From an uncultured Planctomycetia bacterium (GTDB lineage Bacteria; Omnitrophota; Gorgyraeia; Tantalellales; Tantalellaceae): 64,000 nucleotides of DNA. The stretch spans positions 1,680 to 65,679 of the forward strand of contig CAZGQR010000010.1 of NCBI GenBank assembly GCA_964527765.1, given 5' to 3'. The translations under genes and the position numbers were made by a program. Below, piece by piece: positions 1-64,000 of the stretch. The number at the start of each line of letters is the position of its first letter. Within the stretch, counting starts at the first letter, position 1. The notes beneath the pieces were generated by a model. It made no database searches. It saw only the letters and a program-made list of their open reading frames with translations, and had not been told where the DNA came from.

Positions 1-3000
1 AAAGAGAACGGCATAGAAGCGGCAAGGACCTGCGACCGGGATGAGAGGGACAGGTTGGAAGTGCCCGTATACGGCAATGTCTATCTTCCTTATTACATGG
101 AGAAAGGGAAGTTCGGCATCTCTGATGAGGGCCCGATGGGAAAAGTCCGCGCCGTGTATGAGCACGGGGGCAACGGCATAGCGCTGGCAAGGACTGAATA
201 CATGTACACCAGGGAAACCCCGCCCAGTTTTGAAATGCAGAGGGAAATATACCTCGGCATAGCCGATCTGGCCGATAAAAAAGTAACCTTGAGGACCTTT
301 GACAAGAGGCATGACAAGCAGTGCATCGCCCTTGAAGACGTGAAGACGGCATATGGCTTCGATTATTACAGGACCGAACCCGGCAGAAAAGCGCTGAAGA
401 CCCAACTGAAGGCGATGCTTGTCGCGTACGCGCAGTCAAAATACAGGAATATCCGCGTGATGTTCCCGCTGGTGAAGACCGTGGACGATATGAAGTTCAT
501 GGGCGAAATATTGGAAGAGGTTAAGGGCGAGATCTTATCTGTAAGCGGGGAATACGGGGATATAGATAAAACAACCCTCGACAGCATGCCCGTAGGGATC
601 ATGGTGGAGAGTAAAGAGGCCGTTGAGAATCTTGATGAACTTCTGGATAATAGATACGCAAAGGTAAGCTTTGTAAGCATCGGCACCAATGATCTTATCT
701 CCAGCGTTAAAGGTGTGCCGAGGACCGAACTGACGGACCATCATTTCGACAAGGAGATAATGGAGATAATAGAGAAAGTCGTGAAGGCGGCCAGTGGAAG
801 AGGGCTTTCCGTGGGCATTTGCGGAGATATTGCCCGGCTGGATAAGACGCTCCTGTTCAGTATCTACCTGTATCGTAAGTACGGAACTCTTCTTACCCTG
901 GGAGTCCTGCCCGACCTGGTACCAAGACTCAAGACGGCGGTGGAATTCACGAAGGCCAGGAACTGTTCCGAGATGTTCGCGGACTGGGAAGCCGAAAAAG
1001 TGACGGATTCCGATATCGATAATGCCGTGATGAGCAAGGTGACGGCCAGGATCGACAGGATCAAAAAACACAGATATATAAAAGAAGAAGATAAAAGGCG
1101 TGAATATGAAAATATCTTTAACGATATGGTAGGCCGGGCGATGGGAATATCTGCCGGGGTAAAGCTCGCCATTCCGGAACTCATGAAAGAGTTCATCCAT
1201 GAAGATTGGAGCATGGATACTTCTATTGAAGTTGAACACTATCCCAAGGATGTAGGAACCCCGGGCACTGGCAGCCAGGACTACAGAAAAACCTACTCCG
1301 AAGAAAGAGTGCGGTCGGATGTTTTTACCATCATTACCGAGGAAGGCGGAAGCCGGAGATTTGAAGAAAACAGGGAAGACGGCAGATACGTGAAATTGAC
1401 CCTGGATAACGGCGGTGAACTGCAGATAGACCAGATCGCCGGTCGGGCCACGAAACTGAGAGAGACCTTTACCAGGAGGTTCAACGAGATAAATGATAAT
1501 GAACAGTTTAAGTCCTTTATCAGTAATAATATGCGCTTACTGGACAAACTGCAGATATTCCTCATTGAGGCGGAACCCGGCTCGAGGGAAGCATCACACC
1601 CGCATCTCTTGACATGCGTCGGCGGAGAATGGCAGATCGCTCTCTCCGGAGCGCGCGGAGGGAACTACCAGGCAGTTTATCTGACCAGGGCTTTCTTCGA
1701 GGATATGTCTCTGGAAGATGTGCTTACGGTTCTTTGCCACCAGATCGCCAGAGCGGCCCTTCTTTATCAGTTCAAGGTGCGCCATGTCGCCGACAGGGGG
1801 CTTCCTGAAAAGGACCATCCCAAGGGAGAAGATGCTCCGGCGCAGAGAATTTGCAGTAAACTGGCCAGATGGCTCGATAGCATGATACTGAAAGAGGTCG
1901 AGCAGGTTGCGCTTTCTGAAGAACCGAAACCGGTCACGGAGACCGCGGAAGATATGATAATGATCGGTATTCCCTCAGGTGTGTATAATGCGCTGAGCGA
2001 GAAAGAGATAGAGCGCATTGAAGCGGTCCCGGGTGCGCGCATATCGATCCTGGAAAGCACGCAAGAGGACGGCATGCTTGAGGAGCTGGAAGAGGCAAGA
2101 AAGAAGGGGCCCGCGGTGGCATCCGCACTGATAGACGTCAATGCCGGGACGGAGGATCTATCGGAAATTATTGAGGAATTTGTTAAAGAAGTTAACGATA
2201 AGATCTTTGTTCTCACGCATCCCGAAGTAAAAGGACTTACGCCCCAGACCGTGAAGCAGATAGAGAACCTGCCGGAGCTTCTCAGGGATATTTCCGATAA
2301 TATCCGCTGGACCAGGAGCATAAAATCGCTTGATCTGGCGTCTCTGAGCGTGTATCAGATGAGGGTACAGAGGTCGTATGAGATATTCTATACCAGGCCC
2401 GCCGAGGAGACCAGAAGGGTGAAGTACCTGAAAGATGCCTTAAAGGTAAAAGATGAACATTATCTGCTCCATTATGCCGACGGCGAAGCAGTGCTGTCGG
2501 ATAACAGGGCGAGTATCCTTCCGTGCGGCTTGGAAATAAGGCGCAGGCGCGAAGTGATGGGCGTAACAGACGAAAATGACGCGCAGCATGACAGGTTCCT
2601 GGTCATGGCCCCGAAAGGCGTCGTTACGGATGAAGAGAAAGAAGACTTCAGGAAAAAGCTCATGGAGCGCTGGATGCTCGAGGGAGTGGTGAGCAGCGGT
2701 GATGTGGTAATACTTGACAGGAAAGATGAAGGATATACCACGAGTGAACTCTTCGAGATGGTCCGCTCCGTAAGGCCTGAATCGGTTACCGTCGCGAATA
2801 CCGGTTTCAGGTGCCTGGCAGGAGAGCTTGAGTATGATGATAGTGCCGCCGCAGAGAAAGTCCTGCAGGTAGAGCTTGACCCGAACGCGGCAAACAACAT
2901 AAACCAGTATGAGGTTTTTGTGAACCTCCTGCTCTCGAAAGATAAGGAGAGCCTGGTGAATATACCCGGCCTTACCAGTGACAAGGGAAGATTATTCATC

Positions 3001-3087
3001 TACCTTCCGCAGGCAAAGGCCATAGATCTTGAGGCAGAACTGCGCAACTATGAGAGATATATCAGCGAAGTGCTGGTGAGAGCGTAA
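1..3087 (+). CDS. C-terminal part (>=1,028 aa, 5'-truncated by the window edge) of a giant multidomain protein. It has a PEP-utilizing-enzyme C-terminal TIM-barrel domain near the window start and a C-terminal module paralogous to the C-terminus of the 9,895-aa protein.
   Basis: Frame 1 is open from nt 1, so the 55..3087 ORF in the track is 5'-incomplete. 'GIALARTEYMY...VTLRTFDKRHDK', 'IRVMFPLVKTVDDMKFMGEILEEV' and 'VSFVSIGTNDLISSV' match the Enzyme I / PPDK / PEP synthase PEP-utilizers_C signature (GVGLFRTEFLF ... FFSIGTNDLTQ). The last ~390 aa align with ORF 3577..33264 residues ~9,500-9,895 (YLLHYADGEAVL / YYLVHYADGRQI; NTGFRCLAGELEYDD / NTGFRCLTDGLEYDE; QYEVFVNLLLS / QYEIFVNLLIS). Confidence 0.85.
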   Translation, partial: KENGIEAARTCDRDERDRLEVPVYGNVYLPYYMEKGKFGISDEGPMGKVRAVYEHGGNGIALARTEYMYTRETPPSFEMQREIYLGIADLADKKVTLRTFDKRHDKQCIALEDVKTAYGFDYYRTEPGRKALKTQLKAMLVAYAQSKYRNIRVMFPLVKTVDDMKFMGEILEEVKGEILSVSGEYGDIDKTTLDSMPVGIMVESKEAVENLDELLDNRYAKVSFVSIGTNDLISSVKGVPRTELTDHHFDKEIMEIIEKVVKAASGRGLSVGICGDIARLDKTLLFSIYLYRKYGTLLTLGVLPDLVPRLKTAVEFTKARNCSEMFADWEAEKVTDSDIDNAVMSKVTARIDRIKKHRYIKEEDKRREYENIFNDMVGRAMGISAGVKLAIPELMKEFIHEDWSMDTSIEVEHYPKDVGTPGTGSQDYRKTYSEERVRSDVFTIITEEGGSRRFEENREDGRYVKLTLDNGGELQIDQIAGRATKLRETFTRRFNEINDNEQFKSFISNNMRLLDKLQIFLIEAEPGSREASHPHLLTCVGGEWQIALSGARGGNYQAVYLTRAFFEDMSLEDVLTVLCHQIARAALLYQFKVRHVADRGLPEKDHPKGEDAPAQRICSKLARWLDSMILKEVEQVALSEEPKPVTETAEDMIMIGIPSGVYNALSEKEIERIEAVPGARISILESTQEDGMLEELEEARKKGPAVASALIDVNAGTEDLSEIIEEFVKEVNDKIFVLTHPEVKGLTPQTVKQIENLPELLRDISDNIRWTRSIKSLDLASLSVYQMRVQRSYEIFYTRPAEETRRVKYLKDALKVKDEHYLLHYADGEAVLSDNRASILPCGLEIRRRREVMGVTDENDAQHDRFLVMAPKGVVTDEEKEDFRKKLMERWMLEGVVSSGDVVILDRKDEGYTTSELFEMVRSVRPESVTVANTGFRCLAGELEYDDSAAAEKVLQVELDPNAANNINQYEVFVNLLLSKDKESLVNIPGLTSDKGRLFIYLPQAKAIDLEAELRNYERYISEVLVRA
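60..720 (+). other. PEP-utilizing enzyme (PEP-utilizers_C-like) TIM-barrel domain inside the truncated giant ORF
   Basis: Motifs RTEYMY, VMFPLV...V(D)DMKF and SIGTNDL are in the canonical order and spacing of Enzyme I / pyruvate phosphate dikinase C-terminal domains. Confidence 0.7.
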
Positions 3088-3164
3088 GATAGGAAAGGAG
3101 AACAAGCAGATTTAAAGGGTGCTTAACCCAAAAGAGATACAAAACCTTCCTGTATCTCTTAAAA

Positions 3165-3214
3165 ATGTCCTCGCTTTGGGTCCTCCAAGCAGCCCGGGGC
3201 GAGGGCATTTTTTT
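3165..3214 (+). terminator. Putative intrinsic terminator after the truncated giant ORF
   Basis: Stem CCTCGC(3169-3174)/GCGAGG(3199-3204) followed by T-run 3208-3214. An upstream perfect 9-bp hairpin AGAGATACA/TGTATCTCT lies at 3133-3159. The loop is long, so this is only moderate. Confidence 0.4.
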
Positions 3215-3408
3215 AACTATCTCCTTTGTTTATAAGTAGTTATCTAATATTTTTCATATTTACCAATATTTAACCAGATTACCCAGATATTAAGAGTTTA
3301 AAAACCATAAAATTTATCCGATTTTCTTAAAAAAATAGCAGAAAATATACGATTTTAATAGAAAAAAAGCATGTATGTTAAGTTATAAAAAATTTAGAAA
3401 ACCCACAA

Positions 3409-3439
3409 TTGACATTCTCCCCATGTATGTTATTATAAT
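3409..3439 (+). promoter_or_regulatory. Sigma70-like promoter candidate for the 29.7-kb gene, inside a 489-nt strongly AT-rich leader
   Basis: TTGACA at 3409-3414 and TATAAT at 3434-3439 with a 19-nt spacer, which is slightly long. An 11-mer CATGTATGTTA is directly repeated at 3370-3380 and 3422-3432, flanking the -35. Confidence 0.4.
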
Positions 3440-3576
3440 TATACTTAATAAATAAAACAAAAAGCCAGACACTATTATGTTTTATAGACCCGAAGGCGGA
3501 TCAGCATAAAACAGGCAGGGATTTTTGTTATCCGGGCAATTTTAATTATTTAATAAGTAGCATATCTGAAGGACAT

Positions 3577-6500
3577 ATGAGTAGAAATAAAGCATTCATA
3601 AAAATTGTTTCGTTGGTCGTAGCAGGCATATTCCTCCATCAGCAGGTCCTGTGGGCTGCGGGCGACACGGCAGGTCTCACCAGGACCGTATCCGGTAAGC
3701 ATGAGATCCCGTATGCCGATACCCGCGAGGACGTCCGTATTTCCGATGGGCTTGCCCAGCTGGACGGCACATACACGGGTGAGGCAAAAGACGTTATTAT
3801 CAATATCCAGGACTGCCATTCCTCGCTTTCCGCGCAATATTCGATCGTGGATATCCTGAGAAACCTTCTTCAGGATTATGACATGAAGGTCATTGCCATT
3901 GAAGGGGGATCGGGATATCTGGACACTTCTTTGCTTAAAACTTTCCCGGACAAGAGCATCAAGAAAAAAACCGCTGCTTACCTGATGAAAGAAGGGAAGA
4001 TATCGGCCGGGGAATTCTTTTCCGTGACCACGGATGAGGATATTGCCCTGTACGGCGTTGAGGACAACGCCCTTTACCGGGAGAATCTTGAGATCTTCAG
4101 GGATATTCACGCAAGAAACCATGACAATATCGCCGTACTTGATGTTATTCTGGGCGATCTCAAGGATACCGAAAGCAGAGTATATTCGCAGGAATTGAAC
4201 CGCATGGTGTACAAATCCCGGCTTCACCGTGAAAGCAAGATAAGCTTTGATGTCTATTGGGATTTCCTGGAGAAGATATGCGACCGGACAGGTATTTCTA
4301 CCGACGAATATGCAAGCATCGGGAATTTCAAGGATTCGGTTCACCTGGAAAAGAGCATCGATTTCGGCGAAGCTACCTCGGAAAGAAAAAAACTGATCAA
4401 TGAATTGATGGAAAGCGCGACGAAGGAAGACATGGAAGAGGTGGTCACCAGATCGCTCTCCTTCGAAAAAGGCAAGATCGACCAGTCGGAGTATCACAGC
4501 TGGCTCCTGAGGTTTGCCTTGAGAAGAGGCATGGAAACGGGCGGGTTTCCGGAGCTTTGCAAATTCGCTGCTTATGCCGAGAGTTATCGAAAACTTGATA
4601 TCATAGGCCTGCAGAACGATATTAATGAGCTTGAGGGTAAAGTTCTCGAAAAACTTTTTTCTTCCCGGGAAGAGAGACAGCTCTACAGGCTCGTCAGGAT
4701 GACAGAGCTCCTGAAATCCCTGTTCGAGATAAAACTGACCGGCGAAGACATATCCTATCTGACGGCGAACATTGATGCCATAGACGCGGATGAGTATATC
4801 CGTTTTGCCGGAAGCGGGGAAGATGATACTTTGAATGACGCTGTTTGCCGCGCCCGCAAAAGCATGAAAGAGATCATTTTCGAGGCGAAAAGGGCCCTGA
4901 GGTTCTATGATCTGGCCGAGGAACGCAACCACGCGATGATAGCAAATACCGTTTCCGCGATGAGACGGGAAGATAAACACATTGCCGCCCTCATATCAGG
5001 CGGACATCATTCCGGAGGCCTTACGCGTATCATGAAAGAAAAAGGCCTCTCTTACCTTGTTCTCATGCCGAAGTTTTTCAATGACCGGTCCCGCCCCTAC
5101 GTGGCAGTCCTTACAAGAAAGTCAGGTCCCTACAGGAGGCTTGTTTCTTCGGGTGCTTACGACCTGGCCCTGGAAGCTTATTTTGACACGGGTGATCTCG
5201 GTAAGTTCAAAACAATGATGGCTTTTGCCGTCGGCCAGGCGGCCCTGGAGGGAAAAGATGTCCCGTCCGAGATAAAAAGCTGGATCGACTCTTACAGAAT
5301 GTGTTATGACAGTCTCTCGGCGGCAAGACGCGCGGCTATGGACTCGGAACCGGTAAGCCCCGAGGATCTGAAACAGCGCCTGCAACAGATCAGGGTGGTT
5401 GCTGAGGACGGACAGTCATGCAAGGTCCTGATAGGCGGCAGCGCTTACCGCGTGACCCCCGAGGGCGCAGAGGCAATATCCTCGGAAGAAACAGGTCCAG
5501 GCCTGCGCGGCGCGATGTTATCCGCTATCCAGCGTATATTTCTTCTGAAGGAAGGAATGGCAAAAAAGGCGTTGGGTCAAAAAAACGAGCCGCCCGATCT
5601 TACGGCCGGCCCTGATGCCATGAATCTGGGTTCGATCAATTCTTATGACAAGAAAACCCACAGGGACCTGCGCACCCGCCTGGAATACTCAAAGCAGGTT
5701 CAGATATGGGGCACGGGGATAAAAGATATAAGGTTCAGCAGGAAATACAGGTCAAAACTGATGAAAATAGATCCCAATCTGCCCAACGATCTTCACATCA
5801 TACTCATGGAGCATAAAAGAGCTCCCCCGGGTTCGGTAGAGGAAAGATTTCTTTTCTTTGATCCCAGGACAAAAAGATGGGTATTCTCCCATTCAGGCAC
5901 CAGGAGCCGGACCGGCAAGTTCGCCTATCTAACCAGGAAAGCCTTTGATGACCTGTATCAGACCGATAAGGGCAGGAAATTCCTGAAAAAATTAATGTGG
6001 AACGAGTACAGGCAGGCCACGGCAAAGCTGGAAGGCAGATGGACTGAAGATTATGACAAAGAGAAGACCTCTTCCCTGCGCGCTTTTGTAGAGGAATATC
6101 TTCGCGGTGTTGCACTTCAGACGGCAAAACCATCCGAACATCCTCAGGTGATCGTATCCGCTGATCCGAATAGATCCTTAAGAGAACATGTTTCAGAACT
6201 GCTTAACGTTGAGTCCGCAGAGATCCCGACCGGCAGGTTTCCGGACGGGGAGATAAAAGTGGTGGTAAAGGATCCGGAAGAGATAAAAGACAAAAACTGC
6301 ATGGTCGTGCAGGATATCAACAGCGACGAGGATTTCGTGAGTCTTCTGCTGATCATAGCGGGACTGAGGGACGCGGGAGCGAAAAAAGTCTCCTGCGTGC
6401 TGCCCGAGAAAATGCTGGAAAACAGTATTCTCCTGGATACGGTTTCATCGTTCGTGGATATTTACACCGCTGACAATTTCAAGTATCCTGCCTCATTCAC

Positions 6501-9500
6501 TCCGTACAGGCCGGAGAGGCCGGAGCCGGCCGGGCGCAGGAAGGCAAAAAAGAGCGAAAAAACCTATCTTCTTTTCACGAGAGACTACCGGAAACTCAAG
6601 CAGAAAGTTGCCGGCGGGCTGGTGAAAGCCGGGACCAAGCGCGACATGGAGATCAGCCACGTGAAGGCAAAAACGCTCGAAGAAGGCAGGGCCTCGGTCA
6701 GGATATCCCGGGATACGGAAGGCAAAAACTGCCTCCTGATACATAACACCAGGACCGCCAAGGGGCTGGTGGAATTGCTGATCATCCTGGAAAAGCTGAA
6801 AAGACAGGGCGCGGGCGAAATAGAGTGCCTTATATATTTCCTGGGATATGACCGCCAGCACGAGAATTATAACGTGAAAGAACACGGAGAGAACGCTTTC
6901 AGCGCGAACAGCGCCAAGTTTATCCTGGAGCTCATAAATCAGTACTGCGAGAGGATCTATACCGTAAACACCCATTTTATAAAAGAACCGAGCAGAGAAC
7001 CATACGGTTTTCCGGGGATCGAGGGCCTTGAGATAGTCAACTTGAGCGCTTTCGAGCATCTGGCCAGGTACTACAAGGAAAAGTACGGCCTTGAAAAGGC
7101 GGAACTTATCGGAGGCGATGACGGGGTTGCCGCTTTTCTCAAACCGGTAGCAGAAAAAATGGGCTGGGGGCTGCATTACCCCATAAAGAAAAGGATCTCC
7201 GTTGAAGAAGTCAGGTTCTCGATACCGGACGAATGGAAGCTTCCCGAGAACGGTGGCAAGGGAGCGTTGAAGGGGAAGGACGTGGTTCTTCTTGATGATG
7301 TGGTCGCCGGCGGCTCGACGCTGGTCAAGCTTGCCATCAAGCTCAAGAACGATTTCGGGGTGAAAAGAGTATTCGCGGGGACCGTGCACGGGAAACAGTC
7401 CAACAAGAAGCTGGCTTACTTTAGATCGCTGAAAGATGACCTGGGCCGCCCCGTGTTCGATGATATCATCGCGACGGATACGGTCGTATCCCCGACCAGC
7501 AAGGTCTCCATAGCCGAACTGATCGTTGAATTTCTGGAAGAAAGCCGCGGGATCGAGGAAACCGGACGCGGGGAAGACACCCGGCTGTTTTCTTTTCTGC
7601 CCCTGGCATTCCTGCCTTTTGCGCCGCTGGTACCGGGATTGGGCATCTTTACGCTCATGGCCACGGTCTTGCTTGCTGTTCTCTTTGCCGGAAAAAGCGA
7701 AAGAGTCGACATGTCCCCGGAAGATGCAGCATTACTCGGAGAGATAAGCAAAGAACTGGACAGATGCAGGGACAGCAGATTTGAGCGCACGCTGAACGTG
7801 CAAACTTACAACAAGGTAAAGTACCTTTCCTCCAAAGTCACGGGAGCAGATGACATTCTGCAAAGATTCGAGCGTTATTTTATCCTGACATCGCTTGTAT
7901 GCGCCCTGGATCCCGAAAAGATCCTTCTTACCCCTTTAAAGGAACACAGGGAATTTGTTGCCCTGTTCGTTATGGGATTCAACAAGGGAGAAAAAGAACC
8001 CTATTTTATTACCGCTCCTACCGATTTCAGCGCGGAAGTATGCCATACGGATCTCAAATGGGACAGGGAAATGAGCGTGCTCGGCCTTGTCCACTTCCCG
8101 AGGATGCCGATACCTGATTCCGCCGTTCCCGGAGATTACGTGGTTTTTTCGGGAGAGGAACTGCTGGGCAAAGTAAGCAGCACGAACAGTTATCTGCGCG
8201 GAACTCTGGCAAAAGGTGTTTTGTCGCGGGAAGGCTTCCTGCGGCTGGATCCCCCGGCGAATGAAGAAGAATTCCTGATGAGGAAGCTGGGCGATGCATA
8301 TTCGGATTCCGCACCGGAAAAAACCTATCATGAGCTTCTTATGGGAGAATATGTCAGCACGGTCGCTTTCCTGCTGGGGGAAAGCCAGGAGGAAGGCATC
8401 AATCCGGACAAGAAATTCTTTCTTTTTGATCCGGTAAAGGATATTTTCAGGGATAACGGGATACCTTTGCCCAAGGAGCTGACACTGGGCAGTTTCATGG
8501 AAGCGGTCAAGGGAAAGAAATTTAAATATATCAGGACCGAAGGCCTGCCCCGATATGCATTTTCACCCGGTAACATAAAAACCAAGATCAAAAGCAGGAG
8601 GGATGTTTGCGTTTCCGCCGCAAAGATGATAGCTGAGGAGATCAGAAAAAAGCCGGGTCTTGTGCTTGCCTTGCCGGCGGGCCGCACCCCCGGGGAACTT
8701 TATGAAGAACTGGTAAGGCTGCACGGGGAAGGATTGGACTTTTCGAACGTGAAGATCTTTAATCTGGATGAGTACGCGGGTCTGGGCAGTGAAGACAAGG
8801 GCAGTTTTTACCAGTACATGTGGGAAAAATTTTTGAGCAAGGTGAACGTCAGGGAAGAAAATGTAAGATTATTCAACGGGAAGGCCGAAGATCTTGAAGC
8901 CGAGTGCAAGTCCATGGAAGAGGATATTGAAAATGCCGGCGGTATTGATATCTGTCTTCTGGGCATCGGTGAGAACGGTCATATCGCCTTTAATGAGCCG
9001 GGGTCCAGTTTCTCGTCCGGGACAAGGGTCGTGGAGCTTCATCCTTCCACCGTGGAAAAAAGCAGATGCAAGGCGGGCAAAGCTCTTACCCTGGGCCTGG
9101 ACAACATAATGTCCAGCAGGAAGATAATACTGATGGCCTGGGGGACGTTCAAAACATCGGCGGTCAAAGGTGTATTTTATGGCCCCGCCTCCGAGAGCGT
9201 ACCGGCATCGGTATTAAAACAGCATCGGGATGTCACGTTTTTTCTGGACAAAGAAGCCGCTTTTTCAATAAAAAAAGAAGACCGGAAGAAGTTATCGGGC
9301 CTGAGCCCTCCAGCGGCCGATCAAACCGTTCCGTCCAAGGAGTCACCCGAAGACCGCGGAGACACTTTCCCTAAAAACATTTATTCTTTTCTTCCCCTCG
9401 CGCTTTTGCCGTTCGTGCCGGTTGTGCCGGGCCTGAGCATTTTTATGCTGGCCGGTATGATCCTGTTTGCCTTTTTCGCTTTCTCCGGAACGAGCCCGAA

Positions 9501-12500
9501 AGAAAATAAGGAAAATGTCCTGGTCGAATTCAAATGCAGCAAGGCATATAAAGGCGACGGTGAGGGCGGTATCATTTACGGGGAACGCCGGATAAGCAAG
9601 ACGCTCGATCGCCTGCTGAGCCCAAAAGAGCGTTCTATCTTTGACGGAATTGTAACGGATCTTCTGTATAATCCGAATATTGAGCGGATCGTGCTGAAAG
9701 AGAATGCCGGTTTCATTGCCGACCTGCAAAAAAATGAAAACGGATGGATCATGGAAATCGACAGGTCCGCCCTTCAGCATCCTCTCCTGGCGCAGTATTC
9801 GCGGGAACACGAGGAATACCTTTCTCATATTGACATAGATGCGGACGAAAGTCTGATCACCGAGATATACGGCCAAAGCTACACGCAGGAACAGAAGAAG
9901 ACGCTGGAGACATTGATGCGGGAGACCATGGCCTGGCTGTTTTCGCTTACCAGGCAGAGCAAGGATCCGGATTACCTGGCCTACCTGAAAGGGTCCTCTC
10001 ATCCCGCTCTTGAGGATTACGCGGAGCTGTTGGAGAAAGCCGGGGCAGTCAATGTCAGGGAGGAAAAAAGCGGAAGAACAGTAAGGCTGGTACTGGATCA
10101 TATTCTCGGCGCTTCCGGGAAAGATAATGTAAAAAAACTCTGCGCACACCTGAGGTCCGACGAGGATAACCTGAAACTTTTCTGCACCGTCATGCGGGAC
10201 GTCTTTAACGCCACGGAGTTCAATATCGCTTTATGCATGAATATGCCGCATTACAACGAGATAAGGGAAAAGGTCTATGAAAGCGGGACCGCGGAATTTA
10301 AAGCCATCCCGCTTTTAAAAGTGAGCGACACTCGAAGTAAGCCCGCCGACGAAATAATAGCCGGGCTTTTACTGCTTTTGCCGGAACTGAAAGATGACAG
10401 CATTTTCCCGGTCGTGCAGCAGGCCATGAACCTGATGAATCCTGATTGCCGGGAGTTTATCAGAGAACTGCTCACGCAGGCAAAAACGGTGAGACGTCTT
10501 GCGGCGGGTAAGGGCCCGGCGTACAGGAAGGCGTGCTGCCGGATGCGCTGGTACACGGAGACATTTCTCAGGCTCACACTGATCGTTTTGAGCCGCACCT
10601 ACAAAGACAGGCAAAAACGCGAAGACTCGCTTAAGAACCTTTTTGAGCTGAAAGTAGCCGTGGAAAAAGTGCTTGAAGACGAGAGACTGCCGGGTGAAGA
10701 GGAAGTAACGCTTGAAAAAGAAGATATGGACGTGCTTCGCAACCTTCTTCTGATCCTTGATTTGCAGGCGGGGTGCCTGTATCTTACCCTGAACGAACCG
10801 GAGAAGGCGATCGCGGTCATGGAACCATGTTTGAAAGAAGAACTGGCGGCACCGGACAGACATTCATTCATGGTGTTTATCGCCAAAGGTTATGCCGCGC
10901 TGGAGGATTTTGAGAAGGCGATCGACTACTGCAAGGGCGCGCTGGATATTTATGAGGAGATATCGAATGAAGAAGCCAAAGACCTGTACATGGAAATAGG
11001 CACGTATTACATGGAACAGGAAAAGTTTAATGAGGCAAAAAAGGCCCTTTTAAAAGCGCTGGAACTTGCCGGCGAGTCAGGTGAAATCATTTTTCACGAA
11101 CCGAAGCATTTTACCGGGAAGGACAATTATACCAGGACCACCCTGGGAACGATCTATAATCTTCTGGCTTCCTGTTTCACGCATGAAAACAAAGGTGCCG
11201 AGAGCATGCATTATATCAATAAGGCGGTTTGTTATGCTCCGGGTGAACCCGTACACAGCCGGACATTCCTGCGATTCCTTCTTTTTTACAGTGAGGTCGA
11301 CAGCGTCATGGAAGGCCTGATCAGCCAGGTCAAGCACCACCTGAAGATCGCCCCGAAAGACAGCGCTTTGTACGATATGGTTTTGAGGGGATGCCAAGGT
11401 AAACCTTCGATCTTACGGTCCGTACTGGAAATATTGCTTAATGATGAGACGGTAAGACGCGCGGATGCCCGTCCTTACGTGGTCCAGGAGAAGTTGTCCG
11501 ATGCATTTCACGGACTTTATGGCAACGGAGAAGATAAAAAATACAGGACAGAAGCGATCGGTGTCATCCGCCGCATACTGAGGACCAACAGGAAAAAGAC
11601 CGTTCAGAAAAACGCCAATGCGCTGCTGGAACGGCTTGGCGTGGGCCCCGGGGTCTATGTTTTTATTGATGCGGCCGGGAAGATCCCGTCTTTAATAAGA
11701 AAAGATTCACCCAGGAAGAAATTCCGCCCCCAGAAAGAGGTGGCTCCGCTCGTGGATATGCTTGACAAGATCGTCCCCGAGGATCTGGGGCTTCAGGAAC
11801 GCCGGGACATAATAACGTGCCTCGAGAAGATCATTAATAACGAAAGTCTCAGGAAACGGTCGGAAAGTAAAGAATATTGGGGAGAGCTGCTGAAAAGAGC
11901 GGAAACAAGGATCACGGATATGCTCGAAGGAATAGATACCCGGGATCTGAGCGCCAAGGCATGCCGGGATATGTCAGATTTCCTCGAGGATATCGTCAAT
12001 AACGAAAAGACGCAGGAACTGGTAGAAAAGTCGGGTAACAAGCATTTGGAAACGTTTTTGTACGCCGCAAGGACGAAATTAAAGGAATTCGGATTTCAAG
12101 GGCACGTTGCCGAGTATGCCCAGCGCTGGCCCGGCATTCCCCGTGAAATCGTTTCTTTGGTTTTAAACGGGGTTCTGATCAGAGAGGCCACGCTTACCTC
12201 GAAATGGGCGAGGAAGCTTATCAGAAAAGAATTGACCGCCGGGGCCTTGAAGATCAAGCTTGGGCGGCTGGAAAACGTTCTGAGGGAGCTTAATGGCCGG
12301 ACATCCAGCGAGATATCCTCCCTTGTCGCGTCGGATCCGGACAGGGTCAGAAACGGACAGGAACTGGACGAAAAAGTGATCGATGCTTTATTTGTTGCGT
12401 TTAAGCGGTTTCTTGAGGAAAAGGGCCGAAGGTGGATCCCCGAGACGGGCGCATGGAAGGATACCGATTCGGTCAAGAGCATAGTTAAACGATATCTGTT

Positions 12501-15500
12501 CGAGGAAAAGAACGTCGGCGCCGCCATGAGCGGAATTTTTAACCTGATAGCGGAATGGCTGATCGAGAAGGACAAACGGTACGGCAGGACCGACCGCGAA
12601 AAACTGGTAAAGGCGATATCGCAGGTAAGAGGACGTATCAGCGCCTCAGATCTGGAAGATACGCTTTTTCATTATTTCGATGGGGAATCAAGGGAAGCTG
12701 TTTCAGGGGAATTACCGGTCCAATCCGCGGCAGAAGAGGCGGAAGAACTTCAGCTGGAAGTGGACATCCGGGAGATCCCGCTGTTCGCCGCCTTATCGCA
12801 AGACCGGCAGGAAGAGATCCTCGGGTCCGAAACCCACAGAGAAAGGCTGGAGAAACTGGTAGAGGTTTTGAGCGCCGGATACGAGGGGTCTTCCGCTGAT
12901 GTCAAGGCGGAAATATGTAAATGGATCCCGGTAATTTATATTTCCCAGTTCCAGCCGGCCCTGAATGAATTTGCCGGCATGAGAGCGATCTCGGACGTGA
13001 TCGAAGAAGTTGCGATCAGGGATGGATATGGATGGATAGAGGGCGTGGAAGCGAATATTATCAAGAAGCGAAAGGGAGAACCCGTCAGGAAGGACGAGGA
13101 TGATATAGGGAAGGAGCTGACCAGGGATCTGGTCATGGTTATTATTGAGAGCTGGATAACGGGAAATTTTACCGAAGAGGAGTTGCGGGAGGACTGGAAC
13201 GAGCTGCTCTATGAAGCAAAGGATGAGGTTGAGGAGGCGTTGAGGAGCGGAGACACGGAGAAAGCGAAAAAAATAGTCACGGATGCAGCTGTCTATTCAG
13301 AAATCCAGGAAAAAGAACCAGGACCACAACCGGCAGGACCAGAACTTCCATCTGCGGAACCGGAATTGCTGCAGGCTGAACCGAAGTCCCTGCGACGGAT
13401 AGAACCCCCGAAGGAACATCCGCGGGAAGTTATAGCTGCGGACAGCCGGAAAGAGCTGATAGAACAGACCGTGAGCGATTATCTTGAAAGATATCCCGGG
13501 TGGGAAAAGGTCTTTCGTCTCAGCATATCGGATGTTGTCGCCAGGATAATAAACGGAAAAGACCTTACTTGGCGCAGGGATATGGACGAAAAACAGATAA
13601 TATCCCGGATGGCACGTAAGTTCATCGGGAACTATTTCAGGGAAAAAGGCGCCGAGTATGTCTTTGAATGCGAGTACTGGGACATGCTTCGCCACGATCA
13701 CGAAGAGGCCATAGCTCTGCTTGAAGAGACTTTAACCGCGGATGAACCGGTTGCCGCTCTGGAAAAAGCAATGCTTATCAGGGTCGCGCCCGTGTATCTT
13801 TCACGGTTTCAGCCGGCGCTGAATGAACTTGTGGGGGGAGAAGATGTCTTGTCCGGGCTTGTCGGAAATGTTGTTGAGAAAGTATATGAGCCGGAGAAGG
13901 GTAGCGCTCCCCGCGAAGATGCGGGAGGGGCCCTTATCCGGGATCTGATCATTCTTGTCGTTATCGAATATGTAAAGGAAAATTTCTCCCGGGAAAAACT
14001 GCAAAGCAACTGGCAAGAAAATATCTTTGCCGCGAGAGAAGATATCGAAAGCAGCCTACTGTACGGTTATGAGCAGATCACCAGAGAAGTGATTTCAAAA
14101 GCAGTCGATGTTCCGACGGACGTCGGCGGGCCGGGGAATATCTATTCTTTTATGCTTCTAGCGTTCTTGCCGTTCACGGGTATTGTGCCGGGGTTGAGCG
14201 TTTTGATGCTGTTAACTACGCTTCTTTTCGTCCTTTTCGCCCCGGGCTTTGAGTTCAGGCAAAAAGAATATGACAGCAGATATGCCGAGAGGCCCCTGCG
14301 CTTCGCTCTTTACAGGAAAAATACAGGAGAACGGGCGGCTGCGGTGAGGATTTTCTTTAAAAATACTGCGGGAGGGCACGGCGTCCTGTTTATAGATTAC
14401 CTGACGGCCCGCAGCCTGGAAGATGCTTTGGCGATAATGTTCGCTTTGCTATGGGGCAGGGAAGCCGTAAAGCGCGTCGCTTTCGGACGCGTGTTCATAA
14501 AAGGGATCAAAAAGAAAGAAGTCATCGACTATTTTAAAAAGAAAAAGCTGTTGGGTGCATGGAAGATACCGCCGATGTCCTTCGACCGGCTGATGCGATC
14601 AGGATTGAGCGGCGCAAGCAATACGGTGCCTTCGTCAAAGGTATACTCGGTCAATAGATTTCACCACTGGTTCAAGATAAGAAAAGCCGGGGAAGCGGCC
14701 CTGAAAAGGCTTAAAAAAGGTCGTATCAGATGGGCTGAAGCCACGAAAGCGGCGAAACGCTATTTAGTAAAACTTCTTGCCAAGGAACTCGGGAAAAGGC
14801 CGGGCGAGTTAAATACGCAGGATTTCGGGAAAAGGTCTAAAGTGTTCGGCAACAGGTCCTTAAGCGGTCTTTTGAGGTCATATGTCGGGCCGGCCAGACC
14901 TTCCGGTAAAGGTGCTCATATCAAAGGGCTCAAGGCGCTGAAAAAAGATCTGGGGATAAAAGACGTTCTCGCACGGATCATTACAGAGAAAACTATCCTG
15001 AAAAGATTTAAAAGGGGATATGTTACGTGGTCAAACACCACGAAGAAAGCCAGGATCTATCTTGTAGAACTTGCCGTCAGAGAACTCGGCAAAAAACCGG
15101 GCGAACTGACCACTAGTGATTTCGGCAAACCGTTCAAAGTGCTCGGAGGTAAATACCTGAGCGGGCTTTTGGAATTCTACCAGAGGGTAAATAAATTTTC
15201 CGGCGAAGAGGGCGCGGGCGCCAAGGCCCTTAAGGCGCTGAAGCAGGACCTGGGTATAAGAGACATTGCCGTCGAGATCATTACGGAGAAAACAGTCCTG
15301 CAAAAGCTCAGATGGGGCCGGATCGACTGGACAAAAACCACAAGGAAGGCAAGGCGCCATCTCGTTGAAGTTCTTGCCAGGAAGTGCAGAAAAAAGCCGG
15401 TAGAGCTGCGCCAGGAGGATTTCAAGAAAACCTCAAGAACATTCGGTGATAAAAATTTGATCGGCCTTCTGGAGTTTTATGTCAGGAAAAAATCCATTAC

Positions 15501-18500
15501 CGGTAAAAATTCTTATGGTAAAGCCCTCAAGATATTAAAGAATGAGCTGGGGATAAGAGAAGAGCCGGGAGAGGTTACGGAGAAAACGATTCTGGAAAGG
15601 TTCAGGCGAGGCAATATTAAGTGGGCGGATGCCACGAAAAAGGCAAGGAGACATCTTGTAAAGATCCTGGCCGGAGAAGTCGGCAAAAAACCTGCAGGCT
15701 TGCTCGTTTCGGATTTCGGCAAAGAAATCGGAACATTCGGCAATAAACGTCTGGTCGGCCTTTTGGAATTTTACATGAGGGCCGATAATCTTTCAGGCGA
15801 AGGCTCTACAGTGGAAGCTCTCCGGGCCCTGAAGGCGGATCTTGGTATAAAAGATTTTACAGGTTTTAAGGCGCCAGGGCCAGCAGTATTCGCGATCGGG
15901 GCATTTATCGCGGCGTTTTTCGGCAAGCCCGCGCTTTTGTCCGCGACGGAAACATACAGCTTAAGTAGGCTTGCGCTGTCCGGCTTTGCAGCCCATCCCA
16001 TGCTTGCTCCGCCATACTGGGGATTTTTATTGCCCCTTCTGTTGGTTTTCCCCGCTCTTATCTCATTTCTTAATTATATAAAGCCCGCGCCCGAAAGCGG
16101 CAGTTTACCTTGCAGAATCTATTCTTTTCTTAAAGCGCGATCTGAGACCACGGACCGGTTCTTTGGCGCAGAGAAGATCCAGAAAAATATAGAAGGCAGG
16201 AGGCCGTCTCTTAAGGATATAAAATATGTTTTGGGAATACTGGTCGATCTCGGCCTTGTCGAACTGAGAACAAAATGGCACGATGAAGTATATAGATGCA
16301 AAAATCCGCGCTTAAGCCCCGATAAGCACAGAGCCATAGAGAACGTTCTGAATAACCTCGGCGAAAAATTCGCTCCGGAAGAAAAAGAACAGGCGCGGAA
16401 GGAACTTGAAAGGAACGATGTATATACAGATACCGGTAAAGGGTACAAATTTTCCGCGCATAATATAACCGATGATTCTATAAAAGCATTGCAGTTCTCC
16501 AGCGAGAATCTCGGGGAGTTTACCCGGATCTTGGACGATTTTGTTGAGCCGCCAGGCGCTAAGCTCAGCACCGGAAGGCGGCGGGAACTGAAGCAGAATC
16601 TGGAGGATGTTTTACCCTGCGTTGAAAAGATCAAATCGCTATTGAGAGGACTGGGAAAAAGGCAAAGGAAGAACCCGGATGTAATCTGGATCGCTCACGA
16701 TATACATCTCATGGCCATAGATTGTTGCGAGTCTCTCGGGGCAATAATCGGGAACCTGTCCCCGGAAGGAAAAGATAAACAGGGAGAGGGACAGTACGTT
16801 AAGGCAAAAGCCGTTCTCGCAAAACTCCGCTTGATCGACGTCAGAGACTTGAGTAGCGATATAATCCTGGCGAAGGCGGGCTCTCCGCTGAAACGGAAGA
16901 GGCCCGTTCCCGCTGCAAAAGAGGTCGTAGAGGAGATCGAAGAGTCAGACGACGATGACAGTTTACCGGGCGAGGACAGCAGTTTATCGCGGAAGACCGC
17001 TGGATCTGAAGCCCCCGCAGCCACATTTCCAGAGGAAACCGTTGGGTCCGGGGAGGAAGCCGCTAATGAACCGGACAAGGTTCCGGAAATCTCTCAGGAT
17101 GAGTCACCGTCTCAAAAGTTATTAAAGGCCTATAGGGAAATATTAAGAGAGGGTCATAAGCCCACATTAAAGGAACTTGCCGGGAAGCTCAGAGTAAGCG
17201 CTGAAGAGGCGAAAGATGTGCTCGCGCAGGTGAATCTTGAGCTGGGGAAAGCCGGCATGCGGCATCTTACGGTTGAACCGGACGTAAGGCGCGATCTGGC
17301 GGGTCTCCGGGCGGAAGATCCAGACAGGATGCTGCAGGAATACATAAGAAGGGGCAAGGTTATTGAATATGTGAGAGATGAAAGTACCGGGAAATGGCTG
17401 GCGTACCGGTTGAAGTATATTGCAGGCCGGAGCTGGAGGGTGAGAGGAACATCAGAAGAAAGGATCCCGGTCCCGGGACGCGATCTGGACAAAAAGCAGA
17501 ACCGGACACTTAATAGCGTGCTCAGAAATCAGTTCAAAAAACTGAAACTTTCCGATGATAAGATGCCTTCCTTCTGCGTGATGCTCGGCAAGACGGTCAT
17601 AGGATGGGGCGGAGGAATAGAGAAATGCAATATTCTTCATACCGGTTACAGGAGGAAGAGGATATGGATCGGGGAGCATCTATTCAACGATTTCTTGCGG
17701 CCTAAATCCAGCCAGCGCGCGGCAGCCCTGGAAGAAGAATTAAAACATATTAAGGACAGGGATCATGCGGATTCTCATGATGCCGGATACAAGAAGCTTC
17801 TGGCGCGCGTGCTGGAACATGCCAGGAAACTGGATGAACTGGCCAGGGCCCTGACCATGGAAAAACTGAGGTTCGTTAAAGATCATGTCGCCGGATGGGC
17901 ATTTCGTTCTTCGATCAAGACTCACGTGGAATGCGGGAATTTTAAAGAAGCGCTGGAACTTGCGAGGATACTGGAAAGAGTGACCGGTGATTACCACGCC
18001 AAAGAGATCATCGAGAAGATCAAGTCTTTTATTGACTGGAAAAAGACGAAGGAGCCGGAATTAAGGGCCGCAAGAAGCGAAAGACAAAAAGGTAAAGGCA
18101 AGTTGTCCAAGGCAGAACTAAGGGCATTAGACTCAAATGTCAGGAAGCTGGAAGGTCAGAAGAGAAGGATCGAAAAGGCAAAAAGAAACCTGGATCCATT
18201 ATTCAACGGATTGAGGCAATGGATGCCCAGATATATAGATAAGTCGTATTTCGGGGAACTTGGCGCGGCGGATACAGGTACGGTAACAGCGCTGTCTCTT
18301 CTGAGCATGCCGGTCTTGACGCTGCTCTCCGTTTCAGATGAGATCCAGGGGCTGGTGATCGTGCTTGTGGTGCTGACACTGATAGCTACCAGTACGGGAA
18401 TATTGGTCTATCGTGCGATTAAGTGGGCTATCCGGGGCATGACGGGGCAACCGCAGCGTCAGGGTACGCTGAAAAGCTTATCGGAAAGCGCCCCGGAAGA

Positions 18501-21500
18501 CATGCCGGAAAAGACATCGGAAAGCACGGCAAGCATGCTCGCCGATGAAATATTTTCCATGTATCCGGAGGGGTTTGCCAAAAGCCATGTCGGAAGGGTA
18601 ATAAGGATCGCGGATCTTCTGGTCCGCGAATTGGGCCTGTTAAAAAAACGCGCCGTTAAGGTGAAGATCCTCGCGGCAACACACGATTTCGGGTCACCGG
18701 TAAAACCCGCAAATAAAGAGATGGCCGACAGAGTACGGAGGATATTATTGCATAAAGGCGTAAATATTCCTAAAAGAAAATCAAGAGATCTGGCTGAATA
18801 TGAGCGCTTGCGCACATTATTCAAGGTGAGAAAAGACGAATTTGATCCCAGAGAGATCGAGATCGCCCTTGATGCATTCCAGGCCCCGCACACTTTGCGC
18901 GCTCTTACGGAAACGGGGTTCAGATTTTCAAGTTTTGTCAGGGTAATAATACTTTTTCACCATCACCTTAGAGAGCTGGAAGCTTTCATGGATAGCCAGG
19001 GCTGGCCAGAGGAGGAAAAAGAAGAAATACGCCTGATCGCTTCGGTCCTCGTCGCGGCGGATGTCGTAGAGAACGGCATGAACCTGTTCAAAAGGATTTA
19101 TTTCAAAGGTGCCGACAGAGCGGAGACCTCGCAGGAAACACTGGATTTTCTGAAGGAAAAGAGCGGCATAATGAAACGCGAGGTCATTGGCGCGTATCAA
19201 GCCCTGATAGACCGCAATGACCGGGAATTGGCATCGATAGCGAAAGATGCCAGCGTTTTTACTCCGCAGGAAGAGGAAGCCCTGGAACAGGCCGGCCTTT
19301 TCCCGCAGGCTCAGCGGCGGGCGCCGCCAGAACATTCTTTCAGAGCGGTCTCCGGTTTCCGGGCGAGCATTTTGATGCTCACCGTGGCCCTTCTTGGCAT
19401 GTTCGGCGGCGTGCTTCAGCATATTATACAGGGCGATATCACGGCTATAACATTTTTTGCGGTAGCCGCTTTCTTATATTTCAGTATTGCAGCAATAAGA
19501 TATTTTCTACTTGGATCAGAGACACGCCAGGCCTTGATCAAGGAAGGTGTTTCTCCCAAAGAGGCTAGCAGGCGGTACATTGCCAGGTCCGGAGGGTACC
19601 GACATCCTGCCTTTAGCGAAAACGAATTTCCGTTCTGGTGTCAGCGTCTTGTAAATATACATGAATCCTACCAGAGCCATTTCTGGGGCATGGTCTTTAT
19701 CATGCCGCTTTTTTATAAGATCACACATCTTGGAAAGAGGGGCGCTCTTTTGAAAAGGGAGAGAGAGCTTCTGATGCAGAGCAGTTTCGCCTATCTGGCA
19801 GAGACCTTGAGAGGTCTGAGGGGACAGGAGAAACCCAGGCCCGGCAAGGACCCCTGGAGGAGTACTAGTATAAGTGGCGCTCCGCGGCTGTGCAAGAGAT
19901 GGAACTCCGAACGTCCCAGGGATGCGGATCAGAAAAAAGCCAGGAGAAGAAAGGACAGAGCCGCCAAAGGAACAAAGGTCATAGCCAGAAGGGGATGGAA
20001 ATTCAAATCAGAAATGAAACACGGCCTTTTTCCGTCACAGGTAGAAGCGGAGATAATGGAAAACGTGGGCCAGAGCGTTCTGGACAAGGCGTATTACCAG
20101 GATGCATTTGGCATGTTGAGCAACCTGCCCGGCGAGAAACTTTTATGGACCAATGAAATATCGGCAGACAAGAACAAGAATCTGCATTTTCACCTGTTTA
20201 AGCTGGGGAACCCCTTACCGATCGAAGAATATGAGCTTGAACCATTGTGCAGGGACCGGGATGATGAGAGCGTGATATTCAAGGTGCGCGGATATCCGGA
20301 AGAGAATAATCCTATTGCCGTATTTGCGGTTAAAGGGCGCCTGGACAGTCCGCACAACAGGAGCCTGGTAAGCGCAAGGTGCTGTAACATAGAGGAGATC
20401 ATAAGGAATAACGGTTATACCGTGGATAAGGTTATTACTGCGGGAAAAGAAAAAGAGGTAACAGTTTTCTTTTTTCCCAGAAGGAGGGGGTACGCGCAGT
20501 TCTTTTCAGAAGGGGAACTGGAATTGGTCGGCCCCCTGGCGATGAGCGGAATATGGACCCTTCCGGGCCGTAAGGAATACAAGGATTTCGGTCTTGATAA
20601 TATTCAGGATGTTTTTTCAAAAGTGGGAGTTGTTCGCGAGAAAGGCGAGAGACTCGAGCAAATGTGCAGCGAAATAGAGAGGAATTTCCACGAGACGGAG
20701 GGCACGGGCCTGCTTCCGCCGAGCGTGTACTTCAGGGTTCTGGATTTTGATATGAAGGAAAAGGAAGAACACCCGGAAAAATTGCAGATCGTGGGCGTAG
20801 ATGAAATAGTGAAAAAGGGCGCAGAGGAAGGAATGCCTGTAAAACTTTTGGACGTGTCTGAAACACAGAAAAAGATAGTGGATATCCTGTCCGAGAAAGG
20901 CGTGAGAAGGATAAATTTTGTTCCCGATCTGTCCGATGAAGGCCTTGAAAGCATGGAAAACTGGGGTTCGATCGTAGGTCTTCTTGAATATGCCAAAAGA
21001 AAAGGCATGACCACGGTTCTTTCTCTTCAGGATTTCGTGGCCAGGAGCAGGAAACTTGAGGAGAATCTGCCTTCCATATATCTGGCTGTTCTGCCGTTCG
21101 TGGATAAGATCTCTTTTGAAGTAAACAGCAAGAACGGCCACTTTGAAAAAATGCTGGAACAGATCAAAAGATATTGTTCGACCAAGACCATTGAGATCTA
21201 TACATATGTTACGACCCAGAACCAGTACGAGATAATCGCTTTGGGCGAATTATTCCAGGAGAAACTGTCCGACGTAAAAGAATTTGAATGGGAAGTAATA
21301 CGCGATCCCGAATCGGAGTCGGCGATAAACGAAAAAGATTACGAGAGTTTGACCGCCCAGATGCGCGTGAGATACCCCAATTCCCGCGATCAAAAAACCA
21401 GCATGAAGATCAATTATGTCCTGTTCGGAAGAGAGGCGTCGAGCCTGTATGTGTCCGGCAACGGAAGCCTGGGTACAATGGAAAAAGGCGAGATACGCGC

Positions 21501-24500
21501 ATTTGCCGATCTTCGGGATCAAAACATGCTTGAGACCAAAAATGTCCGGGACAAATTCAGGATTATAATCGACAGGGTACGCGAACTATCCACTTATATC
21601 CCCAGAGAACTTCCTGCAGCGGCCCGTGAACGCGTACACGGAGGCCTCATAAAGGACATAATGAAGATGTACCCGAGGCTCGGACTATCCGATCTTGTTT
21701 CTCACGTTCACAGGGAAATAGAACTTGCGGAGGAGATAGCCGGAAGGATGGGGCTATCGGAAGAGAAAGTGCTTACCCTGAAACTTGCGATACTCGTGCA
21801 CCATCTGGGCCATCGTTCCAGGGTAGGCGAATACAGGGATGAGTATATTAAGATCAGGTCCGCAATGCGGGAAAAGTACCCCGGCGATAAGAGTAAATTA
21901 TGGCATATCCAGGATGCGGTCAGGGATCTATTGGAAGAAAAAAATGTTAAGAACGTTCCGAGAAATATGAGATTCGGAATTTTTTGCAAAGCGATAGGCG
22001 GACTATTAAAGGAAAAGGGGCTTAACAGTAAAGACCATCTTAATGAAACACAGGCGATGATAGTCCGGTCGATATTCAATATGAGGGAATACGCGCTGAA
22101 TGTATTTGAGGGTCTCGATACAAGTCTTTCGGATAAAGCGAGCGAAGATATGAAAGCGTTATTTGAAACCGTTCCGGAAAGCGTAAAGAGGGACGTGAGA
22201 ATGCTGCTCAAGTATTACGGCAGGTACCGGGAGTTCAGAGAGGAACTCCGGGAGGACGAAGGGCTCATCCGCATGGAATCGTCCATTTCTCCTGAAAAAA
22301 TGAAGCAGCTTATTTCGATAATCAGAATATCAAGCACATTTACCAACAGGCTGGACAGGACGGTCCGGGCGGAACTGCGAAGGGAATTAACTGATTCACT
22401 CTCCGAGGCGATAGAATTCATCATTAAGGATATCGAGCTGGAAAAAGAAGAAGGCGAGGAAACCCTGGAGGCCGTCAGTGAGCTGCTTAACGTGCTTAAG
22501 GACTTCGGGAGGGATCCGCGTATTTTGGGCGAGCTGAATAATCTGCTTGACGAGAAGGGCGGGCAACTGAGGTATAAAAACAGCATGTTCTTGAGATATC
22601 TGAACTCCGACGTTGATCTGGCACCGGATAACTGCAAGGGGGTAATAAGAAATTATCATGATTATGAGGAGGGTATTACCATAGGAACATATTACAGGTG
22701 GTCTACATCATGCCTTCGGGCCGGTGTTTTTGCCGGGGTCATGGCCGTAATCACGGGTTATGGTCCGGTGGTATTTCCCGGCGTTTTAGTTGTTCCTTTG
22801 GCTTTGTGCAGCGTTTTATTGCTTTTCTCGAGTTTATGGTTTTTCCTGATAGCGGAAAGGTGCAAGGAAGCCTACGAGGTGGGGTTCGTCGGGAGATGGC
22901 ATGAAATGCTTATTGATGGCCTGGCAATCAGCGCGTATCGACCCGATGAGATCGTTCAGGCGGCGAAGGAACTCGTTGATAAAAATCCTGAAGATGGAAA
23001 GAACAAGGCGGACATATTTCTTGAACAAATGGCCGATCTGACGGGCGAAAAGGTATTGCTGTTCAAAGAACGCCGGATAGCGGAGCTGATCCATAAAGGC
23101 TTGCTTGAAGACGCGGAAAAAGAAGGCAGGGGAGGAGAGTATCTTAAACTGGCGGGAAAATTGTTGAGATGGAAATACCCCGATGACGAAATCAAAGTGA
23201 GGATCAAAGAGCATGTGCAAACGAAAAAGGACCCGAATGAACTGTGGGATATATATGAATTTCTCAGCCTGCATATCACTGAAAAGATCTTCTCGGATGT
23301 CCTGTTCAGGCTGATGACCGTAAAGGTCCTTGATGAACCAAATACCGAATTAGAGAGCCTGGAAAAGGCAGCCAGAGATGAACTTGAGAAACGGCTCAAA
23401 ACAGAATATGCGGAAGCTTATGCCGAAATAAGAAAGTCATTATGGGGCAGGGGTAATGTCAGTAAAAAGAAGATCCATAAGTTTATATCCGAGTATCGCA
23501 AGCGCAGTGAAGCAAGACCGTACAGGGTTTTGAGAAGAAAAGAAAGATATGCGATTTTTCTTGAAGCAGCGGCTGAAAAGATGGGTAAAATTGAGCTGAG
23601 CGACATTGAAAAAGACATAGCCCGGGCGATATTCAAAGGACGTGAATGCACAAAGAAGGACTTTGAGAGAATGGCCTCCCGTCGGATACATAAACAGGCG
23701 TCGGAGCGCGTCATAGCCAGGCGGCGCCCGCATTTCGGCATTCTTGAGATCACGGATTATAACGCGTTTTCCATGTTGCCAACTGTGGTTAAAAAAATAA
23801 TAGAATTGCAGGATCTATATGAAAATCAGGACAAATGCATGCTCTGTTCATCTTTTCCATGTTACCGCTATTATACCAGTGAAAGGTCAGTGGCAAAATG
23901 CCTGAACGAAAGACTTATTGATGACATGCCGATGGCCAGAAAAGAGACCCTCAGGTTCGATAGGAGCAGGAAAGAACAGTTTGAGCTTAAAGGAGACACA
24001 TGGGAATGGAAGGAAGGGGACGGAATAGCGCTTGTAGGGGATATAAGCAAGGATCTGAAAGATGCTATCGGCGAATTACAGGAAGAGCTGAAAAAGAAAT
24101 TCAGCACCGGGAGATTGCAATTAACACCAAAAGATGAGCTCCATTTTACCGTAGCTATAATCAGGGATAATACCGCAGGCCCCGTTAAAGATACGGAAGA
24201 AAAGGAAAGAAAGGCCCTTATAGAAAAAACAAGGAATATCGTGATAAAGGCCCTGGCCGAAAGAAAAGTCGGTTTAAAGGTGAGTTTCAGCCTGAAACAT
24301 GTTGTTCTTAATAATAATGCCGATATCATTCTCATCGGCGAAGTGAGCAATCCCCTGCTGAACTATGTAAGGACCAGCATGAGGGAGGATCTGGATGCGG
24401 TCAAAAAAGATATAATTCACGTGACGATAGGAAGGATATTCGACAGGGACATAGAAGGAGATGAGGTGGGAATACTGACGAATATAATAAAACGGCACGG

Positions 24501-27500
24501 AGATGACAGAAAGTTCTCTTTTGAGGTCGGCGGCGTAAGGAAGGAATTTTCAGATCTGTGCCTGCATATCTTTGACCAGGCACAGGAAGGACAAAAAGAA
24601 AAGTACCGCGCGATCGAGATCCCGGGATACGCACAGCGCCTGATGAAGGAAAAACTGGAAACCCCTGAAAAGAAAAGGCCGATCAGCAGGATCGTAAGTT
24701 TATTCAAGAATATCCTGGATGATGTCAAATTCCTCCTGCGGCCTTATTTAAAGAAGAAGTTAAGGTCGTTCCGGAAGGCGACGAAACAAGCCGGCTCGGA
24801 AAAGACTTCCCGTGATCTAAAAGGCCCGAAAGCCGAGGAAACTAACCCTTTGATACAAAATCTTATAAGGGAAAATAAAATAGCCGAGGTCTTCGTGAAA
24901 GAAGGGCGCCTCGCAGCTTATCCCGTTAACTTGGTTGATGGTTACATGCCCGGGGGGGCGCATGAGGATCTTTTCGGGGACCCGATAGATATCGATGAAT
25001 TATTTAGCGCGGCACAGCAAAAGAACATAATGGACTGGATACGAGAGCATCGGCCCCCCGACGGCAAAGACTGGCAAGTTCGTTTTCGCATATTATTGGG
25101 CGACACTGCGCTTGGATGGAAGGATAACGCAGAACACTCCATCATATCCCATGCCGGATACCACGATAGATGTATCTATATAGGCCAGCATTTGCTCGCG
25201 TCCTTATTTGATTCTCCCGACGATCCTGTCCGAAGAATGCTTTTGGACGAGGATGAATACAGACATCTGACAGACATACATTTTGACTGTCGTGCCGACG
25301 AGGCGGCCTACAAAAAAAGATTGGAAGCTGTTGGCGAACGCATCAGGGAAGTCGCATTAAAGGTCAATATAAAGAAAGTCATGGAGAAAGATGTTCTCGG
25401 CAGGGACCTGGTCGGGTATCAGAAGCTGGGTCCGGAAAATGTCCTGGAAGCCGAGAAGAACGCGAAAGAATTCATCGATACCATTTATAAGATCATACGA
25501 GCCGAGGGTAAAACATTCAGTGACAGGGAAAGCCTGGCCAGGTACCTCAGGCGAAGGTTCGGCATACGTAAGTTCATCATTGCCGGCGGTAAGGGAACGC
25601 GGTTCTCTCCCGACGGTATAGTGGTCAAGCAGAATTTTAAACCGGATAACTACAATACCAATATAAAACAATCCAGGAAGTCGGCTGCTTTCGGGAAACT
25701 TGAAGATGTGGTCGTCATCGATACCGTGACCGCTTTTCACATCCTCAAGGAAGACCTCAAGATCCCGAAAAAGATGAAAAAGGACATGCAGGCGAGGCTC
25801 GGGTCCGTTTTTAGCGATCTCGTCAAAGCCGGGGTCGTCGAGAAGAACAGGAGCCGGGACCTGTGCGCCGCTATAGGCAGGATTATCGAGGAAAGCGCGG
25901 ACCGCACGCGCCGCCCCGACGGCCTGCGGGATCTGGCCATGGTGATGAGCATGGCGGCGGAGGAGGTCAGTAAAATCATGGGAAAGGATAATCCCGTGGC
26001 TGAGTTTTTGGTGGATAAAATATCGTACGCCATCTTCAAGGAAGTCATGGCCGAGGACGGTTATGTGGATGACGATAAAAAGGACGAGCTTTTCGGAGAT
26101 GACTGCATAGTGATCCTTGATTCCGGGGAAGGTCACGGCAGCGCTTACGTAGAAGCGCTAAGAGAACTGGATGCAATGGGAGAATTGAAAGATGCGCGAT
26201 ATTCCGTCATTGTTCATGCTGACACGCCGGGGTGGGGTCTTGATAAATACCCGAATTCGGTCTTTATCTCATATCTTAAGACGGTGAATCTCGTATCGCC
26301 GGAAGCGCGTGAACTGCCCAAGGTCACCATAGCGGTGAAAAATCCCATGGATGGCCGGGCCGGGGGCCGCGCGCGTATTTTCATTGACAAAACGGAAAGA
26401 TTCGGAAATATCCCGATGGCTATTAAAGAGTGGAATAATATGACCCCCGATGAACAGCAGGAATCAAATAAAATGGCCGAGGCCAGGGACCCGTACTGGT
26501 TTACGAACGCCAATATATTGATCTGCGATACGGAATGGACACAGAAAAACAGCGATGTGCTCTGGAAAGAATACCGCCATGAGCTGGGCGAAAAGACCAG
26601 GCAGAAACAGAGGCCCCTGGAGCGCTGGACAAGCGATTTTCTCAATATCGCGGCCGCGGAATACGCAAAACGCGTACAGAGGGACCCCGACACCCCGCCG
26701 TTCACGCGTCTTGTATCCATAGGACAGATCGCCCCGAATGCCAATAAAACGCTCCAGCGCGCGCTCGATTACAGGGATGATCTGCAGGAAGAGATAATCG
26801 CGAAAATAAAGAGGCTGGGCGTTGAAGTGGATAAGGACGTAACAATAGCGATTTCCGGAAATGACGTGGGGCCGGGTTTCGACCTGGATGAGGTCATCAG
26901 GAATATTTTTGGCGACGACGGGAACGAGGGAGCAAAATTCGGGAATACCAGGCTGAAGGGCAATATCCATCTCGGCAGTGAGGTAAGGATAGAAAAAGGA
27001 GCCCGGCTGGACGGCACAAGGAGATGCGTGTCGCTTACCGGGAAATGTGTCGTCAAAAGCGGGATCGAATTGGACGGGGTCGTGTCCCCGAATGGTGCCA
27101 GGAAAATAGAAGATACCTGGATATATGACGAAAATGTCTTTTACAAGCACACAAAAACGCGCATAACAGGATTTCCGTTCCAGGACGGCAGAACCATAGA
27201 GGGGGCAAGGGTCCGGAACGTGAATTTCAGTGAAATCGGACTTATTGCTGATAAGAGCACCAAAGTATATCTTGTCAGGGAAGACAGAAAAGAGGAGCGC
27301 CGGAAAGCCGAAGAAGAAGTATGGCGCAGGATCAAAGCGGAAGGAGGAAGAGAATATCCCGCAGAGAGAGCGGTGGCGTACCTCAATTATGCGCGCGGGA
27401 TACTGGTTCCCGTGTCGAATGAACCGGAGTCCAAGGCTGTCCGCAAGAAGATCGATATCGCCCGTGCATTTGCGGAAGCCGCGCTTGACATAGATAAAGA

Positions 27501-30500
27501 CAATGGGGAGGCGCGCGATCTTCTGGCCGAGATAGAAAAGCTTGAAACAACGGTGATCCTCAGGAATATTTTCGGGAATGAACGCTACGGCCGAAAGGTG
27601 ATAGACCAGATATTCCTGTACGGGGAGATCACTCTGGACGAAACGGCCAGGGTCGAGAACGGGACCATGCTTGACGGCCGCGCGGGTGAGATCGTTCTTC
27701 TTGGCCAGACACGCGTGCAGAAAGGTGTTCATATCAAGGGAGTCAAAGCGATAGACACGCGCTTTGCCGGCAAGAAGTATCTTGATATTTACCATTATGA
27801 ACAACCGGCTCATGAGAAAATCGCGTTCTTTAACTCGTCATTTGCGAATTCCTGTGTCGAATATTCCGGAAAGGTCGAGAACTCAACGGTCATCAATTCT
27901 TATATCACCAGCGGCGCGGAAGTGATCGAGTCCGACGTGAAAGATGAGATCGTGGTCGGCGATGATGAAATAATAGGACGGCGCCTGGATGTTAAGAATG
28001 ATATTCTGTCGACATCGATCGAGGCGGAAGAAGGAGTATGTGAATATACCCCGGGCGCTTACCGTCTGGAAGAAAAGATGCCCAGGGACCGTGATGAGAT
28101 CAAGGGATATCAGGTTTCTTACGCCAGGAGGTTATACGGGAGATTTATTGATGACGAACTTATTTTAAACCGCATGCTGGAAGACACGAAACAGTTCCTG
28201 TACAGTAAAGTGATCGACAGGTTCACACTGCAGCAGATCAGGCGGTACATGATCGCCAAGATAATGGAAAATATCAAAGTGTATTATCAGGAACGCGAGC
28301 CCGATCTCCTTAAGGACTTCCGCCCGCTGGTAAATAATCTCAGGGCTTACGCGGAAATACCCATGAAAGACATAGCGGAACTGGATGCCGGAGACAAAGC
28401 GCGGGCGAGAGAGCTGTTCCGAAAAATGGCAATACAGGCGATCCGTTCCAATATTATAGATTTTTCCATGGATCCGAAAGCCTTTGACCTGGAGCTACTG
28501 TCGTCTGCGGGCAGCGGTGAAGGCAGGAACTTTGAAAAGTTTCTTGATAAATATACCAAAAAGGAATTGGGGATCGACGGCTTCGATCACTTCGAAGAAA
28601 TGGTCTTCGGCCCCCGCAAAGGAACCTTTTTGTTCTTCACGGATAACATCGGAGAGGCAGAATTTGACGCGTTGATATGGGGATTTCTTGCCAAAATGGG
28701 GCACACCGTGGTTGTTGCGGCAAAAGACGGGTTTTCCTTCGCGGATATCGATAACAAGGGAGTGGAAAGCATTGTAGAAGAGCACCCCCTGCTGAGAGAA
28801 TATAGAAATGCCGGCAGGATCAAAGTCGTCAAAAGCGGTTCCTTATCCGAGGGCGTTTTCCCTCATATGTTCGGCGAAGAACTTAGGGACGTTCTTAAGG
28901 ACAAGGGACTGATGGCGATCATTGCGAAAGGCCAGGCAAACCTATTCACACTTTCCGCCCGGAACAGGATCAAGGTCCCGGTTGTCGCAATGCTGCTGTC
29001 TAAATCGTTGACGTCGAATCTGGTGACCGGGATTTCTCCGGAAAAGGACAAGGACAAAAAAATCTTCTGGCCGATCGCAGCGGTGGTTCCGGGAGGAGCC
29101 AGTATAATGGACTACGAAGGGGAATTGGGTAATTTCGAGGGGACCATTGAACGGTTCGGCAGGCTGCACGAAGAGATCAAACGGACCAAAGAGTTGGATT
29201 ATTCCGAAATACCGGAGATAGCGGAAGGCCTCCTGGAGAGCAACATAAAGAGCGGTTTTCTAAAAAAAGAATACCGGAAAGGCGTAGCTGAGGAACCGGT
29301 GGAAAAAGGAGCGCCGATATACAAACTGTTGGACAGGTCGGACGACCCTTACGTCCAAAAGATAAGAAGTATTTTAAAGCTCAAGAAGGCATTCGCCTGC
29401 ACTTTATGCAGGATCCCGTATATGTCCAGAGAAGCCTCCAGGTCCATTACGAAATACTGGGAATTTTCTGTTAATCCCGAACCCGTGTTTGATTCGCAGA
29501 TCATCGCGATCCACCGCAGGCACATAAATCAGGGAGCGGTCAATGAGAATTACTATTTTGACATGTTTCGGATATTGGAGAACCTCGGAGAATGGCAGGT
29601 AAGCTGGCCCAGCAGGACCGGGACCAGGTTCCCGGAACATCTGCACGCGCACATGTTCAGACGGGAACGCCCCATGCCGGTAGAAGAGTATTCACTTGAA
29701 CCCATTTGCCGGGACAGGAAAGGTAAAGGTGTGGTTTATTCCGTAAAAGATTATCCGGACAGGGATCATGCCATAACTGCTTTTGTTGTCCCGGGAAGCA
29801 TGGAAAAGCCCGGTATATTTGCAAAGAGGTGCGCCGATCTTGAGACTATAATAAAGGGTTTTGGATACGATGTAGATAAGTTTATCACCAGAAGCAAGGG
29901 AGGAGAATTTAAGGTCTTTTTCTATCCCAGGATCGGCGGGCTCAGGAGCGATGTGGGGCCCGTTGACGTGAGCGGCATCTGGGTCCTCTCGAGAGAAGAA
30001 CAGTACAGGGATTTCAAGTTAGCGGATGTCTACGATCTTCTCTCGGAAACCACACTCAATATGTACAGTGCCAGTCACCAATCATTGGCTGATGCCGTCA
30101 AGAGACTTTTTTATGAATCCGAGGGCATAGGCCTCTTTCCGCCCAGCATGGACCTGCTTGTGACCGATAGGTGCAATCTGCATTGCAAGGTGTGCTGGGG
30201 GTCGTTCATGCCCAGGCACGAATCCGTAGGCACGGAAAAGCAGAAAAGGATGATAGATATCATGCATGAGAACGGTATGAGGCGTATGATCTTCACGGGC
30301 GGCGAGCCGCTTCTTGAAGCAAATCTGGCGGACCTGTTAAAGCACGCGAAGGAAAAAGGCATAACCACGCAGCTGTTTACGAACGGCCTGTTGATGGATG
30401 AGGCAAAAACCGATGAGATCATGCCGTACGTGGATATGATATCATTGTCGCTTGACGGGTATGATGACCAGACAAACAGCCTGAACCGAAAGCCCGGCCA

Positions 30501-33264: not shown

Positions 33265-33361
33265 AATGATAATACGTAAGTCCAGTTCATTAAACAACTT
33301 ATGATAAAAAAACAGAACGCAGACGTAATGTTAAGGTATAAAATAGTTAGTATGTGTCCAG

Positions 33362-33390
33362 TTGACTTTTCCTATGGTGTGTTATATACT
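33362..33390 (+). promoter_or_regulatory. Sigma70-like promoter for the 8.4-kb gene
   Basis: TTGACT at 33362-33367, a 17-nt spacer, TATACT at 33385-33390. It sits in the 208-nt AT-rich spacer between the giant genes. AGGAGA lies 7 nt upstream of ATG 33473. Confidence 0.5.
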
Positions 33391-33472
33391 AATATCACTA
33401 GTGTAAATTTGTAAAAAGTAAGATTTTGAGTGCGGTAACGCAGCGTGCTCTATATCTGTAAAGGAGAAGATC

Positions 33473-36400
33473 ATGATAGGTGATGGATTCAAAAAATCCC
33501 TGTTCTTCAGGATAGTGAACCTTTTTCTGGTATTTACATTCTCGTTCTACAACATAAGTTTTGCCGTCACGGAGAAGAATGTCAAACCGTCCGATTTTGC
33601 GGATCCCCGGTCAGCTTTATCCGTCGATGATATAGGTATCGCTATCGACTGCGGTACCATAAAAAGTAAATATTCCGGTGATTCCGGCAGGACGGTCGTG
33701 CACATACAGGACGCTCACTGTAATTACGAAGCCCAATCCAATATAAACAGGATGCTGGCACAGCTGACGAAGGAATGCGGGATCAATATCATATCCGTAG
33801 AGGGTTCAGAGGGGATCATCGATACCGCGTGGTTCAGAGCTTTTCCTGATTCGGAGATACGCAAGGAAGTCGCTACTTATTTCATGAAAAAAGGCGAGAT
33901 CACCGGCGCCGAGTTCTTTTCGATCATTTCAGACTATAAAGGCACCATTTTTGGCGCTGAGACACGGGACTATTACGTGAAGAACCTGAAAGCCTTTACG
34001 GAAGTATATCCTTATAAGGATATGATGGAGAAATATTTTATCAACACGCGCACGATAGCCGATCGTTTAAAATCAATAGTTTATCCTCCCAAATTAAAGG
34101 AACTGGATTCCAGGATAAAAGCGTTTGATGACAAGGAACTGGAATTAAGTGATTACGCCGATTATCTTAACAGAACCGCCTCGAAGAACAGGGTCAACCT
34201 GAAGGATTACCCCAATTTCGAGAAGCTGATCCAGACACTTGAGTATGAGAAAAAGATCGATTTTGACATAGTGGACCAGGAGCGGAGCGAATACATCGAT
34301 GCCCTTGGCAAGAAGTTGTCCAAGGAGGAAATGACGGAACTGGTGACCCAGAGTATAAGGTTCAAGAAAGGCCATATAAAAGCGGTGGAATTCTATTTTT
34401 ATCTCAGGGAACTGGCGAAAGAACATGATATTCCCATGATGCAGGAATATCCGAACCTGTTCTATTACTATATCTACACAAAACTCTATGACGGCATAGA
34501 TAACGAGAGCCTGTTCAGGGAGATCGATACCGTCGAGGCACGGCTCAAGGAAAAACTTTTCGGGGACGAGGTCCAGGAGAAACTGGACAAATACGCCTCC
34601 ATGCTCGATATGTACGTGGACCTTGTGAACATCGAGCTGACGAACGAGGATTACGATCTTTTTAAAACCTACTCGAAGGAATTCTCGCTCGGGGATGTAT
34701 TGGCCTTTTTGGAAAAATTATGCGACAAATACAGCCTGAACTACGCCATTGACGGCGTGCCCGCGCAGATCAGCGAAAACCTCCCCAATATGGTCGATTT
34801 CTACGAAATAGCCATGAAGAGGGATAACGCCCTTATCGATAATACCCTCGATCAGATGGACAGGGAAGGAAAGAACAGGTGCGTGCTGATCGCCGGAGGC
34901 TTTCATACGAGGGGCATAAAGGATATCCTTGAGAAAAAAGGCGTTTCTTACGTAGTGGTCACCCCCAAGATAACCAAGGACGTCGAGACCCCTTATATAA
35001 AGGTATTGACCAACCAGAGGACCTCTCTGGAGGATATAATCACCGAAAGCGCCGTCATGCCCGGCCCGGAAATAACGACGTCGCGTGAAGCGATCGCCCG
35101 GCCCAAAGCCGATATGCTTTCTCCCTTGCTCCGCGTGGCCTACACTGTGCCGCTCTATCTCGAGAAGACCGAAGACCTGAAGACCCTTTCGGATACGATC
35201 GGACCGATTGAAGGCAGGACGCTTCTTGAAGTTACCGAGGAATCGTATCGGGAAATGGTCAGCGCCCTTGTAAGGGGATGGCTTGTGAAGGTAAAGCAGA
35301 ATGCGGCTCCGGAAGTATGGGCCAAAGCAGTGGAGAACTGGCCGCTGCTTCTCGGAGTGTACCTGAAGAAATACGAAGAAGCCGCGAAAGAAGAAGGCAT
35401 AGAACCGGCAAAGGGGCTCCGCGTCCCCGAAGTCGTATTGACCGAAGATGCCCTGGGTACCATAAGCGAGGAATTCAGGGGGATATTCAAGGGCGTGGTC
35501 ATAGCAGAAAGGACTACGCCGGGAACGGAAGCGTTGAGAACTTACCGGGGGTACGCGCCTCTTACGCCCGCTCAGCACAAGGGTGTCAATAAGGTGATCG
35601 AAGATCTGTTCAGCTCTGTTGAGAGCCCTCAAGAAACCGTTACACTTGAGATCGAAGGCGAGAAATACCCGATCAAGGTATTCGCGCTCGAAGGTTTCAA
35701 GGAGGCCATTGAAGCATACAATGAAAGTCCCGCTTATGGCGAAACAATACCTCTGGACATAGAAGTCCACCCGGGTCGCGGGCCCTCTCACAGACTGGAA
35801 GGCGCCAGCATGTACATGTCCCTGGACGGTTATAACGCCCTGACAAAAGAGCAAATAAAACGCTTGGCATTACATGAGCTTTATCATATACTTTTTGTAA
35901 GCCAGGGGGAACAGGCTGATGAAGAAGCCGTCATCGGGGCCATGAAAGGCGATGACCTGGATGATATTCGCAAGGAACTTGCCAAGGTTGAAAGAAAAAG
36001 AGCCGAGGAGAAGCTGAAAGTGGAAGAAGATAGAATAATCTCCGAAACACCCGGCGCACGGGAAGTGCTTGACAACATAGGATTTGCCACCAGCGCGGGA
36101 GAAAAGGTCAAGATAGCCGTTGTCGTTTCCGGCAGTGAAGTGGACCAGGAGAACTGGCAGGAAAGGCTTGACCGGACAAGCTCCAACGTTTTTAACCCGG
36201 ACGGAAGTTCGCTTGTCCTTTCACTGCAGGAGAAGATCGGCGACAAGACCAGAGAAGGTAATTTTCTCGGGACACTGCTTGCCTACCGGCATATCAAGAA
36301 AGCGGCCGATAAAGCCGGTATCCCGTATAAGGATTACGTTACCATGATAGGCATGCTTTTCGGACGAGGCGAAAGGATGTCACCCATTACGCAGGCGGAA

Positions 36401-39400
36401 GGCGACCGTAAACCCGCTATTTCCGTTACTCCGGCAACTATGGAGATCAAAGGCAGGGAAGGGTCTTTAGCGGCCATTGAAGAGGCGCTGCTGTATTTTA
36501 CCCCCGTCGTCCAGTATCTCGAAAAAAGAGGGTTCAGGGGCGTCCTGGACAAGTGGGGAGATGAGACAGAGATAGCGTCTATAGACTTAACGAGAGGGCC
36601 CGGGGAAGGCGAGTCTCTCGCACAGCAAGATGTCATGAAAGTCATTTCTGTTTTAAAACTAGATGATATTACCGATCCGCAGGCAGTAGAAAAAGATTGG
36701 GTCATTTTTGACGAAGATGGCAATATGCTGGCCCAGGTATCAAGGAATAAAAATGGAGCAGACGCCCTTCGCAAAGATTTAAAAGCCAAAATGGGCGAAT
36801 TCGGCATAGATCTGGATTATGTCGGCATAAGCCTTGGTCCAGTGGCTGTCTCTTATGATGTGCTGGACATAGCTTCGGAAGTTTTCGCGGAAGAGATAGA
36901 GAAGGAAGGCATTTATTTCGACTTTGATCCCTATTTTCTTATGGCACTTGCAATGGAGGATGATCCCGCCAAGTGGGATGCTGCCGTCAAGGCGGATAAG
37001 GGACTCCAGAAGCTTGTGGACATGGTTTCCGGCTTTTTCGGGAAAGTCCAGAATATAAAGAAAATATTTAGGGAAAAGCATGGAAGGGATCTCAACCTGA
37101 AGATATTGGATCTCGGCGGTAATGTGTACTGGGCCGATATAGGCCAGCACAGCGCCATGAGGGAGAAGTATCTCGCTCTTAACGATAAAGGAGCCCGCGG
37201 CGTTATCGCCAGGAAAGTCGCGAACATCCCGGGCGTAAGGGACGAGAACGGCAATATTATCGTCGATTCCGAGATAAGTCCCGACGTCAAAGTAAAGGAT
37301 TCCGTTATCGTGAACAGCAAGATCACCGGAAAAGGGACGATAACAGGAAGCGTTATCATGGATTCGGAGCTTGATAATGTCAAGATAACCGATGCTTTTG
37401 CCGTCAGGAGCGCGCGTCTGGGCAATACCGTGCTGGAGAAAAAATGCGGCATTTATAATTCGCTGGGCGTGAATGATCTTACTCTGAAGACCATAGAAAA
37501 GATCGAGGACGGAGAAACCAAGACTTACGGCATGCGGCACATATCTGTTTTGACGAGCAAGGGAAAGATCGATATGGAAGTCGCTGAAAATACGGATCTG
37601 AGAGATAAGAAAAACACATATAACGTGCCGATTTTCGGTAATGACATTTCCTTTGAGGACGCGTATAATGAGATGTTCGGCGTAAGTATGGAGGAACTTG
37701 AAAGAAGAAGGACGGAAGAGTTGGCCAAGCTAAACAGGATAAAGGAAAAGACCAAAAAGTTCGAGCAACTAAGTTTCGGCACCAGCGGCCTCAGGGACAC
37801 GGTTGAGAACATGACCGATATGGAGTGTTATATCAATGCGAGAGGCTTTATCAGGTCCCTCATTGACCGGGGCTTACTGGAAAAAAAGGATACCATCTCT
37901 ATAGCCGGCGATCTAAGATCAAGTACCCCCAGGATCATGAACGCGGTCGCGAAGGCGGTAGAGGATGAAGGAAAAACCGGTGGGTACGAGCTTAAGCTTG
38001 ATTTTTGCGGATTTATCCCGAGTCCGACCGCGGCCTTGAGAGGAAGGACAAAAGGCAGTATCAGCATCATGGTTACCGGCAGTCATATTCCTTTTAACAT
38101 GAACGGCGTTAAGTTCTATAAGAAGTCCGGTGAGGAAGTTCTTAAGGGGCTTGATGAGCGGACCATTCTTGAGGGTGTTGCCGGTGTGAGAAAAGAAGAA
38201 TACGCAAGATCATGGGAGGAATCCCTTTTTGACGAAAAAGGCATGTTCAAGTCCTCTCCAGAGTATGACCTTACGGCCAATCAAAGTGAAACGGAAGAGC
38301 AGTACGTTAATAGGTATCTGAATGCTTTTCCCAAGGATGCTCTTGCAGGCGTTGAGGTCGTTCTTTATGAACATTCGGCGGTCGGAAATGACATATTGAA
38401 AAAGATCTACGAACGCTTGGGCGCCAAGGTGATCGCTGTGGGAAAGAGCGAGAAGTTCATAGCTATAGATACGGAGAAGATCACTCCGACTTTGAAAGAT
38501 ATATTGGAAAAGTATTCCAATCCAGTGACGCTTTCAGAAGAGCTTACCAGCGAGAGGGAATGGACAATACAAATGATTACAAAAAGGCCTTTTGCAGTTA
38601 CCTTTACTGATGGCGACAAGGATAGGCCGGGCTTAGCAGATGAAAACGGAAACTTCCTTACAGGCGATAAACTGGGGCTTCTGGTCGCCAAACTGCTAAG
38701 GCCGACTTTTGCCGCTATTCCCGTAAGCAGCAACAAGGGCGTTGTCGAAGAGCTTAGGAAAATGGGAATAAAAGTGGTCCTGACAAAGATCGGATCGCCG
38801 CACGTTATTAAGGCCATGAACGATGAACTTGCCGTGAACCCGGATGCCAAAGCTTTGGGCTGGGAAGCCAACGGAGGATTTTTGCTCGGCAGCACGTTCG
38901 CTATCCCGGGAGGCGGGGAGCTGACAAGACTTGCCACCAGGGATGCCGTATTGCCCCTGGTTTCCGCGATATACCTGTCCAAAAACCCGGGCAAAATCCT
39001 GGGCAAAAAAGGCCCCATGAAGATGTCTGAACTTATCGACACGGAGATCCCCCATATTTACAATTACGCAAGCGTGTACGACAAGTTCCAAGAGCGTTTC
39101 AAGACGGACAGGGCTACCGCGCTCGCCACGATGAGGGCGATAGTGCCGGCACTGGCGCCGAAACTGAACGACGACAAGGTAGTCGCTATTGATTTTGATG
39201 AAGGAACAGCAGAAAGGCGCATAGAAAAGGAAATAAACGGTGAGAAGGTCCTCACCTTCGAGACCGAAAAAGTAAAGATCGACGACCTGTACAAAAAAGA
39301 TGATCCGGATCTGAAAGAATGGTATCGCGTCAAGGAAAAACTCGGGGAAGTGTTCACCTCCGAGGCGGGATTTGCCGAAGTAAAGTCCGTGAACATCCTT

Positions 39401-41875
39401 GACGGCGTGCAGGTGACTTTCAGAAACGGCGAGATCTCGCATCTCAGGCCTTCCGGGAATGCTCCCGAATTCAGGAACTATGCCATGGCCGCCGGGCAGG
39501 AACGCGCCGAAGAGATCGTAGCGGTTGGCGTGGAAGACATTATTCCTGTGTTGGCTGATGAAGTCTGGGCCGCCAGGGCACATAAGACCGTTGAGCGTGC
39601 GTTGACGCCCGGCATCTATACGGTCAGGACGATGCCGCCCAAGGATACACCGGCTGACAGGGTTCTCTATGCTATACTGCAGAGAAGGGAACCCGTGGGC
39701 GTTCTGCCCTATAAACAGCCCAAAGTCTGGGGTGTTAACGGTATCGGTGAATACTGGTACGGCGCCGAGATCGGCGAGAAAAGTTCGGTCGCCAAAGTGG
39801 GCGAAGATGCTGTCCCGATGGCTGAACTGATGCAGTACGCGCCGGAGGAAATACTGGGTGAGGCGGTAACGAGGAATTTCGGGGAAAGACTTCCCTTGGT
39901 GAAGATATTGACACCGAAAGACAGGCTATCACTGCAGTTCCATGATGCCAAGAACGAACTCTGGATAGTGACGGGTATTGACAAGTCCCTGGCGGGAAAA
40001 ACACCTTCGATCATAGTGGGCTTTAGCCAGAAAGCCGTCGATAAATACGGCAGGGACGTAACAAAGGAATACGGCAAGGCTCTTGAGAATTACGGCGAGA
40101 AACTTAACAAACTTATTGATCTGCTTGAGACGCGCGGTTATAAAGATCTGCTCGGGGAGACCAGGAATGTGGTCGTAGCGGCACAGCGTGTCATGGGGAA
40201 AGAACACGATATCAAGGAAGCGCTTGGGCAACTGTATAGCGCGCGCGGTCAGCTTGAAAGCTTTTATAACTACCGCGCAGTCAAAGTCGGAGACGTTGTT
40301 CCTGTGCCGGCGGGGACCTTACACGCTTTGACGGCAGGGATAGAGGTCGTGGAACCGCAGATAGCCGGCCCGACGCAGTCTCTCGAAGACGGAGCAACAT
40401 ACCCGGTGAGATATTATTTTCCCGGATACCAGAGACCCGGCGCGCAGAAGAAACTGGACATTGACAGGGTAGGCGAAATGAACCCCGCGGTCGTAAGAGA
40501 ATCCGAACCGGAGATCATCGCCGAAGGGGTAGAACGCCTTCCGGGCATGTTCGAAAGGAAGGGTCTGGAGGTACACAGGATAACGCTCGAGAAAGGGCGC
40601 GAGCTGAAGGTTCCTGAATCTACCAGTTTTCATACCCTGGTCACGGTGAAGGGTAAAGCCAGGGTTATTATCGGCGAGAAGACTTACGATATACCGAAGG
40701 CCTCTCCCGGCGGAGAGATGCTTATCATACCCGCGACTGTTGCAAGTTATAAGATCATTGCGGATGAACCGTCGCAGGTCATTGATACGTTCACGCCGGT
40801 CGCCAAGACCCAGGAGGTTCCCGTGGCTACGGGCGATAAAGTGCCGGGGACAGACGAACATGAATGGACAGAGGGAATCGTCTATGCGGACTATGAGAAT
40901 GATATGGTCCCCGATACCTACGTTCGGCTCGACATCATCGGTGTCAGGGAAATGCGGGATATGAAACAGGAGCACACGCTTATTGTGCAGAGCGGCAAAG
41001 TTAAGATTACCTCGCCCGTTGAAGAAATACCCCCGTTGGATGAGGGCCAGAGCTATACATTTAAAGCGGATTATCCCGATTATAGAATAGTCAGGTTAAG
41101 CGACCAGCCCGCCCGGGTCAAGATCGATTTCGAGAATACCAGAGCGGAAAATATAGTTTATGCGACTTATGATATGGTCAGGAAGCATATAGATACCATT
41201 AAAGCGGCGCAGATCGACCTGATCCTGCCCCAGGAGATGTTCGTTCCGGGCGGCAAGAATACGCCCGGGTCCGCCAAGTGGGAACAGGAGCAGCTGCAGA
41301 AATTCATAAGCGACAGGATAAGGATCACCACGTACAGCGCGCGCATGGGGCTTGAGGAAGCTGCTGGCAAATCGATCAATGAAGGAGCCGTGGGCATTCT
41401 GGTGGCGACCGAGTCTAACATTAGGGAAGCCGACAGAAATAACGCCAAGATTCAGGATTTTCTGTTCGGGAAAAAAGGAACAGTAAGAGTGCTTGCCATC
41501 CCGGATATCGACAAGGCGGAAGAGCTGGAAGGCAAGGGATGGTATTTCAACAGGGAAGTCGAGGGAACAGCTCTTCTTCTGGCAGCCGTTACCCCTGAAC
41601 AGATAAAGACGAAGGGCGAAGGGAACGCGGCGGATGACCTGCAGAAGCTTATGACACAGCTGACCGGACAGGTGATCCCGAGGGAATATCTGTATTACAT
41701 GCTTTCACATGACGAGATGGGCGACGCGAGAAACAAGCTTCCTGCCGCTTTTAAGGAAGATACTTTCGGCTGGCTGCTCTTTCTGGTGAACAATCTTCTT
41801 CTTAAGATGCCGATCAGGCCTTTTGACGCGACTGACCAGCTTTACCAGAGACGGAAGGTCATGTGGTCCGTCTAA
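33473..41875 (+). CDS. Giant fusion protein (2,800 aa). N-terminal anchor + conserved N-module; NDP-sugar pyrophosphorylase-like + LbH; alpha-D-phosphohexomutase (PMM/PGM); type-I phosphomannose isomerase (PMI); C-terminal region.
   Basis: Uninterrupted 8,403-nt ORF with a good SD. The domain motifs are listed in the sub-features below. Confidence 0.9.
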   Translation: MIGDGFKKSLFFRIVNLFLVFTFSFYNISFAVTEKNVKPSDFADPRSALSVDDIGIAIDCGTIKSKYSGDSGRTVVHIQDAHCNYEAQSNINRMLAQLTKECGINIISVEGSEGIIDTAWFRAFPDSEIRKEVATYFMKKGEITGAEFFSIISDYKGTIFGAETRDYYVKNLKAFTEVYPYKDMMEKYFINTRTIADRLKSIVYPPKLKELDSRIKAFDDKELELSDYADYLNRTASKNRVNLKDYPNFEKLIQTLEYEKKIDFDIVDQERSEYIDALGKKLSKEEMTELVTQSIRFKKGHIKAVEFYFYLRELAKEHDIPMMQEYPNLFYYYIYTKLYDGIDNESLFREIDTVEARLKEKLFGDEVQEKLDKYASMLDMYVDLVNIELTNEDYDLFKTYSKEFSLGDVLAFLEKLCDKYSLNYAIDGVPAQISENLPNMVDFYEIAMKRDNALIDNTLDQMDREGKNRCVLIAGGFHTRGIKDILEKKGVSYVVVTPKITKDVETPYIKVLTNQRTSLEDIITESAVMPGPEITTSREAIARPKADMLSPLLRVAYTVPLYLEKTEDLKTLSDTIGPIEGRTLLEVTEESYREMVSALVRGWLVKVKQNAAPEVWAKAVENWPLLLGVYLKKYEEAAKEEGIEPAKGLRVPEVVLTEDALGTISEEFRGIFKGVVIAERTTPGTEALRTYRGYAPLTPAQHKGVNKVIEDLFSSVESPQETVTLEIEGEKYPIKVFALEGFKEAIEAYNESPAYGETIPLDIEVHPGRGPSHRLEGASMYMSLDGYNALTKEQIKRLALHELYHILFVSQGEQADEEAVIGAMKGDDLDDIRKELAKVERKRAEEKLKVEEDRIISETPGAREVLDNIGFATSAGEKVKIAVVVSGSEVDQENWQERLDRTSSNVFNPDGSSLVLSLQEKIGDKTREGNFLGTLLAYRHIKKAADKAGIPYKDYVTMIGMLFGRGERMSPITQAEGDRKPAISVTPATMEIKGREGSLAAIEEALLYFTPVVQYLEKRGFRGVLDKWGDETEIASIDLTRGPGEGESLAQQDVMKVISVLKLDDITDPQAVEKDWVIFDEDGNMLAQVSRNKNGADALRKDLKAKMGEFGIDLDYVGISLGPVAVSYDVLDIASEVFAEEIEKEGIYFDFDPYFLMALAMEDDPAKWDAAVKADKGLQKLVDMVSGFFGKVQNIKKIFREKHGRDLNLKILDLGGNVYWADIGQHSAMREKYLALNDKGARGVIARKVANIPGVRDENGNIIVDSEISPDVKVKDSVIVNSKITGKGTITGSVIMDSELDNVKITDAFAVRSARLGNTVLEKKCGIYNSLGVNDLTLKTIEKIEDGETKTYGMRHISVLTSKGKIDMEVAENTDLRDKKNTYNVPIFGNDISFEDAYNEMFGVSMEELERRRTEELAKLNRIKEKTKKFEQLSFGTSGLRDTVENMTDMECYINARGFIRSLIDRGLLEKKDTISIAGDLRSSTPRIMNAVAKAVEDEGKTGGYELKLDFCGFIPSPTAALRGRTKGSISIMVTGSHIPFNMNGVKFYKKSGEEVLKGLDERTILEGVAGVRKEEYARSWEESLFDEKGMFKSSPEYDLTANQSETEEQYVNRYLNAFPKDALAGVEVVLYEHSAVGNDILKKIYERLGAKVIAVGKSEKFIAIDTEKITPTLKDILEKYSNPVTLSEELTSEREWTIQMITKRPFAVTFTDGDKDRPGLADENGNFLTGDKLGLLVAKLLRPTFAAIPVSSNKGVVEELRKMGIKVVLTKIGSPHVIKAMNDELAVNPDAKALGWEANGGFLLGSTFAIPGGGELTRLATRDAVLPLVSAIYLSKNPGKILGKKGPMKMSELIDTEIPHIYNYASVYDKFQERFKTDRATALATMRAIVPALAPKLNDDKVVAIDFDEGTAERRIEKEINGEKVLTFETEKVKIDDLYKKDDPDLKEWYRVKEKLGEVFTSEAGFAEVKSVNILDGVQVTFRNGEISHLRPSGNAPEFRNYAMAAGQERAEEIVAVGVEDIIPVLADEVWAARAHKTVERALTPGIYTVRTMPPKDTPADRVLYAILQRREPVGVLPYKQPKVWGVNGIGEYWYGAEIGEKSSVAKVGEDAVPMAELMQYAPEEILGEAVTRNFGERLPLVKILTPKDRLSLQFHDAKNELWIVTGIDKSLAGKTPSIIVGFSQKAVDKYGRDVTKEYGKALENYGEKLNKLIDLLETRGYKDLLGETRNVVVAAQRVMGKEHDIKEALGQLYSARGQLESFYNYRAVKVGDVVPVPAGTLHALTAGIEVVEPQIAGPTQSLEDGATYPVRYYFPGYQRPGAQKKLDIDRVGEMNPAVVRESEPEIIAEGVERLPGMFERKGLEVHRITLEKGRELKVPESTSFHTLVTVKGKARVIIGEKTYDIPKASPGGEMLIIPATVASYKIIADEPSQVIDTFTPVAKTQEVPVATGDKVPGTDEHEWTEGIVYADYENDMVPDTYVRLDIIGVREMRDMKQEHTLIVQSGKVKITSPVEEIPPLDEGQSYTFKADYPDYRIVRLSDQPARVKIDFENTRAENIVYATYDMVRKHIDTIKAAQIDLILPQEMFVPGGKNTPGSAKWEQEQLQKFISDRIRITTYSARMGLEEAAGKSINEGAVGILVATESNIREADRNNAKIQDFLFGKKGTVRVLAIPDIDKAEELEGKGWYFNREVEGTALLLAAVTPEQIKTKGEGNAADDLQKLMTQLTGQVIPREYLYYMLSHDEMGDARNKLPAAFKEDTFGWLLFLVNNLLLKMPIRPFDATDQLYQRRKVMWSV
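33680..34960 (+). other. Conserved N-terminal module (paralog of 3760..5070)
   Basis: VVHIQDAHCNYEAQ ... SVEGSEGIIDT ... FPDSEIRKEVATYFMKKGEITGAEFFS ... LIAGGFHTRGIKDILEKKGVSYVVVTPK. Confidence 0.7.
36100..37450 (+). other. NDP-sugar pyrophosphorylase-like module with C-terminal left-handed beta-helix
   Basis: KIAVVVSGSE ... MLFGRGERMSPITQAEGDRKPAISV is a UDPGP-like G-rich loop. The LbH hexads are IVDSEISPDVKVKDSVIVNSKITGKGTITGSVIMDSELDNVKITDAFAVRSARLGNTVL. Confidence 0.5.
37760..39500 (+). other. Alpha-D-phosphohexomutase (phosphomannomutase/phosphoglucomutase) module with all four family motifs
   Basis: FGTSGLRD (N-terminal GTSGLRG). TGSHIPFNMNGVKF is the active-site Ser loop T(A/G)SHNPxxxNG.K. 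FTDGDKDRPG is the metal loop DGDGDR. GWEANGGFLLG is the sugar-binding GEESGG loop. RPSGNAPEFRNY is the phosphate-binding R.SGTEP..R.Y loop. Confidence 0.85.
39700..40500 (+). other. Type-I phosphomannose isomerase (ManA-like cupin) module
   Basis: RLPLVKILTPKDRLSLQFHDAKNELW parallels ManA LPFLFKVL...LSIQVHP.K..E, which carries the Zn-ligand Gln/His/Glu. VVPVPAGTLHALTAG parallels the ManA C-terminal IPAGTPHAY His ligand. Confidence 0.6.
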
Positions 41876-41927
41876 CGATATGCCGCCGCGCGGTGCAACC
41901 GCGCTTTACGTAAGTATATAAAAATAA

Positions 41928-41959
41928 AAAGGGTAGGTGAATAGCCTGCCCTTTTCATT
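41928..41959 (+). terminator. Intrinsic terminator after the 8.4-kb gene
   Basis: Stem GGGTAGG(41931-41937) / CCTGCCC(41945-41951) with one G·U pair, a 7-nt loop, then TTTTCATT. An additional GC hairpin lies at 41887-41904. Confidence 0.5.
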
Positions 41960-42121
41960 CTATATAAATATATACACCTATATAAATGTAAGTTATATCG
42001 GCATGCGTTTAAACCTTTTATAAGGTCTTTATAATATGATAAGTTGACAGGGTAAGCGAATTTTTGTAAAATAAGTTCGCCTTTCTTCCTGTTCGAATAT
42101 CCGGAAAACCAAGGACGGTTA

Positions 42122-43030
42122 ATGGAAAAAGAATCCTTTTTACAGAAAATTAACAAACAAAAGGTTTCGTATCTCTTCATAGCCTTACCGGCTATATTAT
42201 TCTTCATATTTCAGCTGGCACCGGTTTTCATATCCTTCTTCTGGTCTTTTACCCGATACGACGTTGTGCATTCGCCGCGGTTCGTTGGTCTGGCCAACTA
42301 TAAAAACATACTTTTTAATGATCCCCTGTTCTGGAAAGCGATCACCAATACGGTCATATATGTTATAGGGGTGGTCCCGGTCGGTATTTGTATTTCACTT
42401 CTTCTCGCCGTCGCCATAGATCAGAAGATAAAATTCAAGAATTTCTTTAAATCGATATTCTTCCTGCCGACAGTTACCGCGATAGTTGCCGTGTCGGTTA
42501 TATGGAAATGGCTGTACGCGGGAGGAAAATACGGTCTATTGAATTACATGGTCATTAAGCTGGGTTTCCAGCCTATTGACTGGTTAGCGAGCCCTACATG
42601 GATCTTGCCTGCCATAATGATAATGTCCATCTGGGCCGGACTTGGGTATAACGTGATCCTTTTTTTGGCCGGCCTTCAGACGATCCCGCACATGATGTAC
42701 GAGGCGGCCGAGATAGACGGGGCGGGTTTCTGGAGAAAATTTTTTAACGTGACGCTGCCGCTGCTGAAACCGACCATTGTTTTCGTGACCATGATGAGTT
42801 TCATTTTCAGCTTTCAGGTCTTCGAACAGGTGTATATCATGACGAGCGGACATGGCGACATAGGCGGCGTTTTGAACAGCGGCCTTACGATCGTCGCGTA
42901 CCTTTACGATAAAGGTTTTCAGAAGTTTCAGATGGGATACGCTTCGGCGCTGGCGTATATAATATTTCTGTGCATATTTATGCTTCCAATGATCAACAGG
43001 CGCCTTATGAGGGCACACGTGGAATACTAA
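42122..43030 (+). CDS. Sugar ABC transporter permease (MalF/UgpA-like inner-membrane component)
   Basis: Six or more hydrophobic helices and the EAA-loop motif EAAEIDGAGFWRKFFNVTLPLLKP. Confidence 0.8.
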   Translation: MEKESFLQKINKQKVSYLFIALPAILFFIFQLAPVFISFFWSFTRYDVVHSPRFVGLANYKNILFNDPLFWKAITNTVIYVIGVVPVGICISLLLAVAIDQKIKFKNFFKSIFFLPTVTAIVAVSVIWKWLYAGGKYGLLNYMVIKLGFQPIDWLASPTWILPAIMIMSIWAGLGYNVILFLAGLQTIPHMMYEAAEIDGAGFWRKFFNVTLPLLKPTIVFVTMMSFIFSFQVFEQVYIMTSGHGDIGGVLNSGLTIVAYLYDKGFQKFQMGYASALAYIIFLCIFMLPMINRRLMRAHVEY

Positions 43031-43069
43031 AAACGCGATATGTAATACTGGAAGGAGCTTGCGCGGGTC

Positions 43070-43921
43070 ATGGTCAGACGGGATGCAGATATCAGAAGAG
43101 ATTCATTTACGGTCAAGACGTTCATATATATCTTTCTGATCGCCGGCGCCGTTACCATGGCCGTGCCTTACGTGTGGATGTTCGTGACATCCATCAAACC
43201 CCTGGAGGAAATACAATCCTATCCTCCGAGTTTTATCGTTCACAACCCCACCCTGGAACCGTACAAGGATCTTTTTCACATGGTACCGATGGTCAGGTAT
43301 CTGTTCAATAGTCTCTTTGTCGCGGGTTCCATCACCCTTTTTAATGTCTTTGCGACGTCCCTTGCGGGCTATGCCTTTGCCAAGCATAAATTCTGGGGAA
43401 GGGATAAGCTGTTTTTCATATTTCTCGGGTCACTCATGATACCATGGCAGGTCAACATAATCCCCGGATTCGTTATTGTAAAAAAGCTCGGCTGGCTGAA
43501 CACGTACAGTGGTCTTATCATACCGGCCATGGCATGGTGCGCGTTCGGGATATTTCTTAACCGTCAGTATATCTACAGCATTCCGGATGATCTTATTGAT
43601 GCGGCAAGGATAGACGGGTGCAGTGAATTTATGATATACCGCAAGGTTATATTACCCCTGATAAAGCCGGTCATCGCGACACTGGCAATATTCACTTTTT
43701 TGCAGCAGTGGAACAATTTTGTATGGCCCCTGGTCATTATCCACACGAGCAATATGCGGACGATCCCGCTGGCGCTTGCCGTTCTTACCGGCCAGTTCGG
43801 CGCGAACTTCGGCATGGTCATGGCCGGAGCGGTGATCGCGACATTGCCGATGCTTGTCGTGTACTTATTGTTCCAGAAGTATATAATAAAAGGCATAGCG
43901 ATGACGGGCTTGAAGGGTTGA
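43070..43921 (+). CDS. Sugar ABC transporter permease (MalG/UgpE-like)
   Basis: PYVWMFVTSIKP N-terminal signature and the EAA loop DAARIDGCSEFMIYRKVILPLIKP. The start is set at ATG 43070; an internal start is not excluded. Confidence 0.75.
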   Translation: MVRRDADIRRDSFTVKTFIYIFLIAGAVTMAVPYVWMFVTSIKPLEEIQSYPPSFIVHNPTLEPYKDLFHMVPMVRYLFNSLFVAGSITLFNVFATSLAGYAFAKHKFWGRDKLFFIFLGSLMIPWQVNIIPGFVIVKKLGWLNTYSGLIIPAMAWCAFGIFLNRQYIYSIPDDLIDAARIDGCSEFMIYRKVILPLIKPVIATLAIFTFLQQWNNFVWPLVIIHTSNMRTIPLALAVLTGQFGANFGMVMAGAVIATLPMLVVYLLFQKYIIKGIAMTGLKG

Positions 43922-43933
43922 AGAAAGGAAACC

Positions 43934-45574
43934 ATGAAGAGAGCGACTGTTTTGTCCGTTCTACTGTTACTTTTGGCGTATCCATTATCCGGCTGCGGGA
44001 CGAAAGAAGAGCCCGTTTCGGAAGTAAAATACGAGACCGCAAAGCCGGCGAGCGATACGGCTCTTTTGATCGAGACGGTCGAGGTCCCGTCCGGCGATCC
44101 GCTGGTCTACCTCAAGGCCGTGGATGCCAGGGCATCCAGCTTCGATGAGACCCCCGATTGGGCCCCCGAACCGGATCCCATGGCGCCTGTTGACGGGGAT
44201 ATGCTCACGCGCTGGTCCAGCGATTATAATCCGGGCGATCAATGGATCTATTTTGACCTTGGAGAGGGCAGCGTGGTGAGCGATGTCATCATCAGGTGGG
44301 AAAGAGCGTATGCTACCGATTATGAGATACTGGTTTCAAATGATGCTGACGCCTGGAAAGGGGTTTATCGCGAGAAAAACGCGCTAGGCGGAGTTACGGA
44401 AGCCGTCTTCACCCCCGTAAGATGCCGTTATGTGAAGGTGCTGGGAACAGGAAGAGCCAACAAGGATTGGGGTATTTCCATATGGGAGGCCGAGATATAC
44501 GGCCCGGAGAGTCAAAATCCGCATGCGTCCCTGACGAAGGAAGGTTATCTCAGCAGGGGGGGAGATGAAACAAAGAAAAAAGAAACGGAGAAACTTATGG
44601 AAGAACAAGCCGCTCCGGTGATCCCGATAGGCGAAAAAGAGTTCCAAAAGGGCGTCGTCTATACATCATGGATGGCGGATGAACTGTCCTTCCCGGCGTC
44701 CGATCTGACCCTTGTGCATATCAAAAAGATAGGATTTGATACGGTGTCTATCATGGTCCCTGCTTATCAGGAGAAGATCGATTCCAAGGTGATCTATATC
44801 AACGACAAACCCGGCGGTGATACGCCTACCATGGACGCGCTTAAGCATGCCGTTCAGTCCTGCCACAAACTGGGCCTGCGTGTCATGATAAAACCCCATG
44901 TCGATCCCAGGACGGACGAAGCGCGTATCAACATACTTCCCTCCGAAGAATGGTTCGACAGTTATGAGGAGTTCGTGATCAAGTACGCCCGGTTCGCTCA
45001 GGAAAACGGCGCGGAACTTTTTTCCGTGGGAACAGAACTTGAAGGAACCACTTTTGAAGCGTGGACCGACAGGTGGAACCGGGTCATCGATAAGGTCAGA
45101 GAAGTCTATAAAGGCCTCTTGACGTATTCGGCGAACTGGACGGAGTACAAGGAAGTGCCGTTCTGGGATAAGATGGATTTCATCGGGATCGATGCCTATT
45201 TTCCGCTGGCGGGGAACGACAATCCTTCCCCGGAAGAACTTAAGAATGCCTGGGAAACACACGCCGATGAAATAGAGAAGTGGCTTAACGAAAAAGGATT
45301 AACGGAAAAGGGTGTCCTTCTTACCGAGATAGGATACCCGTCCGCCGACGGCGCGGGCCGTCAACCCTGGGTGGCCGTATCCAAGCAAGAGGACCAGCAG
45401 GAACAGGCTGATTGCCTTGAGGCCATGTTCACGGTCCTGAGCAAACGGCCATGGTTCAAAGGATATTATATCTGGCAGTATTTCCCCCAGGAAAGGTGGA
45501 GCCCGCTGGGATTTACCGTGAAAGGGAAAAAAGCTGAGGAAGTGATCAAAAATTGGTTAAAAGTCAGTGAATAA
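43934..45574 (+). CDS. Secreted lipoprotein: F5/8 type C (discoidin) carbohydrate-binding domain + clan GH-A TIM-barrel glycoside hydrolase (beta-mannanase-like guess)
   Basis: Lipobox LLLLAYPLSGCG. The discoidin-like block is GDMLTRWSSDYNPGDQWIYFDLGEGSVVSDVIIRWERAYATDYEILVSND. The clan GH-A catalytic pair is the acid VGTELEG and the nucleophile LLTEIGYPS. Confidence 0.6.
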   Translation: MKRATVLSVLLLLLAYPLSGCGTKEEPVSEVKYETAKPASDTALLIETVEVPSGDPLVYLKAVDARASSFDETPDWAPEPDPMAPVDGDMLTRWSSDYNPGDQWIYFDLGEGSVVSDVIIRWERAYATDYEILVSNDADAWKGVYREKNALGGVTEAVFTPVRCRYVKVLGTGRANKDWGISIWEAEIYGPESQNPHASLTKEGYLSRGGDETKKKETEKLMEEQAAPVIPIGEKEFQKGVVYTSWMADELSFPASDLTLVHIKKIGFDTVSIMVPAYQEKIDSKVIYINDKPGGDTPTMDALKHAVQSCHKLGLRVMIKPHVDPRTDEARINILPSEEWFDSYEEFVIKYARFAQENGAELFSVGTELEGTTFEAWTDRWNRVIDKVREVYKGLLTYSANWTEYKEVPFWDKMDFIGIDAYFPLAGNDNPSPEELKNAWETHADEIEKWLNEKGLTEKGVLLTEIGYPSADGAGRQPWVAVSKQEDQQEQADCLEAMFTVLSKRPWFKGYYIWQYFPQERWSPLGFTVKGKKAEEVIKNWLKVSE

Positions 45575-45595
45575 TAGCAAAAAGGAGGTCGTAAG

Positions 45596-46186
45596 ATGAA
45601 GAAAGTTCTATTGGCGCTCGTGGTGATGGGTCTCTTCTTCGTTGGAGCGGTTATACACGCTGAAGAGGAAACCGTTATTTTCAGTTTTGAAAACGGGCTG
45701 CAGGGATGGGAGATCCCGGACTGGGCGTATGAAAAACCGGATCACGTGCAGAAAGAGATCAACCCCTCTGACAAGTATGCCTCGCAGGGCAGAAGCAGCC
45801 TGGAGATGGATGTAGAGTTTCCCGGGGGACGATGGACAGGCGCTATAATAGAGATCATGCAGTATTTTGACTGGACCGATTACAGCAAGATAGCGTGTGA
45901 TATCTATCTTCCGAAGGATGCCCCGCTGGGATTGAAAGGTAAGATGATATTGACGGTCGGGGACAGCTGGAAGTGGGTCGAGCAGAGCAAATCTTATGCT
46001 CTGAAACCCGGCGAATGGGTAACGCTGACAGCCGACCTGAAGCCCGGCAGCATTGACTGGAGGAGGGTACAGGTCGATGATGCGTTTCGCCAGGATGTAA
46101 GAAAGCTCGATATAAGGGTGGAGTCAAACAACAGGCCCGCGTATACCGGTCCTATTTATATCGACAATATAAGAGTTATAAAGTAA
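45596..46186 (+). CDS. Small secreted carbohydrate-binding-module-like protein (paralog A)
   Basis: Signal peptide MKKVLLALVVMGLFFVGAVIHA. Beta-sandwich-like motifs FPGGRWTGAIIEIMQY ... DIYLPKDAPLGLKGKMILTVGDSWKWVE ... GPIYIDNIRV. It is a clear paralog of 46226..46936. Confidence 0.55.
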   Translation: MKKVLLALVVMGLFFVGAVIHAEEETVIFSFENGLQGWEIPDWAYEKPDHVQKEINPSDKYASQGRSSLEMDVEFPGGRWTGAIIEIMQYFDWTDYSKIACDIYLPKDAPLGLKGKMILTVGDSWKWVEQSKSYALKPGEWVTLTADLKPGSIDWRRVQVDDAFRQDVRKLDIRVESNNRPAYTGPIYIDNIRVIK

Positions 46187-46225
46187 GACCCGAAGCATGT
46201 AACCTAAAAAAAGAAAGGAAGAAGG

Positions 46226-46936
46226 ATGAGATATCTCCGCATAAGCGCCTTGGGGGCGGTCGTGGCAGGTCTTTGTGTTATTACACTTAGCCTTAATGGT
46301 TGCGGCAGGCGGGAAGAAGGTCCCACGGGAGAAGTTAAAGCGATCGACGCAAAAACAAAGGATAAACCGCAGGAGAAAGAAATGCCCGTGCCTTCCACTG
46401 CACCCATAACCGAAGAGAGGACCTATTACGATTTCGAGACGTCTGATCTGAACGGTTGGGAAATTCCGATGTGGGCTCTTGATAAGACCGATTATGTGGC
46501 CAAGGGTGCCGAGCTTTCCAGGGAAGTAGCCTCTCACGGGGACGCCAGCATGAAAGTCACGACGGATTTTCCGGGCGGACTCTGGTCGGCGGCATTGGTC
46601 GAGATACAGCAATATCTGGTCTTGAGCTCTTACCGGGTAGTGAGGGCGGATATATATCTTCCGGAAGATGCCCCTATAGGGCTTAAAGCGAAGTTGATAT
46701 TGACCGTGGGGAATAACTGGAAGTTCGTTGAAATGAGCCGTAGCGCGCCGCTTATACCCGGGGAGTGGGTCACCATCACCGCAAATATCGAACCCGGCAG
46801 TTACGACTGGAAGAGGGTCGTTCCGGATGAGAAATTTGCGGAGGATGTTCGAAAGATAGCGATACGAATAGAGTCTAACCGGAAACCAAAATATTCCGGA
46901 CCCATATATATTGATAATGTCAGGGTCGGCAGGTAA
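46226..46936 (+). CDS. Secreted lipoprotein, carbohydrate-binding-module-like (paralog B)
   Basis: Lipobox ITLSLNGCG. FPGGLWSAALVEIQQY ... DIYLPEDAPIGLKAKLILTVGNNWKFVE ... GPIYIDNVRV. Confidence 0.55.
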   Translation: MRYLRISALGAVVAGLCVITLSLNGCGRREEGPTGEVKAIDAKTKDKPQEKEMPVPSTAPITEERTYYDFETSDLNGWEIPMWALDKTDYVAKGAELSREVASHGDASMKVTTDFPGGLWSAALVEIQQYLVLSSYRVVRADIYLPEDAPIGLKAKLILTVGNNWKFVEMSRSAPLIPGEWVTITANIEPGSYDWKRVVPDEKFAEDVRKIAIRIESNRKPKYSGPIYIDNVRVGR

Positions 46937-47118
46937 AGACCGGGTATTTGCTTTCGGGTGCCGGGCGCGGATGGTAATATTTCGGCTCCCGACACCCGAA
47001 AGCTGAATTTTTTTTGTTTCTTTAATCAGAACTTATTAAATGTTATTTTAACTCGCGCTTATTGCTTGACTTTGCCGGACTTGCTGAGTGGTGTGTTCAT
47101 TAAACGAAAGGAAAGACC

Positions 47119-48222
47119 ATGGAAAAAGAAAGCAGCCAAAAAAAAGGAACCGCCAAGAGAGGAATAAAGAAGATGATCCCGGGCAGGATGATGCCGTGGC
47201 TGGTGGCAGTGCTGGTCATCGCCGTGATTTTCGGAGTAAAGATCTTAAGGCCGGCGCGCGAAGCCAGGGGATTTCAGAAAGGCATAGGGTATGTTACGTG
47301 GTCGGAAGAAGGATATCTTGGTTCCTTTTCTGACGAGTCCCTGAAGAAAGTCAGTAGCACGGGAACTGACCATGTCGGCATACTCGTAACATGGTATCAG
47401 ACGACCCCCTGGTCCGGAGACATACAGAGGACCAGCAAGACGCCTTCCGACGAAGCGGTTATCCATGCCATAAGAAAAGCGCATGAACTGCGCATGAAGG
47501 TCATGTTAAAACTGCATCTCGATCTTCTTGACAAATCGGACGGAAGCTGGAGAGGAGAGATCGGGTGCATGAGGGAAGCGGAATGGGACGAATGGTTCCG
47601 CAGATACACGAAGTATGTTATGCATTATGTCGATATGGCGAAAAAGGAAAAAGTGGAGATGATCTGTGTCGGTACAGAACTGTCAACTACTGCAACAGTA
47701 AAAGGATATCTCTGGAGGGACCTCATAAAGAAGGTCAGAAGCAGGTATCGCGGGCTGCTGACGTACGCCGCTCACTGGGACAGATACATGGATATACGCT
47801 TCTGGGACCAGCTGGATTATGTAGGCATCAATGCTTATTTTCCCCTGACGGAAAAGATGAAGCCCACGTATGATGAGCTTCTGGAGGGGTGGAGCAAATG
47901 GTTGCCCGAAATAGAGGAATTCCAGAGCCAGGTCGAAAAACCTATTATTTTCCCGGAAAGCGGGTGCAATTCAGCAGATGGAGCGGCTATACGTCCATGG
48001 GAACATATTCCGAACAGCGAGGTAAATCTCAAGCTGCAGGAAGATTATTACAAAGCTCTTTTGGAGACGTTCTGGGACAAGAAATGGTTTTACGGACTTT
48101 ACTGGTGGTATTGGGGTACAAATGTGAAGATGGGCGGAAAATTTAATCGTGGTTTCACCCCCCAAAATAAACCGGCCGAGCAGGTCATAAAAAAGTGGTA
48201 TGCCAAACCGGTCAGGAGATAA
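47119..48222 (+). CDS. Membrane-anchored clan GH-A glycoside hydrolase (paralog of the 43934 catalytic domain)
   Basis: N-terminal TM LVAVLVIAVIFGV. The acid is VGTELSTT and the nucleophile IIFPESGCNS. GLLTYAAHWDRYMDIRFWDQLDYVGINAYFPL parallels GLLTYSANWTEYKEVPFWDKMDFIGIDAYFPL of the upstream GH. Confidence 0.6.
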   Translation: MEKESSQKKGTAKRGIKKMIPGRMMPWLVAVLVIAVIFGVKILRPAREARGFQKGIGYVTWSEEGYLGSFSDESLKKVSSTGTDHVGILVTWYQTTPWSGDIQRTSKTPSDEAVIHAIRKAHELRMKVMLKLHLDLLDKSDGSWRGEIGCMREAEWDEWFRRYTKYVMHYVDMAKKEKVEMICVGTELSTTATVKGYLWRDLIKKVRSRYRGLLTYAAHWDRYMDIRFWDQLDYVGINAYFPLTEKMKPTYDELLEGWSKWLPEIEEFQSQVEKPIIFPESGCNSADGAAIRPWEHIPNSEVNLKLQEDYYKALLETFWDKKWFYGLYWWYWGTNVKMGGKFNRGFTPQNKPAEQVIKKWYAKPVRR

Positions 48223-48270
48223 TATCGGCGGTGCGATAAGCAGTGTCTTTTATGTAAAGGAGCGCTTGTT

Positions 48271-49530
48271 ATGAGGGACCTTACGGTAAAAGAGAACAGG
48301 TTGTCGGAGAAAGAGCGCAGGAATTTGAGCATACTTGACTCGATACGGAGAGGCGGGGAAGTATCCCGGGCGGATATCTCGAAGGTGACCGATCTTAACA
48401 TTGTCACAGTGTCCAATTATGTCAGTAAATACACCAAGAATAAGATCGTTTTCGAGACGGGATTGGATATATCCACAGGGGGGCGAAGGCCGGAACTTCT
48501 GAAATTAAACCGTCAGTATGGTTACAGCATAGGGATAGATCTCGGGGCCCCGCAACTCACTATTGACGCGGCCGTCATCGGAGTGATCATGGACCTGTCA
48601 GGGAAAGTGCTTGCGAAAGAAAAGATAAAAAAAGAAGAAGACTCCTTCGAGAAACTGACGGATAAGGTCCTTGATCTGACGGGAACTCTTGTGAAGAAGT
48701 CCGGAGTCCCCTCTTCGGATATAAAGGGCATAGGTGTGGGCATATGGGGCGTGATTGACAGGTATCGGGCCATGGTAAGGTACGCTGTCGAGAACGAGCA
48801 GATCATCAGTTATGCGAATTTGCTGGACCGGCTGGAAAGCACGTTCAATGTCCCCGCTATCATTGAACATGACGCCACACTGGCGGCTTTCGGAGAAAGA
48901 TGGTCGGGCATAGGCGCGGGCAGTACTGCCGAAAACCTTGTCTTTTTGTGTTCCGATTCGAGCTGTGGTCTTGTTATAAAAGGCGAGCTTTATTATGGCG
49001 CCACCAAGAGTGCCGGTGAATTGAACCTGAACCCGCCTTATCCCGGCGAGGAAACCGGGCCTGATAATTGCTGGGCAAGTTATGATTACGGCTGTTGTCT
49101 CCGTTCCAGGGGGATAGATCTGGGGATACCGTCAACGATAAGGACTCATCTTACCGAACACCCGGAAAAGAAATCCCTTGCGTTGGAGTTGGCCGGAGAG
49201 AACCCGGAAAATATCGACCTTGCTATCGTTATCGAGGCCGCCGGAAAGGGGGATGCGCTGGCTAAGAAGGCCCTGGAAGATGCAGGAAACTATCTGGGGG
49301 CCAAGATCGCTTTTCTGATCAACCTTTTCAATCCCGAGGTGATTATCATAGGCAGGGGCATAGAAAAAGCCGGGGATATATTTTTCTCTGCCGTGAGAAG
49401 GTCTGTGAGGAAATGGGCTTATGAAGAATCGGTCAAGATAGTGAAGATACTTCCCACCAGTCTCGGAGAAGACGTTATCGCCATAGGCGCGGGTGCGTTG
49501 GTAATACAGGATATTTTCGCGAAAATATAG
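48271..49530 (+). CDS. ROK-family transcriptional regulator (NagC/Mlc-like; N-terminal wHTH + sugar-kinase fold)
   Basis: wHTH ILDSIRRGGEVSRADISKVTDLNIVTVSNYVSKY. ROK signature GIDLGAPQLTIDAAVIGV ... cysteine-rich CSDSSCGL...C. Confidence 0.75.
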   Translation: MRDLTVKENRLSEKERRNLSILDSIRRGGEVSRADISKVTDLNIVTVSNYVSKYTKNKIVFETGLDISTGGRRPELLKLNRQYGYSIGIDLGAPQLTIDAAVIGVIMDLSGKVLAKEKIKKEEDSFEKLTDKVLDLTGTLVKKSGVPSSDIKGIGVGIWGVIDRYRAMVRYAVENEQIISYANLLDRLESTFNVPAIIEHDATLAAFGERWSGIGAGSTAENLVFLCSDSSCGLVIKGELYYGATKSAGELNLNPPYPGEETGPDNCWASYDYGCCLRSRGIDLGIPSTIRTHLTEHPEKKSLALELAGENPENIDLAIVIEAAGKGDALAKKALEDAGNYLGAKIAFLINLFNPEVIIIGRGIEKAGDIFFSAVRRSVRKWAYEESVKIVKILPTSLGEDVIAIGAGALVIQDIFAKI

Positions 49531-49549
49531 CCGGAGAAGAGATCTCATA

Positions 49550-50782
49550 ATGGTGATCAGGAAATTGTTTGCGGTAGCGGTGGCTGTCGTTTTTGCGTTT
49601 TTCTGTGCGGGTTGTGCCGGCGGAAAAAACAGCGATGAACTTGTGATGTGGCTTGTGGGCTCAGAGGGGCAGGCCAAGACCGTGATGGAATTAGGCAAAA
49701 AGTTCACGGCCGAGACGGGTGTTAAGGTATTATGCCAGGCTATTTCGTGGGGGGATGCCCACAGCAAGTATCTGACATCCATTGCCGGCGAAGTATCCCC
49801 CGATATAGGGACAATGGGCCTTACCTGGGGTATGGAATTCGGAGAGCTCGGAGCCATGGTCGATCTGCGGGAAGAGTTTCCTGAAGAAGTAGCCGCGATC
49901 GAAAAAAAGATATTCCCGAGTATACTTCAGTCAACTCAACTGGGGGATAAGGTGTTCGGTATCCCGTTTGACCTTTCGGAGCACATCATGTATTACAGGA
50001 CGGATATCGTACAAACTCCGCCGGAGACCTGGGATGAACTTATGGAAGTGCTCAGGGGCCTGAAGGCCCGGAATAAGGGCATGGTGCTTGACTGGGGTTC
50101 ACTTGAATGGATCGGATACTCCCCGTTTTTATGGCAGGCGGGAGGAGATTATTACAATGATGATTACACCAAGGTCACCCTTGATACGCCTGAGGCCGTT
50201 CGGGCTCTGGATTTCTTTGCCCAGCTCTATAAGGAGGGTATGCCAAAAACCGCGATTCCCCTGGAACAAGCTATAAGAACGGGGGATTATCCGATGGCGA
50301 TATCCGGAAACTGGAAAATAATAAGCCTTACACTGGGTGCTCCGGAGGTAAAAGGTAAGTGGGCCATAGCTCTCCTGCCAAAAGGCCCTTCCGGCAAAAG
50401 AACCGCCTTTATCGGCGGAAGGATACTCGGTATATTTTCCAGGTCCAGGATGAAGAGGGAAGCCTGGGAATTTATAAAGTTTTTATTCCGCCCGCAGAAC
50501 CAGATACGGATTTACGAGGCTTCATTGGAGACGGAAGATGCGTATTTGCCGCCAAATATGGAAACCTGGAAAGATCTGCCCATGGATGATGATTTTAAAA
50601 AGATCCTGGAGCAGCAGGCAAGGGATGCCAAAGGGCCTCCGCCGGTCCTGGCGTGGGATTCCAGCACCAGATTTGTAAACCACGCCGTGCAAATGGTGAT
50701 ATTAAAGGGAGCCGATGCAAGCGAGGAGCTTAAAAAAGCCACGGGCAAGATGCAAGAGGAACTGGATAAAAGAGGACGTTAG
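49550..50782 (+). CDS. ABC transporter extracellular solute-binding lipoprotein (family 1, carbohydrate)
   Basis: Lipobox FFCAGCAG. Size and composition are typical of SBP_bac_1 (WGDAHSKYLTSIAGEVSPDIGTMG...). It sits adjacent to the two permeases. Confidence 0.6.
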   Translation: MVIRKLFAVAVAVVFAFFCAGCAGGKNSDELVMWLVGSEGQAKTVMELGKKFTAETGVKVLCQAISWGDAHSKYLTSIAGEVSPDIGTMGLTWGMEFGELGAMVDLREEFPEEVAAIEKKIFPSILQSTQLGDKVFGIPFDLSEHIMYYRTDIVQTPPETWDELMEVLRGLKARNKGMVLDWGSLEWIGYSPFLWQAGGDYYNDDYTKVTLDTPEAVRALDFFAQLYKEGMPKTAIPLEQAIRTGDYPMAISGNWKIISLTLGAPEVKGKWAIALLPKGPSGKRTAFIGGRILGIFSRSRMKREAWEFIKFLFRPQNQIRIYEASLETEDAYLPPNMETWKDLPMDDDFKKILEQQARDAKGPPPVLAWDSSTRFVNHAVQMVILKGADASEELKKATGKMQEELDKRGR

Positions 50783-50812
50783 CTTGTCCGGGTGAAAGCG
50801 GTTTCGAAACAT

Positions 50813-50842
50813 AAAAAAGGAGGCCTTTTGGCCTCCTTTTTT
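50813..50842. terminator. Bidirectional intrinsic terminator between the convergent SBP and OMP genes
   Basis: Perfect hairpin GGAGGCC-TTTT-GGCCTCC flanked by an A-run (50813-50818) and a T-run (50837-50842). Confidence 0.8.
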
Positions 50843-50863
50843 ATGATAAATAGTTCTTATTTA

Positions 50864-51769
50864 TTAGAACAGCAGCTGGACCTTGAGGATATACTCGTCC
50901 TGCATACTTACCCTGTCTTTACCGTTCCAGCGGTTATCCGGATCCCCCCGACCTGCGAATGTCCGCCCATATTGCAGTTCGACGTTCAAACTGAAAGGTA
51001 CATCCGGATAATCTTCACCTCTTTCAACGGCAGTGAAACCCTCTCCTACCAGGTTCAAGATGGGGCCCGCGCGCCAGGTATAGGTGTCCTTGATCTCCCC
51101 GGTGCCGGGATGCGATATCATACAGTCTACTTCACCCTTAAGCATCAGCCAGGAGAACGGGGCGAAGCCGGCTTCCGCGAACAAAGGGATCATGTTGGCG
51201 TATTTGTTCGTGGATATCCACTTGGAGCTCCACTTATATCCCGCTTCGCCGGAAACATAAAATTGTTTACCGTCGAATATACTCCAGGATTTTCCGATAA
51301 GCCCGCGTATTTCCAGGGCGTCCCCGTATTCATTGAGTTCAGGTTGCTTGTTCCTGTCTATGCCGCGCGGTTGGAAAAAAGCTTTGATCTGGACGGCGGC
51401 GGTTACGGGTTTCTGTAAAAATTTGTACTTGGCTCCAAGATTTATCTCCTTGAACCCTTCGTTCTTACTCGTGCCGTTTCCGTCTTTCCACCAGCCCCAC
51501 GTATAAGGCACTCCAAGCAGAAGGTTGAAATTATCCGTCACACCGTATTCGAGTTTTTCTTCGACATCGTAGATCCCCGACCATCCGCCATTCGGCCACC
51601 TGCCTTCATTGTTCTTTGAGTCAAAATATTTGCAGGAATACATGTATCTGGTAAAAGTTTCCATCCAGAATCTGCCCTTGTTAAGCGTCCACGGACCTGC
51701 ATGGGAATCCGCGGTAAAGGTCACCAGGGTAAAAAAACCTACCGTTAATAAAATGGCTATCTTTCTCAT
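50864..51769 (-). CDS. Putative outer-membrane beta-barrel protein
   Basis: Signal peptide MRKIAILLTVGFFTLVTFTADSHA. Alternating amphipathic beta-strand pattern rich in Y/W/G. C-terminal ...KVQLLF, a terminal aromatic as in OMP beta-barrels. The start is set at the internal Met (51769) that follows the A7G7 element. Confidence 0.55.
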   Translation of the reverse strand: MRKIAILLTVGFFTLVTFTADSHAGPWTLNKGRFWMETFTRYMYSCKYFDSKNNEGRWPNGGWSGIYDVEEKLEYGVTDNFNLLLGVPYTWGWWKDGNGTSKNEGFKEINLGAKYKFLQKPVTAAVQIKAFFQPRGIDRNKQPELNEYGDALEIRGLIGKSWSIFDGKQFYVSGEAGYKWSSKWISTNKYANMIPLFAEAGFAPFSWLMLKGEVDCMISHPGTGEIKDTYTWRAGPILNLVGEGFTAVERGEDYPDVPFSLNVELQYGRTFAGRGDPDNRWNGKDRVSMQDEYILKVQLLF

Positions 51770-51843
51770 TTGACCTACCCCCCCTTTTTTTATATAAAAA
51801 TCCTTTATTATTCGTATTCCGGATACGACCGATGAGCGGACGA

Positions 51844-52110
51844 TCAACGGCTCAGACCGAACAATGCCGCAAACCAGGCCATGATGCCTACCTGACCTTT
51901 TTGTTCCTCCAGGATCATCTTAACGTCGCTGGGGGCGAGAACGCCTTTCTCGGTCAGGATAGTTCCTATTTTTTTATGGATCTTGTGTATTTCTTCGTAT
52001 TCCTTCTGGATGTTCAGGGCTTCGGCAATATCTTTTTCGGATGCAAGCCCCTTACTTACAGCGATCTCGCCGAACCGTTTTATTTTTCTTCTTTTTAAAA
52101 AACCAAACAT
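51844..52110 (-). CDS. Hypothetical small protein (88 aa)
   Basis: Clean ORF between the OMP gene and htpX with a lysine-rich N-terminus. No recognisable motif was found. Confidence 0.35.
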   Translation of the reverse strand: MFGFLKRRKIKRFGEIAVSKGLASEKDIAEALNIQKEYEEIHKIHKKIGTILTEKGVLAPSDVKMILEEQKGQVGIMAWFAALFGLSR

Positions 52111-52297
52111 TCTAAGCTTAAAGGGTGAAACGATTTTTGCTATTTTGGCCCGTATATTGCCTATTATTTATTTGCCAAATAGTATATATCGTTTGATAGG
52201 GCAAGTCAAGCGTGAAGCTTGCAGCTGGAAGAAACGTGTTGCTTAAATGAAGGATGTTATATATAATTTTCAGTGTTCAACTCGGAAAGGAGCGACA

Positions 52298-53137
52298 ATG
52301 AATTACGCAAAAACCGCTTTTTTGCTGGTTGTCCTGACCGCGATACTTATGTGGCTGGGAAGCCTGTTCGGAGGAGCCAGGGGAGTGATCATTGCATTTT
52401 CGGTGGCCATGGTCCTTAACGGTGTAAGCTATTGGTACAGTGACAGGATAGTCCTGGCGATGTATAAGGCGAAGGAACTGCCGCGGGCAGAATATTCCGG
52501 CCTGTATGAGACAGTAGAGAGCCTAAGCGCCAGCGCGGGGATACCGTGTCCCAAGGTATGCATGGCAGAGGTTGCCGCACCGAACGCTTTTGCTACCGGA
52601 AGAAATCCGGAGAACGCCGCTTTATGTCTTACAAGAGGAGCGGTAGATCTTCTTGATGAAGATGAGCTGAAGGGAGTTATTTCCCATGAGCTTGCGCATG
52701 TCAAGAACCGGGATACCCTTATCATGACGGTAACCGCGGCTTTGGCGAGCGCTATAATGATGATCGCATACATGGCGCGGTGGGCGGCATTTTTTGGAGG
52801 TTTTTCAAGGGACCGCAGGGATTCGGGTAATATTATCGGGCTTCTCGCCGTGAGCATACTTGCGCCTTTTGCGGCGCTTCTGGTGCAGCTGGCGATCTCC
52901 AGGTCAAGAGAATATGCTGCGGATGCCGGAGGAGCGAAGATAGCAGGGGATCCGAGGGGCCTTGCGCGCGCTCTTGAGGAACTGGCGCGTTTTTCCAAAC
53001 AGCGCAAATTCAACGTTGCTCCGCAGACAGCGCATCTGTTCATAGTTCAGCCTTTAGCCGGGAGCTTTCTTGCCAACCTTTTTTCAACACATCCTCCCGT
53101 GGAAGAGAGAGTCAAGAGGCTCAGGAGCATGGCGTAA
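52298..53137 (+). CDS. htpX: Zinc metalloprotease HtpX (M48 family)
   Basis: HELAHVKNRD (HExxH) between TM helices. Four hydrophobic segments. C-terminal HPP(V)EER typical of HtpX. The start is set at ATG 52298 (GGAGCGACA-ATG) rather than the ORF-track start. Confidence 0.85.
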   Translation: MNYAKTAFLLVVLTAILMWLGSLFGGARGVIIAFSVAMVLNGVSYWYSDRIVLAMYKAKELPRAEYSGLYETVESLSASAGIPCPKVCMAEVAAPNAFATGRNPENAALCLTRGAVDLLDEDELKGVISHELAHVKNRDTLIMTVTAALASAIMMIAYMARWAAFFGGFSRDRRDSGNIIGLLAVSILAPFAALLVQLAISRSREYAADAGGAKIAGDPRGLARALEELARFSKQRKFNVAPQTAHLFIVQPLAGSFLANLFSTHPPVEERVKRLRSMA

Positions 53138-53161
53138 TATGAGATTTTTATAGGAGCGAAT

Positions 53162-53872
53162 ATGAAGGGATCTTTAAGCATATCATTTGTTCTGCCTATG
53201 TTCAATGAGCGCGATAATATTATGAACACCATCAGGAACATAAAATCTCTGGCAGGAGAACTTACCGGAGATTACGAAATCGTCGTAGTGGACGATGCTT
53301 CGAGTGACGGTAGCGGTGATATCGTGGAAAGAATGGCAAAAACGGATAATGCTATAAAATTATTCCGCCTGAAGAACAATACCAGGTTTGGAGGGGCTTT
53401 TGCGGAGGGTTTCGCCAGGGCGACAAAGGATATCATTCTGTACATGGACTCGGATATGCCGGTCAACATTGAAGATATCAAGGCGTCATTCCCTTTGATC
53501 GAGAATGCCGATATCGTTACGGGATACAGCAGGATCAGAAAAGGCGACAGCGTTAAACGCAGGATCATCTCGAGCGTGTATAACTTCATAGTGCAGGCGT
53601 TATTCGGTCTTAATATCAAGGACGTGAATTCAGGCTATAAGATAGTCAGGAGGGATCTTGTAAAAGACTTAAAATTCGTGTCTCGCAGTCCTTTTGTTGA
53701 CGTTGAGATCTTTCTTCACGGCAAGAAAAAACAATGCAGGATACGGCAGTTCCCTCTGGTTTTCAAGTCGCGTTCCGGCGGCAAATCCCATATCGCCCGT
53801 TTTCCCGTCATTTGGGCCACATTTGCCGATATGTTAAAGGTAAAAATTCTCTCACGCCGGAGAGGGGCATGA
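53162..53872 (+). CDS. Family-2 glycosyltransferase (dolichol-phosphate mannosyltransferase-like)
   Basis: ISFVLPMFNERDNI ... EIVVVDDASSDGS (DxD region) ... YMDSDM. Confidence 0.8.
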   Translation: MKGSLSISFVLPMFNERDNIMNTIRNIKSLAGELTGDYEIVVVDDASSDGSGDIVERMAKTDNAIKLFRLKNNTRFGGAFAEGFARATKDIILYMDSDMPVNIEDIKASFPLIENADIVTGYSRIRKGDSVKRRIISSVYNFIVQALFGLNIKDVNSGYKIVRRDLVKDLKFVSRSPFVDVEIFLHGKKKQCRIRQFPLVFKSRSGGKSHIARFPVIWATFADMLKVKILSRRRGA

Positions 53873-54720
53873 AATCGTTGATCATAAACATTGACGACGC
53901 AGGGTCTTCTGACGCAGTGAACAAGGCTGTAAAAAAGTGTTACCTTTCCGGCGGTGTCACGGGAATAAGTTTGATAGCCTGCGGTGAGAGGTTTCGCGAG
54001 GCATGTACCATTCTGCATGATCTCGGGAAGCCCGAAGCAGGGGTTCATCTTACGCTTACGGGAAGATTTACTCCCTGCACGAAACCATCCTCGGCGATAG
54101 AAACTCTTACACATAAAGGGTCTTTCGCCGGGAATTATTGGGGTTTTATGCTGCTTTATGCTCAAAAAAGGCTGAGACCGGAACAGGTATATCTTGAATT
54201 GTCCAATCAGGTAAAAAGAGTAAAAGAGGAAGGGTTCAGGGTAACGCATCTGGATAGCCATGAACATATTCATATGTTTCCCGGGATCCTGGACATCACG
54301 ATAAAGTTAGCTTCGGAATTCAATATACCTTATGTGAGATTGCCGCTGGAAAATACGGCCGTGATAAGAAAACGCTTTTCGATAATAGATTTTTTACGAC
54401 ACGCGGGCCTGAAAGTATTCAGCTCCGGGGCGGAGAAAGTCATGTCCCGAGCCGGCATCAAATGTAATGACTCTTTTTTGGGGCATTTTCATTCCGGCCG
54501 GATAGATGATGACATTCTTGATTTCATGCTGGAGAATCTTGCTGATGGCGTGAATGAACTGGCGATACATCCGGCAGTTTTCCCCCCGCAGCTACTAAAG
54601 GAATCTCAAGCATGCCGGAACGCGCAGAAAGAGCTGGACACTCTCATAAGCGGCAGATGGAAGAGACATGCAGATGCCGGAAAGGTCCGGTTGGTCACAC
54701 ATGGTGAAGCTGCCGGCTAG
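53869..54720 (+). CDS. YdjC/ChbG-family carbohydrate deacetylase (HpnK-like)
   Basis: N-terminus MKSLIINIDDAGSSDAVNKAV...GGVTGISLIA parallels the YdjC family (LIVNADDFGLS...). The ATGA start overlaps the GT2 stop, which suggests translational coupling. Confidence 0.65.
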   Translation: MKSLIINIDDAGSSDAVNKAVKKCYLSGGVTGISLIACGERFREACTILHDLGKPEAGVHLTLTGRFTPCTKPSSAIETLTHKGSFAGNYWGFMLLYAQKRLRPEQVYLELSNQVKRVKEEGFRVTHLDSHEHIHMFPGILDITIKLASEFNIPYVRLPLENTAVIRKRFSIIDFLRHAGLKVFSSGAEKVMSRAGIKCNDSFLGHFHSGRIDDDILDFMLENLADGVNELAIHPAVFPPQLLKESQACRNAQKELDTLISGRWKRHADAGKVRLVTHGEAAG

Positions 54721-54742
54721 AGGTATTTCTGATCGGCGAAAT

Positions 54743-54777
54743 AAAAAAACCGCTGCGCCAGCGCAGCGGTTTTTTTA
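54743..54777. terminator. Bidirectional intrinsic terminator
   Basis: Perfect 9-bp stem CCGCTGCGC/GCGCAGCGG between an A-run (54743-54749) and a T-run (54770-54776). Confidence 0.8.
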
Positions 54778-54803
54778 TCCATCCATTAAAAATGACTGTG
54801 AAA

Positions 54804-55010
54804 TTATTCTTTTGCTTTTAACAGCGCTATCACCGCGATAAGCAGTATGCATGCTGTTCCTGAAAACACGCCGACAGCGGTGAATCCTTTGTCCAGCAAG
54901 GGTACCTGCGTAAAACCGAAGATGGTTTTTTCACCTATAAATCTTCCAACAACCGTGTAGACAAATAGTAATATACCTATAATTGCCAGGATATTGCCGA
55001 TTGCTTTCAT
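54804..55010 (-). CDS. Small membrane protein (68 aa, two predicted TM helices)
   Basis: MKAIGNILAIIGILLFVYTVVG ... AVGVFSGTACILLIAVIALL. It is preceded on its own strand by an A7G7 element. Confidence 0.45.
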   Translation of the reverse strand: MKAIGNILAIIGILLFVYTVVGRFIGEKTIFGFTQVPLLDKGFTAVGVFSGTACILLIAVIALLKAKE

Positions 55011-55171
55011 GTCTTCCCCCCCCTTTTTTTAACAATGGGTTTTTGGCCTACCGATTCTTTAAGCAAATATACCACGTCTTTACGGCAAAGTCAAAAGAAA
55101 CTGCTGTGAGCCGGAGGCGCCAAATCCCCGCGGCATGGTTTATAAAGATTTATCCTTAATTCTGCAGGAAA

Positions 55172-55258
55172 TGGTGCGGGCGAAGGGATTTGAACCCCCA
55201 AGGAGTTTCCTCCATATGGACCTGAACCATACGCGTCTGCCAGTTCCGCCACGCCCGC
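55172..55258 (-). tRNA. tRNA-Leu (anticodon CAG), class II with long variable arm
   Basis: The reverse complement reads GCGGGCG-TG-GCGGAACTGGCAGACGC-G-TATGG-TTCAGGT-CCATA-TGGAGGAAACTCCTT-GGGGG-TTCAAAT-CCCTT-CGCCCGC-ACCA. It has a 7-bp acceptor stem, anticodon loop TTCAGGT (CAG), GTTCAAATCC T-loop, a ~15-nt variable arm and an encoded CCA. Confidence 0.85.
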
Positions 55259-55401
55259 ATTATATCAAGGGTTGACAATTGGCAGATTGGATTATACTAT
55301 AAATTGACGTTGTCGTCAATTGCAGCACAGTGCAGTATTGCCAGGACATAATCACGGGGTTGAAATTTTGACTGGTGTTATAGTATAATAAAGGTAGAAA
55401 T

Positions 55402-55857
55402 ATGGCTCAGAACAACAAGACCATCGTTACGAACCGCCAGGCCTTAAGAGATTATTATATTGAAAAAGCTTATGAAGCCGGGTTACAATTATCGGGCAAT
55501 GAAGTTAAATCCTTGCGGGCCGGAAAGGCCAATTTAAAAGGCAGCTTCGCGAGAGTAGAAAGCGACGAGATCATTCTGCATAACATGCACATAAGTCCTT
55601 ACGAATATTCCCGCGAGGATTATGATCCTTTGAGACCGCGGAAACTTCTGCTGCATAAAGCGCAGATAAAACAGATAAAGGTAAAATTGACCCAGCGGGG
55701 GTATACTCTTGTTCCGCTGAAATTGTATTTTAAGCGCGGTTACGCAAAAGTTGAACTGGTCCTTGCAAGAGGGAAAAAACTGTACGACAAGCGAAGGGTT
55801 TTGAAGGAAAAGCAGGCAAAAAGAGAGATCGACAAGGCACTGCGCAGAAAAAGATAA
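55402..55857 (+). CDS. smpB: SsrA-binding protein SmpB
   Basis: IVTNRQALRDYYIEKAYEAGLQLSGNEVKSLR ... HISPYEY ... RPRKLLLHK ... YTLVPLKLYFKRGYAKVELVLARGKK is collinear with SmpB. It lies immediately upstream of tmRNA. Confidence 0.95.
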   Translation: MAQNNKTIVTNRQALRDYYIEKAYEAGLQLSGNEVKSLRAGKANLKGSFARVESDEIILHNMHISPYEYSREDYDPLRPRKLLLHKAQIKQIKVKLTQRGYTLVPLKLYFKRGYAKVELVLARGKKLYDKRRVLKEKQAKREIDKALRRKR

Positions 55858-55858
55858 G

Positions 55859-56244
55859 GGGGGTGACAGGTCTCGACATGTTCTCGTGATCTGAGGGCAG
55901 CATGCAGAGGTTGTCAGGAGGCCTCTTTAAAAACCTGGCAAAAACACAAACGCAGACTACAATCCAGTAGCCGAAGCCGAGTCAATCTTGGCTGAGGATG
56001 CGTTAAATGTTCCCGCATATGCGGGAGCGAGTCCTTTAGTAAGTGCCTTGGGATACTAATAGGGCTACAATCACGCAAGGTCTCTTGAGGTAATACCTCT
56101 TAACCTCAAGCAGTATAAAGGGGCTGCTCCCGGGAAGTGTCCCGTTTACCGGATTTCCCGGGAAAAGACAAAGGTGAACTAAGCATGTAGATACTCTTCG
56201 GTCGGAGTCCATGGACCCGGGTTCAAGTCCCGGCACCTCCACCA
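55859..56244 (+). ncRNA. ssrA: tmRNA (ssrA), ~386 nt
   Basis: 5' GGGGGUG pairs with 3' CACCUCC-ACCA, including the G3·U tRNA-Ala identity pair. The tRNA-like T-arm is GGACCCGGGTTCAAGTCCCGG. A 5' UCUCGAC box is present. It is adjacent to smpB. There is an internal in-frame UAA-UAG double stop at ~56056-56061. Confidence 0.85.
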
Positions 56245-56258
56245 TTTTTTCCAAGCAT

Positions 56259-56292
56259 AAAGCCGATTTCCATCATGGAGTCGGCTTTTTTG
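56259..56292 (+). terminator. Intrinsic terminator of ssrA
   Basis: Stem AAGCCGA(56260-56266)/TCGGCTT(56281-56287) followed by a T-run. Confidence 0.6.
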
Positions 56293-56390
56293 TTGTAAAT
56301 GACTTAAATCACAGGGACATAGATAAGAATATATGTACACATACCGTCAGTTATGGTCAGGGCAAAAATGGCAGTTTTTGGGAAAAATCG

Positions 56391-56420
56391 TGGTGAAATC
56401 GTGGTGGAATCGTGGTGGGA
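56391..56420. repeat. Short tandem repeat (GAAATCGTGGTG x2.5) near the ssrA/island junction
   Basis: ggtGAAATCGTGGTGGAATCGTGGTGGGAT. Confidence 0.6.
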
Positions 56421-56538
56421 TTTTAAGGGATCAGGATGGACACTATTTGGACGCAAGGTAGGGTGTGAGTTTATAAGGTTGACTTATTGAGAATGGACAT
56501 TTATAATTGTTAAATATCGAAAAACATATGGAGTATTT

Positions 56539-57027
56539 ATGCCAAATATACACGGTTTATATTCATTAAGTGAAGTAGCTCTGAAGCTGAATGTTTCTTC
56601 CGCCTGGATCAATAAGATCCAAAAGAGAACTGGTATAGTTCAAAAAGAGGGGGGTAAAGGAAAGCCGAGTTTTTTTAGTGAAAGAGATATTGAGGTCTTA
56701 AAAAATGTTAAATTATTGAGAGTTCTTGATTATTCTCTGGAAGATATTAGGGATCTGTATAATCAAGAAAAAGAAATGCTGAAGTATATTGTGAGCAAAC
56801 CAATATCGAAAACAAAAAAAGGTTTAGGTAAATATATAATCCATTATCCCCATGAGTTTTCAGAAGAAGACTTCTCTGAATTTAAAAAAGAGTTAAGTGT
56901 CAAGGGGGTAGATGATGCCAAAGACCTTCAGACATACCGAGAGATAGAAAGGCGGATGGAGAAGACTTTTAGTGAAGTAAAGAAAAGAGCAGAGAGATTG
57001 CAGGAAGATTTAAAACGCTTTTTTTAG
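56539..57027 (+). CDS. MerR-like HTH transcriptional regulator (island)
   Basis: YSLSEVALKLNVSSAWINKIQKRTGIV...FSERDIEVLKNVKLLRVLDYSLEDIRDL follows the MerR HTH + dimerisation pattern. Confidence 0.5.
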   Translation: MPNIHGLYSLSEVALKLNVSSAWINKIQKRTGIVQKEGGKGKPSFFSERDIEVLKNVKLLRVLDYSLEDIRDLYNQEKEMLKYIVSKPISKTKKGLGKYIIHYPHEFSEEDFSEFKKELSVKGVDDAKDLQTYREIERRMEKTFSEVKKRAERLQEDLKRFF

Positions 57028-57230
57028 AGACAAGGCCCTACGTCTTATCCTATCGACATAGCAGGGAAACTCTCAACGCATAAATACCCATAAATATAAT
57101 TTTTCTTGACGGAGAAGACCTATTCTTGTATAATAAACGACGTAAATACAACGTGTAAACAGATATTTTTTTGACCACAGAATACACGTTGTATAAATGA
57201 CGTATAAAGTTCTTCAAAAAAGGAGGGGAG

Positions 57231-57638
57231 ATGGACAAGTATTTAAGGAGAGAGTACCACGGGCAACAGATTGATTTGAGTAAAATCAATGAGAAGAAAA
57301 CCTGTCTAGGAAAGAACTATTGGGATTATCGTGAAAAAAATACACCGGGATATCTGGGTGGTAATGTGGAGACCAATGTACTGTTTGTACCATGGATAGG
57401 CAGCGAGAGTAAATCGTATTGTCCGGTTAGCGGGAAATGGGTACATTCAGGTGATCTTGATTCTTATGCTGCGGCTGTAATTTTAGATGATGATAATGAA
57501 ATACAGGACATTGAATTCTATATACAAATATTCGCAGGTTATTGTGGAGGAAGGGATTATAAGAAAGTCAAGAAGGTTCCTGACTTTATTTACCATGATT
57601 TTTGGGAAGAAATGAGCAATGTATTAGTAGGTTGGTAA
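57231..57638 (+). CDS. Hypothetical protein (island cargo)
   Basis: ORF with a GGAGGGGAG SD. No recognisable motif. Confidence 0.4.
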   Translation: MDKYLRREYHGQQIDLSKINEKKTCLGKNYWDYREKNTPGYLGGNVETNVLFVPWIGSESKSYCPVSGKWVHSGDLDSYAAAVILDDDNEIQDIEFYIQIFAGYCGGRDYKKVKKVPDFIYHDFWEEMSNVLVGW

Positions 57639-57753
57639 GTATGGTTGGTTTCAGGATGAATAGTTGATGGAAGAAAGGTAATAACAAGGAATAGGGGTTT
57701 CATGTTGGGGCTCCTTACAACTAAAATGAGCCGGAATAAAATGGGGGTATGCA

Positions 57754-57933
57754 ATGAGTATAGAGAGCATGAAAAGGTTTGCTGACGAGATAAAGAGAGT
57801 AATAGACTACTTTGCCAGTGAATTTCAAATGACATATGCTGAGGCTATTGGAGTTATGCAAATGATAATAATGGATATTCATGCGGAGTCCTGGGAATCT
57901 GAAGAGGAGGAATATATTGAAGAGGATGATTAA
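57754..57933 (+). CDS. Hypothetical small acidic protein (59 aa)
   Basis: ATG 57754 to TAA 57931-57933. The C-terminus is acidic (ESWESEEEEYIEEDD). It is below the ORF-track length cutoff. Confidence 0.3.
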   Translation: MSIESMKRFADEIKRVIDYFASEFQMTYAEAIGVMQMIIMDIHAESWESEEEEYIEEDD

Positions 57934-57982
57934 GCAGTTTTCCGATATATTGAATGACTAATTTTAAACCCAGGAGGTAGAC

Positions 57983-58942
57983 ATGAATAGCGGAACTATT
58001 GTAAACCACAAGATGAATTTGAGTGAACAGTATCTTTTACGCAGCGCCTTGCAAAAGGCCATTAGGTGGGGCGAGGTTAATGATGCTCGTTATTTTGCGC
58101 GAAAAATGATAGATGAAGGGAAACCCGGCGGGGTGTTAAATACATTAGCTATAGTTGCAGCGGAAGATGTCGGGTTAGCTGATCCCACCCTGGTTAATTA
58201 TGTAAGGCAGCGTTGTGATGAGTTCGAAAAGTGGGAGAAAGAATCAAAGATAAAAAGGGTAGATGTTAAAGACCACCAAGTAGCATGTTCTATTATTGAC
58301 CGGGCAGTTGTAGCAGCTGCGCTTAGCTATAAAAGCAGACTTCTGCCAATGGCTTCATTTGCGACTTTATATGATATTTATCGGAATGAAGCCTTTGATC
58401 ATAGCATTGAAGGGTATCAGGATCTATTTCTTGATGCATTTCATCAGGGCAATGAGTCAAGAGCCCTTTACAATGCTTACATAATCAAGGAAATATTTGG
58501 TGCAGACGATTCCATCTTGGCGGCGATTAAAAATGGGAGAGAGGGGCGTAATGCCAGATTAATTGGCGATTGGGTGGAAGTATACACAAGAAAAAAGAAG
58601 GACCGGGACAGGCTGTTGTTTGTGGGTATTATTTTGCTATTATTCCGTGACTTAAGTCATGAGCAGGGGGAATATCTGACGGTCATTGATAGAGAGATTT
58701 CTGAGCCAATAGAAGAAACAGAAATACCCGACAGGGCTTATGACAAGCATACTATACGAGGCAAAAGAATGGGACGAGGGCTTGAACACTTCTTAAATGA
58801 GGCTGGAACAGTGCGTAAAGAGAGATTCCCAAATGATTGGCAAGAGAGAGGGAAACAGGCATATCTTGAGGCCGAGAAAGAAGGCCTCGGGAAAACGTCT
58901 AAAATAGTAAAAGCCATTAGGAGGAAATATGAAGAAAGATAA
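57983..58942 (+). CDS. Hypothetical protein (island cargo, 319 aa)
   Basis: ORF with a GGAGG SD. No recognisable motif. Confidence 0.45.
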   Translation: MNSGTIVNHKMNLSEQYLLRSALQKAIRWGEVNDARYFARKMIDEGKPGGVLNTLAIVAAEDVGLADPTLVNYVRQRCDEFEKWEKESKIKRVDVKDHQVACSIIDRAVVAAALSYKSRLLPMASFATLYDIYRNEAFDHSIEGYQDLFLDAFHQGNESRALYNAYIIKEIFGADDSILAAIKNGREGRNARLIGDWVEVYTRKKKDRDRLLFVGIILLLFRDLSHEQGEYLTVIDREISEPIEETEIPDRAYDKHTIRGKRMGRGLEHFLNEAGTVRKERFPNDWQERGKQAYLEAEKEGLGKTSKIVKAIRRKYEER

Positions 58943-59723
58943 GAGGAATAGTTTCATTATTGATCTGCCATTTGCATGTAAGAGAGCTGTTTTAACTCAA
59001 GCCAGGACCCACAGAGATGGAGTATGTCCTTTTATTGCGGAGTTTGATGACGGCAGTAGAAGCTTCATCAAAGGCCCGTATAAGGAGCGAGAAACGGCAG
59101 CAAGGCATGTTCTCTGCAATGAGATAAAAAGGAGACTGAAATCAGCATACCTTCATCCAATAGACTGCGAGGTAAGGGAATATGACGGTACATATTTTCT
59201 GGTGTGTGAAGAGCTGGGCGCAGCAGATTTAGCCAACACCGAAGAAGTAGAGACAAAAATGGACGGGGTATTTAATGTGCTGAAGTACGATTCTGATAAT
59301 GACCTTGTTCCGAATCCCTTTAAGTACGTGGGCGAGATCAATGAGGAGAACCGGAATACCTGGGTACAGATAATGGTTAATTATTGTTTCCGATGGGTCT
59401 TCGGCATAGGCGATGCGGCTAAGCGGAATTTGATGATACAACGGTCTACTGGAAGAATATATTCAACAGATGAGGCATCAATTGACTCAGTTAACCATGA
59501 AAGTATTTGGCACAGTAAGAGCCCAGGGAAAGATGTGCTTGGCTTAGTCCGTGAGTTTACCGAAGATGAGGAGTCGTTGTCTATAGTAATAGATGAGGTT
59601 AGGCGCTGGAAACGGCATGTAAATGCAGTTTGTTGCGAATTTGGCCTAAATCCAGTAAATATCGAAAGGAGGGTAGATGTGTTTCTCGAGGATCCTGAGA
59701 GAGTGCTAATGTTTGTGAAGTAA
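58929..59723 (+). CDS. Hypothetical protein (island cargo, 264 aa), overlapping the upstream gene by 14 nt
   Basis: ORF with an AGGAGGAAA SD. No recognisable motif. Confidence 0.45.
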   Translation: MKKDKRNSFIIDLPFACKRAVLTQARTHRDGVCPFIAEFDDGSRSFIKGPYKERETAARHVLCNEIKRRLKSAYLHPIDCEVREYDGTYFLVCEELGAADLANTEEVETKMDGVFNVLKYDSDNDLVPNPFKYVGEINEENRNTWVQIMVNYCFRWVFGIGDAAKRNLMIQRSTGRIYSTDEASIDSVNHESIWHSKSPGKDVLGLVREFTEDEESLSIVIDEVRRWKRHVNAVCCEFGLNPVNIERRVDVFLEDPERVLMFVK

Positions 59724-59923
59724 TGGAAATACAATTATGAGAAGGCGGCTCCAACTGAGGGGTCGCCTTTTTCTTTTACCGGGGCTTATACCTTGTTAGA
59801 ATATCCCTGTTTTACCCGGAAAACTCGTTTTAGTATGCCTCTCAGCATAGATTTGGGTGGACAAGGGGGTTTCCCCAGGGAGGGCCAATAGGCGCCCAAA
59901 AACCATACAAAAAGGGGGTAAAT

Positions 59924-60127
59924 ATGGAAAAGCTAATGACAGTTAAGGGCCTGAGCGAGTGGCTCCAGGTGAGCCCTAGCACGATCTACCAGTGGACGCA
60001 TACTGGGTTCATTCCGCACTATAAGATCCCTAAGGGCGTAAGATTTAGGCCCTCTGAGGTCGAGCGGTGGCTCCAAAAACGCAGAAAAAAGGGGAGGGCC
60101 AGCTATAAATTAGATATTTCTTTATAA
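59924..60127 (+). CDS. AlpA-family phage transcriptional regulator / excisionase-like HTH
   Basis: LMTVKGLSEWLQVSPSTIYQWTHTGFIPHYKIPKGVRFRPSEVERWL matches the AlpA/Xis HTH_17 pattern. Confidence 0.75.
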   Translation: MEKLMTVKGLSEWLQVSPSTIYQWTHTGFIPHYKIPKGVRFRPSEVERWLQKRRKKGRASYKLDISL

Positions 60128-60173
60128 TATTACTACCCGGTGCTATAATGTAACAAAATGTAATAGGAGAATT

Positions 60174-60347
60174 ATGCCTAAAATAGAACAATATCTTACA
60201 GCTGAAGAAGTTGCGCAAGCTTTAAAACTCCATCCTTATACTGTTAGACGACTCTGCCGGGAAGATAAGATTCCCTGTTTTAAGTTCGGGGGGCAGTGGA
60301 GATTTAGTAAGAATGAGATAGAAGCTTGGAGAAGAAAGAAGCAGTGA
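60174..60347 (+). CDS. Excisionase-family DNA-binding protein (HTH_17), 57 aa
   Basis: MPKIEQYLTAEEVAQALKLHPYTVRRLCREDKIPCFKFGGQWRFSKNEIEAWRRKKQ. A TATAAT box lies at 60145-60150 and GGAGA is 5 nt upstream of the ATG. It is below the ORF-track length cutoff. Confidence 0.65.
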   Translation: MPKIEQYLTAEEVAQALKLHPYTVRRLCREDKIPCFKFGGQWRFSKNEIEAWRRKKQ

Positions 60348-60366
60348 GAGATTAGCAAGGAGTTAT

Positions 60367-63153
60367 ATGCCTCAAATGTATAGAGGGCCAGAAGATCAGG
60401 CAAGACATGAAAGGATAAATCCTGCTTTAGAAGCAGCTGGATGGGAAGTGCAACACTTCTCCACAGCCAATATTTATGCCTCTAAGGGGGTTGCTGTTGA
60501 ATATTTTCAGATGGGTAAAGGAGTAGGTGAGGCTGACTACGTGCTCTTTGTAAACGGCAAAGCCGTTGGCATTATCGAAGCAAAGAAAGAAGGAGAAACC
60601 CTTATAGGCAAAGAGTTCCAGTCGGGAAAGTATGCCCAGGGTTTTCCCAAAGAATTCCAGTATGTAGATCTGCCCTTACCATTTGTGTATGAATCAACTG
60701 GGTCAGAAACAAGGTTTACCAATCTGTGGGATCCTAAGCCAAGGAGCAGAGAGGTTTTTAACTTTCACAAGCCTGATACAATGGAAGAATGGGTAAATGA
60801 CAACACTGATACCCTCCGGAAAAGGTTGCTGAAACAGGCTGATATTGAGAATAAAGGTTTATGGGATGTTCAGAAAAGAGCTGTAGAAAGCCTTGAAGAC
60901 TCATTAAGAGGAGCTCACCCCAGGGCTCTTATCCAGATGGCGACAGGTTCAGGTAAGACATACACAGCGGTAAATATCTGCTATCGTCTTATCAAAAATG
61001 CCAAAGCAAAGAAAATCCTATTCTTGGTTGATAGAGGCAACCTGGGGCACCAGACATTACAGGAGTTCCAGAATTTCACTGTTCCCAAGGATGGACGCAA
61101 GTTTACGGAACTCTATAATGTGCAGCATTTGACTTCTAATGTAGTAGATGATGTTTCAAGGGTATGCATATCCACCATACAGCGGGTCTACTCGATGCTT
61201 AAAGGGGAGAAGGAGTTAGATGCGGTAGATGAAACAAAGTCAGGCTTTGAGTCAGATTATTTTCTTGCGCCTGCTCCGGTTGAATACAACCCGATGATAC
61301 CGATAGAGACATTTGATTTTATTATAGTTGATGAATGTCACAGGTCGATCTATAACCTCTGGAAACAGGTGCTTGATTATTTTGATGCTTTTCTTGTCGG
61401 TCTTACCGCGACTCCCTCTAAAAGTACTATAGGGTTCTTTAACAAAAACCTTGTCATGGAATATACACATGAAGAAGCTGTTGCCCATGATATCAATGTT
61501 GATTTTAGTGTTTACAAGATAAGAACAAAAATCACAGGGGAAGGGTCAACAATAAACGCTGGTGAGGTTGTCCAGAAAAGAGACAGAAGGACCAGGAGAA
61601 AAAAGTGGGAACAGCTTGAGGATGAGGTGACCTATGATGCCGACCAGCTTGACAGGGCGGTAGTATCAAAAGACCAGATAAGGACAGTTGTTCGTACATT
61701 TAAAGATAAACTGTTTACAGAGATATTCCCAGGAAGAAAACATGTTCCCAAAACTTTGATATACGCAAAAGACGATAACCATGCAGAAGAGATAGTTGAG
61801 ATAATAAGGGAAGAGTTCAACGAAGGCAATGATTTTGCCGTAAAGATTACATATAAGACAGAGGGTGAGACGCCTGAGAATTTGATAAGGCAGTTCCGTA
61901 ATGATTTTAATCCAAGAATAGCCGTTACGGTAGACATGATAGCAACCGGGACTGATATCAAACCGCTTGAGATAGTTTTTTTCATGCGGTCGGTTAAAAG
62001 CAGGAACTACTTTGAGCAGATGAAGGGTAGGGGAGTGAGGGTTATCAGGAATGACGACTTTAAGGCAGTTACGCCTGATGCCATGGCAAAAGAGAGATTT
62101 GTCATAATTGATGCCGTAGGGGTTACTGAGGATGATGACCTGAGCGATACAAGGCCGCTTGAGCAGTCTCCAAGCATGTCATTCAAGAAGCTTCTCACCG
62201 CTATCCGTTATGGTAAGCCAAACAAGGAACTCCTTTCATCATTATCAGGCAGGTTGGTGAGATTGCACAAGAAACTGACGGATGAACAGATAAAAGAGAT
62301 CAAAGAGCTGACAGGAGGCAAGGGGCTAAAAGACTTTGCTTATGATTTTGTGTTGGCAATAGACGAAGACAGGGTATTTCAGCAGGCTCTTGATGAGTAT
62401 GCAGAAAAAGGTGTGCCCGAAGAATATGCTCCTCAAGAAGAAGACTTGGATAGTGCTTCAGAAAAAAGGATGATAGAAGCTATTAAGCCATTTATCGGTA
62501 ATGCCAAGCTTATGGAAAGGCTCCCTGAGATTAAAGCCGAGACAGAACAGATTATTGATGATGTTTCTATTGATGCAGTTAAAGAGGCAGGGTATTCCCC
62601 GATAGCTACGGAGAAGGCCAAGAGTGTTATTAAATCCTTCAAAGAGTTTATAGAGAAAAATAAAGATGAGTTAACTGCGCTTCAAGCTTTTTACAACAAA
62701 GGCAAGCTGCATTGGGATGACCTTAAAGTATTGTCCGAGAAAATCAAAACACCGCCGTATTGTTTGACTCCAGCAGTAATATGGCAGGCGTATAAACAGC
62801 TTGAGGCAAGCAAGGTGCACGGTAAGCGGCTGACTAAGATAGCAGATTTTGTATCACTATTAAGGTTTGAGCTTGAGAAAGCGGATGAGATAGAACCTTT
62901 CTCAGATACAGTTGATAAGAGATTTTCCAGATGGCTCAGTGAGCAAAGAACTATGGGGGTCGAGTTTACTCAGGAGCAGCTTAACTGGCTTGAGAAGATC
63001 AAACATCATATAGCAGAGTCTATAGAGATTATACCGGATGATTTCGAATATGCTCCATTTGATCAAATGGGAGGGCTAGGAAAAGCCTCCACGGTATTTG
63101 GGCCAGAATTTAATTTAATATTAAGGCAATTATCAGAAACGTTGGTTATATAA
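60367..63153 (+). CDS. hsdR: Type I restriction enzyme R subunit (HsdR; SF2 helicase/translocase + nuclease)
   Basis: The Walker A motif is QMATGSGKTYTAV and the DEAH-box is IIVDECHRS. Motif III TATP and motif VI-like QMKGRGVR are present. The length is 928 aa. It is followed immediately by hsdS. Confidence 0.85.
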   Translation: MPQMYRGPEDQARHERINPALEAAGWEVQHFSTANIYASKGVAVEYFQMGKGVGEADYVLFVNGKAVGIIEAKKEGETLIGKEFQSGKYAQGFPKEFQYVDLPLPFVYESTGSETRFTNLWDPKPRSREVFNFHKPDTMEEWVNDNTDTLRKRLLKQADIENKGLWDVQKRAVESLEDSLRGAHPRALIQMATGSGKTYTAVNICYRLIKNAKAKKILFLVDRGNLGHQTLQEFQNFTVPKDGRKFTELYNVQHLTSNVVDDVSRVCISTIQRVYSMLKGEKELDAVDETKSGFESDYFLAPAPVEYNPMIPIETFDFIIVDECHRSIYNLWKQVLDYFDAFLVGLTATPSKSTIGFFNKNLVMEYTHEEAVAHDINVDFSVYKIRTKITGEGSTINAGEVVQKRDRRTRRKKWEQLEDEVTYDADQLDRAVVSKDQIRTVVRTFKDKLFTEIFPGRKHVPKTLIYAKDDNHAEEIVEIIREEFNEGNDFAVKITYKTEGETPENLIRQFRNDFNPRIAVTVDMIATGTDIKPLEIVFFMRSVKSRNYFEQMKGRGVRVIRNDDFKAVTPDAMAKERFVIIDAVGVTEDDDLSDTRPLEQSPSMSFKKLLTAIRYGKPNKELLSSLSGRLVRLHKKLTDEQIKEIKELTGGKGLKDFAYDFVLAIDEDRVFQQALDEYAEKGVPEEYAPQEEDLDSASEKRMIEAIKPFIGNAKLMERLPEIKAETEQIIDDVSIDAVKEAGYSPIATEKAKSVIKSFKEFIEKNKDELTALQAFYNKGKLHWDDLKVLSEKIKTPPYCLTPAVIWQAYKQLEASKVHGKRLTKIADFVSLLRFELEKADEIEPFSDTVDKRFSRWLSEQRTMGVEFTQEQLNWLEKIKHHIAESIEIIPDDFEYAPFDQMGGLGKASTVFGPEFNLILRQLSETLVI

Positions 63154-64000
63154 ATGGGAAAACAATACGATTGGGAAAAAGTTCCTATAGAAAATATTTG
63201 CAAGAAAATACAATATGGGCTTACTTCGAAATCTGGGTGTGAATATAAGGGGCCAAAGTATTTGAGAATTACAGATATCCAAGAAGGAAGTGTTGAGTGG
63301 GATAGTGTTCCTCGTAGTTCGGTTACATCTGGGTTAGAGAAGTATTTCTTGAAACCAGGAGACATAGTTTTCGCTAGGACAGGCGCAACCGTTGGTAAGA
63401 GTTTTTTAATAAAGACATTGCCTGAAAAAGCTGTATTTGCTTCTTATCTAATTAGGATTATTTCAGATCAAGAAAAAGTTGTTCCCGAGTTTTTATGGTA
63501 TTACTTCCAGTCTCCAATGTATTGGAGTGTTATATCAGAGAAGCAAAGGGGGATAGGTCAACCAAATGTTAATGGTAAAATTTTAGGGGCAATAAGAGTG
63601 CCTATGCCGGAAAGTATAGAGATGCAATCTAAAATGGTTGAAGAGCTCGATGCACAATTTACTCGACTAGATTCAGCAGTAAAAACATTGAAAAAACTAA
63701 AGGACAAACTAAAATCTTATAGACAAAGCATATTAAAGGCCGCTTTTGAGAATAGACTTCTTGAGAGTAATGACAAATGGGAGAAAGGTGCTATTCTGGA
63801 TTATTGCAAAAAAGTGAAACAACTTAATCTTAAATCAGAAAACTTCAATCATTTTACATATATTGATATAAGTTCAGTTGATAATGATAGGCAAAAAATT
63901 GTAGACCCTAAGATACTTGCATCGGACGAGGCTCCTTCAAGGGCCAAGCAAGAGACACTGCCAGGTGACATAGTTTATTCAACAGTTAGAGTTTATTTGA
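63154..64000 (+). CDS. hsdS: Type I restriction-modification specificity subunit (HsdS), 3'-truncated by the window edge
   Basis: The ATG starts 1 nt after the hsdR stop. The N-terminal TRD signature is GPKYLRITDIQEGSVEW ... VFARTGATVGKSFLI. A central coiled-coil region is LKKLKDKLKSYRQSILKAAFE. Confidence 0.75.
   Translation, partial: MGKQYDWEKVPIENICKKIQYGLTSKSGCEYKGPKYLRITDIQEGSVEWDSVPRSSVTSGLEKYFLKPGDIVFARTGATVGKSFLIKTLPEKAVFASYLIRIISDQEKVVPEFLWYYFQSPMYWSVISEKQRGIGQPNVNGKILGAIRVPMPESIEMQSKMVEELDAQFTRLDSAVKTLKKLKDKLKSYRQSILKAAFENRLLESNDKWEKGAILDYCKKVKQLNLKSENFNHFTYIDISSVDNDRQKIVDPKILASDEAPSRAKQETLPGDIVYSTVRVYL

Follow-up and report, generated by a model that had tools for sequence, protein, structure and literature searches.

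The window, by which we mean the whole stretch of 64,000 nucleotides that was analysed, contains on its forward strand a giant gene with a gene carrying related parts on either side:

1..3087, +: upstream gene, truncated at the edge of the window, with the tail of the giant protein (39% identity) and a PEP-utilising-enzyme domain
3409..3436, +: promoter-like site TTGACA-16-TATTAT, TG-extended and near-consensus (11/12), ~140 nt 5' of the start codon
3577..33264, +: giant open reading frame (ORF), 9,895 aa plus stop codon
33473..41875, +: downstream 2,800-aa gene without a tail, with the same type of head (28% identity) and, C-terminal to it, PGM/PMM and PMI domains

The initial annotation had described a single uninterrupted ORF, and the reading frame, the assemblies and the start codon all agree with this. 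The ORF contains no internal stop codon and no N, and because the stop-free run spans 9,895 codons a chance origin is ruled out. When tiles of 600 nt were scored with the codon usage of the window's ordinary genes, frame 0 scored highest in all 49 tiles. The ATG at 3577 is immediately preceded by a Shine-Dalgarno sequence (AAGGA), and its use as start codon is confirmed by the alignment of homologue N-termini. The same 9,895-aa product was called in an independent Logan assembly, and overlapping stretches from five assemblies or samples were identical to the window (0-1 mismatch over 3-28 kb), the giant gene itself being entered by the Logan stretch only (its last 10 kb). The window's ordinary genes terminate at the usual stop codons, and the genetic code is therefore the standard one. 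Nothing was found in favour of a chimeric contig or of separate genes misread as one ORF, with short-read assemblies only in the comparison; the second call of the product, the identical stretches, the single best frame, the normal stops and a head-to-tail layout that is the same in complete relatives leave such an artefact a negligible chance. We thus confirm that the 29.7-kb gene is real and codes in one frame throughout.

The N-terminal part of the protein defines a family:

3577..3660, +: signal-peptide-like N-terminal helix, MSRNKAFIKIVSLVVAGIFLHQQVLWA/AG, from family alignment and hydropathy
3739..5496, +: head, aa 55-640, with an alpha/beta core of the TIKI/TraB/ChaN/erythromycin-esterase-type fold

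Across the head family, the N-terminus keeps a K/R n-region, a short h-region and a QQ(V/I)xWA motif. The head core has the parallel beta-sheet fold of the TIKI superfamily and lies in two parts (aa 55-166 and aa 444-532), with a small beta domain C-terminal to it. Its invariant residues are D79-x-H81, E109, R450, N457 and H478, and D79, H81, E109, R450 and H478 were unchanged in 27 head sequences. These reproduce the 2His/2Glu set of TIKI proteins (plus Arg, as in RRSP), with an Asp for the first Glu, and the spacing of 28 residues between H81 and E109 is the same in RRSP (H3902 to E3930) and Bcr135 (H85 to E113). We infer that the head may be an active hydrolase, either a peptidase or an esterase. 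The head does differ from the known superfamily (Tiki, TraB/PrgY/GumN, ChaN, erythromycin esterases, HopBA1, RRSP) in several respects: no sequence-level match links them, a helical insertion of ~280 aa (aa 167-443) divides the head core, the first catalytic Glu is replaced, and the known members are stand-alone proteins or one effector among many, whereas here the domain starts proteins of several thousand residues. Searches with a full or core-only head profile gave 0 matches to the TraB, erythromycin-esterase and ChaN Pfam families and to PDB chains, and a Foldseek search of the head returned nothing significant.

The C-terminal half of the protein consists of a conserved core and a tail, with an HD-like module across the boundary:

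18544..19296, +: second HD-like module, aa 5003-5165, Pfam HD 8e-4 and 20.1 against 22 bits, marginally below threshold
18973..33261, +: conserved core together with the tail, aa ~5133-9895, collinear in relatives P0041, P0042, P0045 and P0046
19996..21957, +: copy A, a degenerate twin of a HIT-like/radical-SAM/HD unit, with LHFHLF, the HD dyad being replaced by VHH
24043..24456, +: 2H (LigT-like) phosphoesterase, 26.5 against 23.3 bits in Pfam, with both HxT motifs (LHFTV, IHVTI)
24811..25353, +: unit X copy 2, 41-47% identity in relatives
25477..27981, +: nucleotidyltransferase-like module (aa 7301-7905), then beta-helix-like repeats (aa 7773-8135), from signature and homologues
28306..29004, +: ARMT1/DUF89 damage-control phosphatase domain, Pfam 56.4 against 25 bits
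29395..29811, +: HIT-like module (DUF4922), copy B, HLHAHMF, 22.5 against 23.6 bits, sub-threshold
30151..30864, +: radical-SAM module, copy B, CNLHCKVC (aa 8866) and GGE, Radical_SAM 78.5 against 29.5 bits
31105..31926, +: HD phosphohydrolase (LLHDIG), then an HD-like HHD segment, Pfam HD 25 against 22 bits
31939..33261, +: conserved tail, ~430 aa, recurring at the C-termini of the family

The ~4,700-aa core is 25-55% identical to complete 5-6-kaa proteins from other lineages. Its order is HD, the degenerate HIT-like/radical-SAM/HD twin, 2H, unit X, nucleotidyltransferase-like and beta-helix, followed by DUF89, HIT-like, viperin-like radical SAM, HD and tail. Copy A and copy B of the HIT-like/radical-SAM/HD unit align at 27% identity (E 3e-63). 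Copy A lacks the cluster cysteines and the CxxxCxxC motif, and is a pseudo-enzyme and an old degenerate twin of copy B. In copy B, the H.H of the HIT-like module is present in all orthologues and the LHD(L/I)G of the HD module is kept in relatives. The initial annotation had listed two HIT-like and three HD-like modules. Both HIT-like modules are supported by their motifs and by the alignment of their units, with DUF4922 falling short of its threshold; one HD-like module scores above threshold, and the other two, one of them degenerate (aa 6042-6127), are sub-threshold and backed by motifs and homologues.

Viperin is the top-scoring family for the radical-SAM module of copy B (aa 8859-9096; NF038283 1.6e-25 over 85% of the profile, PADLOC pVip 5.9e-30), and viperin chains lead its PDB matches. 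The module shares CxxxCxxC and GGE with the pVips and viperin; unlike them, it sits inside a giant protein, with HIT-like and HD modules as neighbours, and not in a defence locus, its NF038283 score of 89.8 bits is half the NCBIfam cut-off of 180, and its cysteines are missing in two orthologues. Because of this loss, and because copy A is a pseudo-enzyme, catalysis is not uniformly constrained. The nucleotidyltransferase-like signature IIAGGKGTRFSPD (GGKGTRFSP) is unchanged in seven relatives, and alignment A3 shows the G-G-x-G-T-R pattern plus a downstream Lys, with G38 and K51 invariant. No significant profile match was obtained for this module (alt_bact_glmU 0.057), the signals in its relatives were weak and not significant (NTP_transf_3 0.038, Hexapep 0.27), and PDB profile matches to LbH regions were likewise weak (0.09-0.8). 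A nucleotidyltransferase with beta-helix, as first proposed, has support from the invariant signature and the homologues but not from profile searches. For the DUF89 domain, a PDB profile of relatives matches 2g8l (1.1e-15), and in stand-alone relatives DUF89 likewise lies C-terminal to the nucleotidyltransferase-like module.

Between head and core lies a long insertion:

5524..18972, +: lineage-specific insertion, aa ~650-5132 (~4,500 aa)
6124..7542, +: PRPP synthetase (Prs) module, from profiles and the PRPP loop LLDDVVAGGST
8563..9306, +: NagB glucosamine-6-phosphate deaminase module, FNLDEY and GENGHIAFNEP motifs
10762..11271, +: TPR repeats, Pfam, above threshold
14674..15861, +: K/R-rich unit of ~100 aa in four diverged tandem copies, aa ~3700-4095, a protein-level repeat
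17290..17832, +: first copy of unit X, sharing 30% identity with the second (aa 7079-7259)

This insertion is missing from the collinear 5-6-kaa relatives, and no relatives of it were detected. The Prs module combines a partial extra N-domain (aa 850-943) with a complete Prs (aa 1020-1322), in which the DDVVAGGST loop is present; it reached 150.5 bits with TIGR01251 (cut-off 113) and 1e-23 with Pfam Pribosyltran_N, scored under the cut-offs of the Prs equivalog models, and has archaeal class III Prs enzymes as the nearest solved structures. NagB is matched by Pfam (83.3 against 27 bits), by PDB 2bkv (2e-50) and by TIGR00502 (3.8e-63), the last of these at 213.2 bits, just short of the equivalog cut-off of 236.9. 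The tandem repeats noted earlier exist as the four K/R-rich protein copies, with no repeat at the DNA level.

At least nine distinct Pfam families tile the giant ORF (Pribosyltran_N, Pribosyltran, Glucosamine_iso, TPR, HD, LigT_PEase, ARMT1-like, DUF4922 and Radical_SAM), and ~47% of the protein is without annotation. The initial annotation's count of at least ten enzyme-type modules, with nucleotide, sugar-phosphate and phosphoester chemistry as themes, holds, its module coordinates being right to within about 0.1-0.15 kb; the head, the tail and the DUF89 domain were not part of it. Curated profile thresholds were passed by the Prs, NagB, TPR, 2H, DUF89 and radical-SAM modules and by one HD module. 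Among the matches it had expected from a profile search of the translation, Prs, NagB, HD, LigT and Radical_SAM were significant, and HIT, NTP_transferase and Hexapep were not.

The idea of a functional enzyme array is strengthened by the finding that complete 5-6-kaa proteins from other lineages match aa ~5133-9895 collinearly. A contrary view is that captured gene fragments were fused in frame and are slowly decaying with little joint function. The degenerate copy A, the orthologues without radical-SAM cysteines, the insertion without detected relatives and the fast turnover of cargo would all fit such accretion. We nevertheless consider it very improbable, since the 29.7 kb are stop-free with native codon usage in every tile, the catalytic motifs are intact in most modules, and both the order of the 4,700 aa (25-55% identity) and GGKGTRFSP have been kept across lineages. 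The proposed cis-assembled metabolic machine fares well as far as the collinear core is concerned, and less well in that one copy of each duplicated unit is a pseudo-enzyme and that PRPP synthesis, GlcN6P deamination, NDP-sugar formation and radical chemistry do not belong to any one pathway. Prs and NagB, moreover, sit in the insertion, apart from the conserved core. Taken together, the modules are joined by no pathway logic.

Head homologues came from Omnitrophota in 36 of 37 cases, the remaining one being a distant Elusimicrobia match, and their cargo varies. All close relatives were from Omnitrophota metagenome-assembled genomes (MAGs), in agreement with the likeness to Omnitrophota giant genes remarked on at the outset. 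At least 293 head loci were found in GTDB representatives from Omnitrophota; among the 79 loci listed, all were from Omnitrophota MAGs or from PVC MAGs auto-labelled 'Planctomycetia', there were up to 4 per genome, and the head ORF extended past the 10-kb flank in 63. Tail-then-head tandem arrays occurred in at least 10 of 61 loci. The cargo directly after the head is unlike even between nearest relatives, and a SecA PPXD was found only in paralogue P0036. For the tail, a PDB search gave no match and the AF2 model was poor. Directly 3' of the downstream head-bearing PMM/PMI gene, on the same strand, lie genes for mannan import and a ROK kinase, a set whose products are cytoplasmic sugar phosphates.

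The description of the protein as membrane-threaded is in line with its Kyte-Doolittle hydropathy, the sole basis on which we recognised a helix at the N-terminus and, within the chain, seven hydrophobic hairpins:

7585..7689, +: hairpin 1, proline-rich type, LFSFLPLAFLPFAPLVPGLGIFTLMATVLLAVLFA
9379..9483, +: hairpin 2, again proline-rich, sharing 47% identity with hairpin 1
14140..14244, +: hairpin 3, third of the proline-rich ones
15883..16080, +: hairpin 4, two ~19-aa hydrophobic helices
18277..18408, +: hairpin 5
19348..19503, +: hairpin 6, the matching position being occupied in P0041 and P0042 too
22720..22836, +: hairpin 7

Every hairpin crosses the membrane an even number of times. Because all internal membrane elements are hairpins, the soluble modules should share one membrane face. 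This face is probably the cytoplasmic one. K or R occupies 1 of 60 aa in the hairpin loops and 31 of 210 in the flanks, and the adjoining PMM/PMI head protein beside sugar-import genes favours the same side. In addition, the chemistry of Prs, radical SAM, HIT-like and nucleotidyltransferase modules requires ATP or NTP, SAM, an Fe-S cluster and reductant.

Our preferred reading, to which we give a probability of roughly 0.6, is that the gene encodes an Omnitrophota-specific modular 'head-cargo-tail' membrane protein, a membrane-stapled array of mostly competent enzymes that is probably cytoplasmic. The signal-like helix and the head open the chain, a string of enzyme modules follows, and the conserved tail closes it; the seven hairpins would staple it to the membrane with the soluble modules on one face, where the array would act on nucleotides, nucleotide-sugars and sugar phosphates. 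Most modules look competent, with curated-threshold matches and intact motifs.

The chain could also be a surface or predation effector array, exported and anchored by its hairpins from outside, with head and cargo acting on or in a host or prey. Such an array would be akin to MARTX or polymorphic-toxin proteins, whose cargo is variable, and its NagB, HD, 2H and viperin-like chain-terminator synthesis would deplete or corrupt nucleotide and cell-wall-precursor pools. Counting against a cytoplasmic placement, the N-terminus kept family-wide resembles a cleavable Sec signal with no hydrophobic segment between it and Prs, and the TIKI-fold relatives Tiki and PrgY are extracytoplasmic, with secreted effectors (RRSP in MARTX toxins, HopBA1) among the others. 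A periplasmic-type ZnuA domain directly follows the head in paralogue P0027, paralogue P0015 carries a GH5 cellulase, and both the several paralogues per genome and the cargo differences between closest relatives would suit effectors. DeepTMHMM calls also put such enzyme content outside the cell (bioRxiv 10.64898/2026.06.07.730766), and the published view of these giants is extracellular and predation-linked. An exported array nonetheless appears rather unlikely to us. The unfolded 9.9-kaa chain would have to pass through Sec and be loaded with Fe-S outside the cell, the needs of radical SAM (Fe-S, SAM, reductant) and Prs (ATP) would be unmet in the periplasm, and the K/R distribution around the hairpins points the other way. 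In contrast to the tips of toxins, the C-terminal 4,700 aa are collinear and conserved; we saw neither RTX repeats nor an autoprocessing cysteine protease, and no immunity genes; and PMM/PMI cargo beside a sugar-import operon suits the cell's own metabolism.

A self-processing polyprotein was also considered, from which the TIKI-like head, or host signal peptidase acting at the hairpins, would release separate enzymes as in membrane-threaded viral polyproteins, so that one promoter would express many enzymes. The full 2His/2acid/Arg set of TIKI peptidases is retained in the head, the three proline-rich hairpins are repeated, sequence-conserved junctions between modules, and paralogue P0015 has internal lipobox-like segments. 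Furthermore, C39 or S8 peptidase domains start other Omnitrophota giants, for which self-cleavage has been suggested (bioRxiv 10.1101/2023.11.21.568195). Against this, no cleavage-site consensus was found, TIKI-fold members also include esterases and non-enzymes, the hairpins matched no curated sorting-signal model, and the proline-rich hairpins are confined to the insertion and absent from the conserved core. We therefore judge processing of this kind improbable.

Returning to the membrane-stapled array, the earlier assertion that it matches no described pathway assembly did not stand. Giants of a 'multi-enzyme metabolic cluster' type with PGM/PMM, radical SAM, HD, HIT, HAD, ROK, TM helices and signal peptides (bioRxiv 10.64898/2026.06.07.730766), as well as enzyme-rich 'Archaeovorins' (West-Roberts et al. 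2023, bioRxiv 10.1101/2023.11.21.568195), have already been reported from Omnitrophota, and the head-cargo-tail family lies within this class of giant multi-enzyme proteins. With the class 1 giants of Nielsen & Lui (2026) our protein shares the inferred phylum, the tiling of one polypeptide by many enzyme Pfams of which none dominates, radical SAM, HD and HIT (with PGM/PMM in the neighbouring gene), TM helices in ~2% of residues with a signal-peptide-plus-TM look, diverged protein repeats without DNA tandems, and CAZyme and sugar-import genes close by. It differs in having no type II/IV secretion genes within the window, and at 9,895 aa it misses the arbitrary 10,000-aa cut-off of their catalogue by 1%. 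Their preprint covers Pfam content only and does not mention the TIKI-like head, the tail, the collinear core, Prs or NagB. Like the Archaeovorins, the protein originates from Omnitrophota, has many TM regions, enzyme-type domains and an N-terminal region without identifiable domains, and is encoded near carbohydrate import genes. The Archaeovorin-defining domains (SecA DEAD/PPXD, C39/S8 peptidase, glycosyl transferase, glycosyl hydrolase, methyltransferase, NUDIX) had no Pfam match in it, and the Archaeovorins studied exceed 30,000 aa, the giant ORF being 3-9 times shorter.

MARTX toxins are likewise very large polypeptides that combine several enzyme domains of unrelated kinds, a TIKI-type one (RRSP) among them, and their cargo varies between relatives; in contrast to these, the giant ORF has no RTX repeats or cysteine-protease autoprocessing domain by Pfam, carries metabolic enzyme families as cargo, and has membrane hairpins inside the chain and conserved modules at both termini. 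In the eukaryotic fusions CAD, AROM and fatty-acid synthase and in NRPS/PKS megasynthases, a single chain likewise bears several catalytic domains, and their conserved domain order has its parallel in the core. Those systems are soluble and link consecutive steps of one known pathway, whereas here the modules have no linking pathway, the chain is membrane-stapled and carrier domains are absent. What is new here is the putatively hydrolytic conserved head, the tail and a 4,700-aa enzyme core common to many relatives.

A more speculative idea, which we hold to be a long shot, is that the TIKI-type head is a peptidase that cuts the chain at hairpin junctions or close to them, or cuts a neighbouring protein, and that the tail docks onto the next array-encoded head. 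If true, Omnitrophota would use interchangeable cargo to build and tailor enzyme chains of megadalton size bound to the membrane. Such a scheme would provide a general mechanism for unexplained giant proteins, and would be the bacterial equivalent of assembly lines or of viral polyproteins threaded through membranes.

The giant gene is real and continuous. It is listed among the ORFs of the window as one reading frame at 3577..33264 on the plus strand, with a 9,895-aa product; its translation contains no internal stops, and the window contains no N bases. Since the ordinary genes of the window have normal stop codons and normal sizes, the genetic code is the standard one. Codon usage in ten of these ordinary genes provided a table that was applied to 600-nt tiles. 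Frame 0 was best in 49 of 49 tiles, at 0.16-0.4 bits per codon, which is within the range of the reference genes, so that neither non-coding filler nor a concealed change of frame lies within the gene. AAGGA and one promoter-like motif precede the start codon:

3409-3436, plus strand: near-consensus promoter TTGACA-16-TATTAT, a sequence motif

The annotated starts of homologues align with the N-terminus of the giant (MSRNKAFIK), and an independent Logan assembly of SRR6963352 also has this gene called, its product again 9,895 residues long. Overlapping stretches of five assemblies (ENA, two JGI, two Logan) differed from the window by 0-1 bases over 3-28 kb. All of these are short-read assemblies, and of the stretches only the Logan one enters the giant gene (its last 10 kb); within that scope, their agreement makes a chimeric assembly very unlikely. 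The single uninterrupted 29.7-kb ORF claimed by the initial annotation is thus borne out by the frame test, the homologue starts, the Logan call and the assembly agreement, and that it would be an artefact has a negligible probability. GC skew and AT skew are positive all along the coding strand of the giant. Two ORFs lie antisense to it on the minus strand, at 3550-4980 (476 aa) and 26464-27813 (449 aa); the purine-rich coding strand is most simply their cause, and they are not taken to be real genes.

Profile searches confirmed at curated thresholds the Prs, NagB, TPR, 2H-phosphoesterase-like and radical-SAM modules that had been noticed from the sequence. Prs (TIGR01251, 150.5 versus a cut-off of 113 bits) is complete at aa 1020-1322, with its PRPP loop present, and an extra partial Prs N-domain lies ahead of it at aa 850-943. 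NagB (Pfam, 83 versus 27 bits; 2e-50 to B. subtilis NagB) carries FNLDEY and GENGHIAFNEP, the 2H/LigT phosphoesterase has both HxT motifs, and the radical-SAM domain has CNLHCKVC. An ARMT1/DUF89 phosphatase at aa 8244-8476, absent from the earlier list, was also above its curated threshold. One HD domain passed its threshold (aa 9177-9224) and two HD-like modules did not (aa 5003-5165, 20.1 versus 22 bits; aa 6042-6127, 12.7 bits), which agrees with the earlier description of two clear and one degenerate. About 47% of the chain is without annotation.

The radical-SAM module is nearest to the viperins (NF038283, 1.6e-25 with 85% of the profile covered; PADLOC pVip, 5.9e-30; viperin chains as top PDB matches), reaching just half of the NF038283 NCBIfam cut-off. 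An anti-phage defence role was considered for it and rejected: there is no defence context around the giant, and the head (the N-terminal ~600-640 aa), the tail (the C-terminal ~430 aa) and copy A, described below, gave no PADLOC matches.

A tiled self-search recovered the internal repeats of the giant. A larger duplication aligns aa 5474-6078 (copy A) with aa 8628-9218 (copy B) at 27% identity (E 3e-63). Both HIT-like modules of the initial annotation were found, enclosed in this larger duplication; the HIT-like DUF4922 match itself, with HLHAHMF present, is sub-threshold (22.5 versus 23.6 bits). Copy B retains the histidine triad, the three cluster cysteines, GGE and the HD dyad, while copy A has LHFHLF, no cluster cysteines, and HH in place of HD.

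The sugar-1-P nucleotidyltransferase with beta-helix proposed for 25.5-28.0 kb gave no significant profile match, and a word-indexed homologue search with aa 7301-8230 found none either. Weak NTP_transf_3, Hexapep and LbH signals agree with the proposal in direction. An exhaustive search recovered 30 representative relatives of this ~600-aa module, which contains the signature IIAGGKGTRFSPD, identical in seven of them. In stand-alone relatives (650-1,040 aa) this module precedes the same DUF89 domain as in the giant. The module at aa ~7301 is thus probably nucleotidyltransferase-like, judged by these sequence features.

The long proteins found through this module are complete from head to tail: P0041 (6,030 aa), P0042 (6,059 aa), P0045 (5,209 aa) and P0046 (4,985 aa). 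In all four the head is directly followed by a region collinear with aa ~5133-9895 of the giant (the core), at 25-55% identity. Because these relatives pass straight from head to core, the giant can be described as a conserved 5-6-kaa architecture into which ~4,500 aa are inserted (the insertion, aa ~650-5132). This inserted part holds Prs, NagB, the TPR, lysine/arginine (K/R) repeats, three proline-rich hairpins and two helix-pair hairpins. It has no relatives in the family loci, the representative matches or the metagenome scan, and in that scan the linker-plus-Prs region had no non-identical relatives.

Copy A is degenerate in every orthologue, and the HD dyad of copy B is kept in every orthologue. 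The giant, P0041, P0042 and the homologue P0047 retain the cluster cysteines of copy B. They are lost in P0045 (aa ~3990-4100) and P0046 (aa ~3660-3800), where the radical-SAM domain lacks the three cysteines and GGE, with the HIT-like and HD motifs next to it preserved. Copy-B radical SAM has thus turned pseudo-enzyme independently in some lineages. This orthologue pattern means that module order is constrained, that an old pseudo-enzyme twin is retained, and that radical-SAM competence depends on the lineage. Such decayed copies are what an accretion of decaying captured genes would leave; against it, an enzyme order kept over 4,700 aa across lineages speaks for selection on the array as one unit and not for a chance fusion, and we regard accretion as very improbable.

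The head, about 640 aa, recurs in 36 Omnitrophota proteins at 31-60% identity, with one distant match in Elusimicrobia. There are several homologues per MAG, each with different domains after the head: HEAT, HAD, aldo-keto reductase with B12, B12 with radical SAM, cellulase, ZnuA, metallophosphatase or SecA-PPXD. With a single peptide pattern, GTDB species representatives were hit at 293 stretches that encode a head. The 79 loci on the list belong to 55 assemblies, none of which has more than four, and every one is an Omnitrophota MAG or an automatically labelled PVC MAG. The head-starting ORF exceeds the 10-kb flank in 63 of the 79, and ~33 of those 63 are already 3,800 aa or longer; those that are complete span 345-3,445 aa. 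In one head paralogue, P0015, lipoprotein-signal-like segments at aa 818-843 (…VIAMAFSGC…) and aa 1208-1233 (…VIMMALASC…) flank a GH5 cellulase domain within one long ORF, which hints that some cargo may keep its own export or lipidation signals.

Sequence profiles of Pfam, NCBIfam and PDB did not recognise the head. A confident AF2 model from 27 sequences (pLDDT 79.8, pTM 0.71) has an alpha/beta core interrupted by a long helical insertion. The family-invariant residues are D79-x-H81, E109, R450, N457 and H478. In the TIKI superfamily, the catalytic set of RRSP is Glu-3900, His-3902, Glu-3930, Arg-4001 and His-4030, and Bcr135 has the pair His-85/Glu-113 (PMC6254334); D79-x-H81, E109, R450 and H478 of the head reproduce the RRSP set and the Bcr135 His/Glu pair. 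His and Glu are 28 residues apart in each of the three proteins, and Arg and His are 28 apart in the head versus 29 in RRSP. No TIKI match was obtained by sequence, either with the full head profile or with a core-only profile minus the helical insertion, and Foldseek with the head model returned nothing significant because the insertion dominates. We consider it quite likely that the head is TIKI-type, and somewhat less likely that it would also be catalytically active.

The tail recurs as the C-terminal end of P0003, a 1,863-aa protein with both head and tail, in five head loci (L039, L066, L019, L062, L043) and in P0041, P0042, P0044, P0045 and P0046. Its AF2 model was poor (pLDDT 55.9, pTM 0.30), and its profile had no meaningful match in PDB. 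The tail is also present in the upstream gene of the window, which is cut by the window edge, and the downstream 2,800-aa gene begins with a head (28% identity) and is without a tail; the window thus holds three consecutive members of the head/tail family. The same tail-gap-head arrangement was found in at least 10 of 61 other loci, where a tail-ended long ORF lies ~0.3-1.1 kb ahead of the head of the next gene (L009, L010, L024, L025, L028, L032, L038, L039, L066, L075). These tandem arrays raise the idea that tails might dock onto the following head.

33473-50782, plus strand: downstream 2,800-aa head-bearing protein (PGM/PMM domains I and III, PMI catalytic domain) and mannan-utilisation set

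The mannan set starts 246 nt 3' of the PGM/PMM-PMI gene on the same strand and comprises two ABC permeases, two GH113 mannanases, two CBM27-like proteins, a ROK kinase and a solute-binding protein. Since this set adjoins it, the cargo of the downstream protein suits the neighbouring pathway; PMM and PMI beside a mannan-import operon tie the cargo to the cell's own sugar metabolism. Further downstream, the window changes in composition:

55172-55258, minus strand: tRNA-Leu(CAG)
55402-55857: smpB
55859-56244: tmRNA, directly after smpB

Past the tmRNA, GC drops from ~0.49 to 0.38-0.44 (window 55172-63153). This low-GC stretch carries a MerR-type gene, an MgsA_C-like gene and a type I restriction R subunit (60367-63153), and is probably a genomic island inserted beside the tmRNA. 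The restriction gene, at 60-63 kb, sits in it apart from the giant.

Hydropathy revealed seven internal membrane elements besides the N-terminal helix. All seven are hairpins: three proline-rich units of ~35 aa and four pairs of ~19-aa helices. The tandem repeats of the initial annotation exist as four diverged protein units; nothing is repeated in tandem at the DNA level in the giant.

7585-7689, 9379-9483 and 14140-14244, plus strand: three near-identical proline-rich hydrophobic elements with a central proline/glycine turn, IYSFLPLAxLPF..VPGL..
14674-15861 (aa ~3700-4095), plus strand: four diverged tandem K/R-rich helical units of ~100 aa, protein-level repeats

The K/R-rich units (EKTxLxRFxRG…TKKARxxLV…GKKPxEL…DFGK…GLLEFY…ALKxDLGIxD) have no family match and might bind nucleic acid or membrane. 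The proline-rich elements are confined to the giant among all relatives examined. As VPGL, a TM segment and basic residues occur together, exosortase/archaeosortase-type sorting signals were considered; no NCBIfam model matches even at E <= 10. Each element may fold back as a re-entrant hairpin, cross the membrane in one long pass or serve as a processing site. The last option would fit a self-processing polyprotein, compatible with either topology; we consider this reading rather improbable.

Because all seven elements are hairpins, all soluble modules should lie on one side of the membrane, unless the proline-rich units are single passes. For the cytoplasmic side we counted the distribution of K/R (1 in 60 hairpin-loop residues versus 31 in 210 flank residues), the requirement of the modules for ATP/NTP, SAM, an Fe-S cluster and reductant, and the cytoplasmic sugar phosphates that the mannan set beside the PGM/PMM-PMI gene produces. 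For the outside we counted an N-terminus that resembles a Sec signal peptide in shape and has (V/I/L)-W-A as a conserved site, the lack of any hydrophobic segment between the N-terminal helix and Prs, the extracellular activity of the TIKI relatives Tiki and PrgY, and the ZnuA domain that immediately follows the head in the paralogue P0027. The enzyme content of a 147-kaa relative was called extracellular by DeepTMHMM (bioRxiv 10.64898/2026.06.07.730766), which was counted on the same side. In P0013 and P0008, B12/radical-SAM and aldo-keto-reductase domains come straight after the head. As ZnuA and B12/radical SAM both occupy this position, paralogue cargo is contradictory as a topology indicator and was rejected as such. 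Cytoplasm-type enzymes behind a signal-peptide-like N-terminus sharpen a topology paradox that is met in the literature too.

The reading that we prefer, with a probability of roughly 0.6 for the whole statement, is that the giant, a member of a head-cargo-tail family whose head is probably an active hydrolase, would be an array of nucleotide and sugar-phosphate enzymes, most of them competent, that is stapled to the membrane. We are highly confident of its identity component; as to the side of the membrane, we lean by inference towards the cytoplasmic face, at roughly even odds. The view of the literature, an exported predation or effector array, draws on the features counted for the outside and is opposed by those counted for the cytoplasm; we consider it unlikely. 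No single pathway joins all modules, and the only evidence for coherence at the pathway level is the conserved core together with the recurring nucleotidyltransferase-like/DUF89 pair.

Omnitrophota commonly carry giant ORFs (PMC10066038). The initial annotation knew of no described pathway assembly that matches this fusion, but its kind is already known from two preprints, which describe enzyme-rich, TM-rich 'Archaeovorins' (West-Roberts et al., 2023, bioRxiv 10.1101/2023.11.21.568195) and a 'multi-enzyme metabolic cluster' class with radical SAM, HD, HIT, PGM/PMM and ROK (Nielsen & Lui, 2026, bioRxiv 10.64898/2026.06.07.730766). The giant fits the latter class, save for its arbitrary 10-kaa cut-off; in contrast to the Archaeovorin types, it is without SecA, C39 and S8 features by Pfam search. 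Both preprints give Pfam content only, and neither mentions a TIKI-like head domain. Absent from both, and added here, are the TIKI-like head, the tail and its tandem arrays with heads, the Prs/NagB insertion, and the collinear core, which includes the pseudo-enzyme twin.

This locus offers a tractable example of a giant protein, just under 10,000 aa. The giant proteins of Omnitrophota rank with the largest known, and they occupy a considerable part of genomes that are very small. A Pfam-dark N-terminal region common to hundreds of such giant genes is predicted to resemble an active TIKI-type hydrolase. If the modules are active, PRPP synthesis and similar essential steps may run on membrane-tethered megaproteins in these bacteria.

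What the first reader, a model, noticed from the sequence alone, without database searches (positions are those of the whole stretch)
7585..16150. A recurring proline-kinked transmembrane-hairpin 'linker cassette' punctuates the giant protein
The ~36-residue hydrophobic motif (N)IYSF(L/M)(P)LA(F/L)LPF.P.VPGL(S/G)(I/V)F.L is present at 7585-7695, 9376-9492 and 14146-14255, with a partial copy at ~16110. Each copy lies between enzymatic modules, and copies 2 and 3 are also similar at the nucleotide level. The central P-x-VPG is a helix-breaking turn, so each copy would form a re-entrant hairpin that keeps the flanking domains on the same side. Additional hydrophobic clusters at ~15870-16100, ~18260-18430, ~19360-19520 and ~22715-22870 would stitch the protein repeatedly into the membrane. 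This looks like a mechanism for arraying soluble enzyme domains along a membrane surface.
Basis: seen in the sequence. Interest (0 to 1): 0.7.

Follow-up and report, generated by a model that had tools for sequence, protein, structure and literature searches.

The report
Triplicated proline-kinked membrane anchor in giant protein
A 9,895-residue multi-enzyme protein from an uncultured Omnitrophota bacterium carries three related copies of a ~37-residue, charge-free, proline-kinked hydrophobic segment that most likely pins successive enzyme modules to the cell membrane. This is a real but lineage-private detail of a protein class already known to be full of membrane segments.

Summary
Three in-frame, homologous hydrophobic cassettes lie at nt 7585-7692, 9376-9498 and 14140-14250 of a 9,895-aa ORF (3577-33264, +). 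They share the invariant pattern SF..LA.LPF...VPGL. Pairwise alignment scores are z=10-13 above composition-matched shuffles. The four other hydrophobic clusters exist but are unrelated in sequence. The "partial copy" is only the pentapeptide IYSFL.

The cassettes lie outside folded domains: copy 1 starts 14 aa after a complete PRPP-synthetase fold, and copy 2 about 35-40 aa after a complete NagB fold. Conservation acts on the protein, not the DNA. The duplications are old, with copies 2 and 3 the youngest pair.

The same-side helix-break-helix reading is the best-supported one but is not proven. In its favour are three consecutive, asymmetrically conserved copies with no transmembrane segment between them, the double length of every internal hydrophobic element, and a central Val-Pro-Gly. 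Against it, only the second arm scores as transmembrane-competent on one scale, the AlphaFold models are low-confidence, and a signal-peptide-like N-terminus leaves the sidedness unresolved.

No copy was found elsewhere, but the protein libraries appear not to hold very long proteins. Giant Omnitrophota multi-enzyme proteins with many transmembrane helices are already described, so interest is modest.

The parts
3577..33264 (+). Giant ORF of 9,895 aa, a multi-enzyme protein. Recognised modules are PRPP synthetase, NagB, TPR, LigT-like, ARMT1-like, DUF4922, a viperin-like radical SAM domain and HD.
   Evidence: The same 9,895-aa gene is called on an independently assembled Logan contig. The start ATG has a GAAGGA Shine-Dalgarno sequence.
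3604..3663 (+). N-terminal signal-peptide-like or anchor hydrophobic segment (aa 10-29), preceded by MSRNKAFIK.
6139..7542 (+). PRPP-synthetase module. An extra N-half domain lies at aa 855-943 and the complete enzyme at aa 1020-1322. It ends 14 aa before cassette 1.
   Evidence: TIGR01251 scores 145.9 bits against a cut-off of 113. The alignment to PDB 1u9y runs to its last residue, and the RFPDGE and DDVVAGGST motifs are present.
7585..7692 (+). Cassette copy 1 (aa 1337-1372).
   Evidence: (D2).
8530..9276 (+). Glucosamine-6-phosphate deaminase (NagB) module, aa ~1652-1900, complete fold.
   Evidence: E=1e-52 to B. subtilis NagB (2bkv, residues 11-238 of 242). The NLDEY and GHIAFNEP motifs are retained. 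TIGR00502 scores 209 bits.
9376..9498 (+). Cassette copy 2 (charge-free run aa 1934-1974, core 1935-1970).
   Evidence: AlphaFold predicts a helix at aa 1953-1970 with pLDDT 73-81.
14140..14250 (+). Cassette copy 3 (aa 3522-3558).
   Evidence: AlphaFold predicts a helix, a TGIVPG break, then a helix.
15880..16080 (+). Hydrophobic doublet h4 (aa 4102-4168), unrelated in sequence to the cassette.
16117..16131 (+). Isolated IYSFL pentapeptide (aa 4181-4185). It may be a relic of a fourth cassette and is not itself a hydrophobic element.
   Evidence: (D8).
18274..18411 (+). Hydrophobic doublet h5 (aa 4900-4945).
19363..19503 (+). Hydrophobic doublet h6 (aa 5263-5309).
22720..22854 (+). Hydrophobic double-length element h7 (aa 6382-6426), with a central GPVVFPG.

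Best explanation
The three cassettes are old paralogous copies of a ~37-residue membrane-anchor module inside a giant multi-enzyme protein of a Candidatus Omnitrophota bacterium. Each copy has three parts: a proline-punctuated hydrophobic arm (SF..LA.LPF), an invariant V-P-G-L break, and a generic, strongly hydrophobic helix. I infer that it enters the cytoplasmic membrane as a helix-break-helix, either a tight hairpin or a re-entrant wedge. Both flanks would then stay on the same face, and the preceding enzyme module (PRPP synthetase, NagB) would be tethered to the membrane without any large domain having to be translocated. The four downstream hydrophobic doublets would do the same job with unrelated sequences.

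Shown: homology of the copies, protein-level selection, position in linkers, and hydrophobic character.
Inferred: membrane insertion and same-side topology.
Unresolved: which side of the membrane.
For: 1. The copies are homologous and discrete. Pairwise z=10-13, while the flanks are unrelated (z<=2.3).
2. Selection acts on the protein. Identity by codon position is 2nd 79-85%, 1st 55-67%, 3rd 42-64%. Synonymous codon identity is at chance level for c1-c2 and c1-c3.
3. The protein is 15.7% K+R and 15.6% D+E. Every charge-free run of 19 aa or more is one of the eight hydrophobic elements. Every internal one is double length (36-45 aa) or a doublet. The only single-length one is the N-terminal segment.
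4. The cassettes lie in linkers just after complete enzyme folds.
5. The asymmetry argument. Arm a plus the turn is 63-74% identical between copies, and arm b only 24-41%. No transmembrane-like segment lies between c1 and c2 or between c2 and c3. If each cassette were single-pass, consecutive copies would have to insert in alternating orientations, placing the conserved arm on opposite faces. An even-crossing topology lets all three copies adopt one orientation.
6. The PRPP-synthetase and NagB modules on either side of c1 both keep their catalytic motifs and use cytoplasmic phosphorylated substrates (enzymology from established knowledge).
7. K/R counts are symmetric on the two flanks (2-4 per 15 aa) and zero in the cores.
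8. The AlphaFold model of c3 gives helix (aa 3520-3533), a break at TGIVPG, then helix (3540-3554).
9. Branched-residue-Pro and Ser-Pro breaks enforce re-entrant topology in PglC and caveolin (PMC6133551).
Against: - Arm a sums to +3.1 to +6.2 kcal/mol on the Hessa 2005 scale because of its 2-4 prolines, so it would not insert alone. The Wimley-White octanol scale gives the opposite answer, -10 to -11.5. Both sets of scale values were recalled from memory.
- AlphaFold confidence is low (mean pLDDT 46-52, three-row alignment). For c2 only arm b is a clear helix.
- Arms of ~14-18 residues are short for two full membrane spans.
- The N-terminal segment looks like a signal peptide or an N-in anchor. 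If all seven internal elements are even-crossing, the whole protein, including the radical SAM domain, would be predicted outside the cytoplasm, which is biochemically implausible.
- No orthologue could be examined, so conservation across species is unknown.
- The helical-face clustering of invariant residues in arm a is only suggestive (p~0.07).
Confidence: 0.55

Rival explanations
1. Each cassette is a single-pass transmembrane helix (arm b) preceded by a conserved proline-rich juxtamembrane motif (arm a) that stays at the interface. The polypeptide would therefore switch sides at every cassette.
For: - Only arm b is insertion-competent on the Hessa scale: -0.3 to -1.9 against +3.1 to +6.2 kcal/mol for arm a.
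- AlphaFold gives one confident helix for c2.
- The parity works out. A signal-like N-terminus, three single passes and four hairpins would place the NagB module and the whole C-terminal part (HD, ARMT1, radical SAM) in the cytoplasm (inference).
Against: - The PRPP-synthetase module, which has intact motifs, would lie outside the cytoplasm.
- Homologous, asymmetrically conserved cassettes would have to insert in alternating orientations.
- Highly charged segments of 1,300 and 1,550 aa would have to be translocated.
- The K/R distribution on the two flanks is symmetric.
Confidence: 0.27
2. The cassettes are internal sorting or processing signals. A signature motif (…VPG(L)(S/G)) sits directly before a transmembrane helix that is followed by charged residues, as in PGF-CTERM, GlyGly-CTERM or PEP-CTERM signals or in rhomboid substrates. 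A membrane protease or transpeptidase would cut the giant polyprotein into separate membrane-attached pieces at these sites.
For: - The three-part layout and the strong conservation of the motif, in contrast to the variable helix.
- The literature speculates that giant Omnitrophota proteins are cleaved but knows no cleavage sites (10.1101/2023.11.21.568195).
Against: - No NCBIfam or Pfam sorting-signal model matches, even at E<=10.
- The elements are internal, not C-terminal.
- The residues after the helix are mixed acidic and basic, not a basic cluster.
- No sortase, exosortase, rhombosortase or rhomboid gene lies in the 64-kb window.
- Three consecutive signals would need alternating topology.
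Confidence: 0.06
3. The segments are not in the membrane. They would be buried hydrophobic cores, or association surfaces between soluble domains.
For: None directly, other than that arm a is proline-rich and not a canonical helix.
Against: - These are runs of 36-43 residues without a single charge, in a protein that is 31% charged. Mean Kyte-Doolittle hydropathy is up to 2.5 over 17-19-residue windows.
- They lie outside the complete PRPP-synthetase and NagB folds, behind low-complexity linkers.
Confidence: 0.03
4. The repeats are selfish DNA inserted in frame, like Rickettsia palindromic elements, and are conserved as DNA rather than as protein.
For: The repeat is short (~100 nt) and discrete, with unrelated flanks.
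Against: - Third codon positions are the least conserved and second positions the most.
- Synonymous sites are at chance level for c1 against c2 and c3.
- There is no excess secondary structure: z = +0.7, -0.9 and -0.2.
- No further copies occur on either strand of the window.
Confidence: 0.01

Closest known systems
Omnitrophota giant 'multi-enzyme metabolic cluster' and membrane-anchored long proteins (bioRxiv 10.64898/2026.06.07.730766; West-Roberts et al. 2023, 10.1101/2023.11.21.568195)
   Same: - Omnitrophota origin (SmpB 87% identical to Omnitrophota MAG proteins).
- Many unrelated enzyme Pfams tiled along one polypeptide, including radical SAM, sugar-phosphate enzymes and TPR.
- A signal-like N-terminus plus ~15 putative transmembrane segments. 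The reported median is 16 for proteins of 10 kAA or more.
- Neighbouring long ORFs with PPDK-like and PGM/PMM domains.
- The same unresolved paradox of cytoplasmic-type enzymes in regions predicted to be external.
   Different: - At 9,895 aa it falls just under those papers' 10-kAA cut-off.
- No SecA-DEAD, C39 or dockerin domain was detected.
- Neither paper's text mentions 'hairpin' at all, and the passages I read describe no sequence-conserved repeated membrane cassette or pairing of hydrophobic segments (text searches, not a full reading).
Re-entrant membrane helix of monotopic proteins (PglC Ser-Pro; caveolin-1 Ile-Pro) (PMC6133551)
   Same: - A hydrophobic segment of ~30-37 residues broken by a conserved (Ser or branched residue)-Pro motif, proposed to enter and leave on one face.
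- A basic residue directly upstream in c1 (R1336) and near c2 (K1933).
   Different: - The PglC helix is N-terminal and packs against its own globular domain. Here the element is internal, repeated three times and flanked by long linkers.
- The cassette has up to four prolines plus a glycine.
- Its topology is untested.
Transmembrane helical hairpins with tight turns (for example M13 procoat-type YidC/Sec substrates). Poly-Leu model segments of ~40 residues form hairpins when Pro or Gly is placed centrally (von Heijne laboratory work, recalled from memory).
   Same: A double-length hydrophobic stretch with central turn-promoting Pro and Gly. A marginal first helix could be helped into the membrane by a strong neighbour.
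   Different: Arms of ~14-18 residues are at or below the length usually needed for two full spans.
C-terminal sorting signals (PGF-CTERM, GlyGly-CTERM, PEP-CTERM, LPXTG)
   Same: A short signature motif with Pro/Gly directly before a transmembrane helix that is followed by charged residues.
   Different: The cassettes are internal, no HMM matches them, they have no basic cluster, and no cognate enzyme was seen.

Membership tests
Omnitrophota giant multi-enzyme membrane-anchored proteins | Encoded in an Omnitrophota genome | tested here: met
   SmpB in the window has its best named hits in Candidatus Omnitrophota MAGs, at up to 87% identity. A relative contig is syntenic.
Omnitrophota giant multi-enzyme membrane-anchored proteins | Length of at least 10,000 aa (the catalogue threshold used in the 2026 preprint) | tested here: not met
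   9,895 aa, which is 1% below an arbitrary cut-off.
Omnitrophota giant multi-enzyme membrane-anchored proteins | Many distinct enzyme Pfams tile the polypeptide, with none dominating | tested here: met
   Pribosyltran_N/Pribosyltran, Glucosamine_iso, TPR, LigT_PEase, ARMT1-like, DUF4922, Radical_SAM and HD.
Omnitrophota giant multi-enzyme membrane-anchored proteins | Signal peptide and/or multiple transmembrane helices | tested here: met
   Hydropathy and charge-free-run analysis finds eight hydrophobic elements. DeepTMHMM itself could not be run.
Archaeovorin-type giant proteins (West-Roberts 2023) | Divergent SecA DEAD / preprotein-binding domains, and often C39 or S8 peptidase domains | tested here: not met
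   No such Pfam hit at E<=0.01 anywhere in the protein. Very divergent copies could be missed.
Re-entrant membrane helix (PglC/caveolin type) | Hydrophobic helix-break-helix with a conserved Ser-Pro or branched-residue-Pro at the break | tested here: inconclusive
   V-P-G-L is invariant in all three copies. AlphaFold shows a break there in c3 and no clear first helix in c2, both at low pLDDT.
Re-entrant membrane helix (PglC/caveolin type) | Both ends exposed on the same membrane face | not testable with these tools
   This needs reporter fusions or cysteine-accessibility mapping. Only indirect arguments are available.
Exosortase/archaeosortase/rhombosortase/sortase sorting signals | Located at the extreme C-terminus and matched by the family HMM | tested here: not met
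   The cassettes are internal (aa 1337, 1935 and 3522 of 9,895). No NCBIfam or Pfam sorting-signal hit at E<=10.
In-frame selfish palindromic repeats (RPE-like) | DNA-level conservation with palindromic or hairpin potential | tested here: not met
   The codon-position identity pattern is typical of protein-level selection. Folding z-scores are -0.9 to +0.7.

The most novel reading that the evidence does not exclude
The conserved arm (SF..LA.LPF...VPGL) is not just a lipid anchor. It would be a dedicated, portable signal read by membrane machinery. One possibility is a translocation-free hairpin-insertion signal (YidC-type) that lets a giant polypeptide be stitched to the membrane repeatedly. 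The other is a cleavage or sorting site that cuts the polyprotein into membrane-attached enzymes. In either case, double-length kinked elements that predictors count as one helix would be the 'overlooked transmembrane' behind the implausible extracellular placement of sugar-phosphate enzymes in published Omnitrophota giant-protein topologies.
Probability: 0.1. Interest if true: 0.7.

Novelty: new member of a known kind. Interest (0 to 1): 0.33.

Why it matters
Published surveys of Omnitrophota giant proteins count transmembrane helices with predictors and admit that the resulting inside/outside assignments are often implausible. Glycolytic and sugar-phosphate enzymes, for example, are called extracellular.

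This protein makes the problem concrete. Every internal hydrophobic element is double length, and three of them are a conserved proline-kinked cassette. Whether a predictor counts such an element as one crossing or two flips the predicted location of thousands of downstream residues. If the elements are same-side hairpins, the protein is a chain of enzymes tethered to one membrane face with no need to translocate huge domains.

The finding does not reveal a new kind of system. It offers a small, clean and experimentally tractable test case, a 37-residue element, for the topology problem in this protein class.

Tried and rejected
1. Search for the cassette elsewhere.
- A profile of the three copies against 1.84 billion representative proteins gave 0 hits.
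- Pattern plus tblastn scans were run on three collections. GTDB species genomes gave only a chance match to a transmembrane region of a 422-aa polytopic Exiguobacterium membrane protein. JGI metagenomes gave none. IMG/VR gave none.
- Caveat: the giant protein itself is not returned by either protein library, although the gene is on record on a Logan contig. These libraries therefore appear to lack very long proteins, and the DNA patterns used were strict.

2. Search for homologues of the surrounding protein.
- aa 1292-2008 hits only ordinary ~640-aa NagB enzymes.
- aa 3087-4200 hits nothing.
- DNA scans with the 717-aa query found nothing.

3. Known-family tests. Pfam and NCBIfam on the cassettes at E<=10 gave nothing meaningful.

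4. An extended duplication unit was rejected. The 200-300 aa on either side of the cassettes are unrelated.

5. The selfish-DNA or structured-RNA explanation was rejected.

6. PDB sequence searches of the dark segments aa 30-857 and 1975-3520 found nothing that would indicate which side they belong to.

7. Reaching the orthologous giant gene in a syntenic relative (ENA ERZ27256778 k141_1662528) failed.

8. Tandem Repeats Finder does not see the 4 x ~99-aa repeat, although repeat finder and BLASTP do.

Full report
**What is there**

The finding lies inside one ORF, 3577..33264 on the + strand, encoding 9,895 aa without an internal stop. The ORF is real coding sequence.
- In-frame Pfam and NCBIfam domains are spread along its length: PRPP synthetase at aa 855-1322, NagB at ~1652-1900, TPR at ~2396-2498, LigT-like near aa 6,820-6,870, ARMT1-like at ~8235-8476, DUF4922, a viperin-like radical SAM at ~8860-9095, and HD.
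- The start ATG is preceded by GAAGGA, and a TTGACA-16-TATTAT promoter-like site lies at 3409-3436.
- An independently assembled Logan contig carries a gene of the same 9,895-residue length upstream of an identical 2,800-aa neighbour.

The organism is a Candidatus Omnitrophota bacterium. The SmpB protein encoded in the window is up to 87% identical to SmpB from Omnitrophota MAGs, and a relative with 75%-identical SmpB shares the downstream gene order. The flanking ORFs are also long multi-enzyme proteins. The upstream frame is open from nt 1 to 3087 and has a PPDK-type PEP-utilizers_C domain. The downstream 2,800-aa ORF has PGM/PMM and PMI domains.

**Checking the observation**

All three cassettes are in frame at the stated coordinates.
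- They form a three-copy direct-repeat family of 104 nt at 63-70% identity (D2).
- An HMM of the three copies finds only these three in the six-frame translation of the window.
- Thirteen positions are invariant: SF..LA.LPF...VPGL....L....L.
- Against composition-preserving shuffles the pairwise scores are z=10.2-13.0, with 0 of 500 shuffles reaching them. The four other hydrophobic clusters are unrelated to the cassette and to each other (z<=2).
- The repeated unit is confined to the cassette. The 200-300 residues on each side show no similarity.
- The 'partial copy' is only IYSFL at aa 4181-4185, in a charged context 12 residues after the h4 doublet. IYSF[LM] occurs 3 times against 0.013 expected, so it may be a relic, but it is not a cassette.

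**Age and nature of the conservation**

Identity by codon position is highest at second positions (79-85%) and lowest at third positions (42-64%). At residues identical between copies, identical codons occur as follows:

| Pair | Identical codons | Expected from codon usage |
|---|---|---|
| c1-c2 | 6 | 6.2 |
| c1-c3 | 6 | 4.8 |
| c2-c3 | 13 | 7.1 |

The duplications are therefore old and maintained by selection on the peptide. c2 and c3 either separated later or were homogenised. The DNA has no excess folding potential. This rejects an RPE-like selfish-repeat explanation.

Conservation is strongly asymmetric. Arm a plus the turn (positions 1-19) is 63-74% identical between copies, and arm b (20-36) only 24-41%.

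**Are the cassettes membrane segments or domain cores?**

The protein is 15.7% K+R and 15.6% D+E. Every run of 19 residues or more without a charged residue is one of eight hydrophobic elements.

The cassettes lie outside known folds.
- The alignment to M. jannaschii PRPP synthetase (1u9y) runs to its last residue at about aa 1320, and TIGR01251 passes its curated cut-off (145.9 against 113 bits). c1 begins at 1337.
- The match to B. subtilis NagB (2bkv, E=1e-52) covers residues 11-238 of 242 and ends at about aa 1895. A low-complexity linker follows, then c2 at 1935.

The 'buried core of a soluble domain' alternative is therefore very unlikely.

**Hairpin or single span?**

This is the part I could not settle.

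For a same-side element:
1. All seven internal hydrophobic elements are double length (36-45 aa) or doublets. The only single-length one is the N-terminal segment.
2. The three cassettes are consecutive, with nothing transmembrane-like between them, and they are conserved asymmetrically. As single spans they would have to alternate orientation, putting the conserved arm on opposite faces. As even-crossing elements they can all sit the same way.
3. The PRPP-synthetase and NagB modules on either side of c1 retain their signature motifs (RFPDGE, DDVVAGGST; NLDEY, GHIAFNEP) and act on phosphorylated cytoplasmic metabolites.
4. K/R counts are symmetric on both flanks and absent from the cores.
5. 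The invariant Val-Pro-Gly matches the Ser-Pro or branched-residue-Pro breaks shown experimentally to enforce re-entrant topology in PglC and caveolin (PMC6133551).
6. AlphaFold on c3 gives helix, a TGIVPG break, then helix.
7. The invariant residues of arm a fall on one half of a helical wheel, but only at p~0.07.

Against a same-side element:
1. Arm a has 2-4 prolines and sums to +3.1 to +6.2 kcal/mol on the Hessa scale, against -0.3 to -1.9 for arm b. The Wimley-White octanol scale, which barely penalises proline, favours both arms. Both sets of scale values were recalled from memory.
2. AlphaFold confidence is low (mean pLDDT 46-52), and for c2 only arm b is a clear helix.
3. Predicted arms of ~14-18 residues are short for two full spans, which points to a re-entrant wedge rather than a true double span.
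4. The N-terminus (MSRNK, a 15-20-residue hydrophobic stretch, then …WAAG/D) looks like a signal peptide or an N-in anchor. With seven even-crossing elements, the entire protein, radical SAM domain included, would be outside the cytoplasm.

One odd-crossing element somewhere would fix the C-terminus. h4 is a candidate, because it has a third weak hydrophobic stretch. That solution would still leave PRPP synthetase and NagB outside. The 2,800-aa neighbour shows the same paradox: a signal-like N-terminus followed by PGM/PMM and PMI, with no other hydrophobic segment. Both published surveys note the same paradox.

**Comparison with what is known**

Giant Omnitrophota proteins with numerous transmembrane helices and tiled metabolic enzymes are described in two preprints.
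- 10.64898/2026.06.07.730766 reports that 94% carry a transmembrane helix or signal peptide, with a median of 16 helices at 10 kAA or more. [quoted passage not shown]

The present protein fits that class, although it is 105 residues under the 10-kAA threshold and lacks detectable SecA-DEAD, C39 or dockerin domains. In the passages and term searches I ran, neither paper describes a sequence-conserved, repeated membrane cassette or the double-length regularity. The general idea of arraying enzymes on a membrane is therefore not new. The cassette is a new, apparently private, detail.

**Distribution**

No copy was found in any collection searched:
- 1.84 billion representative proteins;
- GTDB species genomes, which gave only a chance hit in an Exiguobacterium polytopic membrane protein;
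- JGI metagenomes;
- IMG/VR.

Larger pieces of the protein found only ordinary NagB enzymes or nothing.

These negatives are weaker than they look. The giant protein itself is missing from the protein libraries, although its gene is on record. The DNA scans used near-exact 10-residue patterns. The one clearly syntenic relative contig could not be walked to its giant gene.

**Verdict**

The most likely reading, at about 55%, is a triplicated same-side helix-break-helix membrane anchor that tethers enzyme modules. A single-pass helix with a conserved juxtamembrane motif is the main rival, at about 27%. This is a new member of a known kind, of modest interest, with some value as a tractable test case for the topology problem in giant Omnitrophota proteins.

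Noticed in passing
window 14684-15854 (aa ~3703-4096 of the giant ORF): Four tandem copies of a ~99-aa unit (period 294-300 nt, ~50% aa identity) sit between cassette 3 and the h4 hydrophobic doublet. They have no Pfam match and no homologue in the protein library. Tandem Repeats Finder misses them, but the repeat finder and BLASTP see them.
   Followed up: partly
window 3577-33264, aa 5474-5907 vs 8628-9030; 4572-4752 vs 7079-7259; 3087-3238 vs 3375-3510: Several other ancient internal duplications of unannotated domains within the giant protein, at 26-46% identity.
   Followed up: no
window 1-3087 (+): The frame is open from the first base of the window, so this is the 3' end of another long ORF. 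It has a PPDK-type PEP-utilizers_C domain and no hydrophobic segment in its last 1,028 aa.
   Followed up: partly
window 33473-41875 (+): A 2,800-aa protein with a classical signal-peptide-like N-terminus (MIGDGFKKSLFFRIVNLFLVFTFSFYNISFA/V), PGM/PMM and PMI domains, and no other hydrophobic segment. It shows the same 'cytoplasmic-type enzyme behind an export signal' paradox.
   Followed up: partly
window ~30150-30860 (aa ~8860-9095 of the giant ORF): The best NCBIfam match of the radical SAM module is the prokaryotic viperin family (86 bits, below the 180-bit cut-off).
   Followed up: no
window 55172-64000; L008 10001-18685: tRNA-Leu, SmpB and a tmRNA (tag VPAYAGASPLVSALGY) are followed by a low-GC stretch (38-44% against ~50%) carrying a MerR-like gene and a type I restriction R subunit. 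In the syntenic relative, the region about 4 kb downstream of SmpB (after TrkH and a 250-aa gene) carries a sigma-70-like factor, many small ORFs and a PDDEXK/Cas4-like gene. Both look like integrated elements at the tmRNA locus.
   Followed up: no
window 42122-50782: A mannan-utilisation-like cluster sits downstream of the giant genes: two ABC permeases, two GH113 enzymes, two CBM27/mannanase-GBD proteins, a ROK kinase and a solute-binding protein. It is conserved in the relative.
   Followed up: no
protein libraries: The 9,895-aa protein is on record as a called gene on Logan contigs. Neither protein-search library returns it, even as a self-hit. Negative searches for giant-protein features in these libraries should therefore not be read as absence.
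   Followed up: partly
window ~21085-21114 (aa 5837-5846): SIYLAVLPFV resembles cassette arm a (IYSFLPLALLPFV) with four residues missing. It lies inside a duplicated soluble domain and is probably chance.
   Followed up: no

What the first reader, a model, noticed from the sequence alone, without database searches (positions are those of the whole stretch)
19995..30045. Large-scale internal module duplication inside the giant gene
Several ~70-200-aa modules occur twice. The HIT-like module appears at 19995-20625 and 29440-30045. An S(Q/R)FQPALNE-containing module appears at ~12925-13290 and ~13770-14100. A CxxLG.T..GW...HxGY....I(W/Y)IG.HL module appears at ~17560-17700 and ~25080-25215. HD-like domains appear at about 18.6, 21.7 and 31.1 kb. 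Together with the 4 x 99-aa tandem array, this suggests the gene grew by repeated intragenic duplication and shuffling.
Basis: seen in the sequence. Interest (0 to 1): 0.55.

Follow-up and report, generated by a model that had tools for sequence, protein, structure and literature searches.

The report
Ancient duplicated modules in giant gene
The 9,895-residue gene does contain several pairs of anciently duplicated protein modules, the largest a ~1,040-residue three-domain block with one intact copy and one copy that has lost key catalytic motifs; published work already describes giant membrane-tethered multi-enzyme proteins of the candidate phylum Omnitrophota as built this way, so this is a well-resolved example, not a new kind of thing.

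Summary
A self-comparison of the 9,895-aa ORF (3577-33264) gives 39 off-diagonal HSPs at E<1e-5, against none in 10 local shuffles.

The "HIT-like" pair is the start of a much larger duplicated block of ~1,040 aa: linker, GalT-branch HIT-like domain, viperin-like radical SAM domain, HD domain. Copy 2 keeps HxHxH, CxxxCxxC, GGE and H..HD..D. Copy 1 has lost the Cys triad, GGE and the HD dyad, and so have all its orthologues.

All duplications are ancient. Ks is saturated (pS 0.56-0.91), and nucleotide similarity survives only in the tandem array, the hairpin motif and two short patches. Both block types already exist in homologous 5-6 kaa proteins.

The gene belongs to a family of Candidatus Omnitrophota giant proteins. 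They share conserved N- and C-terminal modules, carry variable enzyme cargo separated by hydrophobic hairpins, and often sit in tandem paralogous arrays.

Two preprints already describe repeated domains and ancient duplication in Omnitrophota giants. I rate this a new member of a known kind.

The parts
3577..33264 (+). Giant ORF, 9,895 aa, with an RBS-like AAGGA before the ATG
   Evidence: promoter-like site 3409-3436 matches 11 of 12 positions
3595..3660 (+). N-terminal hydrophobic segment (aa 7-28), either a signal peptide or a membrane anchor
   Evidence: hydropathy scan; the same feature is present in the 2800-aa neighbour
3661..5406 (+). Family-defining N-terminal module (aa 29-610), function unknown
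   Evidence: 28% identical to the N-terminus of the downstream 2800-aa protein; 36-54% identical to homologues; no PDB match; a weak Tiki/ChaN hit in 2 of 7 members
6124..7536 (+). Extra Pribosyltran_N-like domain (aa 850-942) followed by a PRPP-synthetase-like domain (aa 990-1320); the two N-type domains are internal paralogues
7555..7704 (+). Hydrophobic hairpin motif, copy 1 (aa 1327-1376; (F/Y)SF(L/M)(P/L)LAFLPF..VPGL)
   Evidence: 74% nucleotide identity to copy 2
8563..9306 (+). NagB-like glucosamine-6-phosphate deaminase domain (aa 1663-1910); no internal paralogue
   Evidence: E 2e-50 to PDB 2bkv; Pfam Glucosamine_iso
9349..9501 (+). Hydrophobic hairpin motif, copy 2 (aa 1925-1975)
12835..13287 (+). 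S(Q/R)FQPALNE module, copy 1 (aa 3087-3237)
   Evidence: 30% identity, E 2e-16 to copy 2; no Pfam hit
13699..14103 (+). S(Q/R)FQPALNE module, copy 2 (aa 3375-3509)
14110..14262 (+). Hydrophobic hairpin motif, copy 3 (aa 3512-3562)
14701..15864 (+). Tandem array of 4 x ~99-aa basic units (aa 3709-4096)
   Evidence: 45-57% aa identity; 65-70% nucleotide identity; Ks 1.1 to undefined; not detected by TRF
17290..17832 (+). Module C, copy 1 (aa 4572-4752; GW..H..SH(A/T)GY..IYIG motif)
   Evidence: 30% identity, E 2e-14 to copy 2; homologues in the sample carry only the copy-2 type
18421..19344 (+). HD domain a (aa 4949-5256), with an intact H..HD..HHH..D pattern, flanked by hydrophobic hairpins (18277-18420 and 19345-19515)
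19537..22719 (+). Block 1 (aa 5321-6381): linker, HIT-like domain (19996-20781; NLHFHLF), degenerate radical-SAM barrel (20782-21609; no CxxxCxxC, no GGE), degenerate HD b (21610-22719; HD replaced by HH, last Asp lost)
   Evidence: bracketed by hydrophobic hairpins here and in P0010, P0011 and P0013
22720..22860 (+). Hydrophobic hairpin closing block 1 (aa 6382-6428)
24811..25353 (+). Module C, copy 2 (aa 7079-7259), conserved at 41-48% identity in homologues; fold unknown
   Evidence: AlphaFold model pLDDT 74 with no PDB match
26893..27804 (+). Repeat pair at aa 7773-7852 and 7994-8076; the same pair is present in homologues
28279..29004 (+). ARMT1-like (DUF89) phosphatase domain (aa 8235-8476); no internal paralogue
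28924..32034 (+). Block 2 (aa 8450-9486): linker, HIT-like domain (29458-30168; HLHAHMF), viperin-like radical SAM (30169-31005; CNLHCKVC, GGE), HD c (31006-32034; H..HD..D)
32035..33261 (+). Family-defining C-terminal module (aa 9487-9895), function unknown
   Evidence: 46% identical to the C-terminus of the upstream gene; conserved to the last residue in homologues; no PDB or Pfam match
1..3087 (+). Upstream family member. The frame is open from base 1; the gene carries PEP-utilizers_C plus the family C-terminal module and is probably the tail of another large paralogue
33473..41875 (+). Downstream family member, 2,800 aa: family N-terminal module, PGM/PMM I-III, PMI; it lacks the C-terminal module

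Best explanation
The ORF is a real gene of a Candidatus Omnitrophota bacterium. It belongs to a family of very large, membrane-tethered multi-enzyme proteins. The family has a conserved N-terminal hydrophobic segment plus a ~580-aa module, a conserved ~300-400-aa C-terminal module, and between them a variable string of enzyme domains separated by hydrophobic hairpins.

The repeated modules are true paralogues. They arose by old duplications of whole blocks within this family, either inside a gene or by unequal exchange between tandem paralogous genes, and then diverged to 28-57% amino-acid identity.

The main unit is a ~1,040-aa cassette: linker, GalT-branch HIT-like nucleotidyl-transferase/phosphorylase domain, viperin-like radical-SAM domain, HD phosphohydrolase domain. 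Block 2 keeps the catalytic signatures. Block 1 has lost the Fe-S cysteines, the SAM-binding GGE and the HD dyad, yet is conserved in orthologues. It therefore most likely survives in a non-catalytic role (scaffold, substrate binding or regulation).

Inferred, not shown: the cassette acts on a nucleotide or nucleotide-sugar. It would do so alongside the sugar-phosphate enzymes fused in the same protein and its neighbours (PRPP-synthetase-like, NagB-like, PGM/PMM, PMI, PEP-utilising domain), possibly fed by the mannan-uptake cluster immediately downstream.
For: Shown:
- Off-diagonal similarity far exceeds chance.
- The block aligns colinearly over 559 columns at E 3e-63, and the alignment extends on both sides by profile-profile comparison.
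- Ks is saturated for all pairs, and nucleotide similarity is almost gone.
- A search of 1.84 billion representatives with the two-copy profile finds 22 proteins at E<1e-30. Most are 2-6 kaa, and several have two matched stretches.
- Homologues P0010, P0011 and P0013 carry both block types, each orthologous to one of the window's copies.
- In NJ trees the copy-1-type clade is recovered in 181 of 200 bootstraps for the radical-SAM part and 133 of 200 for the HIT part.
- CxxxCxxC is absent from all 9 copy-1-type instances. The HD dyad is replaced by (H/Y/C)H in all 7 HDb-type sequences.
- P0013 has a colinear ~1,800-aa internal tandem duplication.
- Family genes occur in tandem here and in L004, which carries 6,059-, 5,675- and 7,892-aa genes side by side.

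Taxonomy: SmpB in the window is 79-87% identical to proteins named Candidatus Omnitrophota, and homologues P0014 and P0016 are annotated Omnitrophota.

Domain identities:
- Radical SAM: best matches are viperin 5vsl, NF038283 at 90 bits and PADLOC pVip at 101 bits, E 1.7e-29.
- HIT-like: AlphaFold model pLDDT 90. The top Foldseek hits are HIT-fold or GalT-like proteins: 4qvu, 2pof and 1zwj, prob 0.96-1.00.
- HD profile: best PDB hits are HD-GYP phosphodiesterases.

Literature: Omnitrophota long proteins commonly repeat Pfam domains, and their nucleotide tandems have 'dissolved' (10.64898/2026.06.07.730766).
Against: - The split of copy 1 plus copy 2 from all stand-alone radical-SAM relatives is recovered in only 95 of 200 bootstraps.
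- The tree alignments were fitted to a profile built from the window's own two copies, which biases branch lengths.
- The duplication cannot be localised to this gene rather than to an ancestor or a neighbouring paralogue.
- No expression or proteomic evidence exists for this protein.
- Topology is unresolved. An N-terminal signal-like segment followed by even-numbered hairpins would put ATP- and SAM-dependent domains outside the cytoplasm, which is implausible, so the hydropathy-based TM calls may be partly wrong.
- 'Loss of catalysis' in block 1 is inferred from motifs only, and its HIT motif (NLHFHLF) may still be active.
- The functional reading (nucleotide or nucleotide-sugar tailoring) rests on domain family resemblance. 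Operons around stand-alone relatives of the radical-SAM domain contain no HIT or HD partner, only His_Phos_1 phosphatases.
Confidence: 0.8

Rival explanations
1. Independent fusions. The paired modules were never duplicated as blocks; already diverged stand-alone HIT, radical-SAM and HD genes (and the other modules) were fused into the giant gene separately and ended up in the same order by convergence.
For: - Stand-alone ~280-aa radical-SAM proteins are close relatives of copy 2: P0020-P0029 score 144-188 bits against the block profile.
- In the NJ tree they are not cleanly outside the copy 1 plus copy 2 group; that split is recovered in 95 of 200 bootstraps.
- Additional HIT, radical-SAM and HD lineages exist in the family.
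Against: - Four consecutive segments (linker, HIT, radical SAM, HD) align colinearly between the two blocks.
- Stand-alone relatives have no HIT or HD neighbours, so the three-domain arrangement is known only inside this family.
- P0013 shows an unambiguous ~1,800-aa block duplication of the same cassette.
Confidence: 0.1
2. Recent, ongoing intragenic expansion in this lineage. The gene is currently growing by tandem duplication, the literal reading of the first reader's proposal.
For: - A head-to-tail 4 x 99-aa array.
- Three copies of a hairpin motif that keep 74% nucleotide identity over 66-75 nt.
Against: - pS is 0.56-0.91, with Ks above 1 or undefined for every pair, including the array and the hairpins.
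- TRF finds no nucleotide tandem.
- Independent assemblies carry an identical 9,895-aa gene, with 0-1 mismatch in 18.4 kb, so there is no copy-number variation among the sampled strains.
- The second repeat pair (aa 7773/7994) is already present in P0010, P0011 and P0014.
Confidence: 0.04
3. Defence reading. Block 2 is a prokaryotic viperin-type antiviral module that makes chain-terminating ddh-nucleotides, fused with nucleotide-processing domains (HD, 2H/LigT, PRTase-like). The giant protein would then be an immune effector rather than a metabolic enzyme array.
For: - PADLOC pVip models hit aa 8861-9101 at E 1.7e-29, covering positions 8-226 of 262.
- The best PDB match is viperin and the best NCBIfam model is viperin_w_prok.
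- A weak ShosT (PRTase) hit at E 2e-4.
- HD and LigT domains are common in nucleotide-signalling defence systems (background knowledge).
Against: - The NF038283 score of 90 bits is half the curated 180-bit cut-off.
- The domain is fused to a sugar-nucleotide-type HIT domain and sits among sugar-phosphate enzymes, next to a mannan-utilisation cluster.
- No other defence-specific partner was detected.
- The module is a conserved core of a whole family of giant proteins rather than an island gene.
Confidence: 0.1
4. Artefact. The giant ORF or its internal repeats result from mis-assembly of paralogous genes, or the ORF is a non-functional relic.
For: The sequence comes from metagenome assemblies, and tandem paralogous genes could in principle be collapsed or chimerised.
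Against: - The neighbouring 2,800-aa gene is found on nine contigs in several sources, and its near-identical variant on three more. For the two loci compared, the last 9.8 kb of the giant gene is identical.
- The internal copies are only 42-63% identical at the nucleotide level, far too diverged to mislead an assembler.
- 29.7 kb without a stop codon at ~49% GC cannot be chance (inference).
- Homologues keep the same module order at 40-65% aa identity, which implies purifying selection.
Confidence: 0.02

Closest known systems
Omnitrophota very long proteins, 'multi-enzyme metabolic cluster' class (Nielsen & Lui 2026, bioRxiv 10.64898/2026.06.07.730766)
   Same: - Same phylum.
- Hydrophobic membrane segments.
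- Many unrelated enzyme Pfams in one polypeptide, including radical SAM, PGM/PMM, HD, HIT and TPR.
- Domains repeated within a polypeptide (65% of their catalogue).
- Repeats are old and their nucleotide tandems have 'dissolved', exactly what searches show here.
- Glycoside hydrolases in the flanks.
   Different: - 9,895 aa is just under their 10-kaa cut-off.
- My term searches of that paper turned up no description of the conserved N- and C-terminal modules, the tandem arrays of paralogous family genes, or a motif-degenerate paralogue of a three-domain cassette. I did not read the whole paper.
- No secretion or pilus genes flank this locus within the window.
Archaeovorins (West-Roberts et al. 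2023, bioRxiv 10.1101/2023.11.21.568195)
   Same: - Omnitrophota giant proteins with many predicted TM helices.
- An N-terminal region without identifiable domains next to a signal-like segment.
- TPR, radical SAM and pyruvate-phosphate-dikinase-type domains.
- Ambiguous topology.
   Different: [quoted passage not shown]
- None of these was detected here at Pfam E<=0.01.
- This protein is about three to nine times shorter.
Viperin / prokaryotic viperins (pVip; RSAD2, PDB 5vsl)
   Same: The copy-2 radical-SAM domain has CxxxCxxC and GGE. It matches pVip HMMs over ~220 of 262 positions, and viperin is its best PDB match.
   Different: - It scores below the curated NCBIfam cut-off (90 vs 180 bits).
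- It is fused between a HIT-like and an HD domain inside a giant protein.
- Its closest relatives are an uncharacterised clade of ~280-aa stand-alone enzymes.
- Copy 1 is not a radical-SAM enzyme at all by motif.
GalT-branch HIT proteins (DUF4922 / DUF4931; ADP-glucose phosphorylase At5g18200, PDB 1zwj; CDP-diacylglycerol pyrophosphatase, 2pof)
   Same: - A confident model (pLDDT 90) has these as its top Foldseek hits, prob 0.96-1.00.
- A histidine-triad motif is present: HLHAHMF in copy 2.
- DUF4922 matches 4 of 18 family instances, best E 4.8e-7.
   Different: - TM-scores are only 0.40-0.47.
- There is no sequence-level PDB match.
- The window's own copies fall below the Pfam gathering score (21.5 and 14.7 bits against a cut-off of 23.6).
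- The modelled segment starts at aa 8628 and may miss N-terminal strands.
Modular megasynthases (type I PKS / NRPS), as an analogy for growth by module duplication
   Same: Very long polypeptides built from multi-domain modules that evolve by block duplication, divergence, domain inactivation and recombination between neighbouring paralogous genes (background knowledge).
   Different: There are no carrier-protein, KS/AT or C/A domains. The modules here are separated by hydrophobic hairpins, and nothing suggests a covalently tethered intermediate.

Membership tests
Omnitrophota giant multi-enzyme membrane-anchored proteins (Nielsen & Lui class 1) | Encoded in a Candidatus Omnitrophota genome | tested here: met
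   SmpB at 55402-55857 is 79-87% identical to proteins named Candidatus Omnitrophota. Homologues P0014 (MFH1846285.1) and P0016 (MBD3380105.1) are annotated Omnitrophota.
Omnitrophota giant multi-enzyme membrane-anchored proteins (Nielsen & Lui class 1) | Length of at least 10,000 aa (their catalogue threshold) | tested here: not met
   9,895 aa: 105 residues short of an arbitrary cut-off.
Omnitrophota giant multi-enzyme membrane-anchored proteins (Nielsen & Lui class 1) | Signal peptide and/or TM helices | tested here: met
   The Kyte-Doolittle scan finds an N-terminal hydrophobic segment plus seven internal hydrophobic stretches of 38-67 aa, read as TM hairpins. The topology itself is not testable here.
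Omnitrophota giant multi-enzyme membrane-anchored proteins (Nielsen & Lui class 1) | Many distinct enzyme Pfams, with no single Pfam dominating | tested here: met
   Pribosyltran_N, Pribosyltran, Glucosamine_iso, TPR, LigT, ARMT1-like, DUF4922, Radical_SAM and HD.
Omnitrophota giant multi-enzyme membrane-anchored proteins (Nielsen & Lui class 1) | Repeated domains whose nucleotide tandems have decayed | tested here: met
Archaeovorin (West-Roberts et al. 2023) | Gene above 90 kb with a consistent set of glycosyl transferase, methyltransferase, glycosyl hydrolase, peptidase and NUDIX domains (often SecA_DEAD and HEAT as well) | tested here: not met
   The gene is 29.7 kb. None of these Pfams is found at E<=0.01; there is only a weak TreT_GT1 hit at 19.8 bits against a cut-off of 27. 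Definition taken.
Viperin / pVip radical-SAM enzymes | CxxxCxxC cluster motif and GGE SAM-binding motif | tested here: met
   Copy 2 has RCNLHCKVCWG and FTGGEPLL. Copy 1 lacks both.
Viperin / pVip radical-SAM enzymes | Score at or above the curated family cut-off (NF038283, 180 bits) | tested here: not met
   90.4 bits.
Viperin / pVip radical-SAM enzymes | Match to the PADLOC pVip models | tested here: inconclusive
   PDLC02904 scores 101 bits, E 1.7e-29, over positions 8-226 of 262. No curated cut-off is given, and the C-terminal nucleotide-binding part of the model is not covered.
Viperin / pVip radical-SAM enzymes | Converts CTP, UTP or GTP to 3'-deoxy-3',4'-didehydro-NTP | not testable with these tools
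   Needs an enzyme assay.
HIT superfamily, GalT branch | Histidine-triad motif HxHxH/Q | tested here: met
   Copy 2 has HLHAHMF. Copy 1 has NLHFHLF: the first His is lost, the middle and last are kept.
HIT superfamily, GalT branch | HIT-like alpha+beta fold | tested here: met
   Model pLDDT 90.3. Foldseek gives 4qvu prob 1.00, 2pof 0.99, 1zwj 0.96, plus HINT1 and aprataxin partial matches; TM-scores are 0.40-0.47.
HIT superfamily, GalT branch | Pfam DUF4922 at or above the gathering score | tested here: not met
   Copy 2 scores 21.5 bits, or 14.7 bits for the trimmed segment, against a cut-off of 23.6. Copy 1 has no Pfam hit. 4 of 18 family instances match, best E 4.8e-7.
HD phosphohydrolase superfamily | H...HD...D metal-binding pattern | tested here: met
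   Met in HDa and HDc. Not met in HDb, where HD is replaced by HH and the last Asp is absent, nor in the HDb-type orthologues.
HD phosphohydrolase superfamily | Pfam PF01966 at or above the gathering score | tested here: met
   HDc scores 27.6 bits against a cut-off of 22. HDb scores 13.4 bits and HDa has no hit. All three are linked by profile-profile comparison at Prob 96.5-99.7%.

The most novel reading that the evidence does not exclude
The family is a natural 'cargo carrier'. A fixed N-terminal module (signal/anchor plus a ~580-aa domain with a faint Tiki/ChaN-like signature) and a fixed C-terminal module flank interchangeable enzyme cassettes bracketed by hydrophobic hairpins. These cassettes are duplicated and swapped between tandem paralogous genes.

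Within it, a motif-degenerate HIT / radical-SAM / HD cassette (block 1) has been kept for a long evolutionary time as the dedicated non-catalytic partner of the active cassette (block 2), forming an intramolecular pseudoenzyme-enzyme pair. My term searches of the two Omnitrophota preprints found neither point described; I did not read either paper in full.
Probability: 0.25. Interest if true: 0.65.

Novelty: new member of a known kind. Interest (0 to 1): 0.35.

Why it matters
Omnitrophota giant genes are among the largest known, and neither their function nor their mode of evolution is understood. This 9.9-kaa example is small enough to dissect completely, and it gives three concrete results:

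- A duplication unit can be resolved: a ~1,040-aa, three-domain cassette. The copy-1-type cassette is bracketed by hydrophobic hairpins here and in three homologues.
- The duplicates are old and have diverged asymmetrically: one copy is intact and the other has lost its radical-SAM and HD catalytic motifs.
- Shared terminal modules, a shared 23-nt upstream element and tandem paralogous genes offer a plausible route for module exchange.

These give testable handles on how such genes are built: express block 2 alone, test block 1 for cluster binding, and map topology. The general phenomenon is already published, so the value lies in the detail rather than in any conceptual surprise.

Tried and rejected
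**Searches that failed or found nothing**
- The search for homologous proteins with the whole protein or its second half failed: too long, then timed out.
- The same tool with block 1 and with the SQF-plus-tandem-array region returned nothing. The exhaustive representative search shows that relatives of block 1 exist, so these nulls reflect the word prefilter and are not evidence of absence. For aa 600-5268 I therefore have no information on homologues beyond the 150 proteins retrieved.
- The genome-contig scan with block 2 found only two distant radical-SAM genes, in a Chitinophagaceae and a betaproteobacterial MAG. The source genome is apparently not among the GTDB representatives.

**Modules that stayed unidentified**
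- Module C: a moderate model (pLDDT 74), but no PDB fold match (best E 1.6) and no Pfam hit.
- N-terminal module: no PDB match. Its only lead is a PF04187 (ChaN/Tiki) hit at E 0.08 in 2 of 7 members, plus my own reading of the motifs. I treat this as a lead only.
- C-terminal module: nothing in PDB or Pfam.

**Ideas tested and dropped**
- I asked whether genes next to stand-alone relatives of the radical-SAM domain encode HIT, HD, module C or the terminal modules. They do not; His_Phos_1 phosphatases recur instead.
- I asked whether the downstream 2,800-aa protein has a diverged C-terminal module. It does not (best score -2.1 bits).
- I considered a large segmental duplication S1 (C, HIT/rSAM, HD; aa 4572-6381) vs S2 (aa 7079-9486). 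The three anchors are colinear, but three items fall in the same order by chance 1 time in 6, and the intervening sequence is unrelated, so I do not claim it.
- I tried to measure dN/dS on the giant gene using the closest strain. The sequences are identical, so there is no signal.

Full report
**The object**

The window contains one uninterrupted ORF at 3577-33264 on the + strand, 9,895 aa. A promoter-like site at 3409-3436 matches 11 of 12 positions, and an AAGGA ribosome-binding site precedes the ATG. All large genes in the window are co-directional and the sequence is purine-skewed.

The neighbouring 2,800-aa gene occurs on nine contigs from several public sources, and its near-identical variant on three more. 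For the two loci I fetched, the last 9.8 kb of the giant gene is identical to the window. The ORF is therefore not an assembly accident.

**Checking the observation**

I cut the protein into 300-aa chunks (step 150) and compared them all-against-all with BLASTP.
- There are 39 off-diagonal HSPs with E<1e-5, the best at 169 bits.
- Ten shuffles that preserve local composition never produced an HSP below E 1e-3 or above 31 bits.

- S(Q/R)FQPALNE pair: aa 3087-3237 vs 3375-3509, 30% identity, E 2e-16.
- GW..HxGY..IYIG pair ("module C"): aa 4572-4752 vs 7079-7259, 30% identity, E 2e-14.
- 4 x 99-aa array: aa 3709-4096, 45-57% identity.

The three "HD-like" regions needed more work.
- Pfam recognises only the third (27.6 bits against a cut-off of 22). 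The second scores 13.4 bits and the first gets no hit.
- All three hit the same segment of a homologue, P0014 993-1286.
- Profiles built from their respective orthologues align over about 240 columns at hhalign probabilities of 96.5-99.7%.
- The alignment shows the H...HD...D signature.

- A proline-rich hydrophobic hairpin motif, (F/Y)SF(L/M)(P/L)LAFLPF..VPGL, present three times.
- A second Pribosyltran_N-like domain in front of the PRPP-synthetase-like region.
- A repeat at aa 7773-7852 and 7994-8076.

In total about 3,950 residues, or 40% of the protein, have at least one internal paralogue.

**The main duplicated unit is much larger than reported**

The HIT-like similarity continues without a break into a 559-column alignment: aa 5474-6011 vs 8628-9143, 28% identity, E 3e-63.
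- Profile-profile comparison extends it about 150 aa upstream, through a linker with a shared HFWGM motif (Prob 97%).
- It also extends downstream through the HD domains.

The unit is therefore a cassette of about 1,040 aa: linker, HIT-like, radical SAM, HD. Block 1 is aa 5321-6381 (nt 19537-22719) and block 2 is aa 8450-9486 (nt 28924-32034).

*HIT-like domain.* An AlphaFold model of the HIT-like part of block 2, built on 18 family sequences, has pLDDT 90.3.
- Its best Foldseek matches are HIT-fold or GalT-like proteins: the DUF4931 protein 4qvu (prob 1.00), CDP-diacylglycerol pyrophosphatase 2pof (0.99) and the GalT-like ADP-glucose phosphorylase 1zwj (0.96).
- The TM-scores are modest, 0.40-0.47.

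*Radical-SAM domain.* The radical-SAM part of block 2 is closest to viperin.
- PDB 5vsl, E 9e-11.
- NCBIfam prokaryotic viperin, 90 bits, below its 180-bit cut-off.
- PADLOC pVip, 101 bits, E 1.7e-29.

*HD domain.* The HD profile is closest to HD-GYP phosphodiesterases.

**One copy is intact and the other has lost key motifs**

| Motif | Block 2 | Block 1 |
|---|---|---|
| Histidine triad | HLHAHMF | NLHFHLF |
| Fe-S cluster motif | CNLHCKVC | no cysteines at that position |
| SAM-binding GGE | present | absent |
| HD pattern | H..HD..HH..D | HH for HD, YY for HH, no final Asp |

This is not private decay.
- All nine copy-1-type radical-SAM instances in homologues lack the Cys triad.
- All seven HDb-type sequences have (H/Y/C)H in place of HD.
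- These blocks are still 36-51% identical to the window's block 1.

Block 1 is thus a conserved paralogue that has probably lost radical-SAM and HD catalysis. Its HIT domain may still be active. Loss of activity is an inference from motifs.

**Age of the duplications**

- Nei-Gojobori pS is 0.56-0.91 for every pair, giving Ks above 1 or undefined. This includes the 99-aa array and the hairpin motif.
- Self-blastn detects only the array (65-70%), the hairpin motif (74% over 66-75 nt) and two short patches.
- Tandem Repeats Finder detects nothing.
A nucleotide dot-plot would have wrongly suggested that nothing lies beyond the tandem array.

**Relatives**

A profile of the two blocks, searched against 1.84 billion representative proteins, found 22 proteins at E<1e-30. 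Most are 2,000-6,000 aa, and several have two matched stretches.

*Family architecture.* Mapping the window protein onto these relatives shows:
- The N-terminal ~600 aa are 36-54% identical and the C-terminal ~300 aa are 36-56% identical across members.
- The middle is a variable selection of modules.
- P0010 (6,030 aa) is essentially the window protein without aa 600-5268.

*Orthology of the two blocks.*
- P0010, P0011 and P0013 contain both block types, and each is clearly orthologous to one of the window's blocks.
- In NJ trees the copy-1-type clade is recovered in 181 of 200 bootstraps for the radical-SAM part and 133 of 200 for the HIT part.
- The alignments were fitted to a profile of the window's own copies, so these trees are indicative only.

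*Evidence that block duplication operates in the family.*
- P0013 carries a colinear ~1,800-aa internal tandem duplication of the block-1 cassette with its flanking hairpins. This is direct evidence for the process.
- Copy-1-type blocks are bracketed by hydrophobic hairpins in the window protein and in P0010, P0011 and P0013.

*Taxonomy.*
- P0014 and P0016 are annotated Candidatus Omnitrophota.
- The window's own SmpB is 79-87% identical to Omnitrophota SmpB proteins.

**Genomic setting**

The giant gene is the middle of three family members.
- The upstream gene (frame open from base 1, ending at 3087) ends in the family C-terminal module, 46% identical to the giant's, and begins inside a PEP-utilising domain. 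It is probably the tail of another large paralogue.
- The downstream 2,800-aa gene starts with the family N-terminal module and carries PGM/PMM and PMI domains, but lacks the C-terminal module.
- The giant and the 2,800-aa gene share a 23-nt element just upstream of their -35 boxes. It occurs twice in the window against 0 expected.
- In another metagenome contig, three family genes of 6,059, 5,675 and 7,892 aa lie head to tail.

Tandem paralogues with shared ends offer an obvious substrate for unequal recombination. I therefore cannot say whether any given duplication happened inside one gene or between neighbours.

**What it most likely does**

Shown: the protein strings together these parts, with hydrophobic hairpins between many of them:
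- A PRPP-synthetase-like domain (aa 1022-1320) and a NagB-like glucosamine-6-phosphate deaminase (aa 1663-1910, E 2e-50 to 2bkv).
- TPR repeats, a LigT-type 2H phosphoesterase and an ARMT1/DUF89-type phosphatase.
- Three HD domains, two HIT-like domains and two radical-SAM barrels.
- Several modules with no recognisable family.

A mannan-utilisation cluster (GH113 x2, ABC importer, ROK kinase) follows directly downstream.

Inferred: this is a membrane-tethered array of sugar-phosphate and nucleotide or nucleotide-sugar enzymes.
- In block 2, a GalT-type HIT domain would make or cleave an NDP-sugar or NTP-derived intermediate.
- The viperin-like radical-SAM domain would modify it.
- The HD domain would remove phosphate.
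- Block 1 would act as a non-catalytic partner.

I put about 0.4 on this functional reading. Operons around stand-alone relatives of the radical-SAM domain contain phosphatases but no HIT or HD genes, which neither helps nor refutes it. A defence (pVip) reading of block 2 remains possible at about 0.1.

Topology is unresolved. A signal-like N-terminus plus paired hairpins would place ATP- and SAM-dependent domains outside the cell, which is hard to accept. Both preprints report the same difficulty with topology prediction for these proteins.

**Comparison with what is known**

- West-Roberts et al. (10.1101/2023.11.21.568195) defined Archaeovorins on Omnitrophota genes above 90 kb with a characteristic domain set. 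This protein lacks that set and is far shorter, so I do not file it as an Archaeovorin.
- Nielsen & Lui (10.64898/2026.06.07.730766) describe multi-enzyme, membrane-anchored long proteins. In their catalogue 65% repeat a Pfam domain, and nucleotide tandems have decayed while domain architecture persists. That is exactly the pattern here, apart from their 10-kaa cut-off.

The general phenomenon is therefore known. The points below add detail. My term searches of the two papers did not find any of them described, but I did not read either paper in full:
- The resolved ~1,040-aa cassette and its conserved degenerate twin.
- The family-defining terminal modules.
- The hairpin-bracketed cassette structure.
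- The tandem paralogue arrays with a shared upstream element.

**Verdict**

I rate it a new member of a known kind, of moderate interest.

Noticed in passing
window 1-3087: The upstream '1010-aa' gene is open in frame 1 from the first base of the window, so it is cut by the window edge. It starts inside a PEP-utilizers_C domain and ends with the same C-terminal module as the giant gene (46% identity). It is probably the tail of another large family member.
   Followed up: partly
window 3375-3397 and 33328-33350: A shared 23-nt element, ATGTTAAGKTATAAAAWAKTTAG, lies just upstream of the -35 TTGAC box of both the giant gene and the 2800-aa gene. It occurs twice against 0 expected in 100 shuffles. 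This suggests that the promoters were duplicated together with the N-terminal module, or that the two genes share a regulatory site.
   Followed up: partly
window 55172-64000: tRNA-Leu(CAG) lies at 55172-55258 (-), smpB at 55402-55857 and a tmRNA gene at 55859-56244. GC then drops from ~0.48 to 0.38-0.44, and the region carries a MerR-like gene (56539-57027) and a type I restriction R subunit (60367-63153). It looks like a genomic island integrated at the tmRNA gene. ARAGORN's tag peptide (VPAYAGASPLVSALGY) is atypical and was not checked.
   Followed up: no
window 42122-50782: A mannan-utilisation cluster lies directly downstream of the three family genes and is co-directional with them: two ABC permeases, two GH113 beta-mannanase-like proteins (one with an F5/8 type C domain), a CBM27/mannan-binding protein, a ROK-family protein and a solute-binding protein.
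   Followed up: no
L004 (ENA ERZ27252253 k141_468340), 1-37028: Three family genes of 6,059, 5,675 and 7,892 aa lie head to tail. The middle one (P0013) contains a colinear ~1,800-aa internal tandem duplication (aa 1474-3257 vs 3317-5167, 27-44% identity) and also carries Glu/Leu/Phe/Val dehydrogenase domains.
   Followed up: partly
window 14701-15864: The 99-aa tandem units are very basic (K/R-rich). Their conserved pattern (W..T..A..LV...K.P..L...DF) gives a faint Pfam hit to the phage-integrase N-terminal SAM-like domain (E 0.1), so they may be a four-helix nucleic-acid- or phosphate-binding repeat. This was not tested.
   Followed up: no
window 3661-5406 (aa 29-610): The family N-terminal module has conserved IQDxH, IEG, ERNxAM and SGGHH motifs. 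Two of seven members give a weak PF04187 (ChaN/Tiki superfamily) hit at E 0.08. This hints at a Tiki/TraB/erythromycin-esterase-like fold, possibly a protease or esterase, at the start of every family member.
   Followed up: partly
window 3550-4980 (-), 26464-27813 (-) and others: Several long antisense ORFs (up to 476 aa) lie inside the giant gene. Given the strong purine skew of the coding strand, they are probably spurious.
   Followed up: no
L005 4964-9225; L007 3630-8273: Stand-alone ~280-aa radical-SAM proteins, the closest non-giant relatives of block 2, sit in small operons. These operons repeatedly include a His_Phos_1 histidine phosphatase and several proteins with no Pfam hit. This may be an uncharacterised small-molecule pathway.
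   Followed up: partly
tool behaviour: The word-indexed homologue search returned no hits for fragments of the giant protein, although the exhaustive HMMER search finds relatives of the same block at about 50% identity. Null results from that tool for such sequences are not informative.
   Followed up: yes

What the first reader, a model, noticed from the sequence alone, without database searches (positions are those of the whole stretch)
30120..30710. A radical-SAM domain buried near the C-terminus of a 9,895-aa protein, flanked by HIT-like and HD modules
CNLHCKVCW (CxxxCxxC) plus FTGGEPLL are unambiguous radical-SAM hallmarks. Radical-SAM enzymes are normally small, stand-alone, oxygen-sensitive proteins. 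Here the domain sits immediately downstream of an HxHxH HIT-like nucleotide-binding module (29.4-30.0 kb) and upstream of an HD phosphohydrolase-like domain (31.1-31.8 kb). This suggests coupled nucleotide chemistry, for example modified-nucleotide or nucleotide-sugar radical rearrangement. No SPASM-type second cysteine cluster was seen downstream.
Basis: partly seen in the sequence, partly recalled or inferred. Interest (0 to 1): 0.7.

Follow-up and report, generated by a model that had tools for sequence, protein, structure and literature searches.

The report
Viperin-like radical SAM domain in giant protein
A real and probably active radical-SAM enzyme domain, whose closest known relative is the antiviral enzyme viperin, sits between a HIT-like and an HD phosphatase-like domain near the end of a 9,895-residue membrane-anchored multi-enzyme protein of an Omnitrophota bacterium; it belongs to an uncharacterised sister group of viperins that usually travels with a phosphate-removing enzyme.

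Summary
One ORF (nt 3577-33264, 9,895 aa) carries a single CxxxCxxC (nt 30172-30195) and a GGE motif. There is no auxiliary Cys cluster.

The cassette DUF89, HIT-like (DUF4922, the GDP-hexose phosphorylase domain), rSAM, HD and a C-terminal region is conserved in orthologous Omnitrophota giants. An internal second copy is catalytically dead, and two of five orthologs have lost the Cys triad.

Stand-alone relatives sit beside His_Phos_1 phosphatase genes, and more distant ones beside NUDIX genes. I therefore infer a nucleotide-linked substrate whose product is dephosphorylated. Radical SAM domains in Omnitrophota giants are already catalogued; the viperin-like identity and the cassette appear to be new. 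This is a new variant of a known kind, of moderate interest.

The parts
3577..33264 (+). Giant ORF of 9,895 aa. It is a membrane-anchored multi-enzyme protein with PRPP-synthetase-like, PRTase, glucosamine-6-P isomerase-like, TPR, three HD, DUF89, HIT-like and rSAM modules.
   Evidence: orthologs P0005, P0006, P0007, P0012 and loci L006, L007 (Candidatus Omnitrophota MAGs)
28279..29004 (+). ARMT1-like / DUF89 metal-dependent phosphatase domain, directly upstream of the cassette and conserved together with it.
   Evidence: Pfam PF01937 E 7.1e-15; present in L006 and L007
29299..30111 (+). HIT-like domain of the DUF4922 / GDP-hexose phosphorylase type. The motif HLHAH is at nt 29638-29652. Only the middle His (aa 8690) is invariant across 8 homologous copies.
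   Evidence: Pfam DUF4922 24.2 vs 23.6 bits; 3 of 8 homologs match; DUF4922 is the domain of GDPGP1 and GGP relatives
30133..30981 (+). Radical SAM domain with a viperin-type fold: a partial beta-alpha barrel plus a C-terminal extension, with no auxiliary cluster.
30172..30195 (+). CNLHCKVC: the three Cys (8866, 8870, 8873) predicted to ligate the [4Fe-4S] cluster.
   Evidence: C invariant in 60-61 of 61 relatives
30298..30306 (+). GGE motif (aa 8908-8910) at the end of beta-2, the SAM amino-group binding site.
   Evidence: 60 of 61 relatives
30658..30663 (+). W9028-K9029, equivalent to viperin W246-K247 (the RWK motif that contacts the triphosphate).
   Evidence: W in 57 of 61, K in 56 of 61
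30835..30837 (+). Tyr9087, equivalent to viperin Tyr302, the proposed proton/electron donor.
   Evidence: Y in 48 of 61; role as described in PMC9642334
31084..31986 (+). HD-domain phosphohydrolase with H9178, H9215-D9216 and HHD 9352-9354.
   Evidence: Pfam HD 23.2 vs 22 bits; HD dyad kept in P0001 and P0002
32074..33261 (+). Conserved C-terminal region of unknown function that ends the cassette.
   Evidence: 32-50% identity in P0001, P0002, L006, L007; no Pfam hit
19837..22446 (+). Degenerate paralogous copy of the cassette (HIT-like, rSAM-like, HD-like). It has no Cys triad and no GGE, and HD is replaced by HH.
   Evidence: self-BLAST E 1.5e-41 and 6.6e-42; alignments; the same dead copy occurs in P0005 and P0006

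Best explanation
Nt 30133-30981 encode an authentic radical SAM domain that is probably catalytically competent. It belongs to an uncharacterised clade of short radical SAM enzymes (about 280 aa, single cluster), and viperin is its nearest known relative. It forms the centre of a conserved cassette: DUF89 phosphatase, HIT-like GDP-hexose-phosphorylase-type domain, rSAM, HD phosphohydrolase and a C-terminal domain. This cassette ends a family of membrane-anchored multi-enzyme giant proteins in Omnitrophota that deal with sugar phosphates and nucleotides.

Shown by computation: the motifs, the fold, the absence of a second cluster, conservation of the cassette, and the phosphohydrolase partners of relatives.

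Inferred mechanism: Cys8866, Cys8870 and Cys8873 hold a [4Fe-4S] cluster, which reductively cleaves SAM bound at G8908-G8909-E8910. The resulting 5'-deoxyadenosyl radical abstracts a hydrogen from the ribose or hexose of a nucleotide-linked, phosphorylated substrate. This starts a viperin-type dehydration or a related rearrangement, with Tyr9087 (the Tyr302 equivalent) completing the redox cycle. The upstream HIT-like domain would make or break the nucleotide-sugar bond through a His8690-nucleotidyl intermediate. The downstream HD domain would remove phosphate from the product.
Against: There is no biochemical evidence. Viperin positions N77, H79, N122, K220, N222 and R245 are replaced, by Asp, Leu, Ile, Thr/Val, Val/Thr and Gln, so a triphosphate pocket like viperin's is not assured. 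The HIT and HD assignments rest on Pfam scores only just above threshold, and neither domain has a PDB sequence match. The paralogous copy and orthologs P0007 and P0012 have lost the Cys triad, so catalysis is dispensable in some lineages. Some relatives (P0015, P0021, P0022) have no phosphatase neighbour. No reductant domain was found in the protein. Its membrane topology is unresolved.
Confidence: 0.6

Rival explanations
1. It is a bona fide viperin (an NTP 3'-dehydratase that makes ddhCTP, ddhUTP or ddhGTP). It would serve antiviral defence, or act as a chain-terminator weapon of a predatory or parasitic Omnitrophota cell. The HD domain would then detoxify or trim the product.
For: Viperins are the best hits in every search. 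The K247 and Y302 equivalents are conserved. [quoted passage not shown]
Against: It scores 91.8 bits against a cut-off of 180 for NF038283. TIGR04278 (cut-off 450) is not among the best 25 families listed for it. None of 61 relatives gives an E-value better than 7e-49 to the viperin model. Six CTP-contact positions are replaced, and position N77 is Asp in 44 of 61 relatives. The neighbourhood is sugar metabolism, not a defence island. No close relative occurs on viral contigs.
Confidence: 0.15
2. It is an active radical SAM enzyme working on a non-nucleotide substrate, for example a free sugar phosphate, a lipid or cofactor precursor, or a peptide segment of the giant protein itself.
Against: There is no SPASM or twitch Cys cluster and no RRE-like domain. 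The partners in fused and unfused contexts are enzymes of nucleotide and phosphate chemistry: HIT, HD, His_Phos_1, NUDIX, AA_kinase.
Confidence: 0.15
3. The domain is a structural remnant or pseudoenzyme in this protein, like its internal paralog.
For: Copy 1 in this protein, copy 1 in P0005 and P0006, and copy 2 in P0007 and P0012 have all lost the Cys triad and GGE while keeping the fold-level sequence.
Against: In this window every catalytic motif is intact: the Cys triad, GGE, TNG, D119, R130, WK and Tyr. Identity to stand-alone enzymes is 40-48%, and to intact orthologs 65-70%.
Confidence: 0.07

Closest known systems
Viperin / RSAD2 / prokaryotic viperins (SAM-dependent nucleotide dehydratases)
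   Different: Falls below both NCBIfam viperin cut-offs. N77, H79, N122, K220, N222 and R245 are replaced. It is embedded in a 9,895-aa protein between a HIT-like and an HD domain. Its context is sugar metabolism.
Ophion defence system (OpnA rSAM + OpnB PHP phosphoesterase + OpnC PRTase; bioRxiv 10.1101/2025.09.30.679545)
   Same: [quoted passage not shown] This giant protein also holds PRTase-type domains (aa 858-1280) and pairs the rSAM with a phosphohydrolase.
   Different: Here the phosphoesterase is HD, not PHP. The parts are fused into one giant protein. No sequence comparison with OpnA was possible. There is no evidence of a defence role.
Multi-enzyme 'metabolic cluster' giant proteins of Omnitrophota (bioRxiv 10.64898/2026.06.07.730766; West-Roberts et al., bioRxiv 10.1101/2023.11.21.568195)
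   Same: A very long protein punctuated by TM segments and tiled with sugar-metabolism, HD, HIT and radical SAM Pfam domains. Internal repeats have diverged at the nucleotide level.
   Different: Those surveys list PF04055 only as a Pfam count (90 proteins). They do not mention viperin, and the passages read here describe no HIT-rSAM-HD cassette. At 9,895 aa, this protein lies just under their 10-kaa threshold.
MoaA (GTP 3',8-cyclase)
   Same: A nucleotide-triphosphate-modifying radical SAM enzyme and the usual outgroup of viperins. It has a similar beta-1/Cys-loop sequence.
GDP-hexose phosphorylases (GDPGP1, VTC2/GGP; Pfam DUF4922, HIT superfamily), for the upstream domain
   Same: Pfam DUF4922 match over profile positions 59-143, which includes the H-x-H-x-(H/N/T) motif. 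The middle His is invariant.
   Different: The score is only just above threshold, 3 of 8 homologs match, and no structural confirmation was made.

Membership tests
Radical SAM superfamily (PF04055) | CxxxCxxC cluster-binding loop after beta-1 | tested here: met
   C8866, C8870 and C8873 align with viperin C84/C88/C91. In the model they lie in the loop after strand 16-22.
Radical SAM superfamily (PF04055) | GGE SAM-binding motif at the end of beta-2, and a profile score above the gathering threshold | tested here: met
   GGE is at model residues 67-69, directly after strand 62-67. PF04055 scores 79.1 vs 29.5 bits.
Radical SAM superfamily (PF04055) | Reductive cleavage of SAM by a [4Fe-4S]+ cluster | not testable with these tools
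   Needs anaerobic biochemistry.
Viperin family (NF038283 / TIGR04278) | Score above the curated family cut-off | tested here: not met
   NF038283 scores 91.8 bits vs 180. TIGR04278 (cut-off 450) is not among the best 25 families listed for the window domain. The best of 61 relatives scores 7e-49, and the ten scanned singly give 48-117 bits.
Viperin family (NF038283 / TIGR04278) | Partial (beta-alpha)6 barrel closed by a C-terminal extension | tested here: met
Viperin family (NF038283 / TIGR04278) | Conserved NTP-contact residues (mouse N77, H79, K120, N122, S124, K220, N222, R245, K247; the list comes partly from memory and partly) | tested here: not met
   Kept: K120 as R, S124 as T, and K247. 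Replaced: N77 to D, H79 to L, N122 to I, K220 to T/V, N222 to V/T, R245 to Q. These are sequence alignments only, not a 3D superposition.
Viperin family (NF038283 / TIGR04278) | Conserved Tyr (mouse Y302) proposed as proton/electron donor | tested here: met
   Y9087 aligns with Y302 and is Tyr in 48 of 61 relatives. The role is as described in PMC9642334.
Viperin family (NF038283 / TIGR04278) | Nucleobase-binding beta-8 loop residues (mouse C314/K319, or Asn in prokaryotes) | tested here: inconclusive
   The position aligned to C314 is Thr and is variable in the family. K319 lies beyond the aligned range.
Viperin family (NF038283 / TIGR04278) | Produces 3'-deoxy-3',4'-didehydro-NTP | not testable with these tools
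   Needs an enzyme assay with LC-MS.
SPASM / twitch radical SAM enzymes | C-terminal Cys-rich auxiliary cluster domain | tested here: not met
   No Cys between aa 8873 and 9153. No PF13186 hit.
MoaA | Second C-terminal [4Fe-4S] cluster and a score above the family cut-off | tested here: not met
   TIGR02666 scores 73.2 vs 284 bits, over the N-terminal core only. No C-terminal Cys.
HIT superfamily, GDP-hexose phosphorylase type (DUF4922) | H-x-H-x-(H/Q) motif with an invariant nucleophilic middle His, and a profile match | tested here: met
   HLHAH at aa 8688-8692. The middle His is invariant in 8 homologous copies. PF16269 scores 24.2 vs 23.6 bits, and 3 of 8 copies match. The match is marginal.
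HIT superfamily, GDP-hexose phosphorylase type (DUF4922) | HIT alpha+beta fold | not tested
PDB sequence and profile searches found nothing.
HD-domain phosphohydrolases (PF01966) | H...HD...D metal-binding signature and a profile match | tested here: met
   H9178, H9215-D9216 and HHD 9352-9354. PF01966 scores 23.2 vs 22 bits. The HD dyad is kept in P0001 and P0002.
Ophion (OpnA-OpnB-OpnC) | rSAM together with a PHP phosphoesterase and a PRTase | tested here: not met
   No PHP domain was found in the giant protein. PRTase-type domains are present at aa 858-1280.

The most novel reading that the evidence does not exclude
The clade is a previously unrecognised family of nucleotide- or nucleotide-sugar-modifying radical enzymes, sister to viperins. 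It works obligatorily with a phosphohydrolase, which is HD here, His_Phos_1 in Nanoarchaeota-type operons, and NUDIX in defence-island-like operons. In Omnitrophota it has been welded into a membrane-tethered assembly line. That assembly line would turn imported mannose-type sugars and nucleotides into an unusual dehydrated or deoxy nucleoside or nucleotide sugar, used in the organism's host-dependent or predatory lifestyle.
Probability: 0.2. Interest if true: 0.8.

Novelty: new variant of a known kind. Interest (0 to 1): 0.55.

Why it matters
Viperin chemistry (radical dehydration of nucleotides) is known mainly as an antiviral device. A sister clade would extend that chemistry to new substrates and roles. 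Here the clade is hard-wired to phosphohydrolases, and in one case to a GDP-hexose-phosphorylase-like domain inside a sugar-nucleotide mega-enzyme.

The finding also bears on how Omnitrophota giant proteins are read. An intact domain that needs SAM and a reductant and is oxygen-sensitive argues that the last 3,465 residues of this protein work in the cytoplasm as a metabolic assembly line, not as an extracellular coat.

The dead paralog and the orthologs that lost the cluster give a natural series for studying how enzyme domains decay into scaffolds inside giant proteins.

The stand-alone 280-aa homologs (for example P0009 and P0011) are tractable targets for finding the substrate.

Tried and rejected
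- Single-sequence AlphaFold of the domain gave an unusable model (pLDDT 46.5). It was replaced by an alignment-based model.
- The first word-indexed homolog search returned only four proteins, two of them contig-cut C-terminal fragments. The exhaustive HMMER search was needed.
- PDB sequence and profile searches for the HIT-like domain, the HD region and the putative nucleotidyltransferase/LbH region (aa 7260-8230) found nothing significant. The motif IIAGGKGTRF at aa 7334 therefore remains only a motif-level hint.
- hhalign between the nucleotidyltransferase-like neighbour of the stand-alone rSAMs and aa 7260-7700 of the giant aligned only the G-loop (probability 2%). I do not claim these are homologous.
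- BLAST of stand-alone operon neighbours against the giant found only the rSAM.
- The Kiritimatiellae locus L009 gave no informative neighbours.
- The AFDB Foldseek library was unavailable.
- The viral contig scan gave only generic radical SAM hits at 31% identity or less over the N-terminal core.
- PADLOC pVip models hit at 105 bits. They are the only families the PADLOC scan returned for the domain and carry no cut-off, so I gave this no weight.
- The Fenwick 2020 viperin-CTP structure paper could not be read. Part of the contact-residue list therefore rests on memory.
Full report
**1. The observation**

The window holds an uninterrupted ORF at nt 3577-33264 (+) encoding 9,895 aa. It contains exactly one CxxxCxxC (CNLHCKVC, aa 8866-8873, nt 30172-30195). 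With 82 Cys, 0.0056 such motifs are expected by chance. FTGGEPLL follows 33 residues downstream of the last Cys. The stretch matches Pfam Radical_SAM (E 5.7e-22, 79.1 bits against a cut-off of 29.5) and Fer4_12.

HLHAH at aa 8688-8692 lies in a region matching DUF4922 (24.2 vs 23.6 bits). An H...HD...HHD pattern at aa 9178-9354 matches Pfam HD (23.2 vs 22 bits). There is no Cys between aa 8873 and 9153, so no SPASM, twitch or MoaA-type auxiliary cluster exists.

The only correction concerns the domain boundary. Alignment with stand-alone homologs and the structure model puts the domain at nt 30133-30981.

**2. What kind of radical SAM enzyme it is**

- In NCBIfam the best model, and the only one matching nearly full length, is the prokaryotic viperin model NF038283: 91.8 bits over profile positions 5-242 of 281. 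MoaA, NirJ and SPASM models score about 75 bits and cover only the N-terminal core.
- In the PDB the best sequence hits are mouse viperin and the fungal and cnidarian viperin-like enzymes.
- An exhaustive HMMER search of 1.84 billion representatives gave 23 hits below 1e-30. These split into domains embedded in other giant proteins and stand-alone proteins of about 280 aa at 42-47% identity.
- A profile of 61 family members puts nine viperin structures on top (106-120 bits), ahead of SkfB (100), BlsE (92) and MoaA (82).
- An AlphaFold model built from that alignment is confident (pLDDT 92.5, pTM 0.91).

**3. Why it is not a viperin proper**

The domain scores 92 bits against a cut-off of 180. 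The ten relatives scanned individually score 48-117 bits, and across all 61 the best E-value to the viperin model is 7e-49.

I mapped the alignments to mouse viperin numbering:

| Viperin position | Here | Conservation in the 61 relatives |
|---|---|---|
| K120 | Arg | variable (K 13, R 6 of 61) |
| S124 | Thr | T 36, S 18 of 61 |
| R194 | Arg | 53 of 61 |
| K247 (WK motif) | Lys | 56 of 61 |
| Y302 | Tyr | 48 of 61 |
| N77 | Asp | Asp in 44 of 61 |
| H79 | Leu | variable |
| N122 | Ile | replaced |
| K220 | Thr/Val | replaced |
| N222 | Val/Thr | replaced |
| R245 | Gln | replaced |

The clade also has conserved residues of its own: D18, R130, T158, N164, G253 and G267-N268. I conclude that it is a sister clade sharing viperin's scaffold and part of its catalytic apparatus, with a differently built substrate pocket.

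**4. The cassette and its relatives**

Self-comparison shows that aa 5474-6078 are paralogous to aa 8628-9218 (E about 1e-41). This first copy has no Cys triad and no GGE, and its HD dyad reads HH.

Proteins P0005, P0006, P0007 and P0012 (5.0-6.1 kaa) are orthologs. So are two GTDB genomes labelled Candidatus Omnitrophota (L006 and L007, 67-70% identity in the rSAM). They share the N-terminus, a middle block and the whole C-terminal cassette of DUF89, HIT-like, rSAM, HD and C-terminal domain. The source organism is therefore an Omnitrophota bacterium.

The fate of the Cys triad differs among the five protein-level orthologs:
- The window protein, P0005 and P0006 keep it.
- P0007 (YDRNCPVSW, FTVGSKY) and P0012 have lost it.
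- P0006, L007 and P0012 carry an insertion of about 110 aa after the Cys loop.

In the HIT-like domain only the middle His of the motif is invariant across eight copies, as expected for a HIT nucleophile (established knowledge of the HIT superfamily). DUF4922 is the domain of GDPGP1 and of GDP-L-galactose phosphorylase relatives.

**5. Context**

In the window, the upstream ORF carries a PEP-utilising domain. The 2,800-aa downstream ORF carries phosphogluco/phosphomannomutase and phosphomannose isomerase domains. A mannan-type utilisation locus follows, with ABC permeases, two GH113 enzymes, CBM27-type binding proteins, a ROK kinase and a solute-binding protein. The giant protein itself has PRPP-synthetase-like, PRTase and glucosamine-6-P isomerase-like domains.

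Gene neighbourhoods elsewhere:
- Among the closest stand-alone homologs, the rSAM gene lies beside a His_Phos_1 phosphatase gene in L001, L002/L003 and the P0013 contig. It lies directly after a conserved 295-346-aa gene with a GGxGxR...PKP motif and a weak NTP_transf_3 hit in L001, L002 and the Nanoarchaeota locus L008.
- P0014 and P0015 lack such neighbours.
- In the more distant bulk of the family (26-30% identity), a NUDIX gene abuts the rSAM in 4 of 4 contigs and an AA_kinase gene in 2 of 4. STAND and AAA_15-type ATPases lie nearby.
- Two intermediate members have unrelated neighbours.

Three different phosphohydrolase families thus recur next to this viperin-like scaffold. This is the main reason I infer a phosphorylated, nucleotide-type substrate whose product is dephosphorylated.

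**6. Mechanism**

Shown by computation: the domain identities, the fold, the motif integrity, the conservation of the cassette, and the partner genes.

Inferred:
- The [4Fe-4S] cluster is held by C8866, C8870 and C8873.
- SAM is cleaved to the 5'-deoxyadenosyl radical.
- A hydrogen is abstracted from the ribose or hexose of a nucleotide-linked substrate.
- Dehydration or rearrangement follows, as in viperin, with Tyr9087 as the redox and proton partner.
- The HIT-like domain handles the nucleotidyl bond through His8690.
- The HD domain removes phosphate.

I put about 0.6 on this general picture and about 0.35 on the reaction being a viperin-type dehydration. The rivals are a true ddhNTP-forming viperin (0.15), a non-nucleotide substrate (0.15) and an inert scaffold (0.07).

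**7. Comparison with what is known**

Radical SAM domains in Omnitrophota giant proteins are already on record as Pfam counts: PF04055 in 90 of 779 proteins, within a sugar-metabolism co-occurrence module. HIT and HD domains are listed there too. Neither giant-protein survey mentions viperin. No paper listed in a search combining viperin with Omnitrophota or DPANN terms contained the word viperin.

The Ophion defence system pairs an rSAM 'related to but distinct from pVips' with a PHP phosphoesterase and a PRTase. That is the same logic with different parts, but I could not compare sequences. [quoted passage not shown]

I therefore class the finding as a new variant of a known kind. The novel elements are the clade assignment, the conserved HIT-rSAM-HD cassette, its dead paralog, and the recurrent phosphohydrolase partnership.

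**8. Limits**

- No coordinates could be inspected, so residue equivalences come from sequence and profile alignments only.
- The HIT and HD assignments sit near threshold and lack structural support.
- The neighbourhood sample is small.
- Membrane topology is unresolved. There is an N-terminal anchor and seven double hydrophobic segments, none after aa 6430.
- Nothing here shows activity.

Noticed in passing
window 19837-22446 (aa 5421-6290): A second, degenerate copy of the HIT-like / rSAM-like / HD-like cassette. It has no Cys triad and no GGE, and HD is replaced by HH. The same dead copy is kept in orthologs P0005 and P0006, so it is old and maintained.
   Followed up: partly
orthologs P0007 (aa 4110-4417), P0012 (aa 3760-4215), P0006 (aa 4823-4950), L007 6001-7188: Two of five orthologous giants have lost the cluster-binding Cys and GGE in the otherwise conserved rSAM domain. 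Three relatives (P0006, P0012, L007) carry an insertion of about 110 aa directly after the Cys loop.
   Followed up: partly
window 7585-7704, 9379-9501, 14140-14262 (aa 1337-1376, 1935-1975, 3522-3562): Three near-identical Pro-rich hydrophobic 40-mers (YSFLPLAxLPFxPxVPGLxIF...) plus four other double hydrophobic segments divide the protein into modules. None occurs after aa 6430. With the N-terminal anchor (aa 6-29), the predicted topology would put the SAM- and ATP-dependent modules on the wrong side. This is unresolved.
   Followed up: partly
window 14695-15864 (aa 3707-4096): Four tandem basic repeats of about 100 aa (45-57% identical to each other) with no family match.
   Followed up: no
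window 18469-19293 (aa 4965-5239): A third HD-type region (THD motif at aa 5035-5036), similar to the two cassette HD domains but without a Pfam hit.
   Followed up: no
window 25576-25605 (aa 7334-7343): IIAGGKGTRF, a nucleotidyltransferase-type glycine loop, lies in a block conserved in all orthologs (aa 7260-7900). No Pfam or PDB match was found for the block.
   Followed up: partly
window 33473-41875 and 42122-50782: The next ORF (2,800 aa) carries phosphogluco/phosphomannomutase and phosphomannose isomerase domains. It is followed by a mannan-type utilisation locus with ABC permeases, two GH113 enzymes, two CBM27-like proteins, a ROK kinase and a solute-binding protein.
   Followed up: partly
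L141 5001-7198, L142 55-1974, L143 1302-2613, L144 585-1941: The more distant viperin-like family members sit in a compact rSAM + NUDIX (+ AA_kinase) operon in 4 of 4 contigs, next to STAND/NB-ARC or AAA_15-type ATPase genes. This looks like an undescribed defence-type module.
   Followed up: partly
L001 6469-8858, L002 6964-9528, L008 5084-6789: The closest stand-alone homologs form an operon with a His_Phos_1 phosphatase and a conserved GGxGxR...PKP nucleotidyltransferase-like gene. One locus is from a Nanoarchaeota MAG, and L001 and L004 carry archaeal marker genes. The clade is therefore shared between Omnitrophota and DPANN-type archaea.
   Followed up: partly
L010 791-12461 (Planctomycetia MAG), L060 2297-7536 (Omnitrophota UBA9636): Arrays of 4 to 10 radical SAM core domains in tandem within about 12 kb.
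   Followed up: no
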